DNA of 64,000 nt from an uncultured Gemmatimonadaceae bacterium (GCA_963829055.1 CAWHHI010000005.1:1-64000); one strand, 5' to 3'; counted from the stretch's first letter, positions 1 through 64,000 are shown. The notes: generated by a model from the sequence alone, not told the origin. Numbers and translations: made by a program.

Positions 1-2268
1 AACCGCGGCTGCGCCGCAATGTCCGACACGAGACGCGCGAGCGGCTGCTCGTTCGCGACCGGCATGAGCGGGTCGATCGCGTGGATCTCGCGGCGGACCA
101 CCGGCGCGAGCGCCAGCGGATCTCCGTCCCGCGCGCGAGCAGCCACATGGTGTCCCACGACACCTGCTGGAACGAGAGGTACATCATGGGCTCCGGCTCG
201 TTCTGCAGCAGCTGATCGCGGATGTCGCCGACGACGCCGACCACCGTCCATGTCGGGCCGCCGCCCCCGCCGACCATGATCTGCTGACCCACCGGATCCA
301 CCGGGCCAGATCTGCCGCGCCATCGTTTCCGTGATCACGACCGCCCGCGGCGCCCGCTCGCCATCCGAGTCGGCGATCAACCGTCCCTTCTCGAGCGCGA
401 CGCCAATGGCCGCGAAGTACCCCGGCGTCACCGAGCGCCAGTGCGCCGACAGGAACTCGTCCGCGCTCGCCGGTTGTCGGCCGACCACCGAGAACCGGAT
501 CGCGGTGCTCCCGCCGCTGAACGGCGCGACGTTGGTGAAGCCGACCGCGCGGATCCCCGGCGCTGCCGCGAGCCGCCCTTCCGCCTCGGCATAAAACGCC
601 GCGCGCTTGGCGCGGTCGCGGTAGCGCTCGTTGCCGACCGTCAGCGACGCCGTGAATACGCCATCGGTGCGGAACCCGTCAGTCGACCCCCATCAGCCGC
701 TCGAAGCTCCTCCCCACGAGCCCGGCGCCGACGAGCAGGACGAGCGCGAGAGCGACCGAGGTGACGATGAGGATGCTGCGAAGCCGGCCGGCCGCGGCGA
801 CGCGCCCACCGCTCCGCAGCACGTCGTTCAGGTCTGCGCGCGACGCCTGAAGCGCGGGCGCGATCCCGAACAGGATGCCGGTAGCAACCGAGGCGACGAT
901 GCCGAAGGCGACCACCCGCCAATCGACCGAGAGCTCGTCGAGCCGCGGGATCGCCGTCGCGCCCACGTCGCGCAGCACGGGGACGGCCACGGCCGTCAAC
1001 GCGACGCCTAACGCCGAACCGATCGCCGCCAGCACGAGGCTCTCGGTCAGGAGCTGCCTCACGATCCGGCCGCGCCCTGCGCCCAACGCCGCGCGGACGC
1101 TCATCTCCCGCTGCCGCGCCGTGGCCCGGGCGAGCAGGAGGTTGGCGACGTTCACGCATCCCATGAGGAGCAGGAGCCCCACGGCGACGAGCAGTACTTG
1201 CACACGCGTGCGCAGCTGATCGCCAATGAGCCACTCCTCGAGCGACGTCACGTTGGCGCCCCACTCACGGTTCGTCTCGGGATACTGGCTGGCCAGATCG
1301 CGAGCGACGGACCGCATCTCGTCGAGCGCCTGAGCACGCGTGACGTTAGGCGCCAGGCGGCCGATGGCGCCGAGCCGGCGGTTGCCGCGCGCCGTCTCGC
1401 CGCGCGCGGTCATGGAGGGCGCCAGCGGCATCCACAGCGCCGGGTTGCCGGGGAAGACGAGCTCCGGCGGCATCACGCCGATGATCTCGTACGACGTTCC
1501 GCTGAGGTTCACCGTGCGGCCGACGACGCGCGGATCGGCGCCGAAGCGCGTCTGCCATGCCGCGTTCGATAGCACGACCACGCGCGCGGCCGCGTCCGGC
1601 TTCGCCTCGTCCTCCCTGAAAAACCGCCCCATGAGCGGCCGCGCGCCGAGGAGCGGGAACAACGACGGTGTCGCCGCCATCGCGCTGAGCTCCTCAGGGT
1701 CACCGTCGCCGAGAAGGCTGGCGTTCTCGGCGGCGAAGGCGGCGAGCTGGCTCAGGCTCCGGACGCGCTGCCGCCAGTCGACATAGTCCGGCTCCGAGAT
1801 GCTGAACGTCTCGGTGGTCGGATTCGTCTCGTACAGACGGACGATCCGGCCCGGCTCGTGGTAGGGAAACGGCCGGAGCAGCACGGCGTTCGCGACGCTG
1901 AAGATCGTGGTCGATGCGCCAATGCCCATGGCGAGCGTGAGGAGCGCGACGGCGGTGAAGCCCGGGCTCGAGCGAAGTCCTCGTACGGCGTACCGCAGAT
2001 CGTGACGCAGCTCGGTGAGCCATTCGGCGCGGCGCATGTCCTCGTTCCTCCTCCTGCCCAAGTCGCGGCAGGTTTCCGTGATCTGTTCGACGTCGCCGAA
2101 GCGGGCGAGGGCCGCGGCGCGCGCTTCGTCGGGGGGGATCCCCTGTTCGACGAGCTCGCGGATGCGCATCTCGAGGTGGAAGGCGAGCTCCGAGTCCACC
2201 TCCCGCTCGACCGGGACGTTCCAGAACCGCCACCGGAGCTCGCGTCTGAATCGGCCTAACGACGGCAC
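1..2268 (-). CDS. ADOP-type duplicated orphan ABC permease (MacB/FtsX domains); frameshifted near 680, runs off left edge
   Basis: ORF 679..2268: EVDSELAFHLEM, DLRYAVRGLRSSPGFTAVALLTLAMGIGASTTIFS, LLMGCVNVANLLLARATARQREMSVRAALGAGR; homology continues in another frame (GFRTDGVFTASL...VTPGYFAAIGV) after a 1-nt indel. Confidence 0.9.
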
Positions 2269-2269
2269 G

Positions 2270-2602
2270 TCATCGCCCCTCGAAGAGCACCTTGGAGACG
2301 GCGGTGGTGAAGTGCGTCCACTGCGCGAGCTCCAGCTTGAGCCGGGCGCGCCCGGTGGTCGTTAGGCGGTAGAACTTCACCTCGCGCCCCGTCTCCGACT
2401 TGCCCCATTCAGCCTCGATGAACCCTTTGCGCTCCATGCGGTAGAGCGCGGGGTAGAGCGAGCCCTCACCGATCTCGAGCGCGTCGTCGGTGGTGTCCTG
2501 GATCCATCGCGCGACGCCGTAGCCGTGGCGCGGGCCCCAGGAGAGGGTCTTGAGGATGAGCGTGTCGAGCGTGCCGTGCAGCAGTTCGGTCGGTTCGGCC
2601 AT
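2270..2602 (-). CDS. PadR family transcriptional regulator (acidobacterial type)
   Basis: LLHGTLDTLILKTLSWGPRHGYGVARWI...GSLYPALYRMERKGFIEAEWG; directly upstream of the permease. Confidence 0.95.
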   Translation of the reverse strand: MAEPTELLHGTLDTLILKTLSWGPRHGYGVARWIQDTTDDALEIGEGSLYPALYRMERKGFIEAEWGKSETGREVKFYRLTTTGRARLKLELAQWTHFTTAVSKVLFEGR

Positions 2603-2622
2603 GCGTGCGCTCCAGGCCTTAG

Positions 2623-2671
2623 TACCTCGATCGTCGAGGTATCATAGGATCAGACGCCTCGATAGTCAAGG
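2623..2671 (-). promoter_or_regulatory. Sigma70-like promoter of padR with two palindromic operators
   Basis: Minus strand TTGACT (2669-2664)-N17-TATGAT (2646-2641); inverted repeats TACCTCGA-tcg-TCGAGGTA (2623-2641) and CCTCGA-tag-TCAAGG (2657-2671). Confidence 0.75.
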
Positions 2672-2676
2672 CATCA

Positions 2677-4321
2677 CTACACGATGGCTTCGACGGACCT
2701 CACGCGTTCCCGCAACACGAACTTCTGCACCTTCCCCGTCGACGTCCTCGGCAACGGCCCGAATACGATCGTCTTCGGCACCTTGAATCGCGCGAGGCGC
2801 TCGTAGCAGTGGTCGATGAGCGCATGGTCCGTCACCGACGAGTCAGGCTTGAGCTCGACGAACGCAACCGGCGTTTCTCCCCACTTCTCGTGCGGCTGCG
2901 CCACAACAGCGGCCGCGAACACCGCCGGATGTCGAAACAGCGCCTCCTCCACCTCGAGCGACGAAATGTTCTCGCCGCCGGAGATGATGATGTCCTTCGC
3001 GCGATCCTTGATCTTCATGTAGCCGTCGGCGTGCGTGACGGCGAGGTCGCCGGAATGGAACCAGCCACCCGCGAACGCCTTTGCGGTCGCGGCGGGATTC
3101 TTGAGATACCCTTTCATCACGATGTTCCCGCGGAACATGATCTCGCCCATCGTCTCGCCGTCCGCCGGGACGCGCTCCATCCGCTCCGGATCGAGAACGG
3201 CGGCGTCGCCTTGCAGCACATAGGGCACGCCCTGGCGTCCGTTCCGCAGTGCGTTGTCGTTAGGATCGAGCGCCTCCCACTCCTCCTGTTTCGTGCACGC
3301 CGCGCTCGGCCCATACACTTCAGTGAGGCCGTACGTGTGCGTGAGCTCGAATGTTGATGCGCTCGAGGCCTTCGATCATTGATGATGGAGGCGACGCGCC
3401 GGCGACCATCGCGTGGATCCTGTGCGTGAGCCCAGTGCGCAAATGCTCGGGCGCCGCAAGCAACGAACTGTGCACGACAGGCGCGCCGCAGTAATGCGTG
3501 ACTCCGTGTTCTTTCATCAACCGGAAGATCGTCGCGACGTCGACCTTTCTCAGACAGACGTTCGTGCCCGTCTGCGCCGCCATCGTCCACGGAAAGCACC
3601 AACCATTGCAGTGAAACATCGGCAGCGTCCAGAGATAGACCGGGTACCGCTGCATGTTCCACGCGAGCACGTTCGCCACGGCGTTGAGGTGAGCGCCACG
3701 GTGATGGGACACGACGCCCTTTGGGTCGCCGGTCGTTCCAAATGTGTAGTTCAGCGCAATGGCATTCCATTCGTCGGACGGTTCCTGCCACGCGTATTCC
3801 GGATCCCCTCGGCTCAGGAACGTCTCGTACTCCACGCCTAACAGCGTTCCGTCACCATCGTAGTCCGGATCATCGACACCGATCACGAGCGGGTAGCGAT
3901 CGACCATGCCTAACGCTGACGTGGCGAGCGCGGAGAATTCACGGTCGACGATGAGCACCTTGGCTTCGCCGTGCTCGAGCATGAACGCGATGGCTCGGGC
4001 GTCGAGACGCGTGTTGAGCGTGTTGATCACACCACCCGTCATTGGCACGCCGAAGTGGGCTTCGTACAACTCCGGCGTGTTGGAGAGCAGCGTGGCGACG
4101 GTGTCGCCCACGCCCACGCCGGCTCTCACGAGCGAAGACGCCAGGCGTCGAGCACGTGCGTACGTGTCCGCCCACGAGAAGCGTCGCTCGCCGTGAATCA
4201 CCGCGACGCGATCGGGGCACACTCGCGCGCTCCAGGCGATGAACGTGAGCGGCGTGAGCGCAGCGTAGTTCGCCGGATTCTTATCGAGCCCGACGTCGTA
4301 AGGATTGGGATGCGTGATCAT
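2677..4321 (-). CDS. Acyl-CoA synthetase (AMP-binding), frameshifted near 3320-3345
   Basis: ALNYTFGTTGDPKGV, LPMFHCNGW, GWFHSGDLA, IKDRAKDIIISGGENISSLEVE, LPRTSTGKVQK split over ORFs 3320..4321 and 2677..3318. Confidence 0.9.
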
Positions 4322-4464
4322 ATCAGCCTCGAAGCAATGGTGATAAGCGTTTGACAGTGGAAGCAGGGAGGCAGGGATTGAGATTTGGAAGGGACAGCGC
4401 TGCCGGCGAGCGGAGCATGGAAATCTGGCAATGAGGCCCTATCAACATCTCAGTCGGAATCGCA

Positions 4465-5826
4465 CTAGTTCGCGGACGGAGCAGGCTGCGCGGCCGGGTG
4501 CGAGCGCACGGACTGAAATTCGGTCGTTAGGCGGTGCGGCATGGCTTTGGGAAGCGCGAGCGCACCGACGAAGGACAGCGCACCGGAGATGGCCAGATAC
4601 ACGGCGGGAGCGAGCGTGAAGCCGGTCTTCGACACGAGCCACGCAGCCACCAGCGGGGTGGTCCCACCTAGCAACGCGACACCGAAGTTGTAGGAGATGG
4701 AGAGAACCGTGCATCGCACCCGCCAGGGCGCGAGCTCCGCCATGGTCGCGGCCAGCACACCGGCGGCGGCGGAAACGAGCAGCGCGAGGAACACCTGACC
4801 CACGAAAACGCCAATCCACTGCCCGCCCGCCATCAGCGCCATGAGCGGATACGACAGCACCATGAGCAGCGCGCTCACCACCACGAGCACCGGACGCCGT
4901 CCAACGCGATCGCTCAATGCGCCAGCAGCGAGCACCACACCGAGGCACAACGCCATCGCGACCGTGTTGATCTCGAACGCCGTCTTCGCGGGCACGGCCG
5001 CGACTTGCTTCAGCCACGTGGCCGAGTAGACGAACGTCGTGTAGAACCCGACGCTGAGCCCTGCGACGAGCATCATCAGGTGCAGAATCGTGCGCCAGTG
5101 ATAGCGGAACGATTCGCCGATCGGCGACTTCGCCGGTGGCTGATGCGGAACCTTCTCCACGAAGTTGCGTCGAATGACGATTCCGCCAAGAGCAACGACG
5201 AGGCCGACGATGAACGGAATACGCCAGCCGTACGCCATGACGGCGTTAGGTGACAACATCGTATTCACAATCAGGCCGGCAGCCGAGCCAAGCAGCGTAC
5301 CAGCAAAGCATCCGAACGGGCTCCATGCACCCATCAGCCCGCGCTTCCCCGGCTCGGCACCTTCGACAAGGAACACCGATGACGCCATGTACTCGCCGCC
5401 AACGGCGAGTCCTTGCAGGAGGCGGCACACGAGCAGGAGCACCGGCGCCGTAAGTCCGATCGTTGCCTCGCTTGGCAGCACCCCGATGAAGAAAGACGGA
5501 AGGGCCATGGCAAGGACTGACCACAGCAGCGCCTGCTTGCGACCGAATCGATCGCCAACCCAGCCAAAAAAGGCGCCTCCGATCGGTCGCATGAGGAACC
5601 CGGCCGCGAACGTCCCATAAGCGGCGAGCAACGAAGCCGTGGGATTCCTTGCCGGAAAGAAGTGCGCGCCGATCTGCGCGGCGAAGAACCCGAACAGCGC
5701 GAAGTCGTACCACTCCAGCATGTTGCCGACGACACCGGCGATGACGCCGCGCCGGACGGTGCTTGGGGTCCGGAACTCCTGCGTGACGACACCAGGCGGG
5801 ATGAGCAACGGGGCTGCGGCTGACAT
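4465..5826 (-). CDS. MFS transporter, MHS/ProP-like
   Basis: GNMLEWYDFALFG, GFLMRPIGG, GDRFGRK, RLLQGLAVGGE; about 12 hydrophobic segments. Confidence 0.92.
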   Translation of the reverse strand: MSAAAPLLIPPGVVTQEFRTPSTVRRGVIAGVVGNMLEWYDFALFGFFAAQIGAHFFPARNPTASLLAAYGTFAAGFLMRPIGGAFFGWVGDRFGRKQALLWSVLAMALPSFFIGVLPSEATIGLTAPVLLLVCRLLQGLAVGGEYMASSVFLVEGAEPGKRGLMGAWSPFGCFAGTLLGSAAGLIVNTMLSPNAVMAYGWRIPFIVGLVVALGGIVIRRNFVEKVPHQPPAKSPIGESFRYHWRTILHLMMLVAGLSVGFYTTFVYSATWLKQVAAVPAKTAFEINTVAMALCLGVVLAAGALSDRVGRRPVLVVVSALLMVLSYPLMALMAGGQWIGVFVGQVFLALLVSAAAGVLAATMAELAPWRVRCTVLSISYNFGVALLGGTTPLVAAWLVSKTGFTLAPAVYLAISGALSFVGALALPKAMPHRLTTEFQSVRSHPAAQPAPSAN

Positions 5827-5992
5827 ATGGGATTCCCGTGGGGGTTGTGGTCGATTGGTGCCTTCCTATCTTGGGAGTCGACGTTTGGCGGGAGATCGGC
5901 TCACGCCGGTGTGATCCCGCCGCGTCCCGCCGCACGCGTCGAATGCGCCCCGCCGCGCTTCGCGGCTCGACACTTCCCCGGCGCACCCCGCG

Positions 5993-6565
5993 ATGGCGTC
6001 CGACTCGCCTCGAACCTTGAGCCAGCTGCTCGACGCGTGGGGGCACGGCGATCGCGATGCCCTCGATGCGCTCGTGCCCGAGGTCTACGCGGTTCTGCAT
6101 CAGCAGGCCCGTCGCGCCCTACGCGACCAGCCTGACGGGCACACGCTGCAGCCGACGGCGCTCGTCAACGAGGCGTATGTACGTCTCGCGAATCAGCCCG
6201 GGGCTGGAGCCGAAAGTCGCTCGCACTTTCTGGCTGTCGCGGCGATGGTGATGCGATCGGTCCTGGTCGACCACGCGCGCGCCAGGCAGCGGGCGAAGCG
6301 CGGCGGGAATGCGCGAGCGCTGTCGCTGGGCGCCGCCGACGGAGTGGCCGCAGCCGAGGAGCCATTGGATGTCGTGGCGCTGGACGACGCACTCAATCGC
6401 CTCGCAGCCCAGGATGCGCGCAAGGCACGCGTGGTCGAGCTGCGGTACTTCGTCGGGCTGAGCATCGAGGAGACCGCGAAAGCGCTGGACTCGTCGCCGG
6501 CGACGGTCAAGCGCGAGTGGACCACGGCGCGCGCGTGGCTTCGCCGCGAGCTCACGACCGCCTAG
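5993..6565 (+). CDS. ECF sigma-70 factor (TIGR02999-like, kinase-associated)
   Basis: HTLQPTALVNEAYVRL, HFLAVAAMVMRSVLVDHAR, VVELRYFVGLSIEETA...TVKREWTTARAWL. Confidence 0.93.
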   Translation: MASDSPRTLSQLLDAWGHGDRDALDALVPEVYAVLHQQARRALRDQPDGHTLQPTALVNEAYVRLANQPGAGAESRSHFLAVAAMVMRSVLVDHARARQRAKRGGNARALSLGAADGVAAAEEPLDVVALDDALNRLAAQDARKARVVELRYFVGLSIEETAKALDSSPATVKREWTTARAWLRRELTTA

Positions 6566-6566
6566 T

Positions 6567-6696
6567 GTCATTCCGAGCGAGCGAAGCGAGTCGAGGAATC
6601 GCGATCCTCCCGGTAGAGCGTCCTCTTTCGGGACGCCTGCGATTCCTCATGCGCCCAGAGGGCACCCCGGCGCTTCGCGCCTTCGCTCGGAATGAC
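6567..6696. repeat. REP/MITE-like palindromic element, copy 1
   Basis: Perfect 14-bp terminal IR GTCATTCCGAGCGA (6567-6580)/TCGCTCGGAATGAC (6683-6696); inner IR GAGGAATCGC (6593-6602)/GCGATTCCTC (6639-6648). Confidence 0.85.
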
Positions 6697-9632
6697 CACC
6701 CGACGCCCGATCAGCGCCGAGCGCTGGGCCGCCATCGACGCGATCTTCGCCGACGCCGTCGAGCGGCCGGCAGCCGAGCGAGCGGCGTTCGTCGAGCAGG
6801 CCTGCGGTAGCGACGCGGAGCTTCGCGCAGAAGTGGAATCGCTCCTCGCCGCACACGACGGCGACACCGGCTTCCTCGAGGCGCCGCACACCGCTGCCCG
6901 CAAGGCACCCGATCTCGAGGCACGGGCTCTCGCCGATCGGCTTCAAGCGGCGTTAGGCACGGCGTTCCGGATCGAACGCGAGCTCGCCGGCGGCGGCATG
7001 AGCCGCGTGTTCGTCGCCGAGGAGATTCGACTCGGCCGGCGCGTCGTGGTGAAGGTGCTGCCGCCCGAGCTCCGCGCCGGACTGAGCATCGAGCGCTTCC
7101 ATCAGGAGACGCGACTCGCGGCATCGCTCCGCCATCCGCACATCGTTCCCGTGATGGCCGCCGGCGATTCCGCGGACGGACTCGTGTACTTCACGATGCC
7201 GTTCATCCAGGGCGAGTCGCTCGAGCGCCGCCTCGAGCGCGAAGGTCGCCTTCCGGTCGGTGACGTCGTCGCGCTCGTCCGCGAAATTGCCGACGCACTG
7301 GCCTACGCGCACGCGAACGGCGTCGTACATCGTGATGTAAAGCCGGCGAACGTCCTCATCGATGGCGGACACGCCGTGGTCGCCGACTTCGGCGTGGCGA
7401 AGGCGATCGAGCTGGCGAGTAGCCAGCTCGATCGTCCTGAGCGCCTGACAGGCGCGAACGACCGCTCGAACGGGCTCACAATGGCCGGGGCCGTACTTGG
7501 GACACCGGCGTACATGAGCCCCGAACAGGCCCGTTCGGAGAACGTCGACGCGCGCACCGACGTCTACAGCCTCGGCTGCATGACATTCGAGATGCTCACG
7601 GGACAGCGGCCATTTCAGAATGACGGAATCCATGCCATCGCGCTCCGCTCGACGTCACCAGCGCCGAGCACCGTCTGCCCCGACTTGTCACCGGCCTTCG
7701 ACACGGTGCTGGCACGGGCACTGGCAGCTGAGCCCGACGACCGTTTTCAGAACACGACCGCATTCGCGCAGGCGTTAGGCGCCGCCGCGTCGCCGGTCTC
7801 GCCAGGCGTCGACGCCCAGCCAACCCTGGCAAAGCGGCCCGCGTGGCGACGGCCGTGGTTTGCCGCGGCAGCACTGGCCCTCGCCGCGAGTGTCGCGACC
7901 GGTGTCGTGCTCGCCCGCCGCGCCGCCACGGGCGTCATGACCGGCAGCGCGATGCCCGCGCCAATATCGGGGCCATCGCTCGCCGTGCTCCCGTTCGAGA
8001 ACACCGGCGGCGCCGACGACGCCTACTTTGCCGAAGGCGTGAGCGACGGGCTGGTGAGCCGCCTGACGAGCGTCGCCGGAGTGCGCGTGATGTCACCCCG
8101 CAGCACGCGACAGTACCGCAACACCGCGAAGCCCCGCGATCAGATTGCCCGCGAGCTCGGCGCCGACTACCTGCTCGACGGACGCGTACGCTGGGATCGA
8201 GCGGATACGACCGCGCGGCGCGTGCGCGTCACGGTGGAGCTGGTGCGGATGCGCGATGGCAGCTCGGTATGGGCCGACGACTATGAAGCGAAGTCCGAAG
8301 ACCTGTTCACTGTCGAAGGCCAGATTGGCGAACGTGTCGCCGCAGCGCTGGAGGTCGCGCTCGGCGCACGGGAGCGAAAGACCATCTCGGCCCGGCCGAC
8401 GGAGAACTTCGACGCGTACTCGTACTATCTGCGTGGCGAGGCGCTTCGCCTCGCGGAGGAGGACGCCGTCAACAACACGCCGCGCGCCATTCGAGATGTT
8501 CGAGCGGGCGGTCGCACTCGATCCGAAGTTTGCGCTCGCGTTCGCGCGGCTGGCGAAGGCGCATGGCGACATCTATTGGGCGAACACGGATCGCACGGCG
8601 AAGCGGCTCGCGCTCATGCGGGCCGCCGCGGAGACCGCGGTGCGTCTCGATCCCGATCTTCCCGAAGCGCACCTCGCGATGTCCTACTACTACTTCTGGG
8701 GCCTCCGCGACTACGATCGCTCCCTCGCCGAGCTCTCGGCGGCGGCCGAAGGGCAGCCCGGGAGCAGTGAGGTTTTTCTGGCCCGCGCCGCGATCCTGCG
8801 ACGTACGGGACGGCTCACGGAGGCAGTCGCGAACTTCGATCGAGCGCTGGAGCTCGACCCGCGGACGGCACAGCTTCCGTTCAACATCGCCGGCATCAAC
8901 GGCGCAATGCGGCGCTACGCCGACGCCGTTCGCTATCTCGACCGGACGCTCGCGCTGAACCCACGCTGGGCGGGCATTTACGCCGACCGTGCCATGTACA
9001 TGTTGGGCGCGACGGGCGACGTGGATGCGGCCAGGCGTTCGCTGCGGGAGGGCATGGCGTTGCCCGATGCCGGGAAGATCATCGACCGGTTTCGGTTCAA
9101 GGCTGGCTTGTTCGTCGGGTACACCGCGCGAGACAGCGTCGTCCTGCGAAGCCTAACGCCGGACCTGTTCCGCGCGGACACGGCGCAGTTCATGATCTGG
9201 ACGGCGGATTGGGCGCGACGGCACACTCGCGCGGATCGGGCGCGCGCATACGCTGACTCCGCGCGAACGAGACTCGAGCGACGTGTGGCGGCAGAGCCTA
9301 ACGAAGCAGGCACGCGAATGCAGCTCGCAATCGCATATGCCCTGCTGGGCCGTAAAGGCGACGCGTTGCGTGAAGCGGCTCGCGCAGCGGAGATTCTGCC
9401 GGTGTCCCGCGATGGGAACGACGGCGCGGACTTACAGGAGGATTACGCATTCGTCGAGACGCTGGTTGGTGAGACTGACTCCGCCGTGAAGCGGCTCACC
9501 TTTCTGTTGACGATCCCCTCGGACGTCTCGCTGAACCTTCTCCGCACCGATCCAATGTGGGACGGGCTACGGGGAAGCGGTGCGTTCCAACAGCTCATCG
9601 CAAGGCCGCCTTCGGGCCGAGGCGGGACTTGA
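6692..9632 (+). CDS. Ser/Thr protein kinase with TM, TolB-like domain and TPRs; frameshift near 8490
   Basis: LAGGGMSRV, VVKVL, HRDVKPAN, DFG, GTPAYMSPE, DVYSLG; then SLAVLPFEN..DAYFAEGVSD; TPR part in ORF 8145..9632. Confidence 0.92.
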
Positions 9633-9678
9633 CCACCGCGCGACCGCCTTGCATCTTCCCCCTAGACTTTCAGGGGAA
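9629..9678 (+). promoter_or_regulatory. Putative promoter/operator of second padR
   Basis: TTGACC (9629)-N17-CATCTT (9652) followed by CCTAGA-ctt-TCAGGG flanked by TTCCC/GGAA; resembles the operator at 2623-2641. Confidence 0.55.
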
Positions 9679-9686
9679 ACTCTAGG

Positions 9687-10051
9687 GTGTCACCGACCGC
9701 CGACCAGCTCGCGCTCGTCAAAGGCACGCTGGACGTGCTCGTCCTCAAGGCACTCTCGTGGGGACCCATGCACGGCTTCGAGATCACGACCTGGCTCGAG
9801 GACAGCTCCGGCGGCGCGCTCGACGTCGACGACAGCGCGCTCTACCACGCCCTTCATCGGATGGAAGAGCGCGGGCTCATTGCCGCCGAGTGGGGCGTCA
9901 CCGAGAACAACCGGCGCGCCCGGTACTACAGCGTGACGTCGGCCGGCCGCGCGCACCTCCGGGCCGAGACCGCGCGATGGCTCCGCTACTCGGAGATGGT
10001 GAGTGGCATTCTCACCGCCGCCTCGCGAACCGCGACCGCACGTCCGCGTGA
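9687..10051 (+). CDS. PadR family transcriptional regulator (3' end disturbed by an indel)
   Basis: LVKGTLDVLVLKALSWGPMHGFEI...ALYHALHRMEERGLIAAEWGVTENNRRARYYSVT; likely true stop TGA 10049-10051 lies in another frame. Confidence 0.9.
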
Positions 10052-10089
10052 CGCGGCGATAAGCCGCGCCGCCCACGCAGAATCCCTCA

Positions 10090-12823
10090 ATGCTTCCCTC
10101 CCGCGCCCGCCGATTCTTCCGGCTCGCCATTCACCGCCCGGCTCTCACCGAGCAGGATGTGGACGCGGAGATCGCGTTCCATCTCGAGGCGCGCGTGGCG
10201 CAGCTCATGGCGCGCGGCATGTCACCGGACGCCGCCCGATCCGAAGCGCAGCGGCGCTTCGGGAACGTCGAGCTGGCGCGTCATACCCTAACGAGCTCGG
10301 CAGCCCGCCGAGAGACACGCATGGAGCTCCGCGAATTCCTCGGCAACTGGGCTCAGGATTTTCGCTACGCCGCCCGCGGCATGCGAAAGAATCCGGGCTT
10401 TACCGCGGCCGTCGTCCTCACGCTCGCGCTCGGGATCGGCGCGAACGCCACGATGTTCGGCGTCGTCGATCGGCTGCTCCTGCAGCCGCCCGCGTACCTG
10501 CGGTCGCCTGACGAGGTGCATCGCGTCTACCTCACGGCGAACGGCGACAACTTCGGCATGATGATCGGCACCAACCAGTCGTATCGTCGGTACCAGGACC
10601 TGATCAAGCATGCGCGCAGTGCGTCGCAGATCGCGGCGCATTACGAGACGGAACTCGTGTTCGGCACTGGCGAGGCTGCACACGAGGAGCGCACGGGGCT
10701 CGTCAGCGCGAGCTTCTGGCCGCTGTTCGGCGTGCAGCCGGCGCTCGGCAGGTTCTTCACGACGACGGAAGACCAGTTGCCGCAAGGCACGCCCGTCGCC
10801 GTGCTCGGTTACGGCTACTGGCAGTCGCATTTCGGCGGCGCGCGCGACGTTCTCGGAAAGCCCATCCGGATCGGCCGCTCCGACTACACGATCATTGGCG
10901 TGGCACCGCGCGGATTCAGCGGCATCTCCCTGCGGTCCATTGCCGCGTTCATCCCGCTCACCGCGGGCGGCGCCGACGTCTTCGCGGAGATCGGCGTCGA
11001 GCGACCGCTGGCGCGAATCGTACCGCGTGGGTGGCTGCAGACGCTCGTGCGGCGCAAGCCTAACGTGAGCGTCGAGGCGGCCTCGGCGGACTTCACGAAC
11101 GCGTATCGCCTGAGCCTCGAGACACAGCGTCCGACGGAACCGCCCGGTCGAGTCCCGGGGCCTGATTCGCTGCGCGCGCGGGCGGAGCTCGCGTCGATCA
11201 TTCAGGACCGCGGACCGCGGCGCAGCCAGGAAGCGACCGTCGCCGTGTGGCTCGTTGGCGTCTCGGTGCTCGTGCTGCTCATGGCGTGCGCGAACGTCGC
11301 CAACCTGCTCGTCGCGCGCGCGATCCGTCGGCGGCGCGAGATCGCGGTGCGCCTCGCCGTCGGCGTGTCGCGCGGTCGGCTGCTGACGCAGCTCCTCTCG
11401 GAGAGCACGCTGCTCGCGATCGTCGGCGGCGCTGTCGGCGTTCTCGTCGCGCAGTGGGGCGGTGGACTGCTTCGCGGCCTGCTCTTGCCCGACGTGGAAT
11501 GGACGGCCCCGGCGCTCGATCCGCGCGTCATCGTCGTCACGGTGCTGCTCGCGCTCGTCGCCGGGCTCATCACGGGTCTCGCGCCCATGCGCCAGCTCGC
11601 GCGGACCGACGTGGTCTCCGATCTCCGCACCGGCGGACGTGGCGTGAGCCTTCGCGGCTCGCGGATGCGTCGCGCGACTGCTCGTGCTGCAGGGCGCGAT
11701 CTCCGTCGTGCTGCTCGTCGGCGCCGGGCTGTTCGTGCGCAGCTTCCACAACGTGCGTTCGCTCGACCTCGGCTTCCAGCCGGAGCACGTGATCGTCGCG
11801 GAATTGTCGGCGCGCGGCACGCCGATCGATTCCGCTGCGGCGCATCGAGATCATGGAGCGGCTTCGCGAGCGCGCCCTGACCGTGCCCGGCGTGCAGCAC
11901 GCCGCACACACGCTCACGATTCCGTTCAGCATCGAGTGGAACCAGTTCGTCTTCGTGCCGGGAATCGACTCGGCGTCGCTCCGGGATCTGTTCTACATCA
12001 ATCCGGTCGGTCCCGGGTACTTCGAGACGATGGGCACGCCGCTCATTCGCGGTCGCCAGATCACGGATGCCGACCGTGCCGGCAGCCAGCCGGTCGCCGT
12101 GCTGAGCCAGGCGGCCGCGCGCAGGATCTGGCCGTCGGAGGACCCGTTAGGCAAGTGCGTGAAGCTGCGAGCCCGATGGTCCGTGCAACGTCGTCGTCGG
12201 CATTTCGGGCGACATCCGAGCGCGGCTTCGATGAAGGGCCTGGCCGCCACGTGTACGTCGCGGCGACGCAGGTCCCGGCGCCGGACTCGCGGCTGTTCAT
12301 TCGCACGCGCGGTGATGCCGCCGCGCCAGACCGAGGCCGTGCGTCGTGCGCTTCAGGAAGTCGTGCCAGGCTTCGCGTACGTGAGCACTCGCACGCTCGA
12401 CGAGCATCGTTGCGCCACGAGATGCGCTCGTGGCGGCTCGGCGCGACGATGTTCACGATCTTCGGCCTGCTCGCGCTCGTGGTGGCGGCGATCGGCTTGT
12501 ACAGCGTGGTCGCGTACGACGTCTCGCAGCGCACGCGGGAGCTCGGCGTGCGCGTGGCGCTCGGCGCGAGCGCGGGGGCGGTGCTGCGGCTCGTCGTGGG
12601 TGAAGGCGTGCGGGTGGTACTCGTCGGGCTCGCGCTCGGCGCGGTCGCTGCGCTGTCGCTGGCGAGCAGGGTGTCGCCGCTGCTCTACGAGGTGTCGGCG
12701 AAGGATCCGGTGACGTATGCCGGGGTGGTTGGGGTGCTGCTCGTGGTGGCCGTCGTGGCGAGTCTCGCGCCTGCGCTGCGTGCGGCGCGCGTGGATCCTA
12801 ACGTCGCGTTGCGCGCAGACTGA
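10090..12823 (+). CDS. ADOP-type orphan ABC permease, several frameshifts (about 11680-12420)
   Basis: [47 protein letters not shown]-terminus [25 protein letters not shown]...[13 protein letters not shown]. Confidence 0.9.
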
Positions 12824-12864
12824 CGGGTGACAAGACCAGGACCGGGCGGCGTCTTCGGACGCCG

Positions 12865-14478
12865 CTACGGTCGAGGGACGTCTCGCAGGGGACGGCGCGA
12901 TCGGTTCGCCAGTTCCCAAGTGGTGGCGAAGACGGTGCGAGCCACCTTCTCCAGGTTCTGGTAGTCGATGCGATCGGCCGAATCCGAGGGCTGGTGGAAG
13001 TCCTCGTGCTCGCCACCATAATAGAAGATCACCGGCACCCCGCGCTCCGCGTAGCTGAGGTGGTCGCTGCGCATGAACAGCCGCGTTGGCTCGTCCGGGG
13101 CGTCGAAGCGCGTGTCGAAGGCGAGGCGCAAATAACGCGCGTTCACCATGTCGTTGATCTCGCCGAGCTCGCGACTCATGCGCTTCGCTCCCACCACGTA
13201 GATCGCTCCTGGAGGAACGACTTTCCATCGCGTGGTGTCCGTGTGCGAAGTCCGCGTGCGACCGACCATGTCGAGGTTGAGGGCGGCCACGATCTGCGGC
13301 AGCGGGACGGTGGGGTGCTGGACAAAGTACTTCGATCCCCAGTTCTGGCGCTCCTCGCCGGCGTGCCAGATGAACAGCACCGACCGCCTCGGGCGCGCCC
13401 CCTGCCCCATCGCCCGCGCCATCGCGAGCACGGCAGCCGAGCCGGAGCCGTCGTCGTCTGCGCCGTTGTAGATGGAGTCGCCATTCACCGGCGCCCCGAT
13501 TCCCAGGTGGTCGTAGTGAGCGCTGACGATGACGTATTCCTTTGCGAGCACCGCGTCGCTCCCCTTCACCATCGCGATCACGTTCTGGGTGGCGAGGGTG
13601 TCCTCGCGCACGCCGACGCGCAGGGTGAAGCGCCTGGCCGGATCCAGCGCGAAGGACGGCACGGGATCGCCGGCCGCGGCGCGATTGAATAGCAGTGAGG
13701 CGGGTTGCGACTCCCCCTCGAAGAGAGCGTTGAACATCTCGATCGACGGGCGCACGACCGGCAGCGGCGGCCGCACGACCGACCCCACCGGGGCCATGAT
13801 CCCATCCTCGGTCCCGTCGCGCAGCCGGCGATCGAACTCCAGGAGGGGTCCGAAGCTCGGGACCATGATCATCGCCCGCGCACCGCGTCGTTGGAGTGCG
13901 GGTTGGGGAGACTCCCAGTCGTCACCCTGCGGACCGCTCAGGTCCGCACGCCTGACGCCGGCTGGCAGCCCGGTCTCGGCGACGATGACGATCTTGTCCC
14001 GCACGTCGAGTTCACGATAGGCGTCGATTCCTTTGGAACGGATCACCCACCCGTGGCTCACGTAGACGAGCGAACCGCTGAACGTGCCGGCGAAGACGTT
14101 GACGACGTAGTCTTTGCCTAACGTGAAGTGCCGATCGCCGAGCTGCGCCTCGTTGGCCGGCGGATCGAGGCGGGCGCGCGTGATGCCGATGCGCTGGAAG
14201 AACGTTCCGCTGTCGCCTCCCGGACGAAGTTTCCAGCGCGCGAGGTGCCCGGCGAGGAGCTGCGCGGTCACGTCGAGTCCGCGTGACGGCGTCGCTCGGC
14301 CCTCCGTCTCGTCCGACGCGATGAAGGCGAGGTACTCTCGCAGCTCGCGGGCCGAGATGGCATCGGCGTTTCCGTGGTTGCTCGTCGCCAGCTGCGTCCG
14401 CGACGTTTGCCCACCGGCACCCCCTCCCGGCAGCACGAGGAGACAGAGGAGCAGCTGCTCGAAACGGAGCTTCATCAT
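12865..14478 (-). CDS. M28 family aminopeptidase with PA insert, signal peptide
   Basis: SAHYDHLG, GADDDGSG, HAGEE, LNLDMVGR, RSDH, HQPSD; probable start MMKLRF at 14478. Confidence 0.92.
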   Translation of the reverse strand: MMKLRFEQLLLCLLVLPGGGAGGQTSRTQLATSNHGNADAISARELREYLAFIASDETEGRATPSRGLDVTAQLLAGHLARWKLRPGGDSGTFFQRIGITRARLDPPANEAQLGDRHFTLGKDYVVNVFAGTFSGSLVYVSHGWVIRSKGIDAYRELDVRDKIVIVAETGLPAGVRRADLSGPQGDDWESPQPALQRRGARAMIMVPSFGPLLEFDRRLRDGTEDGIMAPVGSVVRPPLPVVRPSIEMFNALFEGESQPASLLFNRAAAGDPVPSFALDPARRFTLRVGVREDTLATQNVIAMVKGSDAVLAKEYVIVSAHYDHLGIGAPVNGDSIYNGADDDGSGSAAVLAMARAMGQGARPRRSVLFIWHAGEERQNWGSKYFVQHPTVPLPQIVAALNLDMVGRTRTSHTDTTRWKVVPPGAIYVVGAKRMSRELGEINDMVNARYLRLAFDTRFDAPDEPTRLFMRSDHLSYAERGVPVIFYYGGEHEDFHQPSDSADRIDYQNLEKVARTVFATTWELANRSRRPLRDVPRP

Positions 14479-14693
14479 CGATTCCCGGTCGTTGAGGCCA
14501 TCGTGCAGTTCGTTGGACACCCGTAGCAGTGGCGCCGTTGCCCATGTTACCGTGTAGTGCACCTTCATCGGGACACCAGGAGCGCCGTCGAAGATGGTCG
14601 CCACGGCGCGTTCATTGTCGTGCCGCCTCGGGCGACGGACGTGGTGAAGGCTGCGGAGCAGTGGGCCGTGCGATGAACGCGCTCGCGTCGACT

Positions 14694-15628
14694 CTACGCT
14701 GCCCCGGTGATGCGCGGCACGAGAATCCTGATGGACGAGCCGGCAGCGTCGATCTCGACGATGCCGCCAGCCGTGCGGTCGACATCACCAGGTCCGGCGG
14801 GCTCGGGCCAGAGGTGATCGTCGACGTGACCGTGGGCCGCTTGCCATCCGAGCCGGACGCGCGTGACGCGGCGGGTGGGGATGGGGAGCGTCGGCTCGTC
14901 GGATCCGGCGAGCGCGTCGAGATAGCATGCCTAACGCCTGACGATCCGCTTCCCGGACGAGCAGGAGGTCGAGCTGGCCATCGCCGGCGTCGGCATCGGG
15001 TGCGAGGGCGAGTCTCGGTCCCACGTACCCCGTGTTCAGCAGCATGGCCAACACGTAGTCGCCCGACAGATCGTCCCCGTCGGCGTCGACGTACCAGTGG
15101 CGAGGGCGCGTACGGGCCAACACCCGCCGCAGCCGCGCACCGCGATCCTCAGGGTTCGGACGGCTCGACGCGACCCCGTTCGCCTCCTCCCGCTCGGCGT
15201 CGCGGAGCATCGCCGCGAACGCCCCGACGCCCGCCGATTCGACGAACTTCGCGTCGCCCCACGGCGCTCGAACAGTCGGGATGTCGAGCGTGCGTCTCGC
15301 GTCGGAATCGAGACCGGCAACGATGTCGTTCACGTCGCCGTGCACGCCCAGTGACGCGGCGATGTTGTTGGCGGTACCGACTGGAAGGATGGCAAGCGGC
15401 ACATCGGGAGCGTGGGCTGCCATGAGCCGCGCCACCGCGCCAATGGTGCCGTCGCCTCCGGCGGCGAGAACGACCTCAGGGCGGCGCTGTAGCGCCCGCG
15501 TGAGCGACGCCGCCTCGGTCGACGTGTACTCGGCGTCGTGGCGAGCCGCACGGAGGCTGCGCGAGCAGTTCGGTGCCGAGATGGTCGCCCGATCCCGCTT
15601 CGGGATTGTGAACCAGCGTCACTCGCAT
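14694..15628 (-). CDS. Diacylglycerol kinase family lipid kinase, frameshifted
   Basis: MRVTLVHNPEAGSG, AAGGDGT, ILPVGTANNIA, NTGYVGP, GDGQLD, HVDDHLWP...RILVP spread over three frames. Confidence 0.8.
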
Positions 15629-15718
15629 AGGCGCTCGCGCATGGCGTCTCGGACACACGCACGCTCCGGGCCCGCTTGTTGCCCGAATTCGTAACGGATT
15701 CTGATCAATGGTGTGCCA

Positions 15719-16486
15719 ATGCGAATTCTTGTCGCCAACGATGACGGGATCTACAGCCCCGGCCTCCGCGCGCTCGCTCGCGCCGCGCGGCAGTTCGGCG
15801 ATGTGCGCATCTTCGCGCCGGATGTCGAGCAGTCTTCCATGGGCCACGCCATCACGCATGCGCGGCCGCTTCGCGTCCGGCGAACGCCGATCGACGACTT
15901 CGACGCGTATCGCGTGAACGGCACGCCCGCCGACTGCGTGGCGCTCGGCATCGATGCATGGGGTGGCGTGGACGTCGTGCTGTCCGGAATCAACCTCGGG
16001 TATAACCTCGGCAACTCGATCTGGCATTCGGGAACACTCGCGGCGGCGAAGCAGGCGACGCTGCTCGGCACGAGGGGCATCGCGTTGAGCACGCCCACCG
16101 GCGGCGACGAGCCTGACTTCGGCCGGCTCGATCCGTACGTGACGCAGGTGCTGTCGGTGCTGATTCCCGACACCGCGCTGCGTCTGGTCAACGTCAATCT
16201 CCCCCCGCAGCCGACGGGGCTGTGCTGGGCGCGTCAGGCGGTGCGTCACTACGACGGGCGCGTGGTGCCTGACGAAGACCCGATGGGCCGCAAGATGTAC
16301 TGGATCAGCGTGCGACCGGTCGAGGAGGTGGAGGAGGAGACGGACCTCTGGGCGGTGCGGCATGGGCGTGTCGCATTGACGCCGCTGCGGCTGGATCTGA
16401 CGGACCACGAGGCGTTGTCGGGCGCCAGAATGCGGATGCCGATGCCGAACGGGCAGCCGATCGAAGGGGCGCCTGCCGACGCCTAA
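15719..16486 (+). CDS. surE: 5'/3'-nucleotidase SurE
   Basis: MRILVANDDGIYSPG, NGTPADCV, SGINLGYNLG, SGTLAAA, TPLRLDLT. Confidence 0.96.
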   Translation: MRILVANDDGIYSPGLRALARAARQFGDVRIFAPDVEQSSMGHAITHARPLRVRRTPIDDFDAYRVNGTPADCVALGIDAWGGVDVVLSGINLGYNLGNSIWHSGTLAAAKQATLLGTRGIALSTPTGGDEPDFGRLDPYVTQVLSVLIPDTALRLVNVNLPPQPTGLCWARQAVRHYDGRVVPDEDPMGRKMYWISVRPVEEVEEETDLWAVRHGRVALTPLRLDLTDHEALSGARMRMPMPNGQPIEGAPADA

Positions 16487-16513
16487 CGCGCCTGCATAAC
16501 GCGCACACTGGTA

Positions 16514-16790
16514 TCAGGGTGCCTTTCGCTCCAGCTCACCGCGCAGCCCCCGAATCAGCGTGACATGATTCGCTGCCTGCGCGTCGCGCGGACGCGCAGG
16601 CAGCAGCGCGACGATGTACCGTTCGTCGGGGCCGAGGTCGTAGTTCGACAGGACGCCGGTGTCGGCGAGGCGTATCAGGGTCCACCGACGCGGCGTGCCC
16701 GGGACAAACCGTCCGCCCGCAATCGTGTGGCTGACCACCTCGAGCCTGTGGTCGACCGTCGTGAAGAGCAATCGCTGGCCGGCCTTCGAC
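16514..16790 (-). pseudogene. C-terminal remnant of a PD40/beta-propeller-tailed protein
   Basis: RLLFTTVDHRLEVV...NYDLGPDERYIV...HVTLIRGLRGELERKAP resembles tails of PD40-containing kinases; no 5' part. Confidence 0.45.
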
Positions 16791-16805
16791 CGTCGAGGGT
16801 CCTTG

Positions 16806-17397
16806 CTGCGTGCGCAGATCAAGGCCGGCCGAGTCCAGGCGTTTGCGGAGATCATTTTCACAGTACATCGGTGTCGCCGGCGGATCCCCGCCTCGATCCG
16901 TATTGGACGATCGCCGAGGAGCTCGACATTCCAGTCGGGATTCACATGGGGTTCGGACCGCCGAACGCGGCGTACGCGTCGAGCCCGACTCCGGTCAAGA
17001 CGCCGGAATATCGGCGGCGTACGGCAATCCGATGCTGCTCGAAGAGGCAATGATGCGCCACAAGAAGCTGCGGCTCTACGCGATGCCCGCGGGTTGGCCA
17101 ATGATCGAGCCGCTGATTGCGCTGCTGTACGCTCACCCCGGCGTGTACGTCGACGTTGGCGGCCTGCAAGCGTCGCTCGTGCCGCGCGCTTCGTACTATC
17201 GGCACCTGCGCGAATTGGTCGGGGCGGGCTTCGCCAAGCGGATCATGTTCGGCTCGGACTTTCCGGTCGGTGGGGTTGGCAAGGGTATCGACGCGATTCT
17301 TGCCGCAGATTTCCTGAGCGCCGACCAGAAGGCGGACATTCTGTTCGGGAACGCGCAGCGATTCTTCCGGCTTCCCGAATCGGCTTGTCGTCCGTAA
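16806..17397 (+). pseudogene. Amidohydrolase_2 family remnant lacking N-terminus
   Basis: LDPYWTIAEELDIPVGIHMG, LLYAHPGVYVDV, RIMFGSDFP, ILFGNAQRF across shifted frames; MPAGWP where MHAGWP is expected. Confidence 0.7.
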
Positions 17398-17414
17398 AGA
17401 TGCTGTGTCTCATG

Positions 17415-17987
17415 TCATCCGACGATCATCCTGCCAATGACTCCGAAGGCACTCAGGAGACCGACCGTGGTTGATGCGACCATCGCGGCGACCGCACTGC
17501 CAACCCACCACAGCCGGCGAGGCGACTCTCTCAGGGCCCCGGTCCAGGCGATCGCGGCCCAGAGCAGCCCTTCGATGAGAAACCACGGCTCATTGAAGAA
17601 GAGGTCCTGCAGATCGGCTGTTTTTCGGTCGATCGTCTGCCAGAACGGATAGCTGATCGTGAGCGCGCCGCTCAGGCTCGCAATGCGCTGGACGATGTCG
17701 ATCAGTGCATGGGACACGCACGCGACGGTGATGATCCAGCAGAGCACGAGCAGAAATGGACGGGCGCGGCGGTACGCCCAGGCGTTCACCAGGATGATCG
17801 CCAGTACGGCGATGATGAACAGTATTGCGGCGCCAATGGCGTTGATCCGGCGCCACTGCGCGAGCGATACCGGAGTGCCGTGCATGCCGATCGTACCGCC
17901 GAGGGCGTAGTAGGACCGGTAGAGTCCGTAGCCTAACGACCAGACGGCGGCGAGGCGGCTGGCCCGCCCGGGGGCTCGAACGTTCAC
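17415..17987 (-). CDS. Hypothetical membrane protein
   Basis: 190 aa with 4-5 hydrophobic helices, DL..NEPWFL.EG motif. Confidence 0.7.
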   Translation of the reverse strand: MNVRAPGRASRLAAVWSLGYGLYRSYYALGGTIGMHGTPVSLAQWRRINAIGAAILFIIAVLAIILVNAWAYRRARPFLLVLCWIITVACVSHALIDIVQRIASLSGALTISYPFWQTIDRKTADLQDLFFNEPWFLIEGLLWAAIAWTGALRESPRRLWWVGSAVAAMVASTTVGLLSAFGVIGRMIVG

Positions 17988-17997
17988 GGGAACGCCT

Positions 17998-18792
17998 CTA
18001 CGTGGCGTCCGGCATTTGCCACCCTGGCATTCGTGCCTTGATGATGAATGTGGTCGGCATCATGCGCGCCCGCGCGACGGAGTACCATCGCGCGGGGTCG
18101 GCGTGCGCCTCCTTCGCGAGATCCGCGTTGAGCTCGCCCTCCACCAGCGTTTCGATCCTGAGCCCTGCGCGCGCGATCTCGGTGACGAACGTGCCGAGCG
18201 TGCGGCGCTGGATGACGATGGGCACGCCCTTCCACGAGCTGTGCGCGAAGCCGCCTTCGGCACTGTACGGTTCCGCCATGACGTACTGCTTCCCGTTCCA
18301 CTCGAGGCAACCGTACGCGGGGTGCTCTCCGCTCAGGATGAATACGCCGCCGGGACGCAGATAGTCGACGACGAGCGCCAGTGTCCCGGGCAGGTCGGTC
18401 GTCCATCCCAGCCCGTAGATCGAGAACACCAGATCGAAGGAGCCTAACGGGATGCCCGGGTTCACCTCCATCGGGGACTCGACGAGCCTAACGCGTTCCG
18501 CGAACGGGCGGAGCGTCTCCTCGGCGAAGGCGATCTGCACCGGCGACAGGTCGAGGCCCCACAGCTCGCACGCGCCGCGTTCGGCGAGGTAGCGCAGCGA
18601 GTGGCCGCTCCCGCAGCCGAGTTCGAGGGCGCGGAAGTCGGGGGTGAGCTCGAGCAGGCGGAGCGTGTCTTCCGTTGGCGCGAGGGGGCCGTACTCGGGA
18701 AGAGCGGTACCGCCGTGGAAGATCGGCGCGACCCGATCCCATCCTGCACGGTTGATCGCGAGTGCGCGTTCGGAGTCGCTTCCTGGCTTCAA
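17998..18792 (-). CDS. Class I SAM-dependent methyltransferase
   Basis: LELGCGSG, GLDLS, FDLVFS, LRPGG. Confidence 0.9.
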   Translation of the reverse strand: MKPGSDSERALAINRAGWDRVAPIFHGGTALPEYGPLAPTEDTLRLLELTPDFRALELGCGSGHSLRYLAERGACELWGLDLSPVQIAFAEETLRPFAERVRLVESPMEVNPGIPLGSFDLVFSIYGLGWTTDLPGTLALVVDYLRPGGVFILSGEHPAYGCLEWNGKQYVMAEPYSAEGGFAHSSWKGVPIVIQRRTLGTFVTEIARAGLRIETLVEGELNADLAKEAHADPARWYSVARARMMPTTFIIKARMPGWQMPDAT

Positions 18793-18808
18793 CCTTTACT
18801 CCAGCAGA

Positions 18809-18903
18809 TCACGCATCGAGCTCGTGCTTGACTGGCCTCGCCTCTTCCATCGCGAGATACTCGTCGAGCGACAGGCGGCGGTGCGGGAATAGCGTCTGCG
18901 CAT
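18809..18903 (-). pseudogene. N-terminal remnant of a Uma2-family endonuclease
   Basis: Reads QTLFPHRRLSLDEYLAMEEARPVKHELDA*, typical Uma2 N-terminus, then stops. Confidence 0.55.
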
Positions 18904-19044
18904 GTGCCGAGCGTACGCTCGGCGCGGCGGAGAGCGCAAGGTCGACGCTGCTCCGCATGGGTGACAAGCCCGACTGGAGGTACCTCGATGAGGAGAGTCG
19001 GTCGTTCTGTTCTTGTGTGTGGCCTGTTCACTGTTGAGAGCTCT

Positions 19045-19290
19045 CATCGGCTCCCGGCGCACGGCGGTTATGCGGGGCCCATTCTCGCTGGCGTGAGCAA
19101 TCAGGGACAGAACAAGCGCGAACCGTACGTCACCGCCGGCGGCAGGACGTACCTGATCGGAACGCAGGATGGGAATTTCCCGAACGGTGCGCCTGGCGCC
19201 CGATACTATTTGAATGGCAGGCCGGTTTCCGTCGATGCCTCCGGCATCCGCATGAGCGGGCGGAAGAATCACGTGTTGGTGGTTCAATGA
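19045..19290 (+). pseudogene. Internally deleted remnant, possibly a glycogen-debranching-like glycosidase
   Basis: PYVTAGGRTYLIGTQDGNFP joined directly to a C-terminal-looking YYLNGRPV...HVLVVQ*. Confidence 0.35.
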
Positions 19291-19368
19291 ACGGCGTACC
19301 GGTCACGGTGCGCCCACGGCGACGAGTTCGACGACGCGCGGGAGACGCTCGGCGTTAGGCTGCGCGGC

Positions 19369-19480
19369 AGCGAGGGATCCCGTGGACGGTACGTGTGGCC
19401 AGATCGGCTACGGATATCGCACGCGAGATCCCTCGCTTCGCTGCGCTTCGCTCGGGATGACAAAGCGCTCAGGATGACAC
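19369..19480. repeat. REP/MITE-like palindromic element, copy 2 (partial, doubled arm)
   Basis: Minus strand after cupin stop: GTGTCATCCTGAGCGC-TTT-GTCATCCCGAGCGAAGCGCAGCGAAGCGAGGGATC ... GATCCCTCGCT. Confidence 0.75.
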
Positions 19481-20074
19481 TCAATCCTCCGGCAAGCCGG
19501 GGAACCGCACGCCGTACGTCTGGCAGATCTCTGCCGTGCGCTCCGGCTGGAACTCGATCGCGTAGCGCTCCGGCAGGTCGGAGTTGGGCAGCACGTCGCC
19601 CGGGCCCTTCGCATTCGTCGCCGCGATGGTGTCGCCCATCTCGTTGAAGAAGTGCTCGAAGCCCGACGGCGAGATGATCTCGAGGATGCGACACGGCTCG
19701 TCGCCGGCATTCCAGAACGTGTGCCACTGCTGGCGCGGCTTGAAGACGAGGTCACCAGGCCCCGCGTACACGACCTCGCCGCCGAGCAGCGCGCCCATGC
19801 GCCCCTCGAGCACGTAGCTGTACTCGTCCTCCCGGTCGTGCCGGTGCAGCGGCGCAGCGAGCGTGCGCGGCGGAATCGGGTGCTCGACGAGCGAGAAGTT
19901 GCCGCCCGTCTCCGCGCCCCAAACCATAAAGCGCACACCGACGGATCCCAGATCCACGAACTTGCCATCGCGCGGGCCGATGATGCGCGGACCGGTCGAG
20001 CCGTCGAACCGGGTCGTGGGGATCTCGGACTGCTGGGTCGGCTGCGTCCGCTCGGTCTGCTGTATCGTTGCCAT
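19481..20074 (-). CDS. Cupin domain protein
   Basis: PLHRHDREDEYSYVLEG, GDLVFKPRQQWHTFWN. Confidence 0.9.
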   Translation of the reverse strand: MATIQQTERTQPTQQSEIPTTRFDGSTGPRIIGPRDGKFVDLGSVGVRFMVWGAETGGNFSLVEHPIPPRTLAAPLHRHDREDEYSYVLEGRMGALLGGEVVYAGPGDLVFKPRQQWHTFWNAGDEPCRILEIISPSGFEHFFNEMGDTIAATNAKGPGDVLPNSDLPERYAIEFQPERTAEICQTYGVRFPGLPED

Positions 20075-20110
20075 GGTAGCCTCTCCTCACATGGTATCTA
20101 TAGATGTATA

Positions 20111-20203
20111 TTCAGTGAACGTTTTTGATCACTGAATGTGGCGTGAGAATATGATACGCCGATCCGTTTGTCAAGAGTTCAGTGAACATGTAAGTTCATT
20201 CAA
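20111..20203. promoter_or_regulatory. Two TetR-type operators between cupin and tetR
   Basis: TTCAGTGA-N10-TCACTGAA (20111-20136) and TTCAGTGAAC-atgtaa-GTTCATTCAA (20178-20203); the 10-mer TTCAGTGAAC is identical in both. Confidence 0.75.
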
Positions 20204-20812
20204 ATGGCAACTCGCAAATACCAGCAGAAACGCCGAGCCGAGCAGCAGTCCGACACGCGGCGGCGTATCGTCGAGGCGGTCGCGGCCCTGCACGGCGAGA
20301 TCGGGCCGGCGCGGACGACCATCAAGGCGATCGCCGAGCGTGCGGGGGTCGAGCGGCTGACCGTGTACCGCCACTTCGCTGACGAGGGTGCGCTCTTCGC
20401 CGCGTGCGATGCGCACTTCCGGGCGGAGACGCTTCCCCCCGACCCGGCCAGCTGGGCGGACGTGACCGATCCGGCCGAGCGTCTCCGCACCGCGCTCCTC
20501 GCGTTCTACGGTCACTACCGGCGGGGAGAGGACATGATCGCCCACGCCCAGCGCGACGCCCCGCAGCTCCCGGCGCTCGCCGCGGTGCTGGCCCCGTATG
20601 GCCAGTTCATGGAAGGCGTGCGCGAGGACCTGCAGGCGGCGTGGCCGGTGAGCGATGACGCACGCGCGCGACTCCGCGCGGCGATCGGGCACGCGTTGCG
20701 CTTCGACACATGGCGCTCGCTCGCTCGCGTCGAGAAGCTGGATGACAGAGAGGCAGCGGACCTCATGGTCGACCTCGCGCGCGCGGCCGCGGGGGCAGAG
20801 CCCCGGATCTGA
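20204..20812 (+). CDS. TetR/AcrR family regulator
   Basis: TRRRIVEA...TTIKAIAERAGVERLTVYRHF. Confidence 0.93.
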   Translation: MATRKYQQKRRAEQQSDTRRRIVEAVAALHGEIGPARTTIKAIAERAGVERLTVYRHFADEGALFAACDAHFRAETLPPDPASWADVTDPAERLRTALLAFYGHYRRGEDMIAHAQRDAPQLPALAAVLAPYGQFMEGVREDLQAAWPVSDDARARLRAAIGHALRFDTWRSLARVEKLDDREAADLMVDLARAAAGAEPRI

Positions 20813-20842
20813 ACGAGCCCGGCGACTCGGCCTCTCGCGAGC

Positions 20843-21617
20843 CTACGTGTCGCGCGAGACCGGGCGGCGCATCACCGTGTCGCGTTCTCGCACCTCGATC
20901 GGCTGAAACCCGCGCGTCTCGTACATCGACCGCGCACCGCGGAAGTGGCCGGCGTCGCTCGGCTCCGGCGCGTTATGCGGATACCCCTCGATCCACGAGG
21001 CGCCCCGCGCGCTGGCGTTCTCGATCACGCGGTCGAGCAGCGACGAGGCGACGCCGTGGCGCCGGAACGGCGGGGCGATGACGAAGCAGGAGACGCCAAT
21101 CACGAATCGTGGCTCGGGTCCGCTGGCATCGATGTTCCGATAGAGGCCGTAGTCCGAGCGGAATGAGGCGTTGACCCACCCAACCGCATTGCCCATCGAC
21201 GTAAGCGAGATAGCCAAACGTGCTGCCGCACCGAAGTCGCCCGGTCATGGTTGCGCGTGTGTCACGCCACGGACGCTCTGGTAGCTCCGGCGTCGCCGGC
21301 ACGTGCGGTTCGAGGCAGTAGCATGACGCCCAGTCGGGGTTCCCGGCGAACCCGTCGTGATCGAATAATCGCAGCCAGTCCTGGACGCGGTCGTCGGTCA
21401 CCGGGTGGACGATGACGCTGGCGATCTCGGAGAGTCGTTCCGTGCTGCCGGTCAGTCGCTCGGTCGCTTCGCCGTAGTTGCGGGCGTAGTTCCGGAGCGC
21501 TTCTTCGGGATAGACCCACGCATGCACGTCGTGGCCATGAGTCACGAACGCGTCGGTGAGGGCGTCGGCGTCGTGCGCCTCCAGCACCGCGTCGCACGCG
21601 AAGCATTTGACGTTCAC
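20843..21617 (-). CDS. GNAT acetyltransferase, frameshift near 21190
   Basis: WASCYC, GYLAYVDG / VGWVNA, VSCFVIAPPFRRHGVA, IEGYP, FRGARSMYETRGF. Confidence 0.85.
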
Positions 21618-21634
21618 GGGTTCCTCGGATCGCG

Positions 21635-21854
21635 TTAGGCCACGCGGGTAAGGATCTGCGACATATCAGGCCTCATCTCGTGCGTGCCGGCATCCCTTGC
21701 CTCGGACTCGATAGTCATCGTCCTCCCGTCGGCGCCGAACGTCGCGTGCATGCGCTGACGGTGTTCGGGGGAGCGCGACATGCTTGCCTTCGACGCTCCA
21801 CCCTCCGATGAACCGCTCGAGCGCGTCCAGTGGCTCTGCCACGACATTCTTCAT
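21635..21854 (-). pseudogene. Internally deleted small gene remnant
   Basis: RBS + MKNVVAEPLDALERFIGGWSVEG joined out of frame to RMHATFGADGRTMT...SQILTRVA*. Confidence 0.45.
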
Positions 21855-21901
21855 GTCCTTCTCTCCTCGGTTGCGATTCACTGCTCCCTGACGACGTCCT
21901 C

Positions 21902-21953
21902 CACCAGTCGCACAGGCGTCGCATGAACTCACCCATCCGGTCGAGCAGCCGCG
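21902..21953 (-). pseudogene. Short fragment paralogous to the alpha/beta hydrolase at 28206..29048
   Basis: RLLDRMGEFMRRLCDW vs RLLDRMGEFMRRPYDW (about 28487-28538); DNA similarity visible. Confidence 0.7.
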
Positions 21954-22125
21954 AGGCGACTGATCGCGGGCGCTCATCGCGCCGGAGAGGTGTCATCCCC
22001 GGGGTTTGTCGTTAGGATGACCTAACCAACGGCCGCCAAACGCGGAAGGGCTACCACATCGTTTCGCTCGCGCCCGAGCGGTACCGGAAATACGTTTTGG
22101 CATTCCCCTCTGGAGCAATCAAGAA

Positions 22126-23539
22126 ATGATGCGTTCTTGCCGACTCGCCGGCCTCGCGATGCTCGCCGGTCTCTCGTCGGCCACCGCCCAACGTTCGACC
22201 ATCACACGCGACGCGTTCCGCCAGCGCGCCGACTCGCTCGTCTTCACCTATCTCGCCGAAACGCACGCGCCGAGCGCGGCGTTCGCGGTGATTCGCGGGA
22301 ACGATACGCTGGCGTATGGCGCGCACGGTCTCGCCAACGTGGATGCCTGGCGCGCGCCGACCGCCACGACGATCTACGAGATCGGGTCGAACACGAAGCA
22401 GTTCACGTCCGCCGCGATCATGAAGCTCGTGGAACAGGGGCGCGTGAAGCTGGATGACGATCTCTCGAAGTACGTGCCGCAGTTCCCGCTGCACGGAAAC
22501 AAGGTGTCGATCCACCAGCTGCTGAATCACACGTCGGGCATCCACAGCTACACGTCGTCGCCGGGATGGCAGAAGACGTGGAACGACGCGCTGTCGCCTG
22601 ACGCGATCGTCAAGTTCGTCGCGGCCGACACGTTCGACTTCGCGCCCGGCACGGCGTACCGGTACAACAACACGGGCTACGTGCTGCTCGGCATGGTGAT
22701 CGAGAAGGCGTCGGGACAGAAATACGCGAACTATCTCGACGCGCAGTTCTTCAAGCCGCTCGGCCTCCGGTCGACATCGTACTGCCCGTCCAAGACGACG
22801 AATCCCGCGTTCGCGCTCGGCTACAGCAAAGGACCTAACGGCACGACGCGCGCACAGTTCATGGACCTCTCGCACCCGTTCTCGGCCGGCGCGTTGTGCT
22901 CCACGGTGGGCGACTTCGCGAAGTGGCAGCGCGCGCTCGACGGCGGAAAGGTGGTTTCGCCCGCGTCGTACGCGCTCATGTCGACCGCCGACACGCTGAA
23001 CAGCGGGCGCAAGATCAACTACGGCTTCGGCCTCGTGCCGGGCGTGTTCAACGGCCACAAGACGATCTCGCACACCGGTGGCATTCCGGGGTTCGCGTCG
23101 GCGGCGACCTACGTGCCTGACGACAGCCTCAGCATCGTGGTGTTCACGAACTACGATGCCGAATCGCCCCAGACGCTGGTGCAGAATCTTCTTCGCGTCG
23201 CGTACGGCGAAGCCCCCGTTGGCCGGGGAGCCGCGCCCACGCAGGCGTCGGCTGCTCCGTCGCTCTCCGACGGCCGATCGCGACGCGATCGTCGGCAACT
23301 ACGCGTTGCAGTTGCCCGGCGGGCAGTCGCTGCCGCTCAAGTTCTTCCTGGACGGCGCGCGTCTCATGGGGCAGGCCCAGGGCCAGGAAGCGAATGAGAT
23401 TCGGTACCTCGGCAACTACGAGTTTGGAGTCGCGTTCGATCCGGCGCTGCGGTTCACGTTCACGATCGACGCGGGCAAGGCAACCAAGGTGACCCTGCTG
23501 CAGGGTGGGACCAAGATCGAGGGACTGAGAGTCCCCTAA
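22126..23539 (+). CDS. Serine hydrolase, beta-lactamase/PBP family, signal peptide; frameshift near 23270
   Basis: GSNTKQF (SxxK), LLNHTSG, YNNTGY (YxN), HTGG. Confidence 0.92.
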
Positions 23540-23597
23540 CGACAGGCCGGGTCCTGCGACCACCAGGCACGATCAGGTATCGACGTATGACATTGGC

Positions 23598-24995
23598 ATG
23601 ACCGGCGTGCACACCGTCGCACAATCGGATGCGCGGGCCCAGCGGAGTGGCCTTCTCGGCCACCCCCGTGGCCTCGCGTATCTCTGCGCCTCGGAGGGGT
23701 GGGAGCGGTTCAGCTACTTCGGCATGCAGTCGCTCCTCGTGCTGTACATGACGCACTATCTGCTGCAGCCCGAGCATGTGGGGAAGGCGGTGGGGTTCGC
23801 CGTCCTCAGGCGCGCTATCGAGGTTGTGACCGGTCCGCTCTCCACGGCGGCGCTCGCATCGCAGGTCTTCGGCCTCTACACCGGGTTTGTGTACCTGACG
23901 CCACTCCTGGGCGGACTGCTCGCCGACCGATGGCTCAACCGGACGTTGACGGTCACCATCGGCGCCGTGCTCATGGCGTTAGGCCACTTCCTCATGGCGT
24001 TCGAGGCGACCTTCCTCCTCGCCATCACCCTCCTGCTCGTTGGCGTGGGCTGCTTCAAGGGAAACATCGCGAGCCAGGTGGGTCAGCTGTACGACGTCGA
24101 CGATCCCCGGCGCGGTCAGGCCTACCAGATCTTCCAGCTGGCCATCTCCTTCGCGGTGATCGCGGCGCCGCTCATCTCCGGCACGTTAGGCGAGAAAGTC
24201 GGCTGGCACTGGGGCTTCGGTGCCGCCGGCGTCGGGATGCTGGTGGGGCTCGCAACGTATCTCGCCGGCAGGAAGTGGCTCCCGTCAGCGGAGCCGAGGG
24301 CTCGCGCGACCAAGGGACACACGGGAACCGACGCTCGCCTAACGCCGAGCGAGCGGCGGACCGTGCTCGCGCTCGTTGCGCTGCTCCCCGTCATTGGCGC
24401 GACCGAGGTCGGGAATCAGCAGATGTTCAACGCCTTCCTGACCTGGGGGGAGGCGAGCTTCGAGCTTCACTTCGCCGGCTTCGCAATGCCGGTGACCTGG
24501 CTCCTGTCGGCCGACGCGGCGATCGCCGTCGTTTGCATGACGCTGGCCATTCTGCTCTGGCGGGCGTATAGCCGGAGGTGGAAGGAACCGGACGACATTG
24601 TGAAGGTGGCCATTGGCGCGGGGTTCATGACGCTGGCGCCGCTGCTTCTGACCGCGGCGAGCGTCGCGCAGCAGGCGACCGGCGCCAAGGTCTCGCCGGG
24701 CTGGGGGCTGGCGTTCGAGGTGGTGAACGAGCTCGGGTTCGCGCTGGTGGCGCCAATGGCGCTCTCGCTCTACTCGCGCGCGGCTCCCAGGCAGATTCAA
24801 GGGCTCATGATCGGCGTGTACTACACGTCGTTTTTCCTGTGCAACGTTGCGGTGGGTCGACTGGGCGGGATGCTCGAGCAGATGGACGCAGCCACGTTCT
24901 GGCTGATGCACGCCGGGATTGTGGGGGCGTCGGCCGCCGTGTTGGCCGTGGTTGCGGTCTGGGGGCGACGCGTGTTGATGCCCGTGGCGGCCTGA
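23598..24995 (+). CDS. POT/PTR family di/tripeptide MFS transporter
   Basis: GHPRGL...EGWERFSYFGM, GLLADRW, GCFKGNI. Confidence 0.93.
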   Translation: MTGVHTVAQSDARAQRSGLLGHPRGLAYLCASEGWERFSYFGMQSLLVLYMTHYLLQPEHVGKAVGFAVLRRAIEVVTGPLSTAALASQVFGLYTGFVYLTPLLGGLLADRWLNRTLTVTIGAVLMALGHFLMAFEATFLLAITLLLVGVGCFKGNIASQVGQLYDVDDPRRGQAYQIFQLAISFAVIAAPLISGTLGEKVGWHWGFGAAGVGMLVGLATYLAGRKWLPSAEPRARATKGHTGTDARLTPSERRTVLALVALLPVIGATEVGNQQMFNAFLTWGEASFELHFAGFAMPVTWLLSADAAIAVVCMTLAILLWRAYSRRWKEPDDIVKVAIGAGFMTLAPLLLTAASVAQQATGAKVSPGWGLAFEVVNELGFALVAPMALSLYSRAAPRQIQGLMIGVYYTSFFLCNVAVGRLGGMLEQMDAATFWLMHAGIVGASAAVLAVVAVWGRRVLMPVAA

Positions 24996-25041
24996 CGTGG
25001 CGCGCACGATCGTGATCATCCATGCCTAACGCTGCAGCGGG

Positions 25042-25902
25042 CTAGGCCGCGCCGCCGGCCGCCACGTACGACTCCCCGCTCCGCACGACCTCCTCACAGA
25101 ATGCACCGAGGCGCCGGTTGAACGATGCGGCATCGTCCCAGAACGCGGCATGCCCTGCGTCCGGCATGATGTGAACCTGCGCGTGCGGCAACCCCGCGCG
25201 GTGTTGCGCGACGGCTTCCTGCCTAACGATCGCGTCGAGCGCGCCATGCGTGATCAGCACGGGCTTCGCGATGGTCGGCAGGAGGTCGTCGTTGTCGACG
25301 ACGCGCGTGAGCAACGCCTGACGGACGAACGGCGGAACGGACACGCCGAAGCCCAGCATCGTGTAACGATCCGACGCCTCGGGCTCGCGAGCGAAGCACA
25401 GGTGCAGCAGCGACTCGAGGCCGCGCACGCTCTCGACCACGTCACTCGAGAAGAGCCCGGGCAGGAGGGCGAGGAACTCCGGCGTGAGCACCGCCGCGGC
25501 CGCTTCGCTGCCGAGCTTCGTGACGGCGCCCACGAGATGGATCCCGCCGATCCGCTCCTCGCCGTAGTGCCGGATGTAGTCGAGGATGACGAGCGGCCCG
25601 TACGACCAGCCGCAGAGAATCGGTCGGTCGAGCTCCAGCTCCCCGATGGCGGCGTCGACGTCGGCCGCCCACAGTCTCGAGTCATCGTAGCCGTCGCGCG
25701 GCCGCTCCGACGAGCCGTGGCCACGCAGGTCCATGGCGACGAGACGGTACCGCCGCGCGAGCTCGGAACGCATCTGCCGGTCCCAGGTGAGCCAGCTCTG
25801 CGAGCAGCCGTGAAGAAACAGGATCGATGGAGCGCGCGCGTCTCCGGCCTCGACGAGGTGGAGCCGAGTGCCTCCTCCTCCGATGATGGTGTGGTGCTTC
25901 AT
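25042..25902 (-). CDS. Alpha/beta hydrolase (non-heme chloroperoxidase-like)
   Basis: LFLHG, DLRGHG, GWSYG, HGALD, GH. Confidence 0.9.
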   Translation of the reverse strand: MKHHTIIGGGGTRLHLVEAGDARAPSILFLHGCSQSWLTWDRQMRSELARRYRLVAMDLRGHGSSERPRDGYDDSRLWAADVDAAIGELELDRPILCGWSYGPLVILDYIRHYGEERIGGIHLVGAVTKLGSEAAAAVLTPEFLALLPGLFSSDVVESVRGLESLLHLCFAREPEASDRYTMLGFGVSVPPFVRQALLTRVVDNDDLLPTIAKPVLITHGALDAIVRQEAVAQHRAGLPHAQVHIMPDAGHAAFWDDAASFNRRLGAFCEEVVRSGESYVAAGGAA

Positions 25903-26048
25903 GGTTTCCTCCCCATTGGATTGCCGCACTGGATTGCCGGAATCACCGCGACCAATGCCGGCAGTGTGGCCTAGTCGGCATTGAGATGATGCACGGCGCG
26001 CGATAGGTTGGGATCGGACGAATTGTCCTATACGCGGAGGATCCCGTC

Positions 26049-26855
26049 ATGGGCCTCGCGATGCGACAAGTGGATCTCGCGCGGCTCGATCGTGCGCTGA
26101 CCACGCTTCTGTCGCCGCTGGCGCATCAGCGCTGCGACGACTGGCGTCTCGCGGTCGAGTCGTCGGTCGCGGAACTGCTCGACGGCGATCACGTCGTGTT
26201 CGGGTTGCCCCGCGCCGGCGTGCCGATGCACGTCCATTCCATGAACGTGGCGGCGCAGCCGCAGCGTGCGATCCAGACCCTCTTCGGCAGACTGCCGGAC
26301 CTGCCGGCGGATCCGTGGCTTCAGAGCGCGGAGCGCGAGCGCCTGCAGTCGAGCGCCGAGGTGTGGAGTCGGCTCCGTGCATTCTGGCGGGCCGCCGCTG
26401 GGCAGCCGGCGGCGCTACGACGGTCGGCTTTCCTCGGCGAGGTTCTCACGCCCGGCCGGATCTACGACAGCGAGAACATTGACTGGCCCGTCGCCGACGG
26501 ACACACCGCGCTGTGCATCTCGTACAGCAACGCCGAGACGTCTGTTCGTTCGCGTCGGGCGAGCCCACGACACGCGGCGGAAGCGCTGCTCCGACTCCTG
26601 CTCCCCGCGCTCAAGGTGGGAGTCACCATGCGCCTCGCGCACGATCGTGAAGTCGGGGCGGAGCTCACCCTCGGACGGCTGGGGCTGACCAGGCGTGAGG
26701 CGGACATCGCGCGTCTGCTCGCGCGGCGAGCGACGAACAGGGAGATCGCCGATCGGCTCGACCTGAGCCCGCACACGGTGCGGCATCACGTGGAGAATAT
26801 CTTCGCCAAGCTCGGCATTCATTCGCGCCGCTCCATCGCCTTGCACTTCGCCTGA
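26049..26855 (+). CDS. LuxR-type HTH regulator
   Basis: C-terminal LTRREADIARLL...NREIADRLDLSPHTVRHHVENIFAKLG. Confidence 0.9.
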   Translation: MGLAMRQVDLARLDRALTTLLSPLAHQRCDDWRLAVESSVAELLDGDHVVFGLPRAGVPMHVHSMNVAAQPQRAIQTLFGRLPDLPADPWLQSAERERLQSSAEVWSRLRAFWRAAAGQPAALRRSAFLGEVLTPGRIYDSENIDWPVADGHTALCISYSNAETSVRSRRASPRHAAEALLRLLLPALKVGVTMRLAHDREVGAELTLGRLGLTRREADIARLLARRATNREIADRLDLSPHTVRHHVENIFAKLGIHSRRSIALHFA

Positions 26856-27061
26856 CCGGGCGACGCAGTGGGGCGCTCTCGCTCGTCGCCGACTGATTTT
26901 CGTTAGGCGCGATGATGACGCGAGCGGGCACGAGGGCGTCGAGCACGTCGCGAAATGGATCCGTGTTGGATCCGTAATGAAACTCGGGGCGCTTCGCTGG
27001 GCGAGGCGTCCCGAGTTGTGTTCCGCCGATGTGCGTCGCACCTAACGCGAAGACTGCGCCG

Positions 27062-27826
27062 CTACGGTATTCGCCGGTTCCTGAACGTCACCGTCGCGCC
27101 GTGCAGCGCCTCGAACGAGATGCCGTCGCGGTCCGTGTACCGGTCGGGGGACAGCGCACCCAGCGCGAGCTCCAGGTTGTCGAGACGATATCGCGTCGAC
27201 GCCACCTCGCGCACAGTGACGATCATGTCATTGGCGCTCGCCGGCGCGACGGACGCAACGCGCGTGCACTGTCCATCAGGGACGTCCAGATCTCGGAACG
27301 CCGTGCCGAGACCAACCTGATACTGGAAACTCGCGCCCGCGCCGAACTCGCAGACGTTGACCGCCGCGTTATTGAAGAACGTCAGGACTGCCCCGTGTGC
27401 CCCCTCGAACGACGCCGAGCTGGTTGCGGTCATGACACGCGCGGGCTCGTCCCCATGCTGGATGACGAGACGATCGACGACATAGTACGTTCCGGGCTTC
27501 TCCACGACGCTCACCACCACGTCGTCCCGCTGAGCCGGGTCAACGGTCGCAACGGTCTCGCAGCCGCCGTCAGGAATCGAGAGCTCTCGCGGCGCCGCGT
27601 TCAGTCCCACGCGGACCTCGAACGCCGCGCCGAGCCCGACCTGGCAGAGCATCGTCACCCCGGGAGTGACGGCAACGTTCGGCATGCCTTCCGGCAGGGT
27701 CGGTTCTGTCGGCCCTGCCTGATCGCACGCATACACCACAGCGGCGGCGGTAACGATGAGCGCGAGTCTGACGCTCGGGGGCACCGAAGTTGGGCTCGTT
27801 GCGACGTTCTTCGAGCGGGTGTTCAT
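27062..27826 (-). CDS. Putative lipoprotein with two tandem internal domains
   Basis: Hydrophobic stretch ending VVYA-C DQAGPTEP; two similar ~100-aa halves. Confidence 0.7.
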   Translation of the reverse strand: MNTRSKNVATSPTSVPPSVRLALIVTAAAVVYACDQAGPTEPTLPEGMPNVAVTPGVTMLCQVGLGAAFEVRVGLNAAPRELSIPDGGCETVATVDPAQRDDVVVSVVEKPGTYYVVDRLVIQHGDEPARVMTATSSASFEGAHGAVLTFFNNAAVNVCEFGAGASFQYQVGLGTAFRDLDVPDGQCTRVASVAPASANDMIVTVREVASTRYRLDNLELALGALSPDRYTDRDGISFEALHGATVTFRNRRIP

Positions 27827-28205
27827 GATCCACCATCCTGCGGGACACCTACACGCCGACGAGCGCGTCGGCCGCGACCCACCTGAGGCAATCGAACGGT
27901 CTCTGGCGTTTCTCCTGGGGTGAAGGTGATGGAGCGGTGAACGGCTGACGGCGCCAGCGGTGACTGTGCCAACTCGGAGATGATTCGGATGAGGCTGGTG
28001 GTATCGGGTTGGCTGCCCCAATGAGCAGGTCGACGTGATCCGCGGCGAAAGCATGGACAGGCCGCTGTGAGGCGTTACGTTGGGATCGTCCCGATTTGCA
28101 GCATGGATCGAACCACGACGCTGAGACGGTGGCAGTCGTTCGAAATGCGCGCACCACGGCTAGCGGCCGCGGCCATTCGCCCCCGCTTTCACTACTTTCG
28201 GGTTG

Positions 28206-29048
28206 TCACTGCTCCTTCACCTGATCTGCCCAAATCTTCGATCCGCTCTTCCCGTCGAGAAATGGGACGATGGTCCCAGGCAGAGCCGGCGAGAGGAACA
28301 TCTCGTAGTGCGTGACGTCGGGAAGAATCGCGAGTCGGTTGCGCGACATGTGCTCGCGTTGCCAGCCCGCATCCTTCAGCCCGCCGCCGAGCAGCTGATA
28401 GAACTGCACGATGTGCTCGGGGCGCATCATGTCGGCGTCACCGTACACCAGCATGACCGGCATGGAGAGCTTCTTCACCTCCTCCGACCAGTCGTACGGA
28501 CGCCGCATGAACTCGCCCATGCGGTCGAGCAGCCGCGGGAAATCGTTAGGGTTCGGCGCGACGGCGACGTACGACGTGTACATCGGCGTCTCCTTCATGT
28601 GGTCGGCCATCGCCGCGCCCACCGCCGCCTGCTGCGGCAGCATCTCCGGGAAGAAGCCGCTCTGTGCGTACGGCGCCGAGATGATCGTTAGGCGGCGGAC
28701 GACGTTCGGGTGCTGGATCGCGAGCCGTAGCCCGGCGCCGCCACCGAACGAGTAGCCCGCAACATCGACTTGCGTGAACCCGAGTCGGTCGAGCACGAAT
28801 GCGAGATCGTTCCCGATATCGATCAGGTCGATCGGGCGGTCGCCGAGTGTGGTACGGCCGTGCCCGTGGAGATCGACCGCGATCACCTGGCGGGTCTTCG
28901 CGAGGGCGGGTAGCACGTTGCCGCCGAACATGTCGATCGAGCCGAGCCCGCCATGCAGGAGCAGCAGCGGCTCACCCGAGCCGTGTATCTCATAGTAGTA
29001 ATCGACTCCGTTCGCGGGGACGCGTCCGGTCTTCGAGGGCTTGGACAT
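28206..29048 (-). CDS. Alpha/beta hydrolase
   Basis: LLLHGG, DLHGHG, GYSFGG, GDAD, TH. Confidence 0.92.
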   Translation of the reverse strand: MSKPSKTGRVPANGVDYYYEIHGSGEPLLLLHGGLGSIDMFGGNVLPALAKTRQVIAVDLHGHGRTTLGDRPIDLIDIGNDLAFVLDRLGFTQVDVAGYSFGGGAGLRLAIQHPNVVRRLTIISAPYAQSGFFPEMLPQQAAVGAAMADHMKETPMYTSYVAVAPNPNDFPRLLDRMGEFMRRPYDWSEEVKKLSMPVMLVYGDADMMRPEHIVQFYQLLGGGLKDAGWQREHMSRNRLAILPDVTHYEMFLSPALPGTIVPFLDGKSGSKIWADQVKEQ

Positions 29049-29198
29049 GGGGAACCTTGCGCTTCGGCGTTGTTGGTGGCGTTCCAGTCGTTGGTCCGTT
29101 CGTACGTCCTCCTGCCAACACGTCGAACCACTGGACGCGAAATCGACACCGTGATCTTGCGGCAGCCGGCTCGTTTGGGTCGTACGATTGGCGCTGCT

Positions 29199-32044
29199 CT
29201 AACGTCCGGACGCTCGCGCCGCCAACATCGCGCGACGCCGAAGCGGTGCGTCGGCGCCCCGCCACAGATCCGCCAATCGCGCGTAGTACTCGCCGGCACG
29301 TGCCGGGTCACCACGCGTTTCGTACAGCGCACCGAGTCGCTCCAGCGCGTGGCCCAGCTCGAACGCGTCGAGCGTCGTTCGGCCGAGCGACCGCGCGCCC
29401 ACATATCGCTCGTAGACAGCGATCGCCGAGTCGCTCGAGCCGAGTGCGTCGTACACGCGCGCCAGCGCTGGGTGATCGCGCCACCCAATGCGCTCATCGA
29501 CCAGCGTGGTGCGAGCAGCCGGGAAGCGCCCAGCGGTTTGCAGCTCCACCAGCGCCTCCGCCGGGTTCCCCTCGGCGCGGCGCACCGCCGCGCGCGCCCG
29601 ATGAAGCATGGACTGATCGGGCCCGCGGAACTCTCGCGGCACATCGCGTTCGTACGCGGCCAACCACGCGCGCGCGCGCTGCGACTGGCCGATCTCGCCA
29701 TTGAATGTGGCCAAGCGTCAGGTACGGGCGCGACATCGCATCCACCGAGTCGAGCGGATGCTGCGCGAGCAGCTCGGCGACTTCCGCCGTGGCTCTTGCT
29801 GAGTCGCCGGAGAGCGCACGCAGCCTTCCGATGGTCACCGCGATCTCGACCGCGGGTCCGAGCTGACCGCGCGCCAGCGCATTATCGCGCAGCTCTTTCA
29901 GGTGACCCACGGCTTCGCCGATCCGGCCGAGCACGGCGTCCATCTCGGCCTGGAGCTTCAGGCGGTTGGCCGGCGAGGTGCCCGTGTTCGCCGCCAGGGC
30001 ATGCGCGGCTTCGTAGTGGCCGGAATCGGCGAGCAGCCTAACGCGCACCAATCCCACGGTCGGGTGTGTCGGATACCGATGCGCGAGCTCTCCGAGTACG
30101 GCAGGGATTTCCTCATCCTTGTGTTCGGCGTACAGGACGCTGATCAATCCCGCTTGATTGGCGGCAGTCATGTGACGCAGCCGACCGTCCTGCAGGACTC
30201 CCTCAGCCTCAGCGAGATCGCCCACCATCGACAGGGTGTTACCCAGAGTCGAGTACCATCCAGGCTCACCGGCGCGAAGTTGCTTCAACGCGTCGATGTG
30301 TCTTCGGAACGCGACGATGGACTTCGGGACGTCTCCGACGATGCTCAGGAAGTAGTTCCCTTCGACCGCGTATCGCTCGCGCTCCGTGAGATGGTCGCGG
30401 AGCTCGTACGCACGCACGAGCGATCGCAGTGCTCGGCCGCGTTCCGCTCCTACTCCCTCGAGCGCGACCCACAGCAGCAGATGGGCGTGCGCGAATTCCG
30501 GATCGAGCGCGGTCGCCTCGGTCAACAGCGTAGCCGCCGTCTGAAAATCGCCACGCCAGTACGCCCGCGACGCCTGCCACGTGCTTGCGCAGCGCCGGCA
30601 GTGAGGACGTCGTTAGGCTCCACAGACTGCCGGCCGATTGGATCGACGCAGTCGATTCGCCGATACCTCGACGGACGCGATCGGACAGACGCCTGATCGC
30701 AGCCAGCACGTCGGTGGAGTCATTCACGGTTTCGACCGCTCCGCCGATCACGTCGCCGCTCGCGGTCTCGATCACCGAGGCCGTCAGCATCAGCTTCGTC
30801 CCGACGGAACGGACCTCCCCTTCGAGGACCAGCGTGATGCCTTCGCGCGCCGCCACGTCGCGCGCCAGGTCCGGCGTGAGCCGCTCACCCGCGTTTCGGC
30901 GCATGCGGCGCATCGCGTCCGCGATCGTTTCGCGGCCGACGACTCTGAGCACCGATGACTGCGCGAGCTCCGCGTTGAGGACGTGCACGACCAGATCGCC
31001 GAACGTCGAATCACTCGTGCGGTTCTGGAAGTCGGCGACCACGACGCGCTCGGGACGAGCGGGCAGCGTGCGCGTCTGCGGTTGGGCGCCGAGCCACCAG
31101 GCGCCAATCGCCAATCCCGCGAGCGCGGTGGTCCCGACCCATACGCCTAACGATTTGCGACTCGACGGGAAGCGGCGTGGCTTGCCGTCGTGCACGAGAA
31201 CGTCTCCGCCGGGACGAAGCTCCGGCTCAGGTGCCAACAACGACGGATCGCCAGCCTCGACATCCTCGGGCACCGGCGGAGACGCCGCGCTTCGCGACGT
31301 CACTGCCGTGGTGCCATTGTCGCCCTGCTCGGATCGGATGCGCGCCAGCAACGCCCGCGTGGCCTCGGACGGAGCCAGCTCGAATTCACGCTCCAGCTCA
31401 CGCGCGAATGCATCGTAGGCACGCACGGCTGCCGCCCTGTTCCCCACCCAATGCAGCAACGTCAGCAGGCGACGGAGCGCCACCTCGTCGCCAGACGAGA
31501 GGTCGACGGCGCGCTGTGCCCACTCCGCCGCCCCGGCGGGATCACCACCCTGTTCTCGGCTTTCCGCCAGCGTCCAGGCCGCGTCCGCGGCGCGCCGCTC
31601 GAGGCGCGACCGCTCCGCGTCCAGCCAGCGCTCGAACCCGGGTGCGTCGCCAACATGGAACGCCGAGAGCAGCTCGCCGCGGTACAGCGACAGCGCATCC
31701 TCGAGACGCCCCGCATCGAGCGCGCGCTCGAACTCCGCGGCGTCACACCGGATCACGTCCGCGGCGACTGCAAGCTCGTCGTCGCCTCGCGCCACGATCG
31801 ACGCCGGCCCGAGCGTGCGACGCAGGAAGTAGAGTGCCTGGCGCAGGGCGTGTCGCGCCTGCTCGGCGTCGTCCTCCGGCCAGAAGATGGCGAGCAGCGA
31901 ATCGCGGCGCTGAAATCCGCGCGGCGATGCAAGCGCCAGGTAACAGAGGAGCGCAGCGCGACGTGGCTGCGTCAGCACCGACCGAAGCGGCTTCCCGTCA
32001 GCGGACGTCAGCTCGAGCGCGCCGAGTGTTCGGAGTTCGATCAT
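29199..32044 (-). CDS. SARP/BTAD transcriptional regulator with TM, TolB-like domain and TPRs; frameshifts near 30560 and 29700
   Basis: MIELRTLG, RRDSLLAIFWPE..ARHALRQALY, LYRGELL..F, WLDAER; TM; VVVADFQN; TPR helices in ORFs 29494..30525 and 29199..29714. Confidence 0.85.
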
Positions 32045-32240
32045 GCGGCAGAAGACCGGCAGCGTCGAACGTCCGAGTGCGCCGTCGCACATCGGAGTGA
32101 CGCTCCGGGGGTCGGTGAGGTGACGCCCACGCCGTTAGACTCGCCAACCTACGACGCAGACCGACTCACCAACAGACGCCCGCTGGTGGCGTTGGCCGGC
32201 CACGCGTCGAAACTCCGACCGAACTCCAAGGAGCTGCCAC

Positions 32241-32903
32241 ATGCGAAGTCGCCCGCTCGACTGGCGCAATGCCGCCATAATCCTCGTCGCCACCTCCGCC
32301 GCGTGCGCCGCTCCAGACCGCCCGACGGGTGTGGCGTCCACCGCCATGGACCACGCGACCATGGCAGTCGGCAACGACAACCCCAACTCGGCGGCGGGAG
32401 ACGCGAAGGGATTCATCAATGGATGGATGGACGGCGAGACGGTCGATCTCCGCTACACTCGGCTCTACTTCTGCGCCGAGCCGCCGGAGAGTGCCGTCGC
32501 CTCGAACTGCGAGGTTGGAGCAGCGGCCACCGTTGCACCGAGGTCGGGGCCGATCCCGAAGATCTATGCCCTGGCAGCAGCCGGCTTTCAGCCGGACCCC
32601 GCGACGCTCCACTGCAAGGGCGGCACGCTCTGTCTCAATCACCCGCCCATGCTCGATCTGTCCAGGCTCGGGCTCCCGGCCAGTGTCGCGTCACCGCCGC
32701 ACAGCCACATCGTGACGGACCGTCATGCCGGGTGGCACAACACGGTGAACATCCGCGTGACGAGTCTCGCGGTCTGGAACGAGATCGCCGCAGCGAAGAG
32801 CCTAACGAAGGTGCGGGAGCTCCAGGCCGCGGGACGACTGGGCCCGGACATTCCGACGAACGTCTACTTCTTCCTCGAGGTACAGCAGGACAAGCCCGAG
32901 TAG
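32241..32903 (+). CDS. Putative Cys/His-rich secreted lipoprotein
   Basis: RBS AAGGAG; AAIILVATSAA-C AAPDRPT; YFC..NC..HC..CLNHP..PHSHIV..GWH. Confidence 0.75.
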   Translation: MRSRPLDWRNAAIILVATSAACAAPDRPTGVASTAMDHATMAVGNDNPNSAAGDAKGFINGWMDGETVDLRYTRLYFCAEPPESAVASNCEVGAAATVAPRSGPIPKIYALAAAGFQPDPATLHCKGGTLCLNHPPMLDLSRLGLPASVASPPHSHIVTDRHAGWHNTVNIRVTSLAVWNEIAAAKSLTKVRELQAAGRLGPDIPTNVYFFLEVQQDKPE

Positions 32904-33600
32904 AGATCGCAGTCGGGACGATGGGCTCGGAAACGGCGCCCGGCATCGCAGCGGTGCCGGGGGTCGTGGAGCGCCTAGCGCGCCTGATCAGGGCTAGGGG
33001 CAGCTCCGGCGAAGCTACCGCGTGTCGACCCCAGTCACCTGGAAGCCCCGCGATGATGCACATCCTCGCCGGCTCGGCGACGAACGACGAAGCGAAGACG
33101 ACCTATCGTCAGGGATGGTCGGAAGACGTTGGCGTCACGTCTGCCCACACGTTCTTGCGGCCCGACCGAACCTGCCGTCGCCCAACCAAACCCGATCGCG
33201 ACCCGTCTGCTCGTCCTCCTCCGGCGTGCTCGCTGCTCCCTGCCCTCGCGCTTGGCGTCGCGTCGAGGATCGGCGCCCAGACCGTTGCCCCGGCCGCGGC
33301 ATACTCGTTCGTTACCTGCGCGGGCGGCTCCACGCATCGATGCGGGTCGTAGCCTGCGAGGTGCGGCGTTCGACTGACCGAGCTGGCTGATGAGACGATC
33401 GTCTGCTCGATGTCGTCGCCTCGCTGCCCACAGGCATTAGCAGCTCTTCACCTCCCAACGGTTCGGCAACGGCCCAATGAGCCGACGCACCATTTCGCCG
33501 TAACCTCAAAATATTCCGCCTGTTGCGGCGATCGCTGCCGTAGCCCAATGTAGGCCCCGTCCGGATGAGTCCGGCCGGCGATCACACCCCAGGAACTCGA

Positions 33601-36206
33601 ATGCCCGAACAGCTCGGCAGGCTGCGTGAAGGGTTGGCAGGACGGTACGAGCTCGAACGCGAGCTCGGGCGCGGCGGCATGGCCACCGTCTACCGCGCGC
33701 GCGACACGCAACACGACCGCCCCGTCGCCCTCAAGGTCCTCCACAGCGAGCTTGCCGAGTCGCTGGGCGCCGAGCGGTTCCAGCGGGAGATCCGGGTGGC
33801 GGCGAGCCTCCAGCATCCGCACATCCTGAGCGTCCACGACTCGGGGAGCACCGACGGGCACCTGTGGTTCACCATGCCTTTCGTCGAGGGCGAGTCGCTC
33901 CGCGACCGGCTCACGCGCGAGCGGCAGCTGCCCGTCGCCGACGCGCTGCGCATCACGCGCGAGGTGGCGCTCGCGCTCGACTACGCGCACCGCCACGGCG
34001 TCGTCCATCGGGACATCAAGCCCGAGAACATCCTGCTCACCGACGGGCAGGCCCTCGTCGCCGACTTCGGGATCGCGCGAGCGCTGGGCAGCGCCGGCGA
34101 GAACCTCACGAGCACCGGGACGATCATCGGCACCCCGGCGTACATGAGTCCGGAGCAGGCCGCCGGTGACCTCGCCATTGACGGCCGCACCGACATCTAT
34201 TCGTTAGGCTGCGTTCTCTACGAGATGCTGGCCGGCGAGCCGCCGTTCTCGGCTCCGACGGCTCAGGCGCTGATCGCGCGCGTGATGACCGAGTCGCCGC
34301 GCCCGCTGCACACCGTGCGATCCACGATCTCCCGGCAGCTCTCCGGCGCGGTCGAGCAGGCGATGGCGAAGTCGCCCGCCGATCGTCCCGCAACCGCGGC
34401 GGACTTCGCGCGCCTGCTCGAGTCGACCGCCACCATGCCCGCGGCCGCGTACGCCGCAGCGCCCCGGCGCATGTCGCGGTGGATGGCGTTAGGCGCGGCG
34501 GTCGTCGTCGTGGGCATCATTGGCGGCGCGCTGGGCGTTCTGTGGTCGCGGCAACATGCCGGGCGGCAGCGGCGAGCGCAAGGTCGCCGTGCTCCCGTTC
34601 GAGAACGCCGGGAGCGCGGACGATGAATACTTCGCCGACGGCATGACCGACGAGGTGCGAAGCCGGCTCTCGACCATTCGCGGTCTCCGCGTCACCGCGC
34701 GCACCAGCAGCGCGCAGTACCGCCGCTCCAAGAAGACAGCGCGTCAGATCGGGCGCGAGCTCGAGGTGCAGTATCTCCTGCAGGGGACCGTGCGGTGGAG
34801 CAAGACGAACGGCGTGAACCGCGTGCGGGTCACGCCTGAGCTGATCGATGTCTCGAACGAGGAGAGCCGGTGGAGCGCGCCGTACGACACCGTGATGTCC
34901 GACGTGTTCGCGGTCCAGGCCAGCATTGCGGCGAAGGTGGCCGAAGCGCTGAACGTGGCGCTGGCCCCGCCGGACCAGGCGCAGATCGCCGCGCGCCCGA
35001 CATCGAGCCTCGACGCGTACGACGAGTTCCTGAAAGGCGAGCAGATCACGAGCTCGTTCGGCAACAACGACCCGCCGACCCTGCTCAAGGGGTTGGGCCA
35101 CTACGAGCGCGCGGTTGCACTCGACAGCACGTTCGCGCGTGCGTGGAGCGCGATCGCCAGGACGCACGCGAGTCTTTCGACCCTCAATCCAACCAGAGAG
35201 TCCGTCGAGCGTGCACGCGTGGCAGCGGAGCGAGCGCTGCAGCTTGCGCCCGACCGTCCCGAGGGGCGGTTGGCAATGGGGTCCTACCTGCTCAGCATCA
35301 AGCTGGATTACGAGGGGGCGCGCCAGCAGTACGTCGAGGGATTGGCACACGACCCGAACAACGCGGATCTCCTCGGCGCGCTCGCGGGCGTGGAAAGAAC
35401 CGTCGGGAAGTTCGACGATGCGCTGACACACCTCAAACAGGCGGCGCTGTTGGACCCGAGATCGGTATCCATGGCCCGACGACTGGCCCGTGCGTACCAC
35501 GACCTGCGACGCTTCAAGGAGGAGCTGCCGGCGTGGGATCGCGCGCTCGCACTGGCGCCGGACAACCTTCCGATCATTCAGGCGAAGGCCATTGGATTCC
35601 TGGCGGTCGGCCAGCTCGATAGCGTCCACGCGCTCGTCCACGCCAAGCTCGCGATCGTCGATACGACGGCGCTGCTCGTCGCGGTTCTCGATGTTCCAGG
35701 AGATGATGTGGACGCTCCCGCCGGAGCTCTGGCCGAAGATTCTGCCGCTCACGGTCAAGGACTTTTCGGGCGACAAGGGACACTGGGGACTCAAGGTCGG
35801 GCACACGTACCTGCTGCTCGGCGACACGGTCCGGGGCCGCATGTTCGGCGACTCTGCGCGGGCGGATTTCGAGGCTCGGCTCAGGGAGTTCCCGGACCGC
35901 GCTCAGCTCCACGAGCTCCTCGGCCGCGCTCTCGCGTTAGGCGGGCACCGGGCCGAAGCGATCGCGGAGGCCGAGCGGTCGCTCGCGCTGCGCGAGACCT
36001 CGCTGGACGTGGGCCTCCGCCCGTACGTGCACTTCCAGGTCGCGCGCATCCTCGTGCAGAGCGGCGAGTACGACAAGGCGCTGGATCTCATCGAGCCGCT
36101 GGTCACCACCTACGCGTCCGATGTCACGCCGGACTACCTCCGGCTGGATCCAACGTTCAAGCCGCTGTACGGGAACGCGCGATTCCGGCGGTTGATCGGC
36201 AAGTAA
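33601..36206 (+). CDS. Ser/Thr kinase with TM, TolB-like domain and TPRs; frameshifts near 34550 and 35685
   Basis: LGRGGMATVY, HRDIKPEN, DFG, GTPAYMSPE; KVAVLPFEN..DEYFADGMTDE; TPRs; C-terminal LRLDPTFKPL. Confidence 0.92.
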
Positions 36207-36305
36207 GGCTGCGCAGGTGTGAACGCGCCGTCGAGTCCGACGTCCGCGCGCTGATCCCGAGTCTCCTGATGCCTCAACCGACGTAGTCGAAAGAGCTGAG
36301 GTCCG

Positions 36306-37169
36306 TCAGGCGGAAACGGTGGTTCGGAGCCCCGCGCGCTCGTCGATCGCCTCGCATTGGGTGAGTCGTCGCTCCGAGTCCGGGTCGTGGGACGGCAAAT
36401 AGACGAGGGGCCGCTCTGCCGCCAGCGAGAGGATTCGTGCGTGCGTCTCTTGTGTCACGCGCGGATCGGGACTCACGCCGTCGACTTTGCCGGCGAGCAG
36501 GAGTGATTGGTTGTAGCTCGTATCGCCGGCCAGGAAGAACGACACATCGCCGGACACGACGACGACCGAGACGTGGTGCGGCGTGTGGCCGGGTGTGGGC
36601 ACGACCACCACGTCGCCACGCTTCGTGAGCGACATCGATTCGTCGAATGGCCCGAGCGCTTGCGAGTCGAAGCGGATGAGCTCCGGCTGCCACCACTTCG
36701 GCCAACGATGTGGGAGGTAACCCTGCACTCGTCCGCCAACTCCGCCCGCGCGATCGAGCTCTCCACGCGCCACCCACACTCGGCTTCCCGTGATGTGCGC
36801 CAGACCGCCGGCATGGTCGGTGTGGAGATGGGTGAGCACGACGTGGCGAACATCTCTGGGTCCGATACCGAGCGCGCGAAGCTGCGGGCCGAGCTCCTCT
36901 TCGGGGTGAACGGAGAACTGCGCGGCGCGCCGGTAGAAGGGATGCCACCGCGGGTGGTATCCTCGCTCGTGCACGCGCGCGGTCTCGCCGGTGTCGACGA
37001 GGATGACACCCTCGTCGTGCTCGATCACCCAGACGTAGATCGGCAGCCACTCCGACCACTCCGGGTCGAACAGCATGTTCGACATTCGCCGGGCGCCGGT
37101 GCCGCGTGACTCCATCTGTGGTCGTCGGACCTTCACGAGTCCGGTGCTGATGGCGTGGATCGTCGTCAT
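36306..37169 (-). CDS. Metallo-beta-lactamase fold hydrolase, N-acyl homoserine lactonase family
   Basis: LVDTG, THLHTDHAGG (HxHxDH), TPGHTPHH, LAGD, PSHD. Confidence 0.85.
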   Translation of the reverse strand: MTTIHAISTGLVKVRRPQMESRGTGARRMSNMLFDPEWSEWLPIYVWVIEHDEGVILVDTGETARVHERGYHPRWHPFYRRAAQFSVHPEEELGPQLRALGIGPRDVRHVVLTHLHTDHAGGLAHITGSRVWVARGELDRAGGVGGRVQGYLPHRWPKWWQPELIRFDSQALGPFDESMSLTKRGDVVVVPTPGHTPHHVSVVVVSGDVSFFLAGDTSYNQSLLLAGKVDGVSPDPRVTQETHARILSLAAERPLVYLPSHDPDSERRLTQCEAIDERAGLRTTVSA

Positions 37170-37229
37170 GTTCGGAATCTCCAATGTGTGCCAACTACGA
37201 CGCGCGAGAGGCGAGGCCCGGCCGGGCAA

Positions 37230-37247
37230 CGTACCGTTCACGGTACG
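37230..37247. promoter_or_regulatory. Perfect palindrome, probable repressor operator
   Basis: CGTACCGT-tc-ACGGTACG, about 60 bp upstream of the lactonase-family gene. Confidence 0.6.
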
Positions 37248-37416
37248 AATGTCTCGGAGGCGTCCGGGGATTCGGGTTGGCTATGTAAACGCAGGCCGGG
37301 CTGCAAAGCGGCCAGCGGCCTGACCGCCGAGTGGCTCGTTTGCGGGCTGGACTCCGCGTTACGGAGATGCGGGCGGTAAACCGCTCCCCGCGTTGACCAT
37401 CGTCTCCGAGGATCCC

Positions 37417-38755
37417 ATGTCCCCAATGTCGCCCGTGCGCCCTCGACGGCGCCTCCCCCTCGCGTTCGGCGTCCTCACCACGCTCACCGTCGCCTGCAGC
37501 GACCCGAACGCTCCGGTCGTGCCGCGCGTGGGTGGCGCAGCACATCCGGACTTCACCGCCGCCATACTCGTGACGAATACCAACGACGACGGGCCTGGCT
37601 CGCTTCGACAGACAATCGCCGACGCTCCCGACGGCGCGCTGATTCAGTTCGCACCCGAGATCGCCGGGCAGACGATCGTGGTGTCCGACGCGATCTCGAT
37701 CGATCAGTCGTTGACTGTCGAGGGGCCGATCCCGCAGGGCATCACGGTGAGCGGTGGTCTCAAACACTTCGTCTTTAGCGTGAACGGCAGCAGCGTGACG
37801 ATTCGGAACCTTTCGATCGTGAATGGGCGGGGTGACTACGGAGGGATTCACGGGGCGGGACGCCTGACGCTGGAGAACACACTCGTCGCGAACAACGAGG
37901 GCACGCTCAGACGGGGGCGGCATCGCATTCGACGGCGACCACCTCAGTCTGATCAACAGCACCGTGACCGGGAACGTGGGTGGCGGAGTCGTCGCTATTG
38001 CCAGCGGAGTCACGATCCGGAACACGACGATCACGGGAAATTCCGGGGGCGGCCTCGTCGCGAGCCACGCCGGTGTCGTGCTGCGGAACTCCATCATCGC
38101 CAACAACACCGACGATGGAAGCAGCCCGCCACGCACCAACTGCCTCATGCTCGAGGGAGCGAGCGTGACGTTCATCGGCCTCAACGTATCGAGCGATGCG
38201 AGCTGCGGAACGGACCCGGCCCTGCTCATCGCCGACCCGAAGCTCGGTCCGCTCGCGAACAATGGCGGCCCGACGAGGACACACGCGCTGCTGCTCGGCA
38301 GCCCCGCGATCGATGCGGGCTCGCTCTGCACGGAGACGATCGATCAGCGGTACGTCACCCGCGACAAGGGATTGTCGTGCGACCTCGGCGCCTTCGAATT
38401 CGAGAGCTTCGCGCCGCTCGGCCTCACGGTCGGACCTAACGTGGCGGCGAATCCAAAGACGGGGGCGGTGACCGTGAGCGGGACGGTCACGTGTGCCGTT
38501 CCGACGTCCGTCGCGCTGAACGTCGCGCTGAGTCAGACCCAGAAGGTCACGGGCCGCTTCTCCACCATCGTCCAGGCCGCGGCGACGACGAACGTCAACT
38601 GCACGGGAACCTCATCGTGGACGGCCGTGCTCACGCCGGCTTCGGGCAAGTTCGAAGTCGGGGAGGCGACGACCACGGCGAGCACGGCGACCGTCACGGG
38701 GGGCTTCCTGCCCGCCACGGTGGCCGCACCGGTCAAAGTGTTCACCGCGAAGTAG
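37417..38755 (+). CDS. Lipoprotein with parallel beta-helix / choice-of-anchor Q-like domain; frameshift near 37910
   Basis: LTVA-C SDPNAP; VTNTNDDGPGSLRQTI; STVTGN/NSIIANN repeats; DPKLGPLANNGGPTRTHALLLGSPAIDAG..DQR..CDLGAFE. Confidence 0.85.
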
Positions 38756-38897
38756 GTTGCGCGCCGCCATGACCGCGGTCATGTTCGGTTCCCGCGCTCG
38801 CCGATCTCATCGGCCGCGCGGGAACCCCGGCGTTCATCCGCACCTGCCAACCACGCCGAGGGGCATCGGAAGACGTCCCGGGATGGAGTCGGAGTGG

Positions 38898-39467
38898 ATG
38901 GCGGACGAGCAGCTCCCCGCGACCGATCTGCTGTTGCGTGCCGGCGCCGGCGAGGCGGCCGCCGTGGCCAGCATGTTCCCGCTGGTCTATGAAGAGCTCC
39001 GCCGCCTCGCGCACCGACACCTGTCCCGGGAGCCGACCGGCCGCACGTTAGGCACGACCGAGCTCGTACACGAGGCGTACCTGCGCCTGATCGACCAGAC
39101 GCGCGTCCAGTGGACCGGCCGCGCGCACTTCATGGGCGTCGCCGCGACGGCCATGCGTCGCATTCTGGTGGATCGAGCGCGAGCCCGGCGAAGCCTCAAG
39201 CGCGGCGGGGCGCTCGCTCCCGTGTCTCTCGACGTACTCGACCTCGGTACCGACGAACGCGCGGACCTGCTCGTCGCGCTCGACGAGGCGCTCGACCGCC
39301 TCCGTGAGCTCGACGCGCGGCAGGCGCGCGTGGTCGAGTGCCGCTTCTTCGGCGGCATGACCGAGGAAGAAACGGCGGAGGCACTCGGCATTGGGCTTCG
39401 CACGGCCAAGCGGGATTGGGCGAAGGCGAAGAGCTGGCTTTTCCGCGAGATCTTCGACCAGGAATGA
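38898..39467 (+). CDS. ECF sigma-70 factor (TIGR02999-like)
   Basis: VYEELRRLA, TTELVHEAYLRL, MRRILVDRAR, VVECRFFGGM...AKRDWAKAKSWL. Confidence 0.93.
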   Translation: MADEQLPATDLLLRAGAGEAAAVASMFPLVYEELRRLAHRHLSREPTGRTLGTTELVHEAYLRLIDQTRVQWTGRAHFMGVAATAMRRILVDRARARRSLKRGGALAPVSLDVLDLGTDERADLLVALDEALDRLRELDARQARVVECRFFGGMTEEETAEALGIGLRTAKRDWAKAKSWLFREIFDQE

Positions 39468-39473
39468 CGTGAC

Positions 39474-42191
39474 GTGAGCCATCCCTCGCGCGAGCGCTTT
39501 CGGGAGATCGACGCGATCTTCGACGCCGCCCTCGACCTCGCACCTGACGAGCGCGACGCGTTCATCACGCAGCGCTGTGGCGATGACGTCGGCCTCCGCG
39601 CCGAAGTACGAGCACTCCTGGACGCGCATACCAGGTCGGGCGACTTCCTCGAGGCACCGGCGGTGCAGATCGGCGCGGCGCTGCTGGAAGAGCCCTCCAC
39701 CCCCGACCAGCCGGTGGCGCCCGTGCGCGCCGGCCCATTCCGCATCGTGCGCGAGATCGGTCGCGGCGGCATGGGCGTCGTGTACCTGGCGGCTCGCGCC
39801 GGAGCGGAGTTCGAGCAGCGCGTCGCCCTCAAGGTGATCCGACAGGCGAACCGAGGGGCGGACGTGGTCCGGCGCTTTCTCGAGGAACGCCGCATCCTCG
39901 CGCTGCTCGAGCATCCCGGCATCGCCCGCCTCATCGACGGCGGCGTGACGGACCAGGGGGACCCGTATTTCGCGATGGAGCTCGTCGACGGCGAACCGAT
40001 CGATACGTACTGCAACTCGCGGCAGCTGGCGATCGAGCAACGCCTCGACGTGTTCGGCGCGGTGTGCGACGCCGTGCAGTATGCCCACGAGCATCTCGTC
40101 ATCCATCGCGACCTCAAGCCCTCGAACATTCTCGTCCGCAGCGACGGGCAGCTCAAGCTGCTCGACTTCGGAATCGCGAAGCTGCTCGATCCGCTCCGCA
40201 GCGATGGCGGCCACGAGACGCAGACCGGGCTGATCGCGTTGACGCCGGAGTATGCCGCGCCGGAACAGGTCCGCGGCAAGCCGGTGAGCACCGCGACGGA
40301 CACGTATGCGTTAGGCGTGCTCCTCTACGTGCTGCTCGCCGGCCGGCGCCCCTACGACGTGCGGGGTCGAACACCGAGCGACGTGGAGCACATCGTCTGC
40401 GAGCTCGAGCCGCCGCGTCCATCGCTCGTGGCGCCGGAGAATGTACGTCGCCGGTTGGCCGGCGATCTCGATCTCATCGTGATGAAGGCGCTGCGCAAGG
40501 ATCCGGCACGCCGGTACCCATCGGCCGCGGCCCTCCACGACGACCTGCGGCGCTATCGCCGTGGGCTTCCCGTGCTCGCGCGACCGGACAGCGCGCGCTA
40601 CCGACTCACCAAGTTCGCGCGCCGACACCGAACCGGCGTCGCGGCAGCAACGGTGACGCTCGCCACGCTCATCGGCGCGACCGTGTTCTCCGCGACGCAG
40701 ATGCGTGAGGCAGAGCGGCAGCGCGACGCCGCGCTGCGCGAAGTCGAACGGCAGCAGGCGATGGTGCAGGTGCAGAACGTGCTCGCCGGCGATGCGCGCG
40801 ACTCGCTTGGCCGTCCGCTGTCCGCCGAGCGGCGAATCGGTCTCGCCGAACAGGTGCTGTCGCGTCAGTTTCGCGGTGAGCCGTGGCTCGTCACGGATGT
40901 TCTGCTCGGGCTCGCGTCCCGCCTCTACGACCTCGGTGAGCGGCGATCACAGCGAGCGATGCTGTCGCGTGCCCGCGGCGTCGCGCGCGCCGCGAACCTG
41001 CCGACCGAGATCGCGCTCGTGGATTGTATGCGCACGTCGAGCCTCGTGTACGACGACCAGCTCGACTCCGCTCGCGCAGATCTCGCGGAGGCCCAGGCGG
41101 CGCTCGCCCGGCCCGGCACGCGAACGGATCTCGCGAGCGCCATGTGTCTCGATGCGGAGGGTCGACTGCGTGAGGCCGAAGGCAACCCCGACTCCGCGGT
41201 CGCGCTGCTGCGGCGTGCGGTCGACCTCACGCGCACGGGCGGCGCGGGCGCCCTGCGGCTTCAAATGACCGTCGCGCTCGGAACCGCGCTGCGCTCGACC
41301 GGGCACGTGCGCGAGGCCAGCACGTACTATCGCCAAAGCGTCATCGATCTCGACTCGACAGGATATCGGGGGACCGACATCCTGCCTAACGTCGTCACGT
41401 TTCTCACGTCGGCGCTCAACGAGCTCGGAGAGATCGCGAGCATGGATTCGCTCGTTGCGGCGTCGATCGAGAACATGGCGGCAGTGCACGGTCAGCACGC
41501 GAGCGGACAGCTCAACTTTTTACGCGGACTGGCCAAGCTGCGTCTCGGCGAGCTGGATTCCGCCGAGGTCTGGATCGTGCGAGCCATGCGCGACACGACC
41601 GAGGGCGCGGGTGGTCTCGCCGCGTACCTTCCACCGGCGATCACGCAGCTGCGTCTCGAGCAGGGGCGTCTCGCCGAGGCGAGGACGAGTCTCGCCACAC
41701 TGCCGTCCGGTACGCTGGTTCGCCGTATCAATCGAGTGTGGTTCACGGCGCGGCTTCGTCATGCCGAAGGTGATACCAGGGGTGGCTCGAGCATGCTCGA
41801 GGACTCGCTGAGAGCGATCGCGGCGGAGGCACCGAGGACCACGGCGCCGCTGGCGCTGCCGTTCGTGACGGCAGCGGAGTGGCGACTCGAGGCCGGGGAT
41901 GCACGCGGTGCCGACTCGCTGGCACGGCTCGGCCGGACGGCAGGCGCGATCGACTCGATCGCCTTCGAGCGCAGTGGATACGTCGGACGCGCGGAGCTCG
42001 TGCGCGCTCGGGCGCTGGTTCGGTTGGGACAGACGCAGGAGGCACGACGTGCGGCAGAGCGTGCGCTCGTTGCCCTGACGAATGGCTTCGGCGCGGCCAA
42101 TCGGTGGACCCTCGAGGCCGGCGCTATGGCGCGCCTCGGCTCGCGTCAGTCCACGCCGGACACCTCGGGCCCGCCTGCGCCTGACCGCTAG
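39474..42191 (+). CDS. Ser/Thr kinase with TM and TPR-like tail, coupled to the ECF
   Basis: IGRGGMGVVY, HRDLKPSN, LLDFG, LTPEYAAPE, DTYALG. Confidence 0.93.
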   Translation: MSHPSRERFREIDAIFDAALDLAPDERDAFITQRCGDDVGLRAEVRALLDAHTRSGDFLEAPAVQIGAALLEEPSTPDQPVAPVRAGPFRIVREIGRGGMGVVYLAARAGAEFEQRVALKVIRQANRGADVVRRFLEERRILALLEHPGIARLIDGGVTDQGDPYFAMELVDGEPIDTYCNSRQLAIEQRLDVFGAVCDAVQYAHEHLVIHRDLKPSNILVRSDGQLKLLDFGIAKLLDPLRSDGGHETQTGLIALTPEYAAPEQVRGKPVSTATDTYALGVLLYVLLAGRRPYDVRGRTPSDVEHIVCELEPPRPSLVAPENVRRRLAGDLDLIVMKALRKDPARRYPSAAALHDDLRRYRRGLPVLARPDSARYRLTKFARRHRTGVAAATVTLATLIGATVFSATQMREAERQRDAALREVERQQAMVQVQNVLAGDARDSLGRPLSAERRIGLAEQVLSRQFRGEPWLVTDVLLGLASRLYDLGERRSQRAMLSRARGVARAANLPTEIALVDCMRTSSLVYDDQLDSARADLAEAQAALARPGTRTDLASAMCLDAEGRLREAEGNPDSAVALLRRAVDLTRTGGAGALRLQMTVALGTALRSTGHVREASTYYRQSVIDLDSTGYRGTDILPNVVTFLTSALNELGEIASMDSLVAASIENMAAVHGQHASGQLNFLRGLAKLRLGELDSAEVWIVRAMRDTTEGAGGLAAYLPPAITQLRLEQGRLAEARTSLATLPSGTLVRRINRVWFTARLRHAEGDTRGGSSMLEDSLRAIAAEAPRTTAPLALPFVTAAEWRLEAGDARGADSLARLGRTAGAIDSIAFERSGYVGRAELVRARALVRLGQTQEARRAAERALVALTNGFGAANRWTLEAGAMARLGSRQSTPDTSGPPAPDR

Positions 42192-42289
42192 CGGGTGGGC
42201 CACTGATGTACTGTGTCATGTTTCGGCGCACGACGTCCTGCGGAGACGGCTCCGGCATTCGGGTGCGCGTATACGACGGGTGGCGCGGT

Positions 42290-42386
42290 GACATTCCGCT
42301 CACCCGCCAACCAGCACCCGGGTCCAGGTCCCGCGCTCGTTCGACCGGAGTTTCTCATCGAGGTCGAAGCGCTGGCGTTTCGCTGA
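42290..42386 (+). pseudogene. C-terminal remnant of a RidA-family protein
   Basis: PPTSTRVQVP / LVRPEFLIEVEALAFR* across an indel. Confidence 0.55.
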
Positions 42387-42455
42387 TAGCTTCCAGTCAC
42401 GACCATCAGTGAGCTACGCGCGCACCGCGTTTCCCCTCCGCCGGACCGCCCCGCC

Positions 42456-44583
42456 ATGTCATTTACTCGCTCGCTGTTCATTGCTTTGTCGCTCATCGCG
42501 ACCGCATCCACCGTCGCCACGGCACAGCAGCGCTTCACGCTCGAGCAGGTCATGAGCGCGCCGTTCGCGAGCGACCTCGTCGCCGCGCGGCGCGGCAGCT
42601 CCGTCGCATGGATCGTCAACCAGCGCGGCACGCGCAACGTCTGGGTCGCGAGCGGACCATCGTGGCAAGGACGCCAGCTCACGAGCTACCGCGATGACGA
42701 CGGTCAGGAGATCGGCAACCTGACGTTCACGCCCGACGGCAGGTCCGTCGTGTACGTGCGCGGCGGCGGCGCGAACGGCGCCGGCGAGCGACCGAACCCC
42801 GCACTCCTTCCCGGTGGCGCGGAGGAGGCGATCTGGATGCTTGCGCTCGACGGCGGTGCGCCGCGCAAGATCGCCGACGGCTCGTCGCCATCGCTCTCGC
42901 CAAGTGGCGACTCGATCGCGTTCACGCGCGCGGGGCAAATCTGGATCGCGCCGACCTCGCCGGAGGCGAAGGCGGCGGAGCTCACGCAAGCTCCGCGGCG
43001 GGTCATCGAACCTTCGCTGGTCGCCCGACGGGAAGCGTCTCGCGTTCGTGAGCAATCGCCAGCGCCACAGCTTCGTCGGCGTCTGGGACTTCGCATCGAG
43101 ATCGCTCCGCTACGTGGACCCGAGCACGGATCAGGACGCCGCGCCGGTCTGGTCGCCCGACGGCAAGTCGCTCGCGTTCATGCGCACGCCGTCGCAGGTG
43201 TCGGATCTCATCTTCGTTCCCGAGCGCGAGAGCCCGATCCCGTGGTCCATCCGCGTTGCAGACCCGAGCACCGGCACGTCACGCGAGGTGTGGCACGCGA
43301 AGAAGGGGCGCGGCAGCGTCTTCCGCGAGATCGTGGCCGACGATCAGCTGTTCTGGTCGCCTAACGGGGACCGGATCGCGTTCCCGTGGGAGGCAGACGG
43401 GTGGACCCACCTCTACTCGGTGCCGACGACCGGCGGCTCGGCGCAGCTGCTCACGCCCGGCGCGTTCGAGGTCGAGCACGTCAGCCCGACGCCCGATGGG
43501 CGTGCGCTCGTCTATGCATCCAATGAAGGCGACATCGACCGGCGTCACGTCTGGAAGGTGCCGGTCGACGGCTCGGCGAAGCCATCGGCGCTCACGAGCG
43601 GGCAAGGGCTCGAGTGGGGGCCGGTCATCACGGCCGACGGCCAGACGACGCTCGTCCTCCACTCCGACCCGCGTCTGCCGGCCCGCGTCGCGATAGCGGA
43701 CGGCCGGGCGCTCCGTGACCTGGCACCGACCGGGATACCTAACGACTTTCCCGCGACCGCCCTGGTCGAGCCCACGCAGGTCATCCTCCACGCGGCCGAC
43801 GGGACGACCGTTCACGCGCAGCTGTTCCTCCCGCCTAACGCCAAGCCGGGCGAGCGGCACCCCGCCGCGATCTTCTTCCACGGCGGCTCGCGACGCCAGA
43901 TGCTGCTCGGCTGGCACTACATGTACTACTACGCCAACTCGTACGCGATGAATCAGTACCTCGCGAATCACGGCTACGTGGTCCTGGCCGTGAACTACCG
44001 CAGCGGCATCGGCTACGGACTCGACTTCCGCGAGGCGCTCAAGTACGGCGCCGCCGGCGCGAGCGAGTACCAGGACGTCGTGGCCGCCGGGAAGTACATG
44101 CGTGCCCGCGCCGATGTCGATCCGAGCCGGGTGGCGCTGTGGGGCGGATCGTACGGCGGGTACCTCACGGCGATGGGACTCGCGCACAACTCGGACATGT
44201 TCGCCGCCGGCGTGGACATCCATGGCGTGCACGACTGGAACTCGGAGATCCCGAACTTCGTGCCGGCGTACGACTCGCTGCATTACGCGACGGAGTCCGC
44301 GATCGCGTATCGCGCGTCACCGCTCTCGGCCATCGCCGGATGGCGCTCGCCGGTGCTGCTCATTCACGGCGACGACGACCGCAACGTCCCGTTCACGGAG
44401 TCGATCACGCTCGCGTACGAGCTGCGGAAGCGGAACGTCCCGGTGGAGGAGCTCATCTTCCCCGACGAGGTGCACGACTTCCTGCTGTGGAAGAACTGGC
44501 TGAGCGCGTACAAGGCAGCGGACGACTTTCTCGGACGGCGCCTGAAGGCTGGCTCCACGGCGGCGACGACGAATTCGCGTTAG
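42456..44583 (+). CDS. S9 family peptidase (PD40 propeller + prolyl oligopeptidase domain); frameshift near 42990
   Basis: Signal peptide; WSPDG repeats; HGG, NYRSG, WGGSYGG, HGDDDRNV, DEVH. Confidence 0.93.
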
Positions 44584-44688
44584 GTGTGTACCTCTACCGA
44601 GGATCGTCGCCGGTGGGATGCCCGCGTATGCTTCGTCGACGCCTGAGACCCTGAAGTCGAGAGCTGAGTTGGGGCTCGTGCTTTATCC

Positions 44689-45072
44689 GTGGATGGAGAC
44701 GTCTATGCCGCCGCCAGCCTGACGGCCTACATGCTCCAGGACTGGGTGGCGACGACGGACGAGCTGTTCGCGGCCGGCGCGACGTTCACGCTCCTGGCCT
44801 GGGCGTTCGCGTACGCCTACGTCGCGTGCCAGGGGATCTTCCCGGAGAGCTTCAGCGCGCCTCGCGACCTGCAGGCGCCGCGCACGTGGGTGGAGCTGCT
44901 CTTCCTGAGCGTTGCGGTGCTGTCGAGCGTCGGGTTGAGCGACATCCTGCCGGTCACGCCGCAGGCGCGGTCACTCGTCATGCTCGAGTCGATCGCCGGC
45001 GTGATGTACATCGCGCTCGTCGTGTCGCGCGTGGTCGGGCTGACGTTGGCGGAGCGGAAGAGGCGACCCTAG
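44689..45072 (+). pseudogene. C-terminal part of a two-pore/Ion_trans_2 type channel
   Basis: TTDELFAAGATF..WVELLFLSVAVLSSVGLSDILP..IAGVMYIALVVSR; N-terminal helices missing. Confidence 0.6.
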
Positions 45073-45345
45073 ACCAGACCCCCGACCGCGGGCTCCAGTA
45101 TTCGTCCTGCAGAAGAATCGGCGATGACCCCGCGCACGCTCGCGATACTACCACGGCGACATCGCGTCGCGTCTGCTGAGCGGAGCGTTGGTCACCCTGC
45201 TCGCCGCCTGCGGTGGAAAAAAAGGTCCAATCCGATCGGTTCGGACGACTCATTCTCTCGACGTACCGAGTTTCCGGTCGTTCACCGTCACGATCCCGGT
45301 CACCGACCGGTCCGGCAACGACCAACTCTCGATAGCGGGGCTTCC

Positions 45346-46200
45346 ATGACGTATAGAAACCTGACCACCGCGGGCATGGCGCTGGCCATCGCCTTGATCC
45401 AGACCCCGGCGGCTGCACAGACCGCCGACCGCCCGAATCTGCACGTGAGCTCGGGGCGAGACGCCAACCCTCCAGTCCTTCACGTCAATCCGAGGTGGAA
45501 GGAGTGCTCGTTCCAGCTCAACTCCGCCCTGACCCAGACCGCCTGGCGCGAATTCGCACGGGAAGCCGGCCTCGTCGCGTACTTCCGCCCGCTGTCCGAC
45601 GCGCGGCCGATGGGGAAGCGGCGTTTCGAGCTATCCGTGCTCCAGTCGGAGACCGGCATCGACGACCACGACGCCGCGTGGAACGACACCTTCGTCCATC
45701 CCGATTCCGCGCACTGGCTGTTCGAAGGTGAGGGGCTGAAATTCCCGGGCCTCATGGCCCGAGCCGGTGTCGGCGAGAACACGGACGTGGGGATGTACTT
45801 CACCAAGAGCCCCGGCGCGAACTACGGGTTCTTCGGCGCGCAGGTCCAGCGCGCCCTCATCAACAACCCTGCCAGCGCCTGGGCGGCGGCGGCACGCGTG
45901 AGCTTCGTCTCGATGTACGGACCCGACGACCTCGAACCTGCGCGTGTACGGCGCGGACCTGCTGACGAGCCGGAGGTTCGCTCTCACCCGGTGGGCATCC
46001 GTCTCGCCCTACGTCGGAGCCTCGACGTACCTGTCGACGGCCCACGAGAAGACCGCAGTGGTGGATCTCGCGACGAGCGCGTGCTCGGCGCGCAGGCAAT
46101 GGTTGGCGCTGCGCTCCAGGTGTCGAAGGCACGGCTCGGCGTGGAGTACAACGTCTCGAAGGTGAACTCGTTGTCGATCAAAGTGGGCATCGGGAGCTGA
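45346..46200 (+). CDS. Hypothetical secreted/outer-membrane protein (two compensating indels at about 45940 and 46070)
   Basis: Signal peptide MTYRNL..AAA; alternating beta-strands; C-terminal SLSIKVGIGS. Confidence 0.65.
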   Translation: MTYRNLTTAGMALAIALIQTPAAAQTADRPNLHVSSGRDANPPVLHVNPRWKECSFQLNSALTQTAWREFAREAGLVAYFRPLSDARPMGKRRFELSVLQSETGIDDHDAAWNDTFVHPDSAHWLFEGEGLKFPGLMARAGVGENTDVGMYFTKSPGANYGFFGAQVQRALINNPASAWAAAARVSFVSMYGPDDLEPARVRRGPADEPEVRSHPVGIRLALRRSLDVPVDGPREDRSGGSRDERVLGAQAMVGAALQVSKARLGVEYNVSKVNSLSIKVGIGS

Positions 46201-46410
46201 CGAGCATCTTGTCGGCGGCGGCTTCCTTCGCAAGCTGGAATCCGCACGTGACATGCGAGCATGCGACGGAAGCGATGACGATGTCGCGCTAGCAGCCATG
46301 GTCGTACGGCGGCGCCGAACGACGTTCGAGGCGCCGCCGTACTTCCTCGAAGATGTGCTGAAGGCAAACCGCCGGCAGCACGACACCCGCGCTTGGCCGG
46401 AACGCTGACC

Positions 46411-48057
46411 TCAGGGTTCGAAACTCCGCCAGCGCTCGTGCACGATCCCCAGTAGCTGCTGGAATCGCGGTTGGCTCCGCACGGGCTCGAAGCACGGATC
46501 GTATCGAGCCATGAAGGGATGATTGATGTAGCCTCGATCCACTGCCACCTCGAGCCAGTGGATCGCGCGCTCCGGTACGCCCGCCATCGCGTACCCGTCC
46601 GCCAGAAATCGCGCAAAGACGTCGCTCGTGGTTGCGATGGCCTCGATCTCCGGTGTCACGCACGCCAACGCGTCCTGCTGGCGGCGACCGAGGGCATGCG
46701 CAAGGAACTGTGCGACGCGTGCCGGCACAGACTCGCGCTCCGCGAATGAAAACCCATCGAGCACCGTGGCGACGTCGTCGTGACGTCCGTTCAGAGCGAG
46801 GATCCACATATAGAACAGACGCCCCATGGGATTGCCCGGATCCATCGCGAACATCTGTCGGTAGGGTTCGACGGCCGAACGGAGATTCCCCTCCGACGCA
46901 TCGGCAAACCCGGGCAGGCAGCGGGTCAGCGGTGTGAGAGGATCCAGCGTTTGAAGGCGGCCGATCAACGGGCGAGCAGCCGGCACTTGCCCAGAGATGA
47001 GGTAGCAGTTGCACAACAGGAGCAGTGTATCCGCGTCGTTCGGGTCGAGATCCAACGCAGCCTTCAAGTTTCGAACGGCGTCCTGTATCTGGCCGCGCGC
47101 GTACTGAATCCAGCCGTGCAATCGAAATCCTGACGCGGATCCCGGTTCGAGCGCGACGACCTTCTGCGCGCACCGTTCCGCCTCGGCGAGCGGGCGCTCG
47201 CCCAGGTCGATGCCGGCTTCCCGATATTGCAGATGCGCGTGGCCGAGGGCGGCGTAGAGTCTGGCGTTGTCGCCGACCATCGCCAGCCCGTTGTGAAGGA
47301 GATGGATGGCGTGATCGATGGCATTGGCGCGCCAGCGCCACGCGTCGTAACGAGCGCGCAGATAGCACTCGTACGCGTGCAGATCGCGGATGGGGCGCTC
47401 GGAGAGCCGCTGCTGTTCGTCAGCCGTCAGCCGGAGCTCGAGGGCCGCGACGATGACGCGGGCGAGCCGCTGCTGGATCGCGAAAACATCGTCGAGCGTC
47501 CCATCGTAGCTCTCGGCCCACAGGTGCTCGTCGCGAGTGGCGTCGATGAGCTGAGCGCTGATTCGCAGCTGTGTTCCCGCGCGCCGCGCGCTCCCTTGCA
47601 GGAGGTACCTGACGCCAAGCTCACGGGCGATGGTCTTCAGCTCCTTCTTCGTGTCCTTGAAGGCCATCGACGACATGCGTGAGATGACGCGCAGGCGCCG
47701 AACCTTCGACAGATCGGCAATCACCTCCTCCGTGAGACCGTCGGCGAAGTACGCGTTGTCCGGATCGGTGCTGAGGTTGGTGAAAGGCAGCACCGCGATC
47801 GACTTCACCGCGCTCGACACCGCGGCGCTGCGGCGAGCTTCTATTGACGCTGGCGCGGGGAGACGGGTTGGACGGTTCTCCCGCCAGGCGTCGATCTCGG
47901 ACCTGTACGCGTAGACGCTGCCGAGCGTGCGATGCACGTGACGGTGCACGGGCAGACCCTCGTCGGTTTCCCAACGGCGCACCGTCCGCACGCCTCGATT
48001 GAGATAGGCGGCAATCTCCTTCCACGACTCGAGACGGTCTCCGACGGCTTCTGGCAC
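46411..48057 (-). CDS. HTH (LESWKEIAAYL-type) + TolB-like + TPR regulator
   Basis: RLESWKEIAAYLNRGVRTVRRWE..GLPVHR; SIAVLPFTN..AYFADGLTEE; TPRs; DPCFEPVRSQPRF; no TM. Confidence 0.88.
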   Translation of the reverse strand: MPEAVGDRLESWKEIAAYLNRGVRTVRRWETDEGLPVHRHVHRTLGSVYAYRSEIDAWRENRPTRLPAPASIEARRSAAVSSAVKSIAVLPFTNLSTDPDNAYFADGLTEEVIADLSKVRRLRVISRMSSMAFKDTKKELKTIARELGVRYLLQGSARRAGTQLRISAQLIDATRDEHLWAESYDGTLDDVFAIQQRLARVIVAALELRLTADEQQRLSERPIRDLHAYECYLRARYDAWRWRANAIDHAIHLLHNGLAMVGDNARLYAALGHAHLQYREAGIDLGERPLAEAERCAQKVVALEPGSASGFRLHGWIQYARGQIQDAVRNLKAALDLDPNDADTLLLLCNCYLISGQVPAARPLIGRLQTLDPLTPLTRCLPGFADASEGNLRSAVEPYRQMFAMDPGNPMGRLFYMWILALNGRHDDVATVLDGFSFAERESVPARVAQFLAHALGRRQQDALACVTPEIEAIATTSDVFARFLADGYAMAGVPERAIHWLEVAVDRGYINHPFMARYDPCFEPVRSQPRFQQLLGIVHERWRSFEP

Positions 48058-48186
48058 TGATCGATTCCTCGCGACGTGGCCAACGTGGGCCACAGCAGGC
48101 CGTTGGAGTGGAATGCCCCATCATGACGCTTGCTCGGTCTTTCAGGCGCCGCGTAGCGTGCGGTCCATCTTGGACGGAGCTTCACC

Positions 48187-48714
48187 ATGCGTCAATTCCT
48201 GGCAGCACCGGCGTTTGTCGCCGCGCTCTCCTTCGCGGGCGCGATGGCCCCCAACGCGCGCAGTCAACAGACCCAGCAATCTGTGACGCGGTCGGTCTCG
48301 GGGAAGGCGATACACCACTTCACGACGGCGATCATTCACTCCGCGACGGCGACGCCGACTGGAAAGACCCAGCGCAGCACCGACATCATCGAGCTCAGTG
48401 GCGATCTCACGGGACGTGTTCTGTACCACCCCATCACGGTCATCGACACTGTGAAGGGCACGCTGGTGAATACCGGAAACGAGGTTTTCTCCGGAACGGT
48501 CCTCGGATCGGAGCCCGTCCTGCTGCACGATGACCGGTTCCGTTTCGAGGTCGATCTGAAGACCGGAGGGATGGAGTCCGGCGAGGTTCACCTGTCCAAC
48601 GTGCTCGCCGGCCCGAAGATCCGCTGCGATCTCGTCGTGGTCGGAGCCGGCGCGAAGACGGCCGAGGGCAACGGTATCGTCGATTACCGCGGCACGTGCA
48701 CGTTCACGAAGTGA
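48187..48714 (+). CDS. Small secreted beta-rich hypothetical protein
   Basis: RBS GGAG; signal peptide; two Cys near C-terminus. Confidence 0.7.
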   Translation: MRQFLAAPAFVAALSFAGAMAPNARSQQTQQSVTRSVSGKAIHHFTTAIIHSATATPTGKTQRSTDIIELSGDLTGRVLYHPITVIDTVKGTLVNTGNEVFSGTVLGSEPVLLHDDRFRFEVDLKTGGMESGEVHLSNVLAGPKIRCDLVVVGAGAKTAEGNGIVDYRGTCTFTK

Positions 48715-49254
48715 GAAAGCACCTCTCACGTGTCACGAGAGCGCCGACCTTCGAGGAGCGGATGGATGGTCGGCCGTCGGCTTGTTAGGCGGTCGTTTTG
48801 GCGATCGTTTGGCTCCGGAGGCCTAACGCGGTCGCATTCGTCGCTCGATCGGTCGCTGCGGGTGCAAGTGACGGAACGGTTCGAGTGTGGGCGATTGCCT
48901 GGGGCCTGCTGATCGAACATCTGCGAACGGCAACGACGGTTTGCCTGGAGCCTGGGCAGCGTGAGCAGCTCCTCGGCGAATCCCCGGCCGAGGCGAGAGC
49001 GCGGTTCGCCGAGTGCGAGCGACGTAACGGGCGGAGTTGATGAGGCCGCGTAGCACCGCGCTGACGACCTGCGTGTCCGCCGTGGCGTCCGCAAGACGCA
49101 GTACATAGGAGCGGGATCGCGAATTCAAATGCGACCGGGTAGAAGCGGGGACAATCCCGTCCGAGCGGCGACCTGCTCGGCGGGCCGCACCGGCGGATGA
49201 GAAGGTGAACCCGCCTCACAATTTTGGTCTGGTGCGGCGCGCACACGACGCATA

Positions 49255-50383
49255 GTGTGCCGTCCCCCACGCCGTCCACCCATCGCCCCGCCTGTCGTGC
49301 CCCGTAGCCCGCTGCTCACGCGCGTCGTCGCCGCCTGCCATACCGCCGCCCACGCCGCCCGAACCGGCGCCTCCCCGAGCGATCTGCTCGCGGCCGATGC
49401 GACTGGGCCTAACGATCACAACGCCATCACGCGCCACTTCGTCGGCGCGGCGGCGGCTGGAGCAGTCGGCGCGCTTGCCGCGTGTGCCGGGCCCGAGCGT
49501 ACCCTGCTCCCGATTGCCGGCGACCCTAACGCGACAAAGACCTCGGCGCCTGATCGGGTCGTCGTCGTTGGGGCGGGACTCGCGGGGCTCACGTGCGCCT
49601 ACCGTCTCCTGCAGCGCGGCGTCGACGTCACGGTCTACGAGGGCAACACCCGCGTGGGTGGACGGTGCTGGACCAACCGCACCGCGTTCGACGGCGGACA
49701 GCTCGCCGAGCACGGGGGCGAGTTGATCGACCAGTCGCACACCACAATCCGTCAGCTCGCCCAGGAGCTCGGCCTGCCCCTCGACAACGTCCTGGCGGCC
49801 GAGCCTAACGGGACGGAGCCGTTCTTCTGGTTTGATGGTGGCCGGTACCCGGTCGCCGACGCAGTCCGCGACCTCAAGGCCGTCTGACAACCGCTCAAGC
49901 GCGACTACCAGGCGGCGGGGTTCCCGACGCTCTATACGTCGTCGACGGCGGAGGGCCGCGCCCTGGACGCAATGTCCATCGCTGACTGGATTTCCACGCG
50001 CGTTCCCGGGGACGCGCGGCATCCTCGTCGACTACACCGGCGCGGGCGTGACGATGACCCAGAGTGGCCGCTTGCCGGCAGCACTCGCGCCCGAGTTTCT
50101 CGCGCGCGCGGAGCCGGTGTTCCCGGGGCTCACCGCGCGGTGGAACGGCAAGGCGACGTTCGACGACTGGCCGCGGAACCCGTGGACGCTCGGCTCCTAC
50201 TCCTACTTCCGGGTCGGTCAGTATCAGCGCTTCGCCGGGGCGGAGGGCGAGCCGGTGGGGACCTGCCATTTCGCCGGCGAGCACACGTCGATCGACGCGC
50301 AGGGCTACCTGGAAGGGGCCGTGGAAAGCGGGGCACGGGCGGCGCGGGAGGTGCTCGCGCGCGTGGGGCTCGTTCCGCGTTAG
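49255..50383 (+). pseudogene. Flavin monoamine oxidase family, premature stop and internal deletion
   Basis: VVVVGAGLAGL..EGNTRVGGR..EHGGELID; TGA at 49885-49887 where Trp fits; jumps at about 50010 to C-terminal WPRNPWTLGSY..HFAGEHT..GYLEGAVESG. Confidence 0.85.
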
Positions 50384-50508
50384 GTGCGCGGGCGGCACAT
50401 ACCTCTCCTCCGCCGGCGGACTATGTCGAGCCGCCGGCAAGTCGCTGGATACGCTGGAGAGGCCGTCGTCGCATCACAGGCGCGATCCGTCACGCGATGC
50501 GTCGACGA

Positions 50509-52005
50509 TTACATCAGGCTCCGCATCGACAGCACGACGAACGTCGAATAGAAGAGCGCCATCACGACGAGCATGACTCGGCGCCAGAGTGGCGGTCGAA
50601 TCTCCCGTGGAAGGAGTCGCGTGTTGACGTAGAGCAGGTGCAACGACGAGATGACGAAGACGACGCCAGCGATGTTCGCCGCCACCTGCAGCAGCACGAT
50701 CGGCTGCGCGAGGCGAAGCGCGATCACGCCCCACACGGCAACGGCCGCCAACACGGCGTAGTACACGGCGCGCACATCGCCATTGCGCCACGCGCGGACG
50801 CGGCGGCTCCCCGTCCACAACATGTCGGTCATCGCGCGGACCATCCCTTCCATTGTATCGAGCTGCGTCTTGAACAGAATCCACGCACCAAGGAACGCGA
50901 TCGCCCCTGCGAGGATCGGCCCTGATCGCTCACCGATGGCTGACGCCAGCGCCGCACTGATGCCCAGCCCGCGAAGGTCCGTGCCGCTCGGCAGCAGTGA
51001 CGTGTAGAGAATTGCGGGCAGCAGCATACCGAGAATCGCGCCGGTGAAGAACACCCCCCACTGATCGGCGCGCACGACGCGCCACCACCCTTTCCATCGC
51101 GCGCGCCCGTCCGCATCCGGCGTGAACATGAAGCCGTTGTGCGCGAGGCGCACCTTCTCGCCGCCGACGGCGGAGGCGATGTAGCCAACGCGTGCACCCA
51201 TCCCGTAGCCCTTGTCGCGCGCCCAGTTCGAGAGCGTGATGTTGCCGACGCCTCCGGCGCCCGAATACGCGACAAGGGCCGCGAGCAGAAAGAAATCCGC
51301 TCCCTCGGGCATGAACCGGAACGTGGCGTTAGGCGCATCGTAGCCGACGAGGCCCGCCACCCCCGATATCCAATGACCCGCGCCGCCGAACATCAGCGCG
51401 AGCACGAGAAAGGCGCTCAGGATGCACCCGACCAACACCCAGTTGAGCAGCTCGAGCGTGTGCTCGATCCGCCGTCCGACCAACAGGATGGCAACGCACA
51501 ACAGAAACGTCCCGACGCCGATGAGGTAGACGGCACCCGCGTCGTTAGGCCCGGCCAGGCGCCTGGCGATCAGAAAGAAGATGGCCCCCGCTGCGTTCGC
51601 CGCGAACGCCGGCCATCCCATCTGGAGCACGTGCAGCGTGGCATAAAACCATCCCCACGCCGTCGACGACGGCCGCGTGCGCATGAACCCCGTGTAGATG
51701 GGTTCACCCGTGGCGATCGTGTAGCGCATGAGCTCCGTGTTGAACACGGTCTGCAGAAACACGGCGACGGCCGTCACCCACAGCAGCGACAGTCCGTGGC
51801 GCACGAACACCGCTGGGCCAAGGAGAAACTCGCCGCTCCCGATCGATGCGCCAAGCACGATGACCCCTGGCCCGACGACCGCCAGCCAGCCGAGCCCCTT
51901 GGGTGACGGCGGCACCGGCAACTCCGCGCGCGTCCACGGGGCGAGTCCCGAACGCGCCTCCTGAGCCACCGCCACTACTCTACCAACGGTCATCGGCTCA
52001 GCCAT
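50509..52005 (-). CDS. Nramp-like (YcsG-type) membrane transporter
   Basis: GPGVIVLGASIGSGE; about 11 TM helices. Confidence 0.75.
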   Translation of the reverse strand: MAEPMTVGRVVAVAQEARSGLAPWTRAELPVPPSPKGLGWLAVVGPGVIVLGASIGSGEFLLGPAVFVRHGLSLLWVTAVAVFLQTVFNTELMRYTIATGEPIYTGFMRTRPSSTAWGWFYATLHVLQMGWPAFAANAAGAIFFLIARRLAGPNDAGAVYLIGVGTFLLCVAILLVGRRIEHTLELLNWVLVGCILSAFLVLALMFGGAGHWISGVAGLVGYDAPNATFRFMPEGADFFLLAALVAYSGAGGVGNITLSNWARDKGYGMGARVGYIASAVGGEKVRLAHNGFMFTPDADGRARWKGWWRVVRADQWGVFFTGAILGMLLPAILYTSLLPSGTDLRGLGISAALASAIGERSGPILAGAIAFLGAWILFKTQLDTMEGMVRAMTDMLWTGSRRVRAWRNGDVRAVYYAVLAAVAVWGVIALRLAQPIVLLQVAANIAGVVFVISSLHLLYVNTRLLPREIRPPLWRRVMLVVMALFYSTFVVLSMRSLM

Positions 52006-52300
52006 CAGCGAGCCTCCAGATCCAGGGACGTTGACACGCTGGTCGGCGACGGACTGCCCGCGGCGACCGGGGCTTCAGGGCTGCGGGCCAGAATGTCGCA
52101 GCGCGGGCTCGTGAAAAGAAGGTCGGACGTGCGGTATCCCCACGGGTGGTGCATCGGCGCGCGTCGCGGCGACGGCCTGGTCTTCGCGTCCGGGCGATGA
52201 ACCGCGCCGCGTTGTCGCGGGCTCGTTCCGCGTTAGGCGCGCGGGCCGCCTAGTCCATCGCACGAGGCTTGGCGTCCCTTTTCTCGACGCGTCAGCCTAA

Positions 52301-52576
52301 TTAGACGAGGAACGACCACGGCGTTCCATCGAGCCGGACTCGGAACTGCGGGTTGACGCTGAAGCCACCGCGACGGATCGCCATGTCGAGGGTGGCGGCT
52401 GGCTTGCCAAGCGTGGACGTGGGGATGGTGGAGATTCCCTTGTTGGCCACGCTGATCGCCCAGGTGACCTCGGTGCGAGAGCCCGCGCTGTCGACGGATT
52501 GCGAGAACGCCGGATGCGCGAGGCTCGATGCGGCGTGCACCGACAGTGCGAGCGTGATGATGCCGCGCGTCTTCAT
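52301..52576 (-). pseudogene. Truncated secreted hypothetical protein
   Basis: Signal peptide MKTRGIITL.. then NKGISTIPTSTLGKPAA..PQFR..PWSFLV* ends abruptly. Confidence 0.4.
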
Positions 52577-52596
52577 CGTGACCCCTCCCCTTCGCG

Positions 52597-53154
52597 TCAA
52601 TCCCGGGGAAATCGCGCAACCCACGCGGCGAACGCGTTCATGTACCGCTCGAGGAACGCGCGCGTGCCGTCTACAACGAGCCGTCCGTCGTCGAATAGCT
52701 TGTCGACGCCGCTGACGTACGCCTCGGGCTGCTGCATCGTCGGGACGTTCAGGAACGTGAGTGACTGGCGCAGGTGGTGGTTCGCGCCGAAGCCGCCGGC
52801 CTGTCCCGCAGTCGCCGTCACCACACCGCCCGCCTTGCCGTTCCACACGCTCCGTCCGGACGGACGCGAGCCGACGTCGAGCGCGTTCTTCAGCGCCGCG
52901 GGCACCGAGCGGTTGTATTCCGGCGTCACGAACAGCAGGGCGTCCGCCACGGCGATGCGCGTACGGAACTCGGACCACGCGGCCGGCGGCGTGTCCTCGT
53001 CGTCCGTGTTGTAGAGCGGAAGCTGGCCGATCTCCACGATGCTGAGTGAGAGCGCCGGGGGTGCGAGCTCCGCGAGCACGTGCGCGAGCTTTCGGTTCAG
53101 CGAGTCCCGTCGGAGGCTGCCGACGAGAACGGCGACGTCGTATGTGTAGTTCAT
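52597..53154 (-). CDS. NAD(P)H-dependent FMN reductase (ChrR/YieF-like)
   Basis: LVGSLRRDSLN, TPEYNRSVPAALKNALD..SRP, GGFGANHHLRQ, QQPEAY. Confidence 0.93.
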   Translation of the reverse strand: MNYTYDVAVLVGSLRRDSLNRKLAHVLAELAPPALSLSIVEIGQLPLYNTDDEDTPPAAWSEFRTRIAVADALLFVTPEYNRSVPAALKNALDVGSRPSGRSVWNGKAGGVVTATAGQAGGFGANHHLRQSLTFLNVPTMQQPEAYVSGVDKLFDDGRLVVDGTRAFLERYMNAFAAWVARFPRD

Positions 53155-53332
53155 GGGATCCTCCCACGGATGAATTCGAAAAGGGTTGGTTCAGCGGAGC
53201 GTGAAGGCGGCGCAGTCGGGATCGAACGAGCGCCTGGTCGCTATGCTAGACGCGCCTTCGATACACGTCCAAGTCTTTCTTCCGATCGACTGAGACGTCA
53301 GACTTATCACTCCACGGTCACCGAGCGTCCCT

Positions 53333-54223
53333 TTGGAGCTCCGCCATCTCCGCTACTTCGTAGCCGTCGCCGAGGAGCTGCACTTCGGGCGCGCGGCGGC
53401 GCGACTGAACGTTGCGCAGCCCGCGCTGAGCCAGCAGATCAAGCAGCTCGAGCGGGAGCTCGGCGCCCTCCTGCTCGCGCGGACAAAGCGGCGCGTGGCG
53501 CTCACCGAGCCGGGGCGTCTTTTCCTGACCGAGGCGCGGCGCACGCTCGCCCAGGCGGCGCTCGCCGTCGAGGTGGCGCGCGGCGCCGAGGCAGGCGAGG
53601 TCGGACGCCTGCGTATCGGCTACGTGGATGCGGCGCTCTGGAGCCCGCTGCCAGAAGTCATCCGCGCCTTCCGCGAGCGCTTTCCGCGCGTGGCCCTGAC
53701 GATGCTCGAGCGGATGCCGACCGAGCAGCCCGCGGACATCCGTCGCGGTGACATCGATCTCGCGATCGGTCCGCCGCCGCCGGCGGGAGCGCCGGTGGAG
53801 GTCACGCCGTTCACCGAGGAGACGGGAATGGTTGCGCTTCCGGCGGCGCACCCGCTCGCGGGCCGCGAGGCGATCGCGATCGGCGACCTGGCCGACGCCC
53901 CGTGGCTGCTCGTCCCAGCGCGCGTCCCGAGTCGGCTGCGCGACCTCACGCTCCGCGCGGCCGCGGCGGCGGGGTTCACGCCGCGCGTGGCGCAGGAGGC
54001 GCGCGAGCTCGACACGCTCATCGCACTCGTGAGCGCGGGGCTCGGCGTCACCCTCGTGCCCGCGAGCGCCGCACGGTTTCCACGGCCTGGAGTCGTGTTC
54101 CGCCCGCTCGCCGGCAAGGCGCTCTCGTTCCGTCTCGTGGCGCTCCAGCGACGGGGGCTCGTGCCGCCCGCGGTACGGTCGTTCCTGGACGTGCTGCGCG
54201 AGGTCGGTCGCGGCGGCGCCTAA
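53333..54223 (+). CDS. LysR family regulator
   Basis: ELRHLRYFVAVAEELHFGRAAARLNVAQPALSQQIKQLE. Confidence 0.95.
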   Translation: MELRHLRYFVAVAEELHFGRAAARLNVAQPALSQQIKQLERELGALLLARTKRRVALTEPGRLFLTEARRTLAQAALAVEVARGAEAGEVGRLRIGYVDAALWSPLPEVIRAFRERFPRVALTMLERMPTEQPADIRRGDIDLAIGPPPPAGAPVEVTPFTEETGMVALPAAHPLAGREAIAIGDLADAPWLLVPARVPSRLRDLTLRAAAAAGFTPRVAQEARELDTLIALVSAGLGVTLVPASAARFPRPGVVFRPLAGKALSFRLVALQRRGLVPPAVRSFLDVLREVGRGGA

Positions 54224-54612
54224 CGCCGACCCGTGCGGAAAGTTCGCGTCCTCGTCGCGAGTGGCAATTCGAAACGGGCGCTTGCGGGCAAGAACGCGCG
54301 CACGCTCGCGCGGGACTTGTTAGGCATGATGCAGGAGACGCGGAGCCGCGCGCGGTCTACGTGTCCCTGCGTGATGAGGATGTAGTCGGCACGCCGCACG
54401 TGCGCATCGATCATCGCCGTGTCGTGCCAGGAGCGTCGCGTGTCCCGTTCGCAGTCCGACATGTCGCGCCAGAGCGGCCAGGCGTTCGATGGTCATCATA
54501 TCGTGGTGCCTAACGCGCTGTCTTCAAGGGCTCGGCCTCGAACGTGGCGGGCGGTTCTTTCGGCAACAACCGCGTCAATCAGTTCGACCGGTTGCCGCGA
54601 AGCCGGGAAACT

Positions 54613-54721
54613 CTAGTCCATCGCGCGCGGCTTCCCGTCCCCACGGGCGAGCGAGGTCGCGGCGCTCGTTGCCGGGCGGGTTGCGCGTGTCGATCCTGAG
54701 CAGCGCCTGGAAGTGCTCGAG
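54613..54721 (-). repeat. Internally deleted copy of the M20 peptidase gene
   Basis: 54613-54658 = 59294-59339 (1 mismatch); 54658-54721 = 60562-60625. Confidence 0.9.
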
Positions 54722-57075
54722 AGGGTAGCACGCAGCTGCGACCTCACCGCGCCGGAAATTTCATTCATCTCGCTCAGGATTCGGCCGACGCGCGGGTGCG
54801 CGCGCAGACTCTCGAGCGTCGGATCGTATCGCAGGTACACGAGCGCTGGATGGCGCTCGGCGTACGCGCGGTCGAGCCAATCGAGGGCCCGGGTGGTGTC
54901 GCCGATCAGCGTCCACAGCTTGGCGATGCGGAACGGGTCGGGAGCGCCCTCCGTCTGCCGGAGATCCATGTCGAGCCAACTCCGCCAGAAGCCGCGCATG
55001 CCCGAGGCGACATACCCCTTTCGAAGGGCGTCCACTTCGGCAGCGGTCGCTCCGCGCAGCGTCGCGATCCTGACGTACTCCTCCACAGCCTCCTCGAACC
55101 GGTGTTGCTGCAGATATACCTCTGCGGGGCCAGCGGGCAGGAACGGACCGGAGCCGAGAGCGAACGTGTGCACCGGGTCGAGCTTGAGCGCACGGCGGTA
55201 CTGCATCAATGCGCGATCGAGGTCACCAGCAACGCGGTAGTCGCCGGCGAGCAGGACAACGGTCCGCGCATTCAGGGGGTCCAGCTCGACCGCCCGCTCG
55301 CGTGCGGCGACCGCATCATCGAAGCGGCCCATCGCGCGCATGTAGTTCGCGAGGTGATGGTAGGCGTGCGCGTCATTCGGATTCAGCTCGATCGCGCGGC
55401 GCAGCGCCTGCTCGGCACCCTTCCAGTCCCAATCGAAGAACAACTTGATGATCCCGAGATTCACGTGGGCCTCGCCAAGGGCGGGGTCGAGCTCGAGGGC
55501 GCGGGCCGTGAGGGCGCGAACCTCGGGCGTGCCCTCCCTGGAAGACACGTGTCCGAGCATGATCTGCGGTGCGACGACGCTCGCCTTCGCGGCGTAGGCG
55601 AGCGCAAAGCCGGGCTCCCGTGCGATGGCGCGATCGAAGAGATCCTTCGCCTGCCGCAGGGCATCCGCCGTCAGGCTGTTTCGAAGGTAGAGGCCGCGCA
55701 GGTAGAGGTCGTAGGCCTGCAGATCGGGCAACGGCCGAGACGCCGGCGCCGCGCCGGCGCGGGCGAGTCGCAGAGCGAGCGCGCCGGCGATCGCGGTCGC
55801 GATCTCGTCCTGCACGGCGATGATGTCCTCCAGCCCACGATCGTATTCGTCCGTCCAGAGGTGATAGCCCGTCGCGGCGTCGATCAGCTGTGCCGTGATC
55901 CGAAGTCGATTGCCGTCCTTTCGTACGCTGCCCTCGAGCACAGCCGCGACGCCCAGCGTATCGCCGATCGCGCGGACATCCAGCGTACCGTCGCGCAGCG
56001 CGAACGAGGATGTGCGAGCGGCCACGCGTAGCCCCTCGATGCGGCTGAGCGATGCGATGATCTGTTCGGTCAGTCCATCGCCGAAGTATCTGTTCTCCGG
56101 ATCGGGACTCATGTTCACGAACGGCAATACGCCCACGGATGACGCGACAGGCGGCGCGGCAAGGCGTGGAGCGGCGATGTTGCGGACGCCGAGGATCGCG
56201 AGCACGAACACGAGCGCGGCGGCCGTCGCGTAACGGACTGTTGCCGGCTTCCGAGCCGTCGGCACGTCTAGGGTCGCCGCAGGAACGAGATCCGAAGCGG
56301 CACTCTGATGTTGCGGCGAGCTGGCTGGGCGAACGACGGCGGGCTGCGTGGCCGTGCGCGCAGGCGGTTCGAGACGCAGACGCTCCGCGAACGTCGTGAT
56401 CTCGGGGTCCGGCTCCGCCTCGAACTCCTCTCGCAGCAGCGCGGCGTGAACGCGCGCATGTCTGAGCGCGCCGGCGCGGTCGCCCGCCGCCTCGAGCGCG
56501 CGCATCAGCCGCAACACCACCCGGCCGTTGTAGGGATCATGAGCGGCTAGCCTCCGCCACCAGCTCACGGCAAGGCCGAACTCGGCGCGCGCTTCACGGG
56601 CTTCCGCCAGTGACTCCAGTGCCGCCGCGTAACGCTGCCCAAGGCGCGCGCGCTCCGCGTCGAGCCAATGATCGAATTCCGCGCTATCCGACAGGTGAAA
56701 GCCGTCCAGCAGCGGACCCGCAAACAGTTCGACCGCGGGCTCGAGCTGTCCTTCGTCGAGCAGCCGCTCGAACGTCCCGGCGTCACTCACCATCGCGTCC
56801 GGATTCAGCGCGAGCTCATCGCCGAACGAGCGGACCACGTCCTCGCCCAGGGCGCTGCGCACGATGTAGAGATCGTCGGACAGCTGGTGGCGTGCGCGGT
56901 CGGTGGGGCTCTCCGGCCAGAGCACCGCGATGAGCTTGTCGCGCGTGACGAGGCGCGAGCGCGCGAGAGCCAGGAATGCCAGCAGCGCGAGGCGGCGGCC
57001 TTGTGCTGCTCGTCCGGTAACCGGCCCGTCGGACCGCTCGATCGAGGCGGCACCGAAGAGCTTGAGCGTCAACAC
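54613..57075 (-). CDS. SARP/BTAD regulator with TM, TolB-like domain and TPRs
   Basis: VLTLKLFG..TRDKLIAVLWPE..GPLLDGF..WLDAER..LAAHDPY; TM; SVGVLPFVN..YFGDGLTE; TPRs (WDWKGAE). Confidence 0.9.
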   Translation of the reverse strand: MLTLKLFGAASIERSDGPVTGRAAQGRRLALLAFLALARSRLVTRDKLIAVLWPESPTDRARHQLSDDLYIVRSALGEDVVRSFGDELALNPDAMVSDAGTFERLLDEGQLEPAVELFAGPLLDGFHLSDSAEFDHWLDAERARLGQRYAAALESLAEAREARAEFGLAVSWWRRLAAHDPYNGRVVLRLMRALEAAGDRAGALRHARVHAALLREEFEAEPDPEITTFAERLRLEPPARTATQPAVVRPASSPQHQSAASDLVPAATLDVPTARKPATVRYATAAALVFVLAILGVRNIAAPRLAAPPVASSVGVLPFVNMSPDPENRYFGDGLTEQIIASLSRIEGLRVAARTSSFALRDGTLDVRAIGDTLGVAAVLEGSVRKDGNRLRITAQLIDAATGYHLWTDEYDRGLEDIIAVQDEIATAIAGALALRLARAGAAPASRPLPDLQAYDLYLRGLYLRNSLTADALRQAKDLFDRAIAREPGFALAYAAKASVVAPQIMLGHVSSREGTPEVRALTARALELDPALGEAHVNLGIIKLFFDWDWKGAEQALRRAIELNPNDAHAYHHLANYMRAMGRFDDAVAARERAVELDPLNARTVVLLAGDYRVAGDLDRALMQYRRALKLDPVHTFALGSGPFLPAGPAEVYLQQHRFEEAVEEYVRIATLRGATAAEVDALRKGYVASGMRGFWRSWLDMDLRQTEGAPDPFRIAKLWTLIGDTTRALDWLDRAYAERHPALVYLRYDPTLESLRAHPRVGRILSEMNEISGAVRSQLRATLSSTSRRCSGSTRATRPATSAATSLARGDGKPRAMD

Positions 57076-57088
57076 GATTGGCGTCGAG

Positions 57089-57127
57089 AGAGAGAAAAAC
57101 GAGAGCGGCGCGAGAATGCCCCGAGAG
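57089..57127. promoter_or_regulatory. 11-bp periodic direct repeats between BTAD regulator and CHRD gene
   Basis: AGAGAG 57089, CGAGAG 57100, CGAGAA 57111, CGAGAG 57122. Confidence 0.55.
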
Positions 57128-57252
57128 CGCCGGTTACCATATGCGCGCGGCACGGGCCGGAGCAAGCTCCGGGCGCGCACTGCTCGCGGCGGGAGACTCG
57201 CGCGGAGCTCCCTGCCATCACACCACCGACACCCCCACCGAGGCACACTTTC

Positions 57253-57762
57253 ATGGTATTCCGTTCCTTGAGGCTCGCCGCATCGCTCACGGTTATCGCC
57301 GCCGGCCTCGCCGCCTGCCGTCAGGAGACGGCGATTCCCGTCGCCGTGCAGACCGTCCGACTCGCCCTGATCGCGGGCGCCGAGCATGGCGGCGCGCCGT
57401 TCTCGACTCCGATGACGCAGGAGGTCACCAGCACGCCACCGTACGCGGGTGACCCCAATGGCACCGGCACGGCTCTCGTCACCGTGAACCACGGCCAGCG
57501 TGAGATCTGCTGGGAGGTATCAGTGTCCGACATCACCCTGCCGGCGACGGCCTCGCACATTCACAAGGCGGCTCCTGGTATCCGCGGCCCGATTGTCGTC
57601 GGCCTCTCGGCCCCGGACGCGGCCGGAAGGTCGGTCGGCTGTGCTTCGGGCCTGGACCAGGCTCTCCTGAGGGACATCCTCACGAACACCGCAGCTTATT
57701 ACGTGAACGTTCACACGACCGATTACCCACCGGGGGCCGTTCGCGGCCAGCTTGGGCACTAG
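57253..57762 (+). CDS. CHRD-domain lipoprotein
   Basis: AAGLAA-C; QEV..GDPNGTGTA..ICW..ASHIHKA..GPIVV..YYVNVHTTDYPPGAVRGQL. Confidence 0.9.
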   Translation: MVFRSLRLAASLTVIAAGLAACRQETAIPVAVQTVRLALIAGAEHGGAPFSTPMTQEVTSTPPYAGDPNGTGTALVTVNHGQREICWEVSVSDITLPATASHIHKAAPGIRGPIVVGLSAPDAAGRSVGCASGLDQALLRDILTNTAAYYVNVHTTDYPPGAVRGQLGH

Positions 57763-57807
57763 CTCCGCTGACTGACGCCGCGCAGCGAATTCGAGCGGCG
57801 GCGCGCT

Positions 57808-57867
57808 TGTCGTTCCGAGCGGAGAGCCGAAAGCCCGCGGGCACCCGGCCGCTCGCTCGGAATGACA
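57808..57867. repeat. REP/MITE-like palindromic element, copy 3 (short)
   Basis: TGTCGTTCCGAGCG (57808-57821)/CGCTCGGAATGACA (57854-57867), one G-T mismatch. Confidence 0.75.
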
Positions 57868-57959
57868 GGCGTTGCGGTCTGACCTGGCCGGACGGCTCGT
57901 AACTGATCGGGCAGTCGCGATCCGCGAGATGGAACTCGCGCACCTTCGCGACGGACCTC

Positions 57960-58210
57960 GCCGCCGTGAACCATCATCTGATGCGAGCCGAGCGTGTGCT
58001 CATGCTGCGTGAGGGACTGAAGAACCGACCGTGGTTCAAGCACTCGCTCTACGCGCCGGGGTTCTACACCGGCTACGGCGTGAAGACGATGCCGGGGATT
58101 CGCGAGGCGATCGAGCAGGGAGAGTGGAGCAACGTGAACGGCGAGATCGCGCGCGTTGCGGAGGCGCTCAACGCGAAGGCCGCGCTGTTGAAGGAGGCAG
58201 CTCGTTGCTC
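57960..58210 (+). pseudogene. C-terminal (TfR-dimer-like) remnant of a glutamate carboxypeptidase II-like M28 peptidase
   Basis: NHHLMRAERVL..EGLKNRPWFKHSLYAPGFYTGYGVKTMPGIREAIE. Confidence 0.7.
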
Positions 58211-58265
58211 GAATCGTGGTGAGACCGACGTGAGTGACGGGTGCGAAATCGGTACCAGGCGCCGG

Positions 58266-58724
58266 TTAACGAACCAGCCGGGGATCAAACCCGAACGGCT
58301 GCACTGATTCGACCACGAGCTGCGGGAACTTTACGTGCTGCGGATTGATCAGGACGTTGTAGCTCCCGTCCACGATCGCGCTTGGCACCGTCAGCACGAG
58401 TGCGCCACCCAATCGGACCCACGCATCTCCGATCGCCTGGACTTCGGGTGGGACTGGAAACGCGCGCCAGCTCCTGGGGAGTTCTGATGCGGGCAGCTCG
58501 TCGACGAGGGGGTCGGGAACGTGCGCGCGGATGAGTGAGTAGCCCGGCAGGGCCGCACCCGCGGTCATGTGGACGAGTACCTCCAGCACCGCGAGCGCGG
58601 AGTTGCTCGAGGCGTAGGCGACGCGCGTCCCGGGGGAGTTCCACCGACCTCCGTGGACGCGGGCTCCCTCGCCGTCGAACGCGGTGGCGGCATACCTGGT
58701 CTTTACCAACCGCCAGAGCTGCAT
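58266..58724 (-). CDS. RES domain toxin (NAD+ phosphorylase family)
   Basis: WRL..DGEGA..GGRWNSPG..Y..LAVLEVLVH..VPSAIV..NVLINPQH. Confidence 0.92.
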   Translation of the reverse strand: MQLWRLVKTRYAATAFDGEGARVHGGRWNSPGTRVAYASSNSALAVLEVLVHMTAGAALPGYSLIRAHVPDPLVDELPASELPRSWRAFPVPPEVQAIGDAWVRLGGALVLTVPSAIVDGSYNVLINPQHVKFPQLVVESVQPFGFDPRLVR

Positions 58725-58727
58725 CGC

Positions 58728-59231
58728 CTAAGTTGGAATCCCGTACTCCAACCGGCCGATGAGATGTTCCACCTCGATTGCGCCGACGTCCGTGGACGCG
58801 AAGTCAAGCGGCGTTCGTCCGCCTAACGCCGTCACCGGGCTCGTCAGCCACCCGCGTGCATCCTCGACGTGCCCCTCGAACAGCTCGATGGCTCGGGCGA
58901 CTACACGGGAAAGACGGGCGAGGCGATCAGACTCGTCAGGCTCGAGCCGCCCGCTCTCCTTTCTTCTCGCGAGGGTACGTTCGGGGATTTCCGCCGCCTC
59001 GGCCAGCACGCGATACGGAAGCTCCGTGTTCCGCTGTAAGCGCTCGAAAGCCGAGTACGCGAACCCGCGTCGGATCTGCTCCATGACGTGGAGCGCGTCA
59101 TACCGGCGCAACCCGAACAGGGCGACGTAGTAGTGTCCATCGCGCCTGCCGGACCTGACCCGGTTCCAGAGCTCCGCGATGTCGGGAGCGATCTTTTCGG
59201 CGGATTGTGCCGCGGATTCTCGCGCTGCCAT
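58728..59231 (-). CDS. Xre/MbcA/ParS-type antitoxin
   Basis: IPERTLARRK..RLEPDESDRLARL..ARGWL..ALGGRTPL..IGRLEYG; 3 nt upstream of the RES gene. Confidence 0.92.
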   Translation of the reverse strand: MAARESAAQSAEKIAPDIAELWNRVRSGRRDGHYYVALFGLRRYDALHVMEQIRRGFAYSAFERLQRNTELPYRVLAEAAEIPERTLARRKESGRLEPDESDRLARLSRVVARAIELFEGHVEDARGWLTSPVTALGGRTPLDFASTDVGAIEVEHLIGRLEYGIPT

Positions 59232-59267
59232 ATGGCATAATGTATGTCGCCAAACGGCAACGAGCAA
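59226..59267 (-). promoter_or_regulatory. Leaderless promoter and operators of the Xre-RES operon
   Basis: TTGCTC-N17-TACATT-N7-ATG; palindrome TGCCATATGGCA (59226-59237) over the start codon plus degenerate copy CGCCAAACGGCA (59248-59259). Confidence 0.7.
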
Positions 59268-59293
59268 CCATTCTGGAGTCGACGGCGCTGCGC

Positions 59294-60742
59294 CTAGTTC
59301 ATCGCGCGCGGCTTCCCGTCCCCACGGGCGAGCGAGGTCACGGCGTCCCAGTTGAACCGCACGAAGCGATGCAGCTCGCTCTCGAGGATGCGCTCCTGAT
59401 CGCTGTGCGCGCCGAAGCCGCGCGGCCCATCCTCGATGTCGATGGCCGGACCGATGCCGAAGCACTGGATGCCCTTCGCGCGCGTGAACGACATGTCGGT
59501 CGCGCCGGTGCCCATGACCGGGATCGCCGGCACGTTGTACACGCGGCGCACCGATGCCTCGAGCGCCTTGAACGCCTCGGAGTCGAGTCGACTCTCGACG
59601 CCCGTTGGACGGCCGAATGACGGCGACACGCGGACTTCGACCGCCGGGTCGTTGATGACCTTCCTCATCTCCTCGGCGAACCGGTCCGCGTCCTCGTCGG
59701 GGAGCATGCGGACGTCGAGCGTCGCGCGCGCTTCCGACGGGATGACGTTCGAGCGGTACCCGCCGGCGATGACGTTAGGCGACGCCGACGTGCGCAGCAT
59801 CGACGAGTGCCGAGGCTCGTGCTCGTAGAGCCAGTCGTCGGCGGCGCGGCGGACGGCGGAATCCGCGGAGAGCACACCGCGATAATGTTGTGCGACGTCG
59901 GGCGGCGAGATCGCCGCGAGCCGCTCGAAGTACGCGCGCGTCGTCTCGTTGAGCCGGATCTCGGGACGCCACGCGCCGACGCGCGCGACCGCGCCCGCGA
60001 GATGCACGATGGCGTTGGACGCGAGCGGCACCGACCCGTGTCCGGCGATGCCGCGGGCGACGAGCTCGATGCCGCGGCCGCGCTTCTCCAGCGTCTGGAT
60101 GGTCGAGTACTTCACCTGGCCACCGATGCGCGTCGCCCCGCCGCCTTCGGCCAGGCAATACTCGGCCTCGATCTCGGGCAGGTGTTGCTCGGTGACGAAG
60201 CCGATCCCGACGCGCGTGTTCCCCTCCTCTCCCGACTCGGCGAGGAAGATCACGTCGCGGTCGAGCGGGACGTTGAGCCGCTTGAGCAGCAGCATCGTCA
60301 TGAGGCCGGCGGTGACGTTGTCCTTGTCGTCGACGGCGCCGCGCCCGTAGACGTAGCCGCTGTCCCGCGTGGCGGCGAACGGCGGATGCGTCCACTTCGT
60401 GGTGTCCACCGTGACGACGTCGGTGTGCCCCATGATGAGGAGCGGGCGCTTGCGACCGGTCCCCTTGAGGCGAGCGATGACGTTCGAGCGGCTGGAGTCG
60501 AGCGCGACGATCTGCGCGGGGATGCCCTCACGGTCGAACACGGCCTTGAGGTACTCGGCGGCGCGGCGCTCGTTGCCGGGCGGGTTGCGCGTGTCGATCC
60601 TGAGCAGCGCCTGGAAGTGCTCGAGCGTCTCGCGCTCGACGTCGGCCCAGTTGGGTTGGCGCGGAGACTGTTGTGCGCGAGCAGGGGTGGCGGCTGCGAG
60701 CGCGAGGACGATCGACGCAGTGGCGAGGGATATGTGTCTCAT
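59294..60742 (-). CDS. M20/M25/M40 family metallopeptidase, signal peptide
   Basis: MGHTDVV, YGRGAVDDK, GEE, GHGS, GATD, AHSDQERI. Confidence 0.93.
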   Translation of the reverse strand: MRHISLATASIVLALAAATPARAQQSPRQPNWADVERETLEHFQALLRIDTRNPPGNERRAAEYLKAVFDREGIPAQIVALDSSRSNVIARLKGTGRKRPLLIMGHTDVVTVDTTKWTHPPFAATRDSGYVYGRGAVDDKDNVTAGLMTMLLLKRLNVPLDRDVIFLAESGEEGNTRVGIGFVTEQHLPEIEAEYCLAEGGGATRIGGQVKYSTIQTLEKRGRGIELVARGIAGHGSVPLASNAIVHLAGAVARVGAWRPEIRLNETTRAYFERLAAISPPDVAQHYRGVLSADSAVRRAADDWLYEHEPRHSSMLRTSASPNVIAGGYRSNVIPSEARATLDVRMLPDEDADRFAEEMRKVINDPAVEVRVSPSFGRPTGVESRLDSEAFKALEASVRRVYNVPAIPVMGTGATDMSFTRAKGIQCFGIGPAIDIEDGPRGFGAHSDQERILESELHRFVRFNWDAVTSLARGDGKPRAMN

Positions 60743-60858
60743 GAACGAAATGATACGACGCGTGACGGTACACTGACGAGAGTCCGTCAACGTGCGATCG
60801 GAACGGTTGTCGTGACCGCGGTCGCAACCGCGGCGGCCTGCACCGCAGCAACAGCGGA

Positions 60859-61317
60859 TCAGTACTTCACGTCGAACCTGCCCGAGGTGACCTGTTGTTC
60901 CGCCGGCGACGCACCCTCGTGTGCCAGCGTGAACTGGAACGTGCCTGCCAGGTGGCCCGGCGCGGCGGTCGTGAGCGTGATACTGCCGGCTCCGCCCTGG
61001 GTCCTGCTCGCCGCCCACGTTTGCGAGCCGATGATGAGCCCGGCGGCGATTGGCGTTGTAGACCCAACCGTCTGCGTCCCTAGGCCCTGACTGGCCGGGA
61101 TGACGAGCGTGAGCGTAGCAGTGGCATTCGTCCCCCTAACGATGATCAGAGAGGGCGGGGCAGTGTCGGTCGCGATCGACATCGCGCTCCACGCCGCACC
61201 GGCGATACGGGCGGACATGCCGCCGGCATCTGACTTCGCTGGACCGGTCGTGTCGCCGCCGCACGCGGCAAGGAGGACGAGCGCCGCTGCCGCGACGATG
61301 GTGGACGAGTGTCGCAT
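60859..61317 (-). CDS. Small lipoprotein
   Basis: LVLLAA-C GGDTTGP; MSARIAGAAW..GTFQF..VTSGRFDVKY. Confidence 0.8.
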   Translation of the reverse strand: MRHSSTIVAAAALVLLAACGGDTTGPAKSDAGGMSARIAGAAWSAMSIATDTAPPSLIIVRGTNATATLTLVIPASQGLGTQTVGSTTPIAAGLIIGSQTWAASRTQGGAGSITLTTAAPGHLAGTFQFTLAHEGASPAEQQVTSGRFDVKY

Positions 61318-61443
61318 GATTGCCTCTGGGGTGAGAAGACGCGGGTCGTGTCGTTCTCCCGCGTTCGCGTAGGTACTGGGCGGAACCCCGTCGAGCGCAC
61401 AGCGGTCACTCGGTGTTGCGCAGTGCGTGGAGCTGAGTGCCTC

Positions 61444-63574
61444 TCAGGGAGAGAGTCCCAATCTGCGGAGCAGCTTTGCCCATCGCGGTGAGGAGTGCAG
61501 GACGTCGAATGCTATCGTCGCCTTGATGCTGTGAAGGAATGCGTCACGCTCGGTGTACGCTCGCTCGAGCCACTGGAACGCCGTGTCCGCATCGCGCAGG
61601 CCCGCGTATGCCATCGCGAGACCAAACGACGGTAGGTGATCCTGGTCGGTCGCACGAAGGATCCCGTCGAGGATGGCCCGCGCGTCGTGCGAGAGACCGG
61701 TGACCGCGAGGGCGTATGCCAGACGAGTCGCGCCTCGCGCGCCGCCAAGGGCGGAGACGACTCGGAACGCCGCGACTGCTTCGTCACGGCGATCGAGCCG
61801 CAAGTACGCGTGCCCGAGATGCTCGTGCGCGAGGGCGAGTCGCGGATTCAGCTCCACGGCCGCCTCGAGTAATGGGACTGCCATCTCCGCGCGACCAGCG
61901 CAGAGGTGTAAGCGTCCGAGATTCATGCTCGCCGATGGTGCCAGTGGGTCGACCTTGCGAGCTTGCTCGAGGACCGGCCGCGCCTCGTCGAAGCGTCCCT
62001 GGTACATGAGATAGAGGCCGTAGCGCTGATGCGCGAGGCCGTACCCGGGGTCGAGCGCAATGGCGCGCTCGAACTCCCGCTCGGCCGCCGGCCAGTTCCA
62101 GTCGAAGCTGAAGAGGATGCTTGCGAGCGACGTGTGGGCTTCCGCGAGCGTGCTGTCGAGGGCGAGCGCCCGCGCGACCGCTTCGCGGACCTGCGACACG
62201 TGGTAGTCCTGTGGCCCGTCACCGAGGACCGCTAGCAGCAGGTGTGCATCGGCCAGCCCTGCGTGGGCCCGCGCATAGTTGGCGTCTCGCGTGATCGCCT
62301 GCTCGAAGTAGGCGACCGAGCGGCGCAGATCCTCCTCCGACACGCGATTCTGGAAGTAGCGTCCCTTGAGGTAGAGCTCGTGCGCGACGAGGTCCTCGGT
62401 TGCCGCGCGCTTCTGTGTCGAGACAGTGGGGCCGAGCCTAACGCGCAGAGCATTGGCGATCGCGTGTGCGATTTCCTCCTGCACGGCGAAGACATCCTTC
62501 GTGTCGCGATCGTAAATCTCGGACCAGATGACAGCGCCGTCGCTGGCGCGGATGAGGTGCGCGCCGATCTTGAGCCGCTCTCCGGAGCGTCGGACGCTCC
62601 CCTCGAGCACGTGGTCGACGCGAAGCGACTCAGCGATGGCTCGAACATCCAGCCCCTTGCCCTTGAACGAGAACGAGGACGTTCGCCCGGTGATGATGAG
62701 ACCTGGCAGCTTGCCGATGGTGCCGATCAGCTCGTCCGTCAAACCGTCGCTGAAATGCTCGTCCGAGAGGTCGCCGCCAGTGTTGGCGAAGGGGAGCACC
62801 GCGAGAGTCGCACCCTGCTGTGTCGTCCGCGGTGCGTCCGCTGGTTGCGCGCGGCCGCCACTCTCTCGTCGTCGGACAAGCTCGTTCAACGCCTCCGCGA
62901 ATACAGGATCTGGCTCGATGCCCAGCTCGTCGCGGACGCGGTCGTGAAAACCGCGCGCATGCTGAATGGCGGCTGCGTAGTCACCGGACGCGTCAAGCGC
63001 GCGGAGCAGGCCGACCGCAACCCGCTCGTTGAGCGGCTCTGCCGTCGCGAGTCGTTGCCACGACTCGACTCGCGGTGCGCGCGTCACCGCTCCGATCCGC
63101 GCGCACGGCGAGCGCTTCGAGCGTTTGAGCGAAATCGCGCGCGAGCGAAGTCCGCTCGTCAGACGCCCAGCGCTCGAACCCGTCGGCGCCACGCACATGG
63201 AAGCCGTCGAGAAATGGCCCGCTATAGAGCTTCACCGCCCGCTCGTGGTCGCCATGCCTAACGGCATTGCGGAAGTCGTCGACGTCACTCGACACGTAAC
63301 GCGTGTCGAGCCGCAGATCGGCGGAGGCCAGCAGCAAGTCGGGATGTAACTGTCGGCGAGCGGAATGGACCAGCTGCTTGAGCGACGTCCGGGCGCGCTC
63401 GTCGTCGCGGTCTGGCCAGAGAAGCGCGGTGACGGATTCCCGGGTGAGGCCGCGCGGACCGGCGCCAGCGAGCAAGGCCAGCAAGGAGAGCACCTTGCGC
63501 TGGCCCGACAGCTCGTCGAGCCGCGCGCCACCACGCTCGATGGAGCAACCGCCGAAGGTCCGGATGTAGAGCAT
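61444..63574 (-). CDS. SARP/BTAD + TolB-like + TPR regulator (no TM); frameshift near 63070
   Basis: MLYIRTFG..TRESVTALLWPD..YSGPFLDGF (62993..63574); LAVLPFAN..HFSDGLTDE, TPRs (61444..63198). Confidence 0.88.
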
Positions 63575-63589
63575 CAGTCGCCCCGCAAT

Positions 63590-63616
63590 CTCACTTGGAA
63601 CTCACCCGGATTTTAC
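63590..63616. promoter_or_regulatory. 11-bp periodic direct repeats upstream of BTAD regulator
   Basis: CTCAC 63590, CTCAC 63601, TTTAC 63612. Confidence 0.45.
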
Positions 63617-63686
63617 GAGGTGGCGCTACATACCGCCTCACCAGACGGGCATCAACCACCGAACGCTAACTCCAGAGAGGCTTGTG

Positions 63687-64000
63687 ATGCGATTTCTCGC
63701 CACGTTCCCGCTCCTCGTCGCACTCGTCGCCGCCGGATGTGCTCCCGATGCTCTCACATCGCCACGCTCGGCGACACGTCCGGCGGCACATGCAACCGCC
63801 GATCGGAGCAACCTTGCTTCGCTTCCGATCTCCGGCCGCTGCGCGCTGACGACGCTCGGCAGCGTGCCATACCCGGCGCCCCCGGTGTTCCGGCAGACTG
63901 CGACCGGCGAGTGTCAGCTCTCGCACCTCGGACGCGTCCAGGTTGACTTCGTTCAGGTCGTCAACTTCGCAACCAGGACGCAGCAATCGCTCGAGCTGTC
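63687..64000 (+). CDS. Putative lipoprotein, runs off right edge
   Basis: RBS AGAGG; MRFLATFPLLVALVAAG-C APDALTSP..PISGRC..TATGECQLSHLGR. Confidence 0.75.
   Translation, partial: MRFLATFPLLVALVAAGCAPDALTSPRSATRPAAHATADRSNLASLPISGRCALTTLGSVPYPAPPVFRQTATGECQLSHLGRVQVDFVQVVNFATRTQQSLEL

What the first reader, a model, noticed from the sequence alone, without database searches (positions are those of the whole stretch)
1007..63263. Highly iterated non-palindromic motif (G)CCTAACG, about 1 copy per kb: candidate new DNA-uptake or HIP1-like signal
Seen: I count by eye 66 exact CCTAACG/CGTTAGG copies (e.g. 1007, 1344, 2255, 2360, 3258, 3909, 4525, 5244, 6951, 7773, 9152, 9297 ... 61135, 62437, 63257), 38 on + and 28 on -; 51 extend to GCCTAACG. 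A base-composition estimate at ~69% GC gives only ~7 heptamers and ~2 octamers. Most copies are inside intact genes, in all six frames, through codons that are otherwise rare here: GCG TTA GGC (ALG, including kinase D.YSLG/ALG at 34202 and 40309), CCT AAC (PN), CTA ACG (PadR YRLT at 2360), GTT AGG (VR at 18487, 25222, 30037, 62437) and stop codons. Different synonymous positions converge on the same word, so a single systematic miscall cannot explain it. Known: Neisseria/Pasteurellaceae uptake sequences and cyanobacterial HIP1 reach similar densities and also accumulate in coding DNA; Chi/KOPS are strongly strand-biased, which this is not. Inference: a genome-wide protein-recognised motif (self-DNA uptake, methylation-directed repair drive, or nucleoid organisation) that I do not recognise from this lineage.
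Basis: partly seen in the sequence, partly recalled or inferred. Interest (0 to 1): 0.88.

Follow-up and report, generated by a model that had tools for sequence, protein, structure and literature searches.

The report
Genome-wide GCCTAACG word in Gemmatimonadaceae
This soil bacterium, scattered relatives and their phages write one eight-letter DNA word about once per kilobase, rarely twice within 300 bases, against their own codon habits; it behaves like the self-recognition words that steer DNA uptake in Neisseria and Haemophilus, but matches the recombination core of integron cassettes.

Summary
CCTAACG occurs 6,391 times in 7.78 Mb (248 expected) and 12-fold above synonymous shuffles. It supplies 59% of TTA codons, stays in place across species, and shows no replication-strand bias.

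New here:
- Copies avoid each other within about 300 bp in any orientation.
- A lost site tends to be replaced nearby.
- Silent-site GC is raised within about 100 bp of a copy.
- Unrelated phages carry the word at 1-3.3 per kb, including a prophage tied to this lineage.

The word (consensus RCCTAACR) equals the attC core of this order's integrons. It is enriched in 13 of 301 phylum genomes, patchily. It is not among the methylated motifs published for Gemmatirosa kalamazoonensis, which carries it.

Best reading (about 0.5): a DNA-uptake sequence spread by molecular drive through short conversion tracts. A stand-alone FimT pilin, more basic in word-rich genomes, is a candidate receptor. Main rival (about 0.3): an intracellular double-stranded-DNA reader giving a local benefit that phages exploit.

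Preferential uptake was not testable here, so membership of the uptake-sequence class is unproven. I found no report in print; earlier unchecked scan notes saw the same word.

The parts
1007..63263 (+). 38 copies of CCTAACG on + (starts 1007, 2255, 3909, 9152, 9297, 10287, 11059, 12797, 14117, 14930, 16482, 17932, 18443, 18487, 22834, 23535, 24338, 25025, 25222, 27041, 30037, 31146, 32801, 38435, 41385, 43360, 43738, 43834, 48822, 49408, 49525, 49804, 54219, 54509, 58822, 61135, 62437, 63257)
1344..59779 (-). 28 copies of CCTAACG on - (lowest coordinates 1344, 2360, 3258, 4525, 5244, 6951, 7773, 12145, 19353, 21633, 22010, 23977, 24184, 26901, 28544, 28686, 30611, 34202, 34487, 35935, 39046, 40309, 44578, 50378, 51327, 51543, 52231, 59773)
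34202..34208 (-). Example of the commonest coding frame: TCG TTA GGC (S-L-G), using the rare TTA codon
   Evidence: 1,466 of 2,475 TTA codons in 5,275 called genes lie in the word
43738..43744 (+). Example of the CCT AAC G (P-N-x) frame
   Evidence: 1,067 of 1,734 P-N-[VADEG] opportunities are written as the word
54219..54225 (+). Example of the word supplying a TAA stop codon
   Evidence: 222 of 680 TAA stops lie in the word
4525..5250 (-). Two copies (4525, 5244) covered by an independent contig with no differing letter
   Evidence: record 16 (4440-5432, 0 other letters)

Best explanation
RCCTAACR (read YGTTAGGY on the other strand) is most likely a DNA-uptake sequence. Proposed steps: (1) A type IV pilus receptor binds double-stranded DNA carrying the word better than other DNA. 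This is inferred; the candidate is the stand-alone FimT pilin ending in G-R-x-R. (2) Such fragments enter through the ComEA/ComEC route and recombine (genes shown, activity inferred). (3) Alleles that create the word are imported preferentially and spread by molecular drive wherever coding allows (outcome shown, cause inferred). (4) One copy is enough for a fragment or conversion tract of a few hundred bases, so a second copy within about 300 bp gains little, and repeated GC-biased conversion leaves a GC halo of about 100 bp (patterns shown, cause inferred). (5) Prophages are converted along with the host chromosome and reach host-like density. Lineages in which the bias weakens lose the word, because it needs disfavoured codons.
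For: Density 0.82 per kb on both strands, four coding frames plus two stop frames, 3,697 observed vs 282-312 in synonymous shuffles. Positional conservation 50% vs 23%. Lower density in low-GC3 genes (0.35-0.44 vs 0.91 per kb) and 1 copy in 8.4 kb around one 16S gene. Spacing is under-dispersed: g(r) 0.22-0.28 below 75 bp, about 0.95 at 300-500 bp. Tandem, convergent and divergent pairs behave alike, which implies non-polar double-strand recognition. Leu-Gly opportunities are filled in 4% of cases within 50 bp of another copy and in 41% at 600-1,000 bp. Local compensation in orthologues: 23 vs 14.5 expected near unshared sites, 4 vs 11.2 near shared ones. GC at fourfold sites is +1.2 to +1.5 points within 45 bp and fades by 100-130 bp; it is symmetric, absent at unfilled opportunities and control words, and seen again in relatives. 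ComEC in 5 of 5, ComM in 60 of 61 and FimT in 54 of 59 genomes tested, plus a pilus locus and DprA-like and ComEA-like genes in G000. FimT fold confirmed (pLDDT 92.5; best match FimU 4ipu, E 1e-5). FimT head net charge: median +11 in 7 word-rich genomes vs +6.5 in 10 word-poor ones; PilV and operon FimU heads do not differ. Temperate phages accumulate uptake sequences to host level in Pasteurellaceae (PMC6776037, passages), as seen here for prophage G325: 1.07 per kb vs 1.0 in its host flank.
Against: No uptake experiment exists, and no gene tested is confined to word-rich genomes. The FimT charge contrast rests on four lineages, was noticed after the fact and is not corrected for kinship. Mid-density genomes are no more basic than poor ones (4-9), no residue separates the groups (permutation p 0.35 on 16 of the rows), and word-rich FimTs do not form a clade. 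Inverted pairs do not serve as terminators here (4 convergent pairs within 25 bp vs about 39 expected), unlike DUS/USS. No dialects were seen in 40-117 kb samples of four word-poor genomes. A 300-bp reach is shorter than the 0.6-1.7 kb conversion fragments reported for Neisseria (PMC2397512, passages). Two phage records exceed every host sampled (2.3 and 3.3 per kb, the latter evenly tiled, CV 0.43), which drive in lysogens does not obviously predict. The second 16S region is not depleted (8 copies in 8 kb).
Confidence: 0.5

Rival explanations
1. An intracellular protein binds the word on double-stranded DNA and benefits the surrounding 100-150 bp on each side (protection from a nuclease, silencer or deaminase, or local recombinational repair). 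The host gains weakly per site; phages gain strongly and mimic it, as phages do with Chi.
For: At least ten unrelated phage-like records carry the word dispersed through structural genes, with the host's variant spectrum and a deficit of pairs at 50-200 bp. G322 has a site every 95-530 bp, while 79 related loci hold 5 copies in 811 kb. Related prophages in word-poor hosts lack it (1 in 10 kb, 1 in 40 kb). Chi over-representation in phages is documented (PMC3784561, passages). Exclusion and GC halo fit a local intracellular effect equally well.
Against: Most host DNA lies more than 150 bp from a site and long gaps are not selectively filled (hazard roughly flat beyond 500 bp), so protection cannot be essential. 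Overall silent-site divergence is not lower near the word (+1.5 +/- 0.9 points at 9-40 bp, about 0 beyond; sites partly saturated at 0.42), which argues against a general antimutator. Phage carriage is also expected under uptake drive (PMC6776037). No candidate protein was found.
Confidence: 0.3
2. The integron integrase (or a derived tyrosine-recombinase domain) is the reader: the word is an isolated attC/attI R box, and integrase binding or abortive strand exchange creates or favours it.
For: attC sites begin with GCCTAACG and mostly end TGTTAGGC in G027. In the named G. kalamazoonensis plasmid 1 array, 15 of 38 attC begin GCCTAACG and 5 ACCTAACG, and most end CGTTAG. G000 has an integrase gene with three such attC beside it. 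A conserved reader would explain why separate lineages use the same word.
Against: An integrase match is present in 22 of 29 enriched or intermediate genomes and 22 of 31 poor ones. attC variants GTCTAACG (9 of 38) and GGCTAACG (5 of 38) are not enriched genome-wide (24 and 58 copies, O/E 0.9 and 2.0). There is no partner box in the flanks. Reported genomic attG targets are GWT plus a CRGM motif, not this word (bioRxiv 10.1101/2022.09.11.507474, passages). Divergent and tandem pairs are as depleted as attC-like convergent ones.
Confidence: 0.08
3. HIP1-like: a methylase marks the word, and methylation-directed repair or methylation-dependent uptake enriches it.
For: Density and coding placement resemble HIP1 (PMC13756078, abstract and section 14). 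CCTAAC resembles non-palindromic Type IIG/BREX target shapes (recalled, not tested). 5-methylcytosine is poorly seen by early SMRT chemistry (recalled).
Against: Not a palindrome. Not among the three methylated motifs of G. kalamazoonensis, whose plasmid 2 carries 29 dispersed copies in 50 kb. The D12 methylase is present in 3 of 5 tested genomes, including a poor one and missing from two rich ones. The conserved Eco57I-like methylase is in 59 of 60 genomes regardless of density. No C5 catalytic motif was found by regex in G000 (no profile search).
Confidence: 0.04
4. A polar chromosome signal (Chi, KOPS, primase site).
For: An over-represented octamer that phages share.
Against: 1,139 vs 1,118 copies on G-rich vs C-rich strands; no switch at the dif site found at the skew maximum of C16. 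Opposite-orientation pairs exclude each other, which a polar signal would not cause.
Confidence: 0.02
5. Sequencing artefact or codon/peptide bias.
For: The assembly has frameshifts and apparently chimeric contig ends.
Against: Confirmed in independent contigs, in orthologues, in all 6 congeneric genomes and in a named finished plasmid record; 12-fold above codon-preserving shuffles.
Confidence: 0.01

Closest known systems
DNA uptake sequences: DUS of Neisseriaceae (receptor ComP) and USS of Pasteurellaceae (receptor predicted to be the FimT-like PpdA/ComN, PMC12616744)
   Same: About 1 copy per kb, non-palindromic, both strands, in-frame in genes with peptide bias, conserved at silent sites, scarce in atypical genes, more evenly spaced than random, taken up by temperate phages; competence genes present.
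   Different: Different phylum and word; 8 bp with no extended flank; no terminator pairs; no dialects seen, with the same word in three families; strong exclusion limited to about 300 bp; identical to the attC core; preferential uptake not shown.
HIP1 (GCGATCGC) of cyanobacteria
   Same: Octamer at about 1 per kb in coding DNA, conserved in place, patchy across a lineage, proposed uptake role (PMC13756078).
   Different: HIP1 is palindromic and methylated; this word is neither palindromic nor among reported methylated motifs.
Integron attC R'' / R' core (RYYYAAC / GTTRRRY)
   Same: Letter-for-letter the commonest R'' and R' of attC sites in this order.
   Different: Genomic copies are single, lack L boxes and hairpin partners, sit inside core genes, and only a subset of attC core variants is enriched.
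Chi (RecBCD/AddAB) and KOPS
   Same: Over-represented octamer; Chi is also accumulated by phages (PMC3784561).
   Different: No strand polarity, far stronger enrichment (12-25 fold vs about 2.3), and mutual exclusion between opposite orientations.

Membership tests
DUS/USS uptake sequences | DNA carrying the word is taken up preferentially | not testable with these tools
   Needs an uptake assay; no report found.
DUS/USS uptake sequences | About 1 per kb, both strands, far above codon-preserving expectation | tested here: met
   0.82 per kb; 3,697 vs 282-312.
DUS/USS uptake sequences | Conserved in place across species, scarce in recently acquired DNA and rRNA | tested here: met
   143 of 288 vs 23%; 0.35-0.44 per kb in low-GC3 genes; one 16S region depleted, the other not.
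DUS/USS uptake sequences | Spacing more even than random | tested here: met
   149 neighbours under 100 bp vs 509 expected; g(r); repeated in samples of G004, G005 and G014.
DUS/USS uptake sequences | Competence machinery present | tested here: met
   ComEC, ComM, pilus locus, DprA-like, ComEA-like and FimT genes; also present in word-poor genomes. Several G000 copies are frameshifted in this assembly.
DUS/USS uptake sequences | Sequence-specific pilin receptor co-occurring with the word | tested here: inconclusive
   FimT in 54 of 59 genomes; more basic in 7 rich than in 10 poor genomes; no diagnostic residue or clade.
DUS/USS uptake sequences | Inverted pairs used as transcription terminators | tested here: not met
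   Close inverted pairs are depleted in G000; one hairpin pair seen in phage G324.
DUS/USS uptake sequences | Accumulation in temperate phages of the host | tested here: met
   Prophage G325, whose tRNA-Pro attachment site matches G000 (91% over 161 bp; 46-bp repeat), has 74 copies in 68.9 kb.
HIP1 | Palindromic sequence | tested here: not met
   GCCTAACG is not self-complementary (sequence).
HIP1 | Site methylated by a cognate methylase | tested here: not met
   Absent from the published methylome of a carrier species; no methylase tracks it. 5mC not excluded.
Chi/KOPS | Polarity along replichores | tested here: not met
   1,139 vs 1,118.
Integron attC site | R''-L''-L'-R' hairpin flanking a cassette | tested here: not met
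   True attC exist beside the integrase gene and at a few other places, but the dispersed copies are single with featureless flanks.
Integron attC site | Core sequence RYYYAAC/GTTRRRY | tested here: met

The most novel reading that the evidence does not exclude
Several Gemmatimonadales lineages have a DNA-uptake receptor tuned to the integron attC core, so that they preferentially import gene-cassette DNA. The thousands of genomic and phage copies are then the by-product of drive by that receptor through short (about 300 bp) conversion tracts. This would be a third, independently evolved uptake-sequence system, the first outside Proteobacteria, and the first tied to integrons. Transformation is known to feed cassettes to chromosomal integrons (PMC12614218, abstract only).
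Probability: 0.2. Interest if true: 0.95.

Novelty: new variant of a known kind. Interest (0 to 1): 0.8.

Why it matters
Sequence-specific DNA uptake is established in only two proteobacterial families. A third system in an abundant soil phylum, gained or lost repeatedly with the same word, would make the origin of uptake bias and the drive-versus-selection question testable by comparison, and a cultured type strain carries the word. Either way the word is a practical marker for assigning phages to these hosts and for spotting foreign or chimeric DNA in their assemblies.

Tried and rejected
Determinant hunt by presence/absence; none separated word-rich from word-poor genomes:
- Integron integrase.
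- ComEC and HhH/ComEA (5 genomes each).
- D12 methylase (5 genomes).
- Conserved Eco57I-like methylase.
- PilW-like pilin (37 of 40; too divergent even within the genus).
- ComM.
- GspH/FimU family (44 of 53).

Other ideas tested:
- Xer half-site: the dif site found at C16:560,797 does not contain the word.
- Hidden attC arrays as the source of the count: only a handful of the terminally paired candidates shown look like attC, and samples from mid-density genomes show dispersed copies. G166 is an exception whose copies were not where I sampled.
- Helical periodicity in spacing: none at 10-11 bp.
- Alternative dialects in word-poor genomes: none in the samples read.
- General antimutator effect: not seen, low power.

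Searches that led nowhere:
- Terminase_6N in G000: no match.
- The 21-kb element of G. kalamazoonensis is not in the collections.
- Named hosts for the phages: none for the G325 tail protein; only a 42% match in a Gemmobacter assembly for the G322 protein. The hosts of G322 and G323 rest on prophage homologues in two Gemmatimonadaceae genomes and are not proven.
- The first six-copy-tolerant phage scan returned mostly background.

Dropped as null artefacts: the apparent depletion of one-mismatch words under the synonymous shuffle, because the shuffle spreads TTA codons. The masked-Markov ratios are inflated and used only for ranking.

Read laying listed only 40 of about 1,000 variant rows, so absence from that table was not used as evidence.


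Full report
OBSERVATION. The 66 copies, strands, coordinates and 51 octamers are as stated; shuffles give 2.8. The window is contig C5 of a 7.78-Mb, 86%-complete assembly. The word is the most over-represented 7- and 8-mer of the genome: 6,391 vs 248 and 5,004 vs 102 under a second-order Markov model, on all 20 contigs. It is not a miscall: contigs from other runs match three window copies exactly, and orthologous DNA of three other assemblies keeps it at 143 of 288 sites, against 23% of all 7-mers and 6-36% for control words.

ANATOMY. The consensus is (G>A>C)C(C>A)TAAC(G>A), with a strict core and no flank beyond codon periodicity. In 5,275 genes called with my own gene finder there are 3,697 copies against 282-312 in synonymous shuffles. 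They use four coding frames and supply 1,466 of 2,475 TTA codons, 222 of 680 TAA stops and 169 of 1,392 TAG stops. In samples of four word-poor genomes TTA is 27 of 5,301 leucines. Peptide effects are modest: ALG 1.21 vs GLA 0.94, PN 1.39 vs NP 1.24. Density is 0.35-0.44 per kb in low-GC3 genes and 0.91 in typical ones. There is no replichore bias (1,139 vs 1,118) although a dif site and skew switch were located.

SPACING. Pair correlation is 0.22-0.28 below 75 bp, 0.55 at 150-200 bp and about 0.95 at 300-500 bp. The variants ACCTAACG, CCTAACA and GCATAACG are excluded by the main word, while near-neighbours such as CCTGACG are not. Tandem, convergent and divergent pairs behave alike. Occupancy of synonymous opportunities rises with distance to the next copy, from 4% to 41% (Leu-Gly) and from 18% to 73% (Pro-Asn). 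Long gaps are not preferentially filled. Between species, a site present in only one genome tends to have a site of the other genome within 100 bp (23 vs 14.5 expected), whereas shared sites repel new ones (4 vs 11.2) (small counts). Inference: one copy serves a few hundred bases of double-stranded DNA without polarity.

GC HALO. Within genes, GC at fourfold sites is 1.2-1.5 points higher within 45 bp of a copy and back to baseline by 100-130 bp. The effect is on both sides, and is absent at control words and unfilled opportunities. Pooled relatives repeat it (+0.6 to +0.9 within 160 bp). Silent divergence overall is not reduced; C/G differences rise slightly and strong/weak differences fall slightly (near saturation). 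This fits local GC-biased gene conversion better than a general antimutator, but does not say what starts it.

DISTRIBUTION. All 6 congeneric genomes have 0.5-0.9 per kb and G014 has 1.8 (41 genomes). In a phylum sample, 13 of 301 genomes, G000 included, reach 0.1 octamers per kb or more. All lie in two families of the order, and 0 of the 103 genomes outside the order do; two genomes of a third family are intermediate by the 7-mer count. These tallies include four unpublished genomes on which no individual claim rests. The trait is patchy: G241 and G298 are rich while congeneric G294 is poor, and on a single-gene tree rich, intermediate and poor genomes interleave. At one orthologous locus of up to 10 kb, the eight poor genomes have 0 copies and the seven rich ones 2-12.

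ATTC IDENTITY. In word-poor G027 the few clustered copies are the R'' ends of attC sites in cassette arrays. A named G. kalamazoonensis plasmid carries 38 attC starting GCCTAACG (15), GTCTAACG (9), ACCTAACG (5), GGCTAACG (5) or other variants (4). Its second plasmid has 29 dispersed copies in 50 kb. G000 has an integrase gene with three attC. The match was noticed after the fact and could be chance; I put that at roughly one in five. Integrase presence does not track the word (22 of 29 vs 22 of 31), and two common attC variants are not enriched genome-wide.

PHAGES. Whole-record counts for five picked records were 26 in 7.8 kb, 39 in 17.0, 43 in 41.1, 87 in 82.1 and 36 in 28.6 kb, against 1-10 for the reversed word. 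These and further loci encode terminases, portals, capsids, tails or integrases. G325 is a prophage whose tRNA-Pro attachment site matches G000 and whose density equals its host flank. G322 and G323 have homologues in prophages of two word-poor Gemmatimonadaceae genomes, where the word is nearly absent, and 79 loci related to G322 hold 5 copies in 811 kb. G322 is tiled every 95-530 bp (CV 0.43, 0 of 2,000 random placements as even). The search selected for carriers, so it cannot say what share of these hosts' phages carry the word.

MACHINERY. G. kalamazoonensis methylates RGATCY, ATGCAC and CCAGN7TCA only (PMC3974934, whole text), and no methylase tracks the word. Competence genes are general in the order. 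G000 C8:164,923-165,331 encodes a stand-alone pilin, frameshifted in this assembly and intact in relatives, ending S-R-x-G-R-x-R. It folds like FimU/FimT. The G-[R/K]-x-[R/K] end is the DNA-binding motif of FimT in diderms (PMC12040237, passages), and the USS receptor is predicted, not shown, to be a FimT-like pilin (PMC12616744, passages). Its head is more basic in 7 rich genomes (+8 to +12) than in 10 poor ones (+1 to +9), while 9 intermediate ones are not (+4 to +9). The uncorrected p is 0.002 on four independent rich lineages. Other minor pilins show no such shift, but the conserved methylase is also slightly more basic in most rich genomes. This is a lead only.

MECHANISM AND COMPARISON. 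Uptake-sequence drive predicts the density, the frame use, the conservation, the scarcity in foreign genes, the even spacing (PMC7811141, PMC2397512, PMC2817400, passages) and the carriage by temperate phages (PMC6776037, passages). It does not obviously predict the missing terminator pairs, the short reach or the two phages denser than any host sampled. An intracellular reader explains those phages well but has no candidate protein and must tolerate most host DNA lying outside its reach. I weigh them 0.5 and 0.3. The word works like a DUS/USS; membership is unproven because preferential uptake could not be tested and one typical feature (terminator pairs) is not met. It is not HIP1, Chi or KOPS by the features tested.

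NOVELTY. Searches of the held library found no description. One search listed 30 of 1,452 papers containing the string, and none of those titles concern it; some searches were seen as listings only. Most subscription journals are not covered, and supplements were not read. Earlier unchecked notes of this scan report the same word and the attC match in other genomes; they are not independent support.

Noticed in passing
G000 C6:5,440-55,038 and C11:1-42,000 (loci L119, L120): Almost no copies of the word; the genes look like housekeeping genes of other taxa by eye (not classified with a tool). Probably chimeric contig ends.
   Followed up: partly
L115:1552-6412 (G000 C8:73,551-78,414): A 1,000-1,100-residue Eco57I/MmeI-like adenine methylase followed by an SF2 helicase was found in 59 of 60 genomes of the order, nearly always as one copy; it looks like a core DISARM-like pair (label recalled).
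   Followed up: partly
L525:19,717-19,753 (phage record G325:39,717-39,753): Four copies of the word in tandem at a 10-bp period; G324 has pairs 12-16 bp apart and one perfect hairpin made of two copies.
   Followed up: no
L050:436-26,200 (NZ_CP007129.1, 830-857 kb): An integron array of at least 38 cassettes on a G. kalamazoonensis plasmid that is unannotated in the collection.
   Followed up: partly
L006-L008 (G027 C95, C80, C43): Large cassette arrays with a homogeneous attC family in a word-poor genome.
   Followed up: partly
L121 (G000 C16:560,797): A dif-like site at the cumulative GC-skew maximum marks the terminus; word density is lower (about 0.5 per kb) near it and near dnaA on C3.
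   Followed up: partly
L051-L056 (G294): A repeated AGCAGAAAGCAG-type word, 20-30 copies in 117 kb; probably a local repeat, not examined.
   Followed up: no
L094-L096, L134 (G166): The genome has 1,100 octamers but the 70 kb sampled hold only 4 heptamers, so its copies are unevenly placed.
   Followed up: no
window 49297-50383: An amine-oxidase-like gene (by eye) is interrupted by a TGA near 49,885; pseudogene or long-read error, as with other frameshifts in this assembly.
   Followed up: no
window 50360-50395 and 52215-52250: A duplicated element of about 25 bp containing the word at two gene ends.
   Followed up: no
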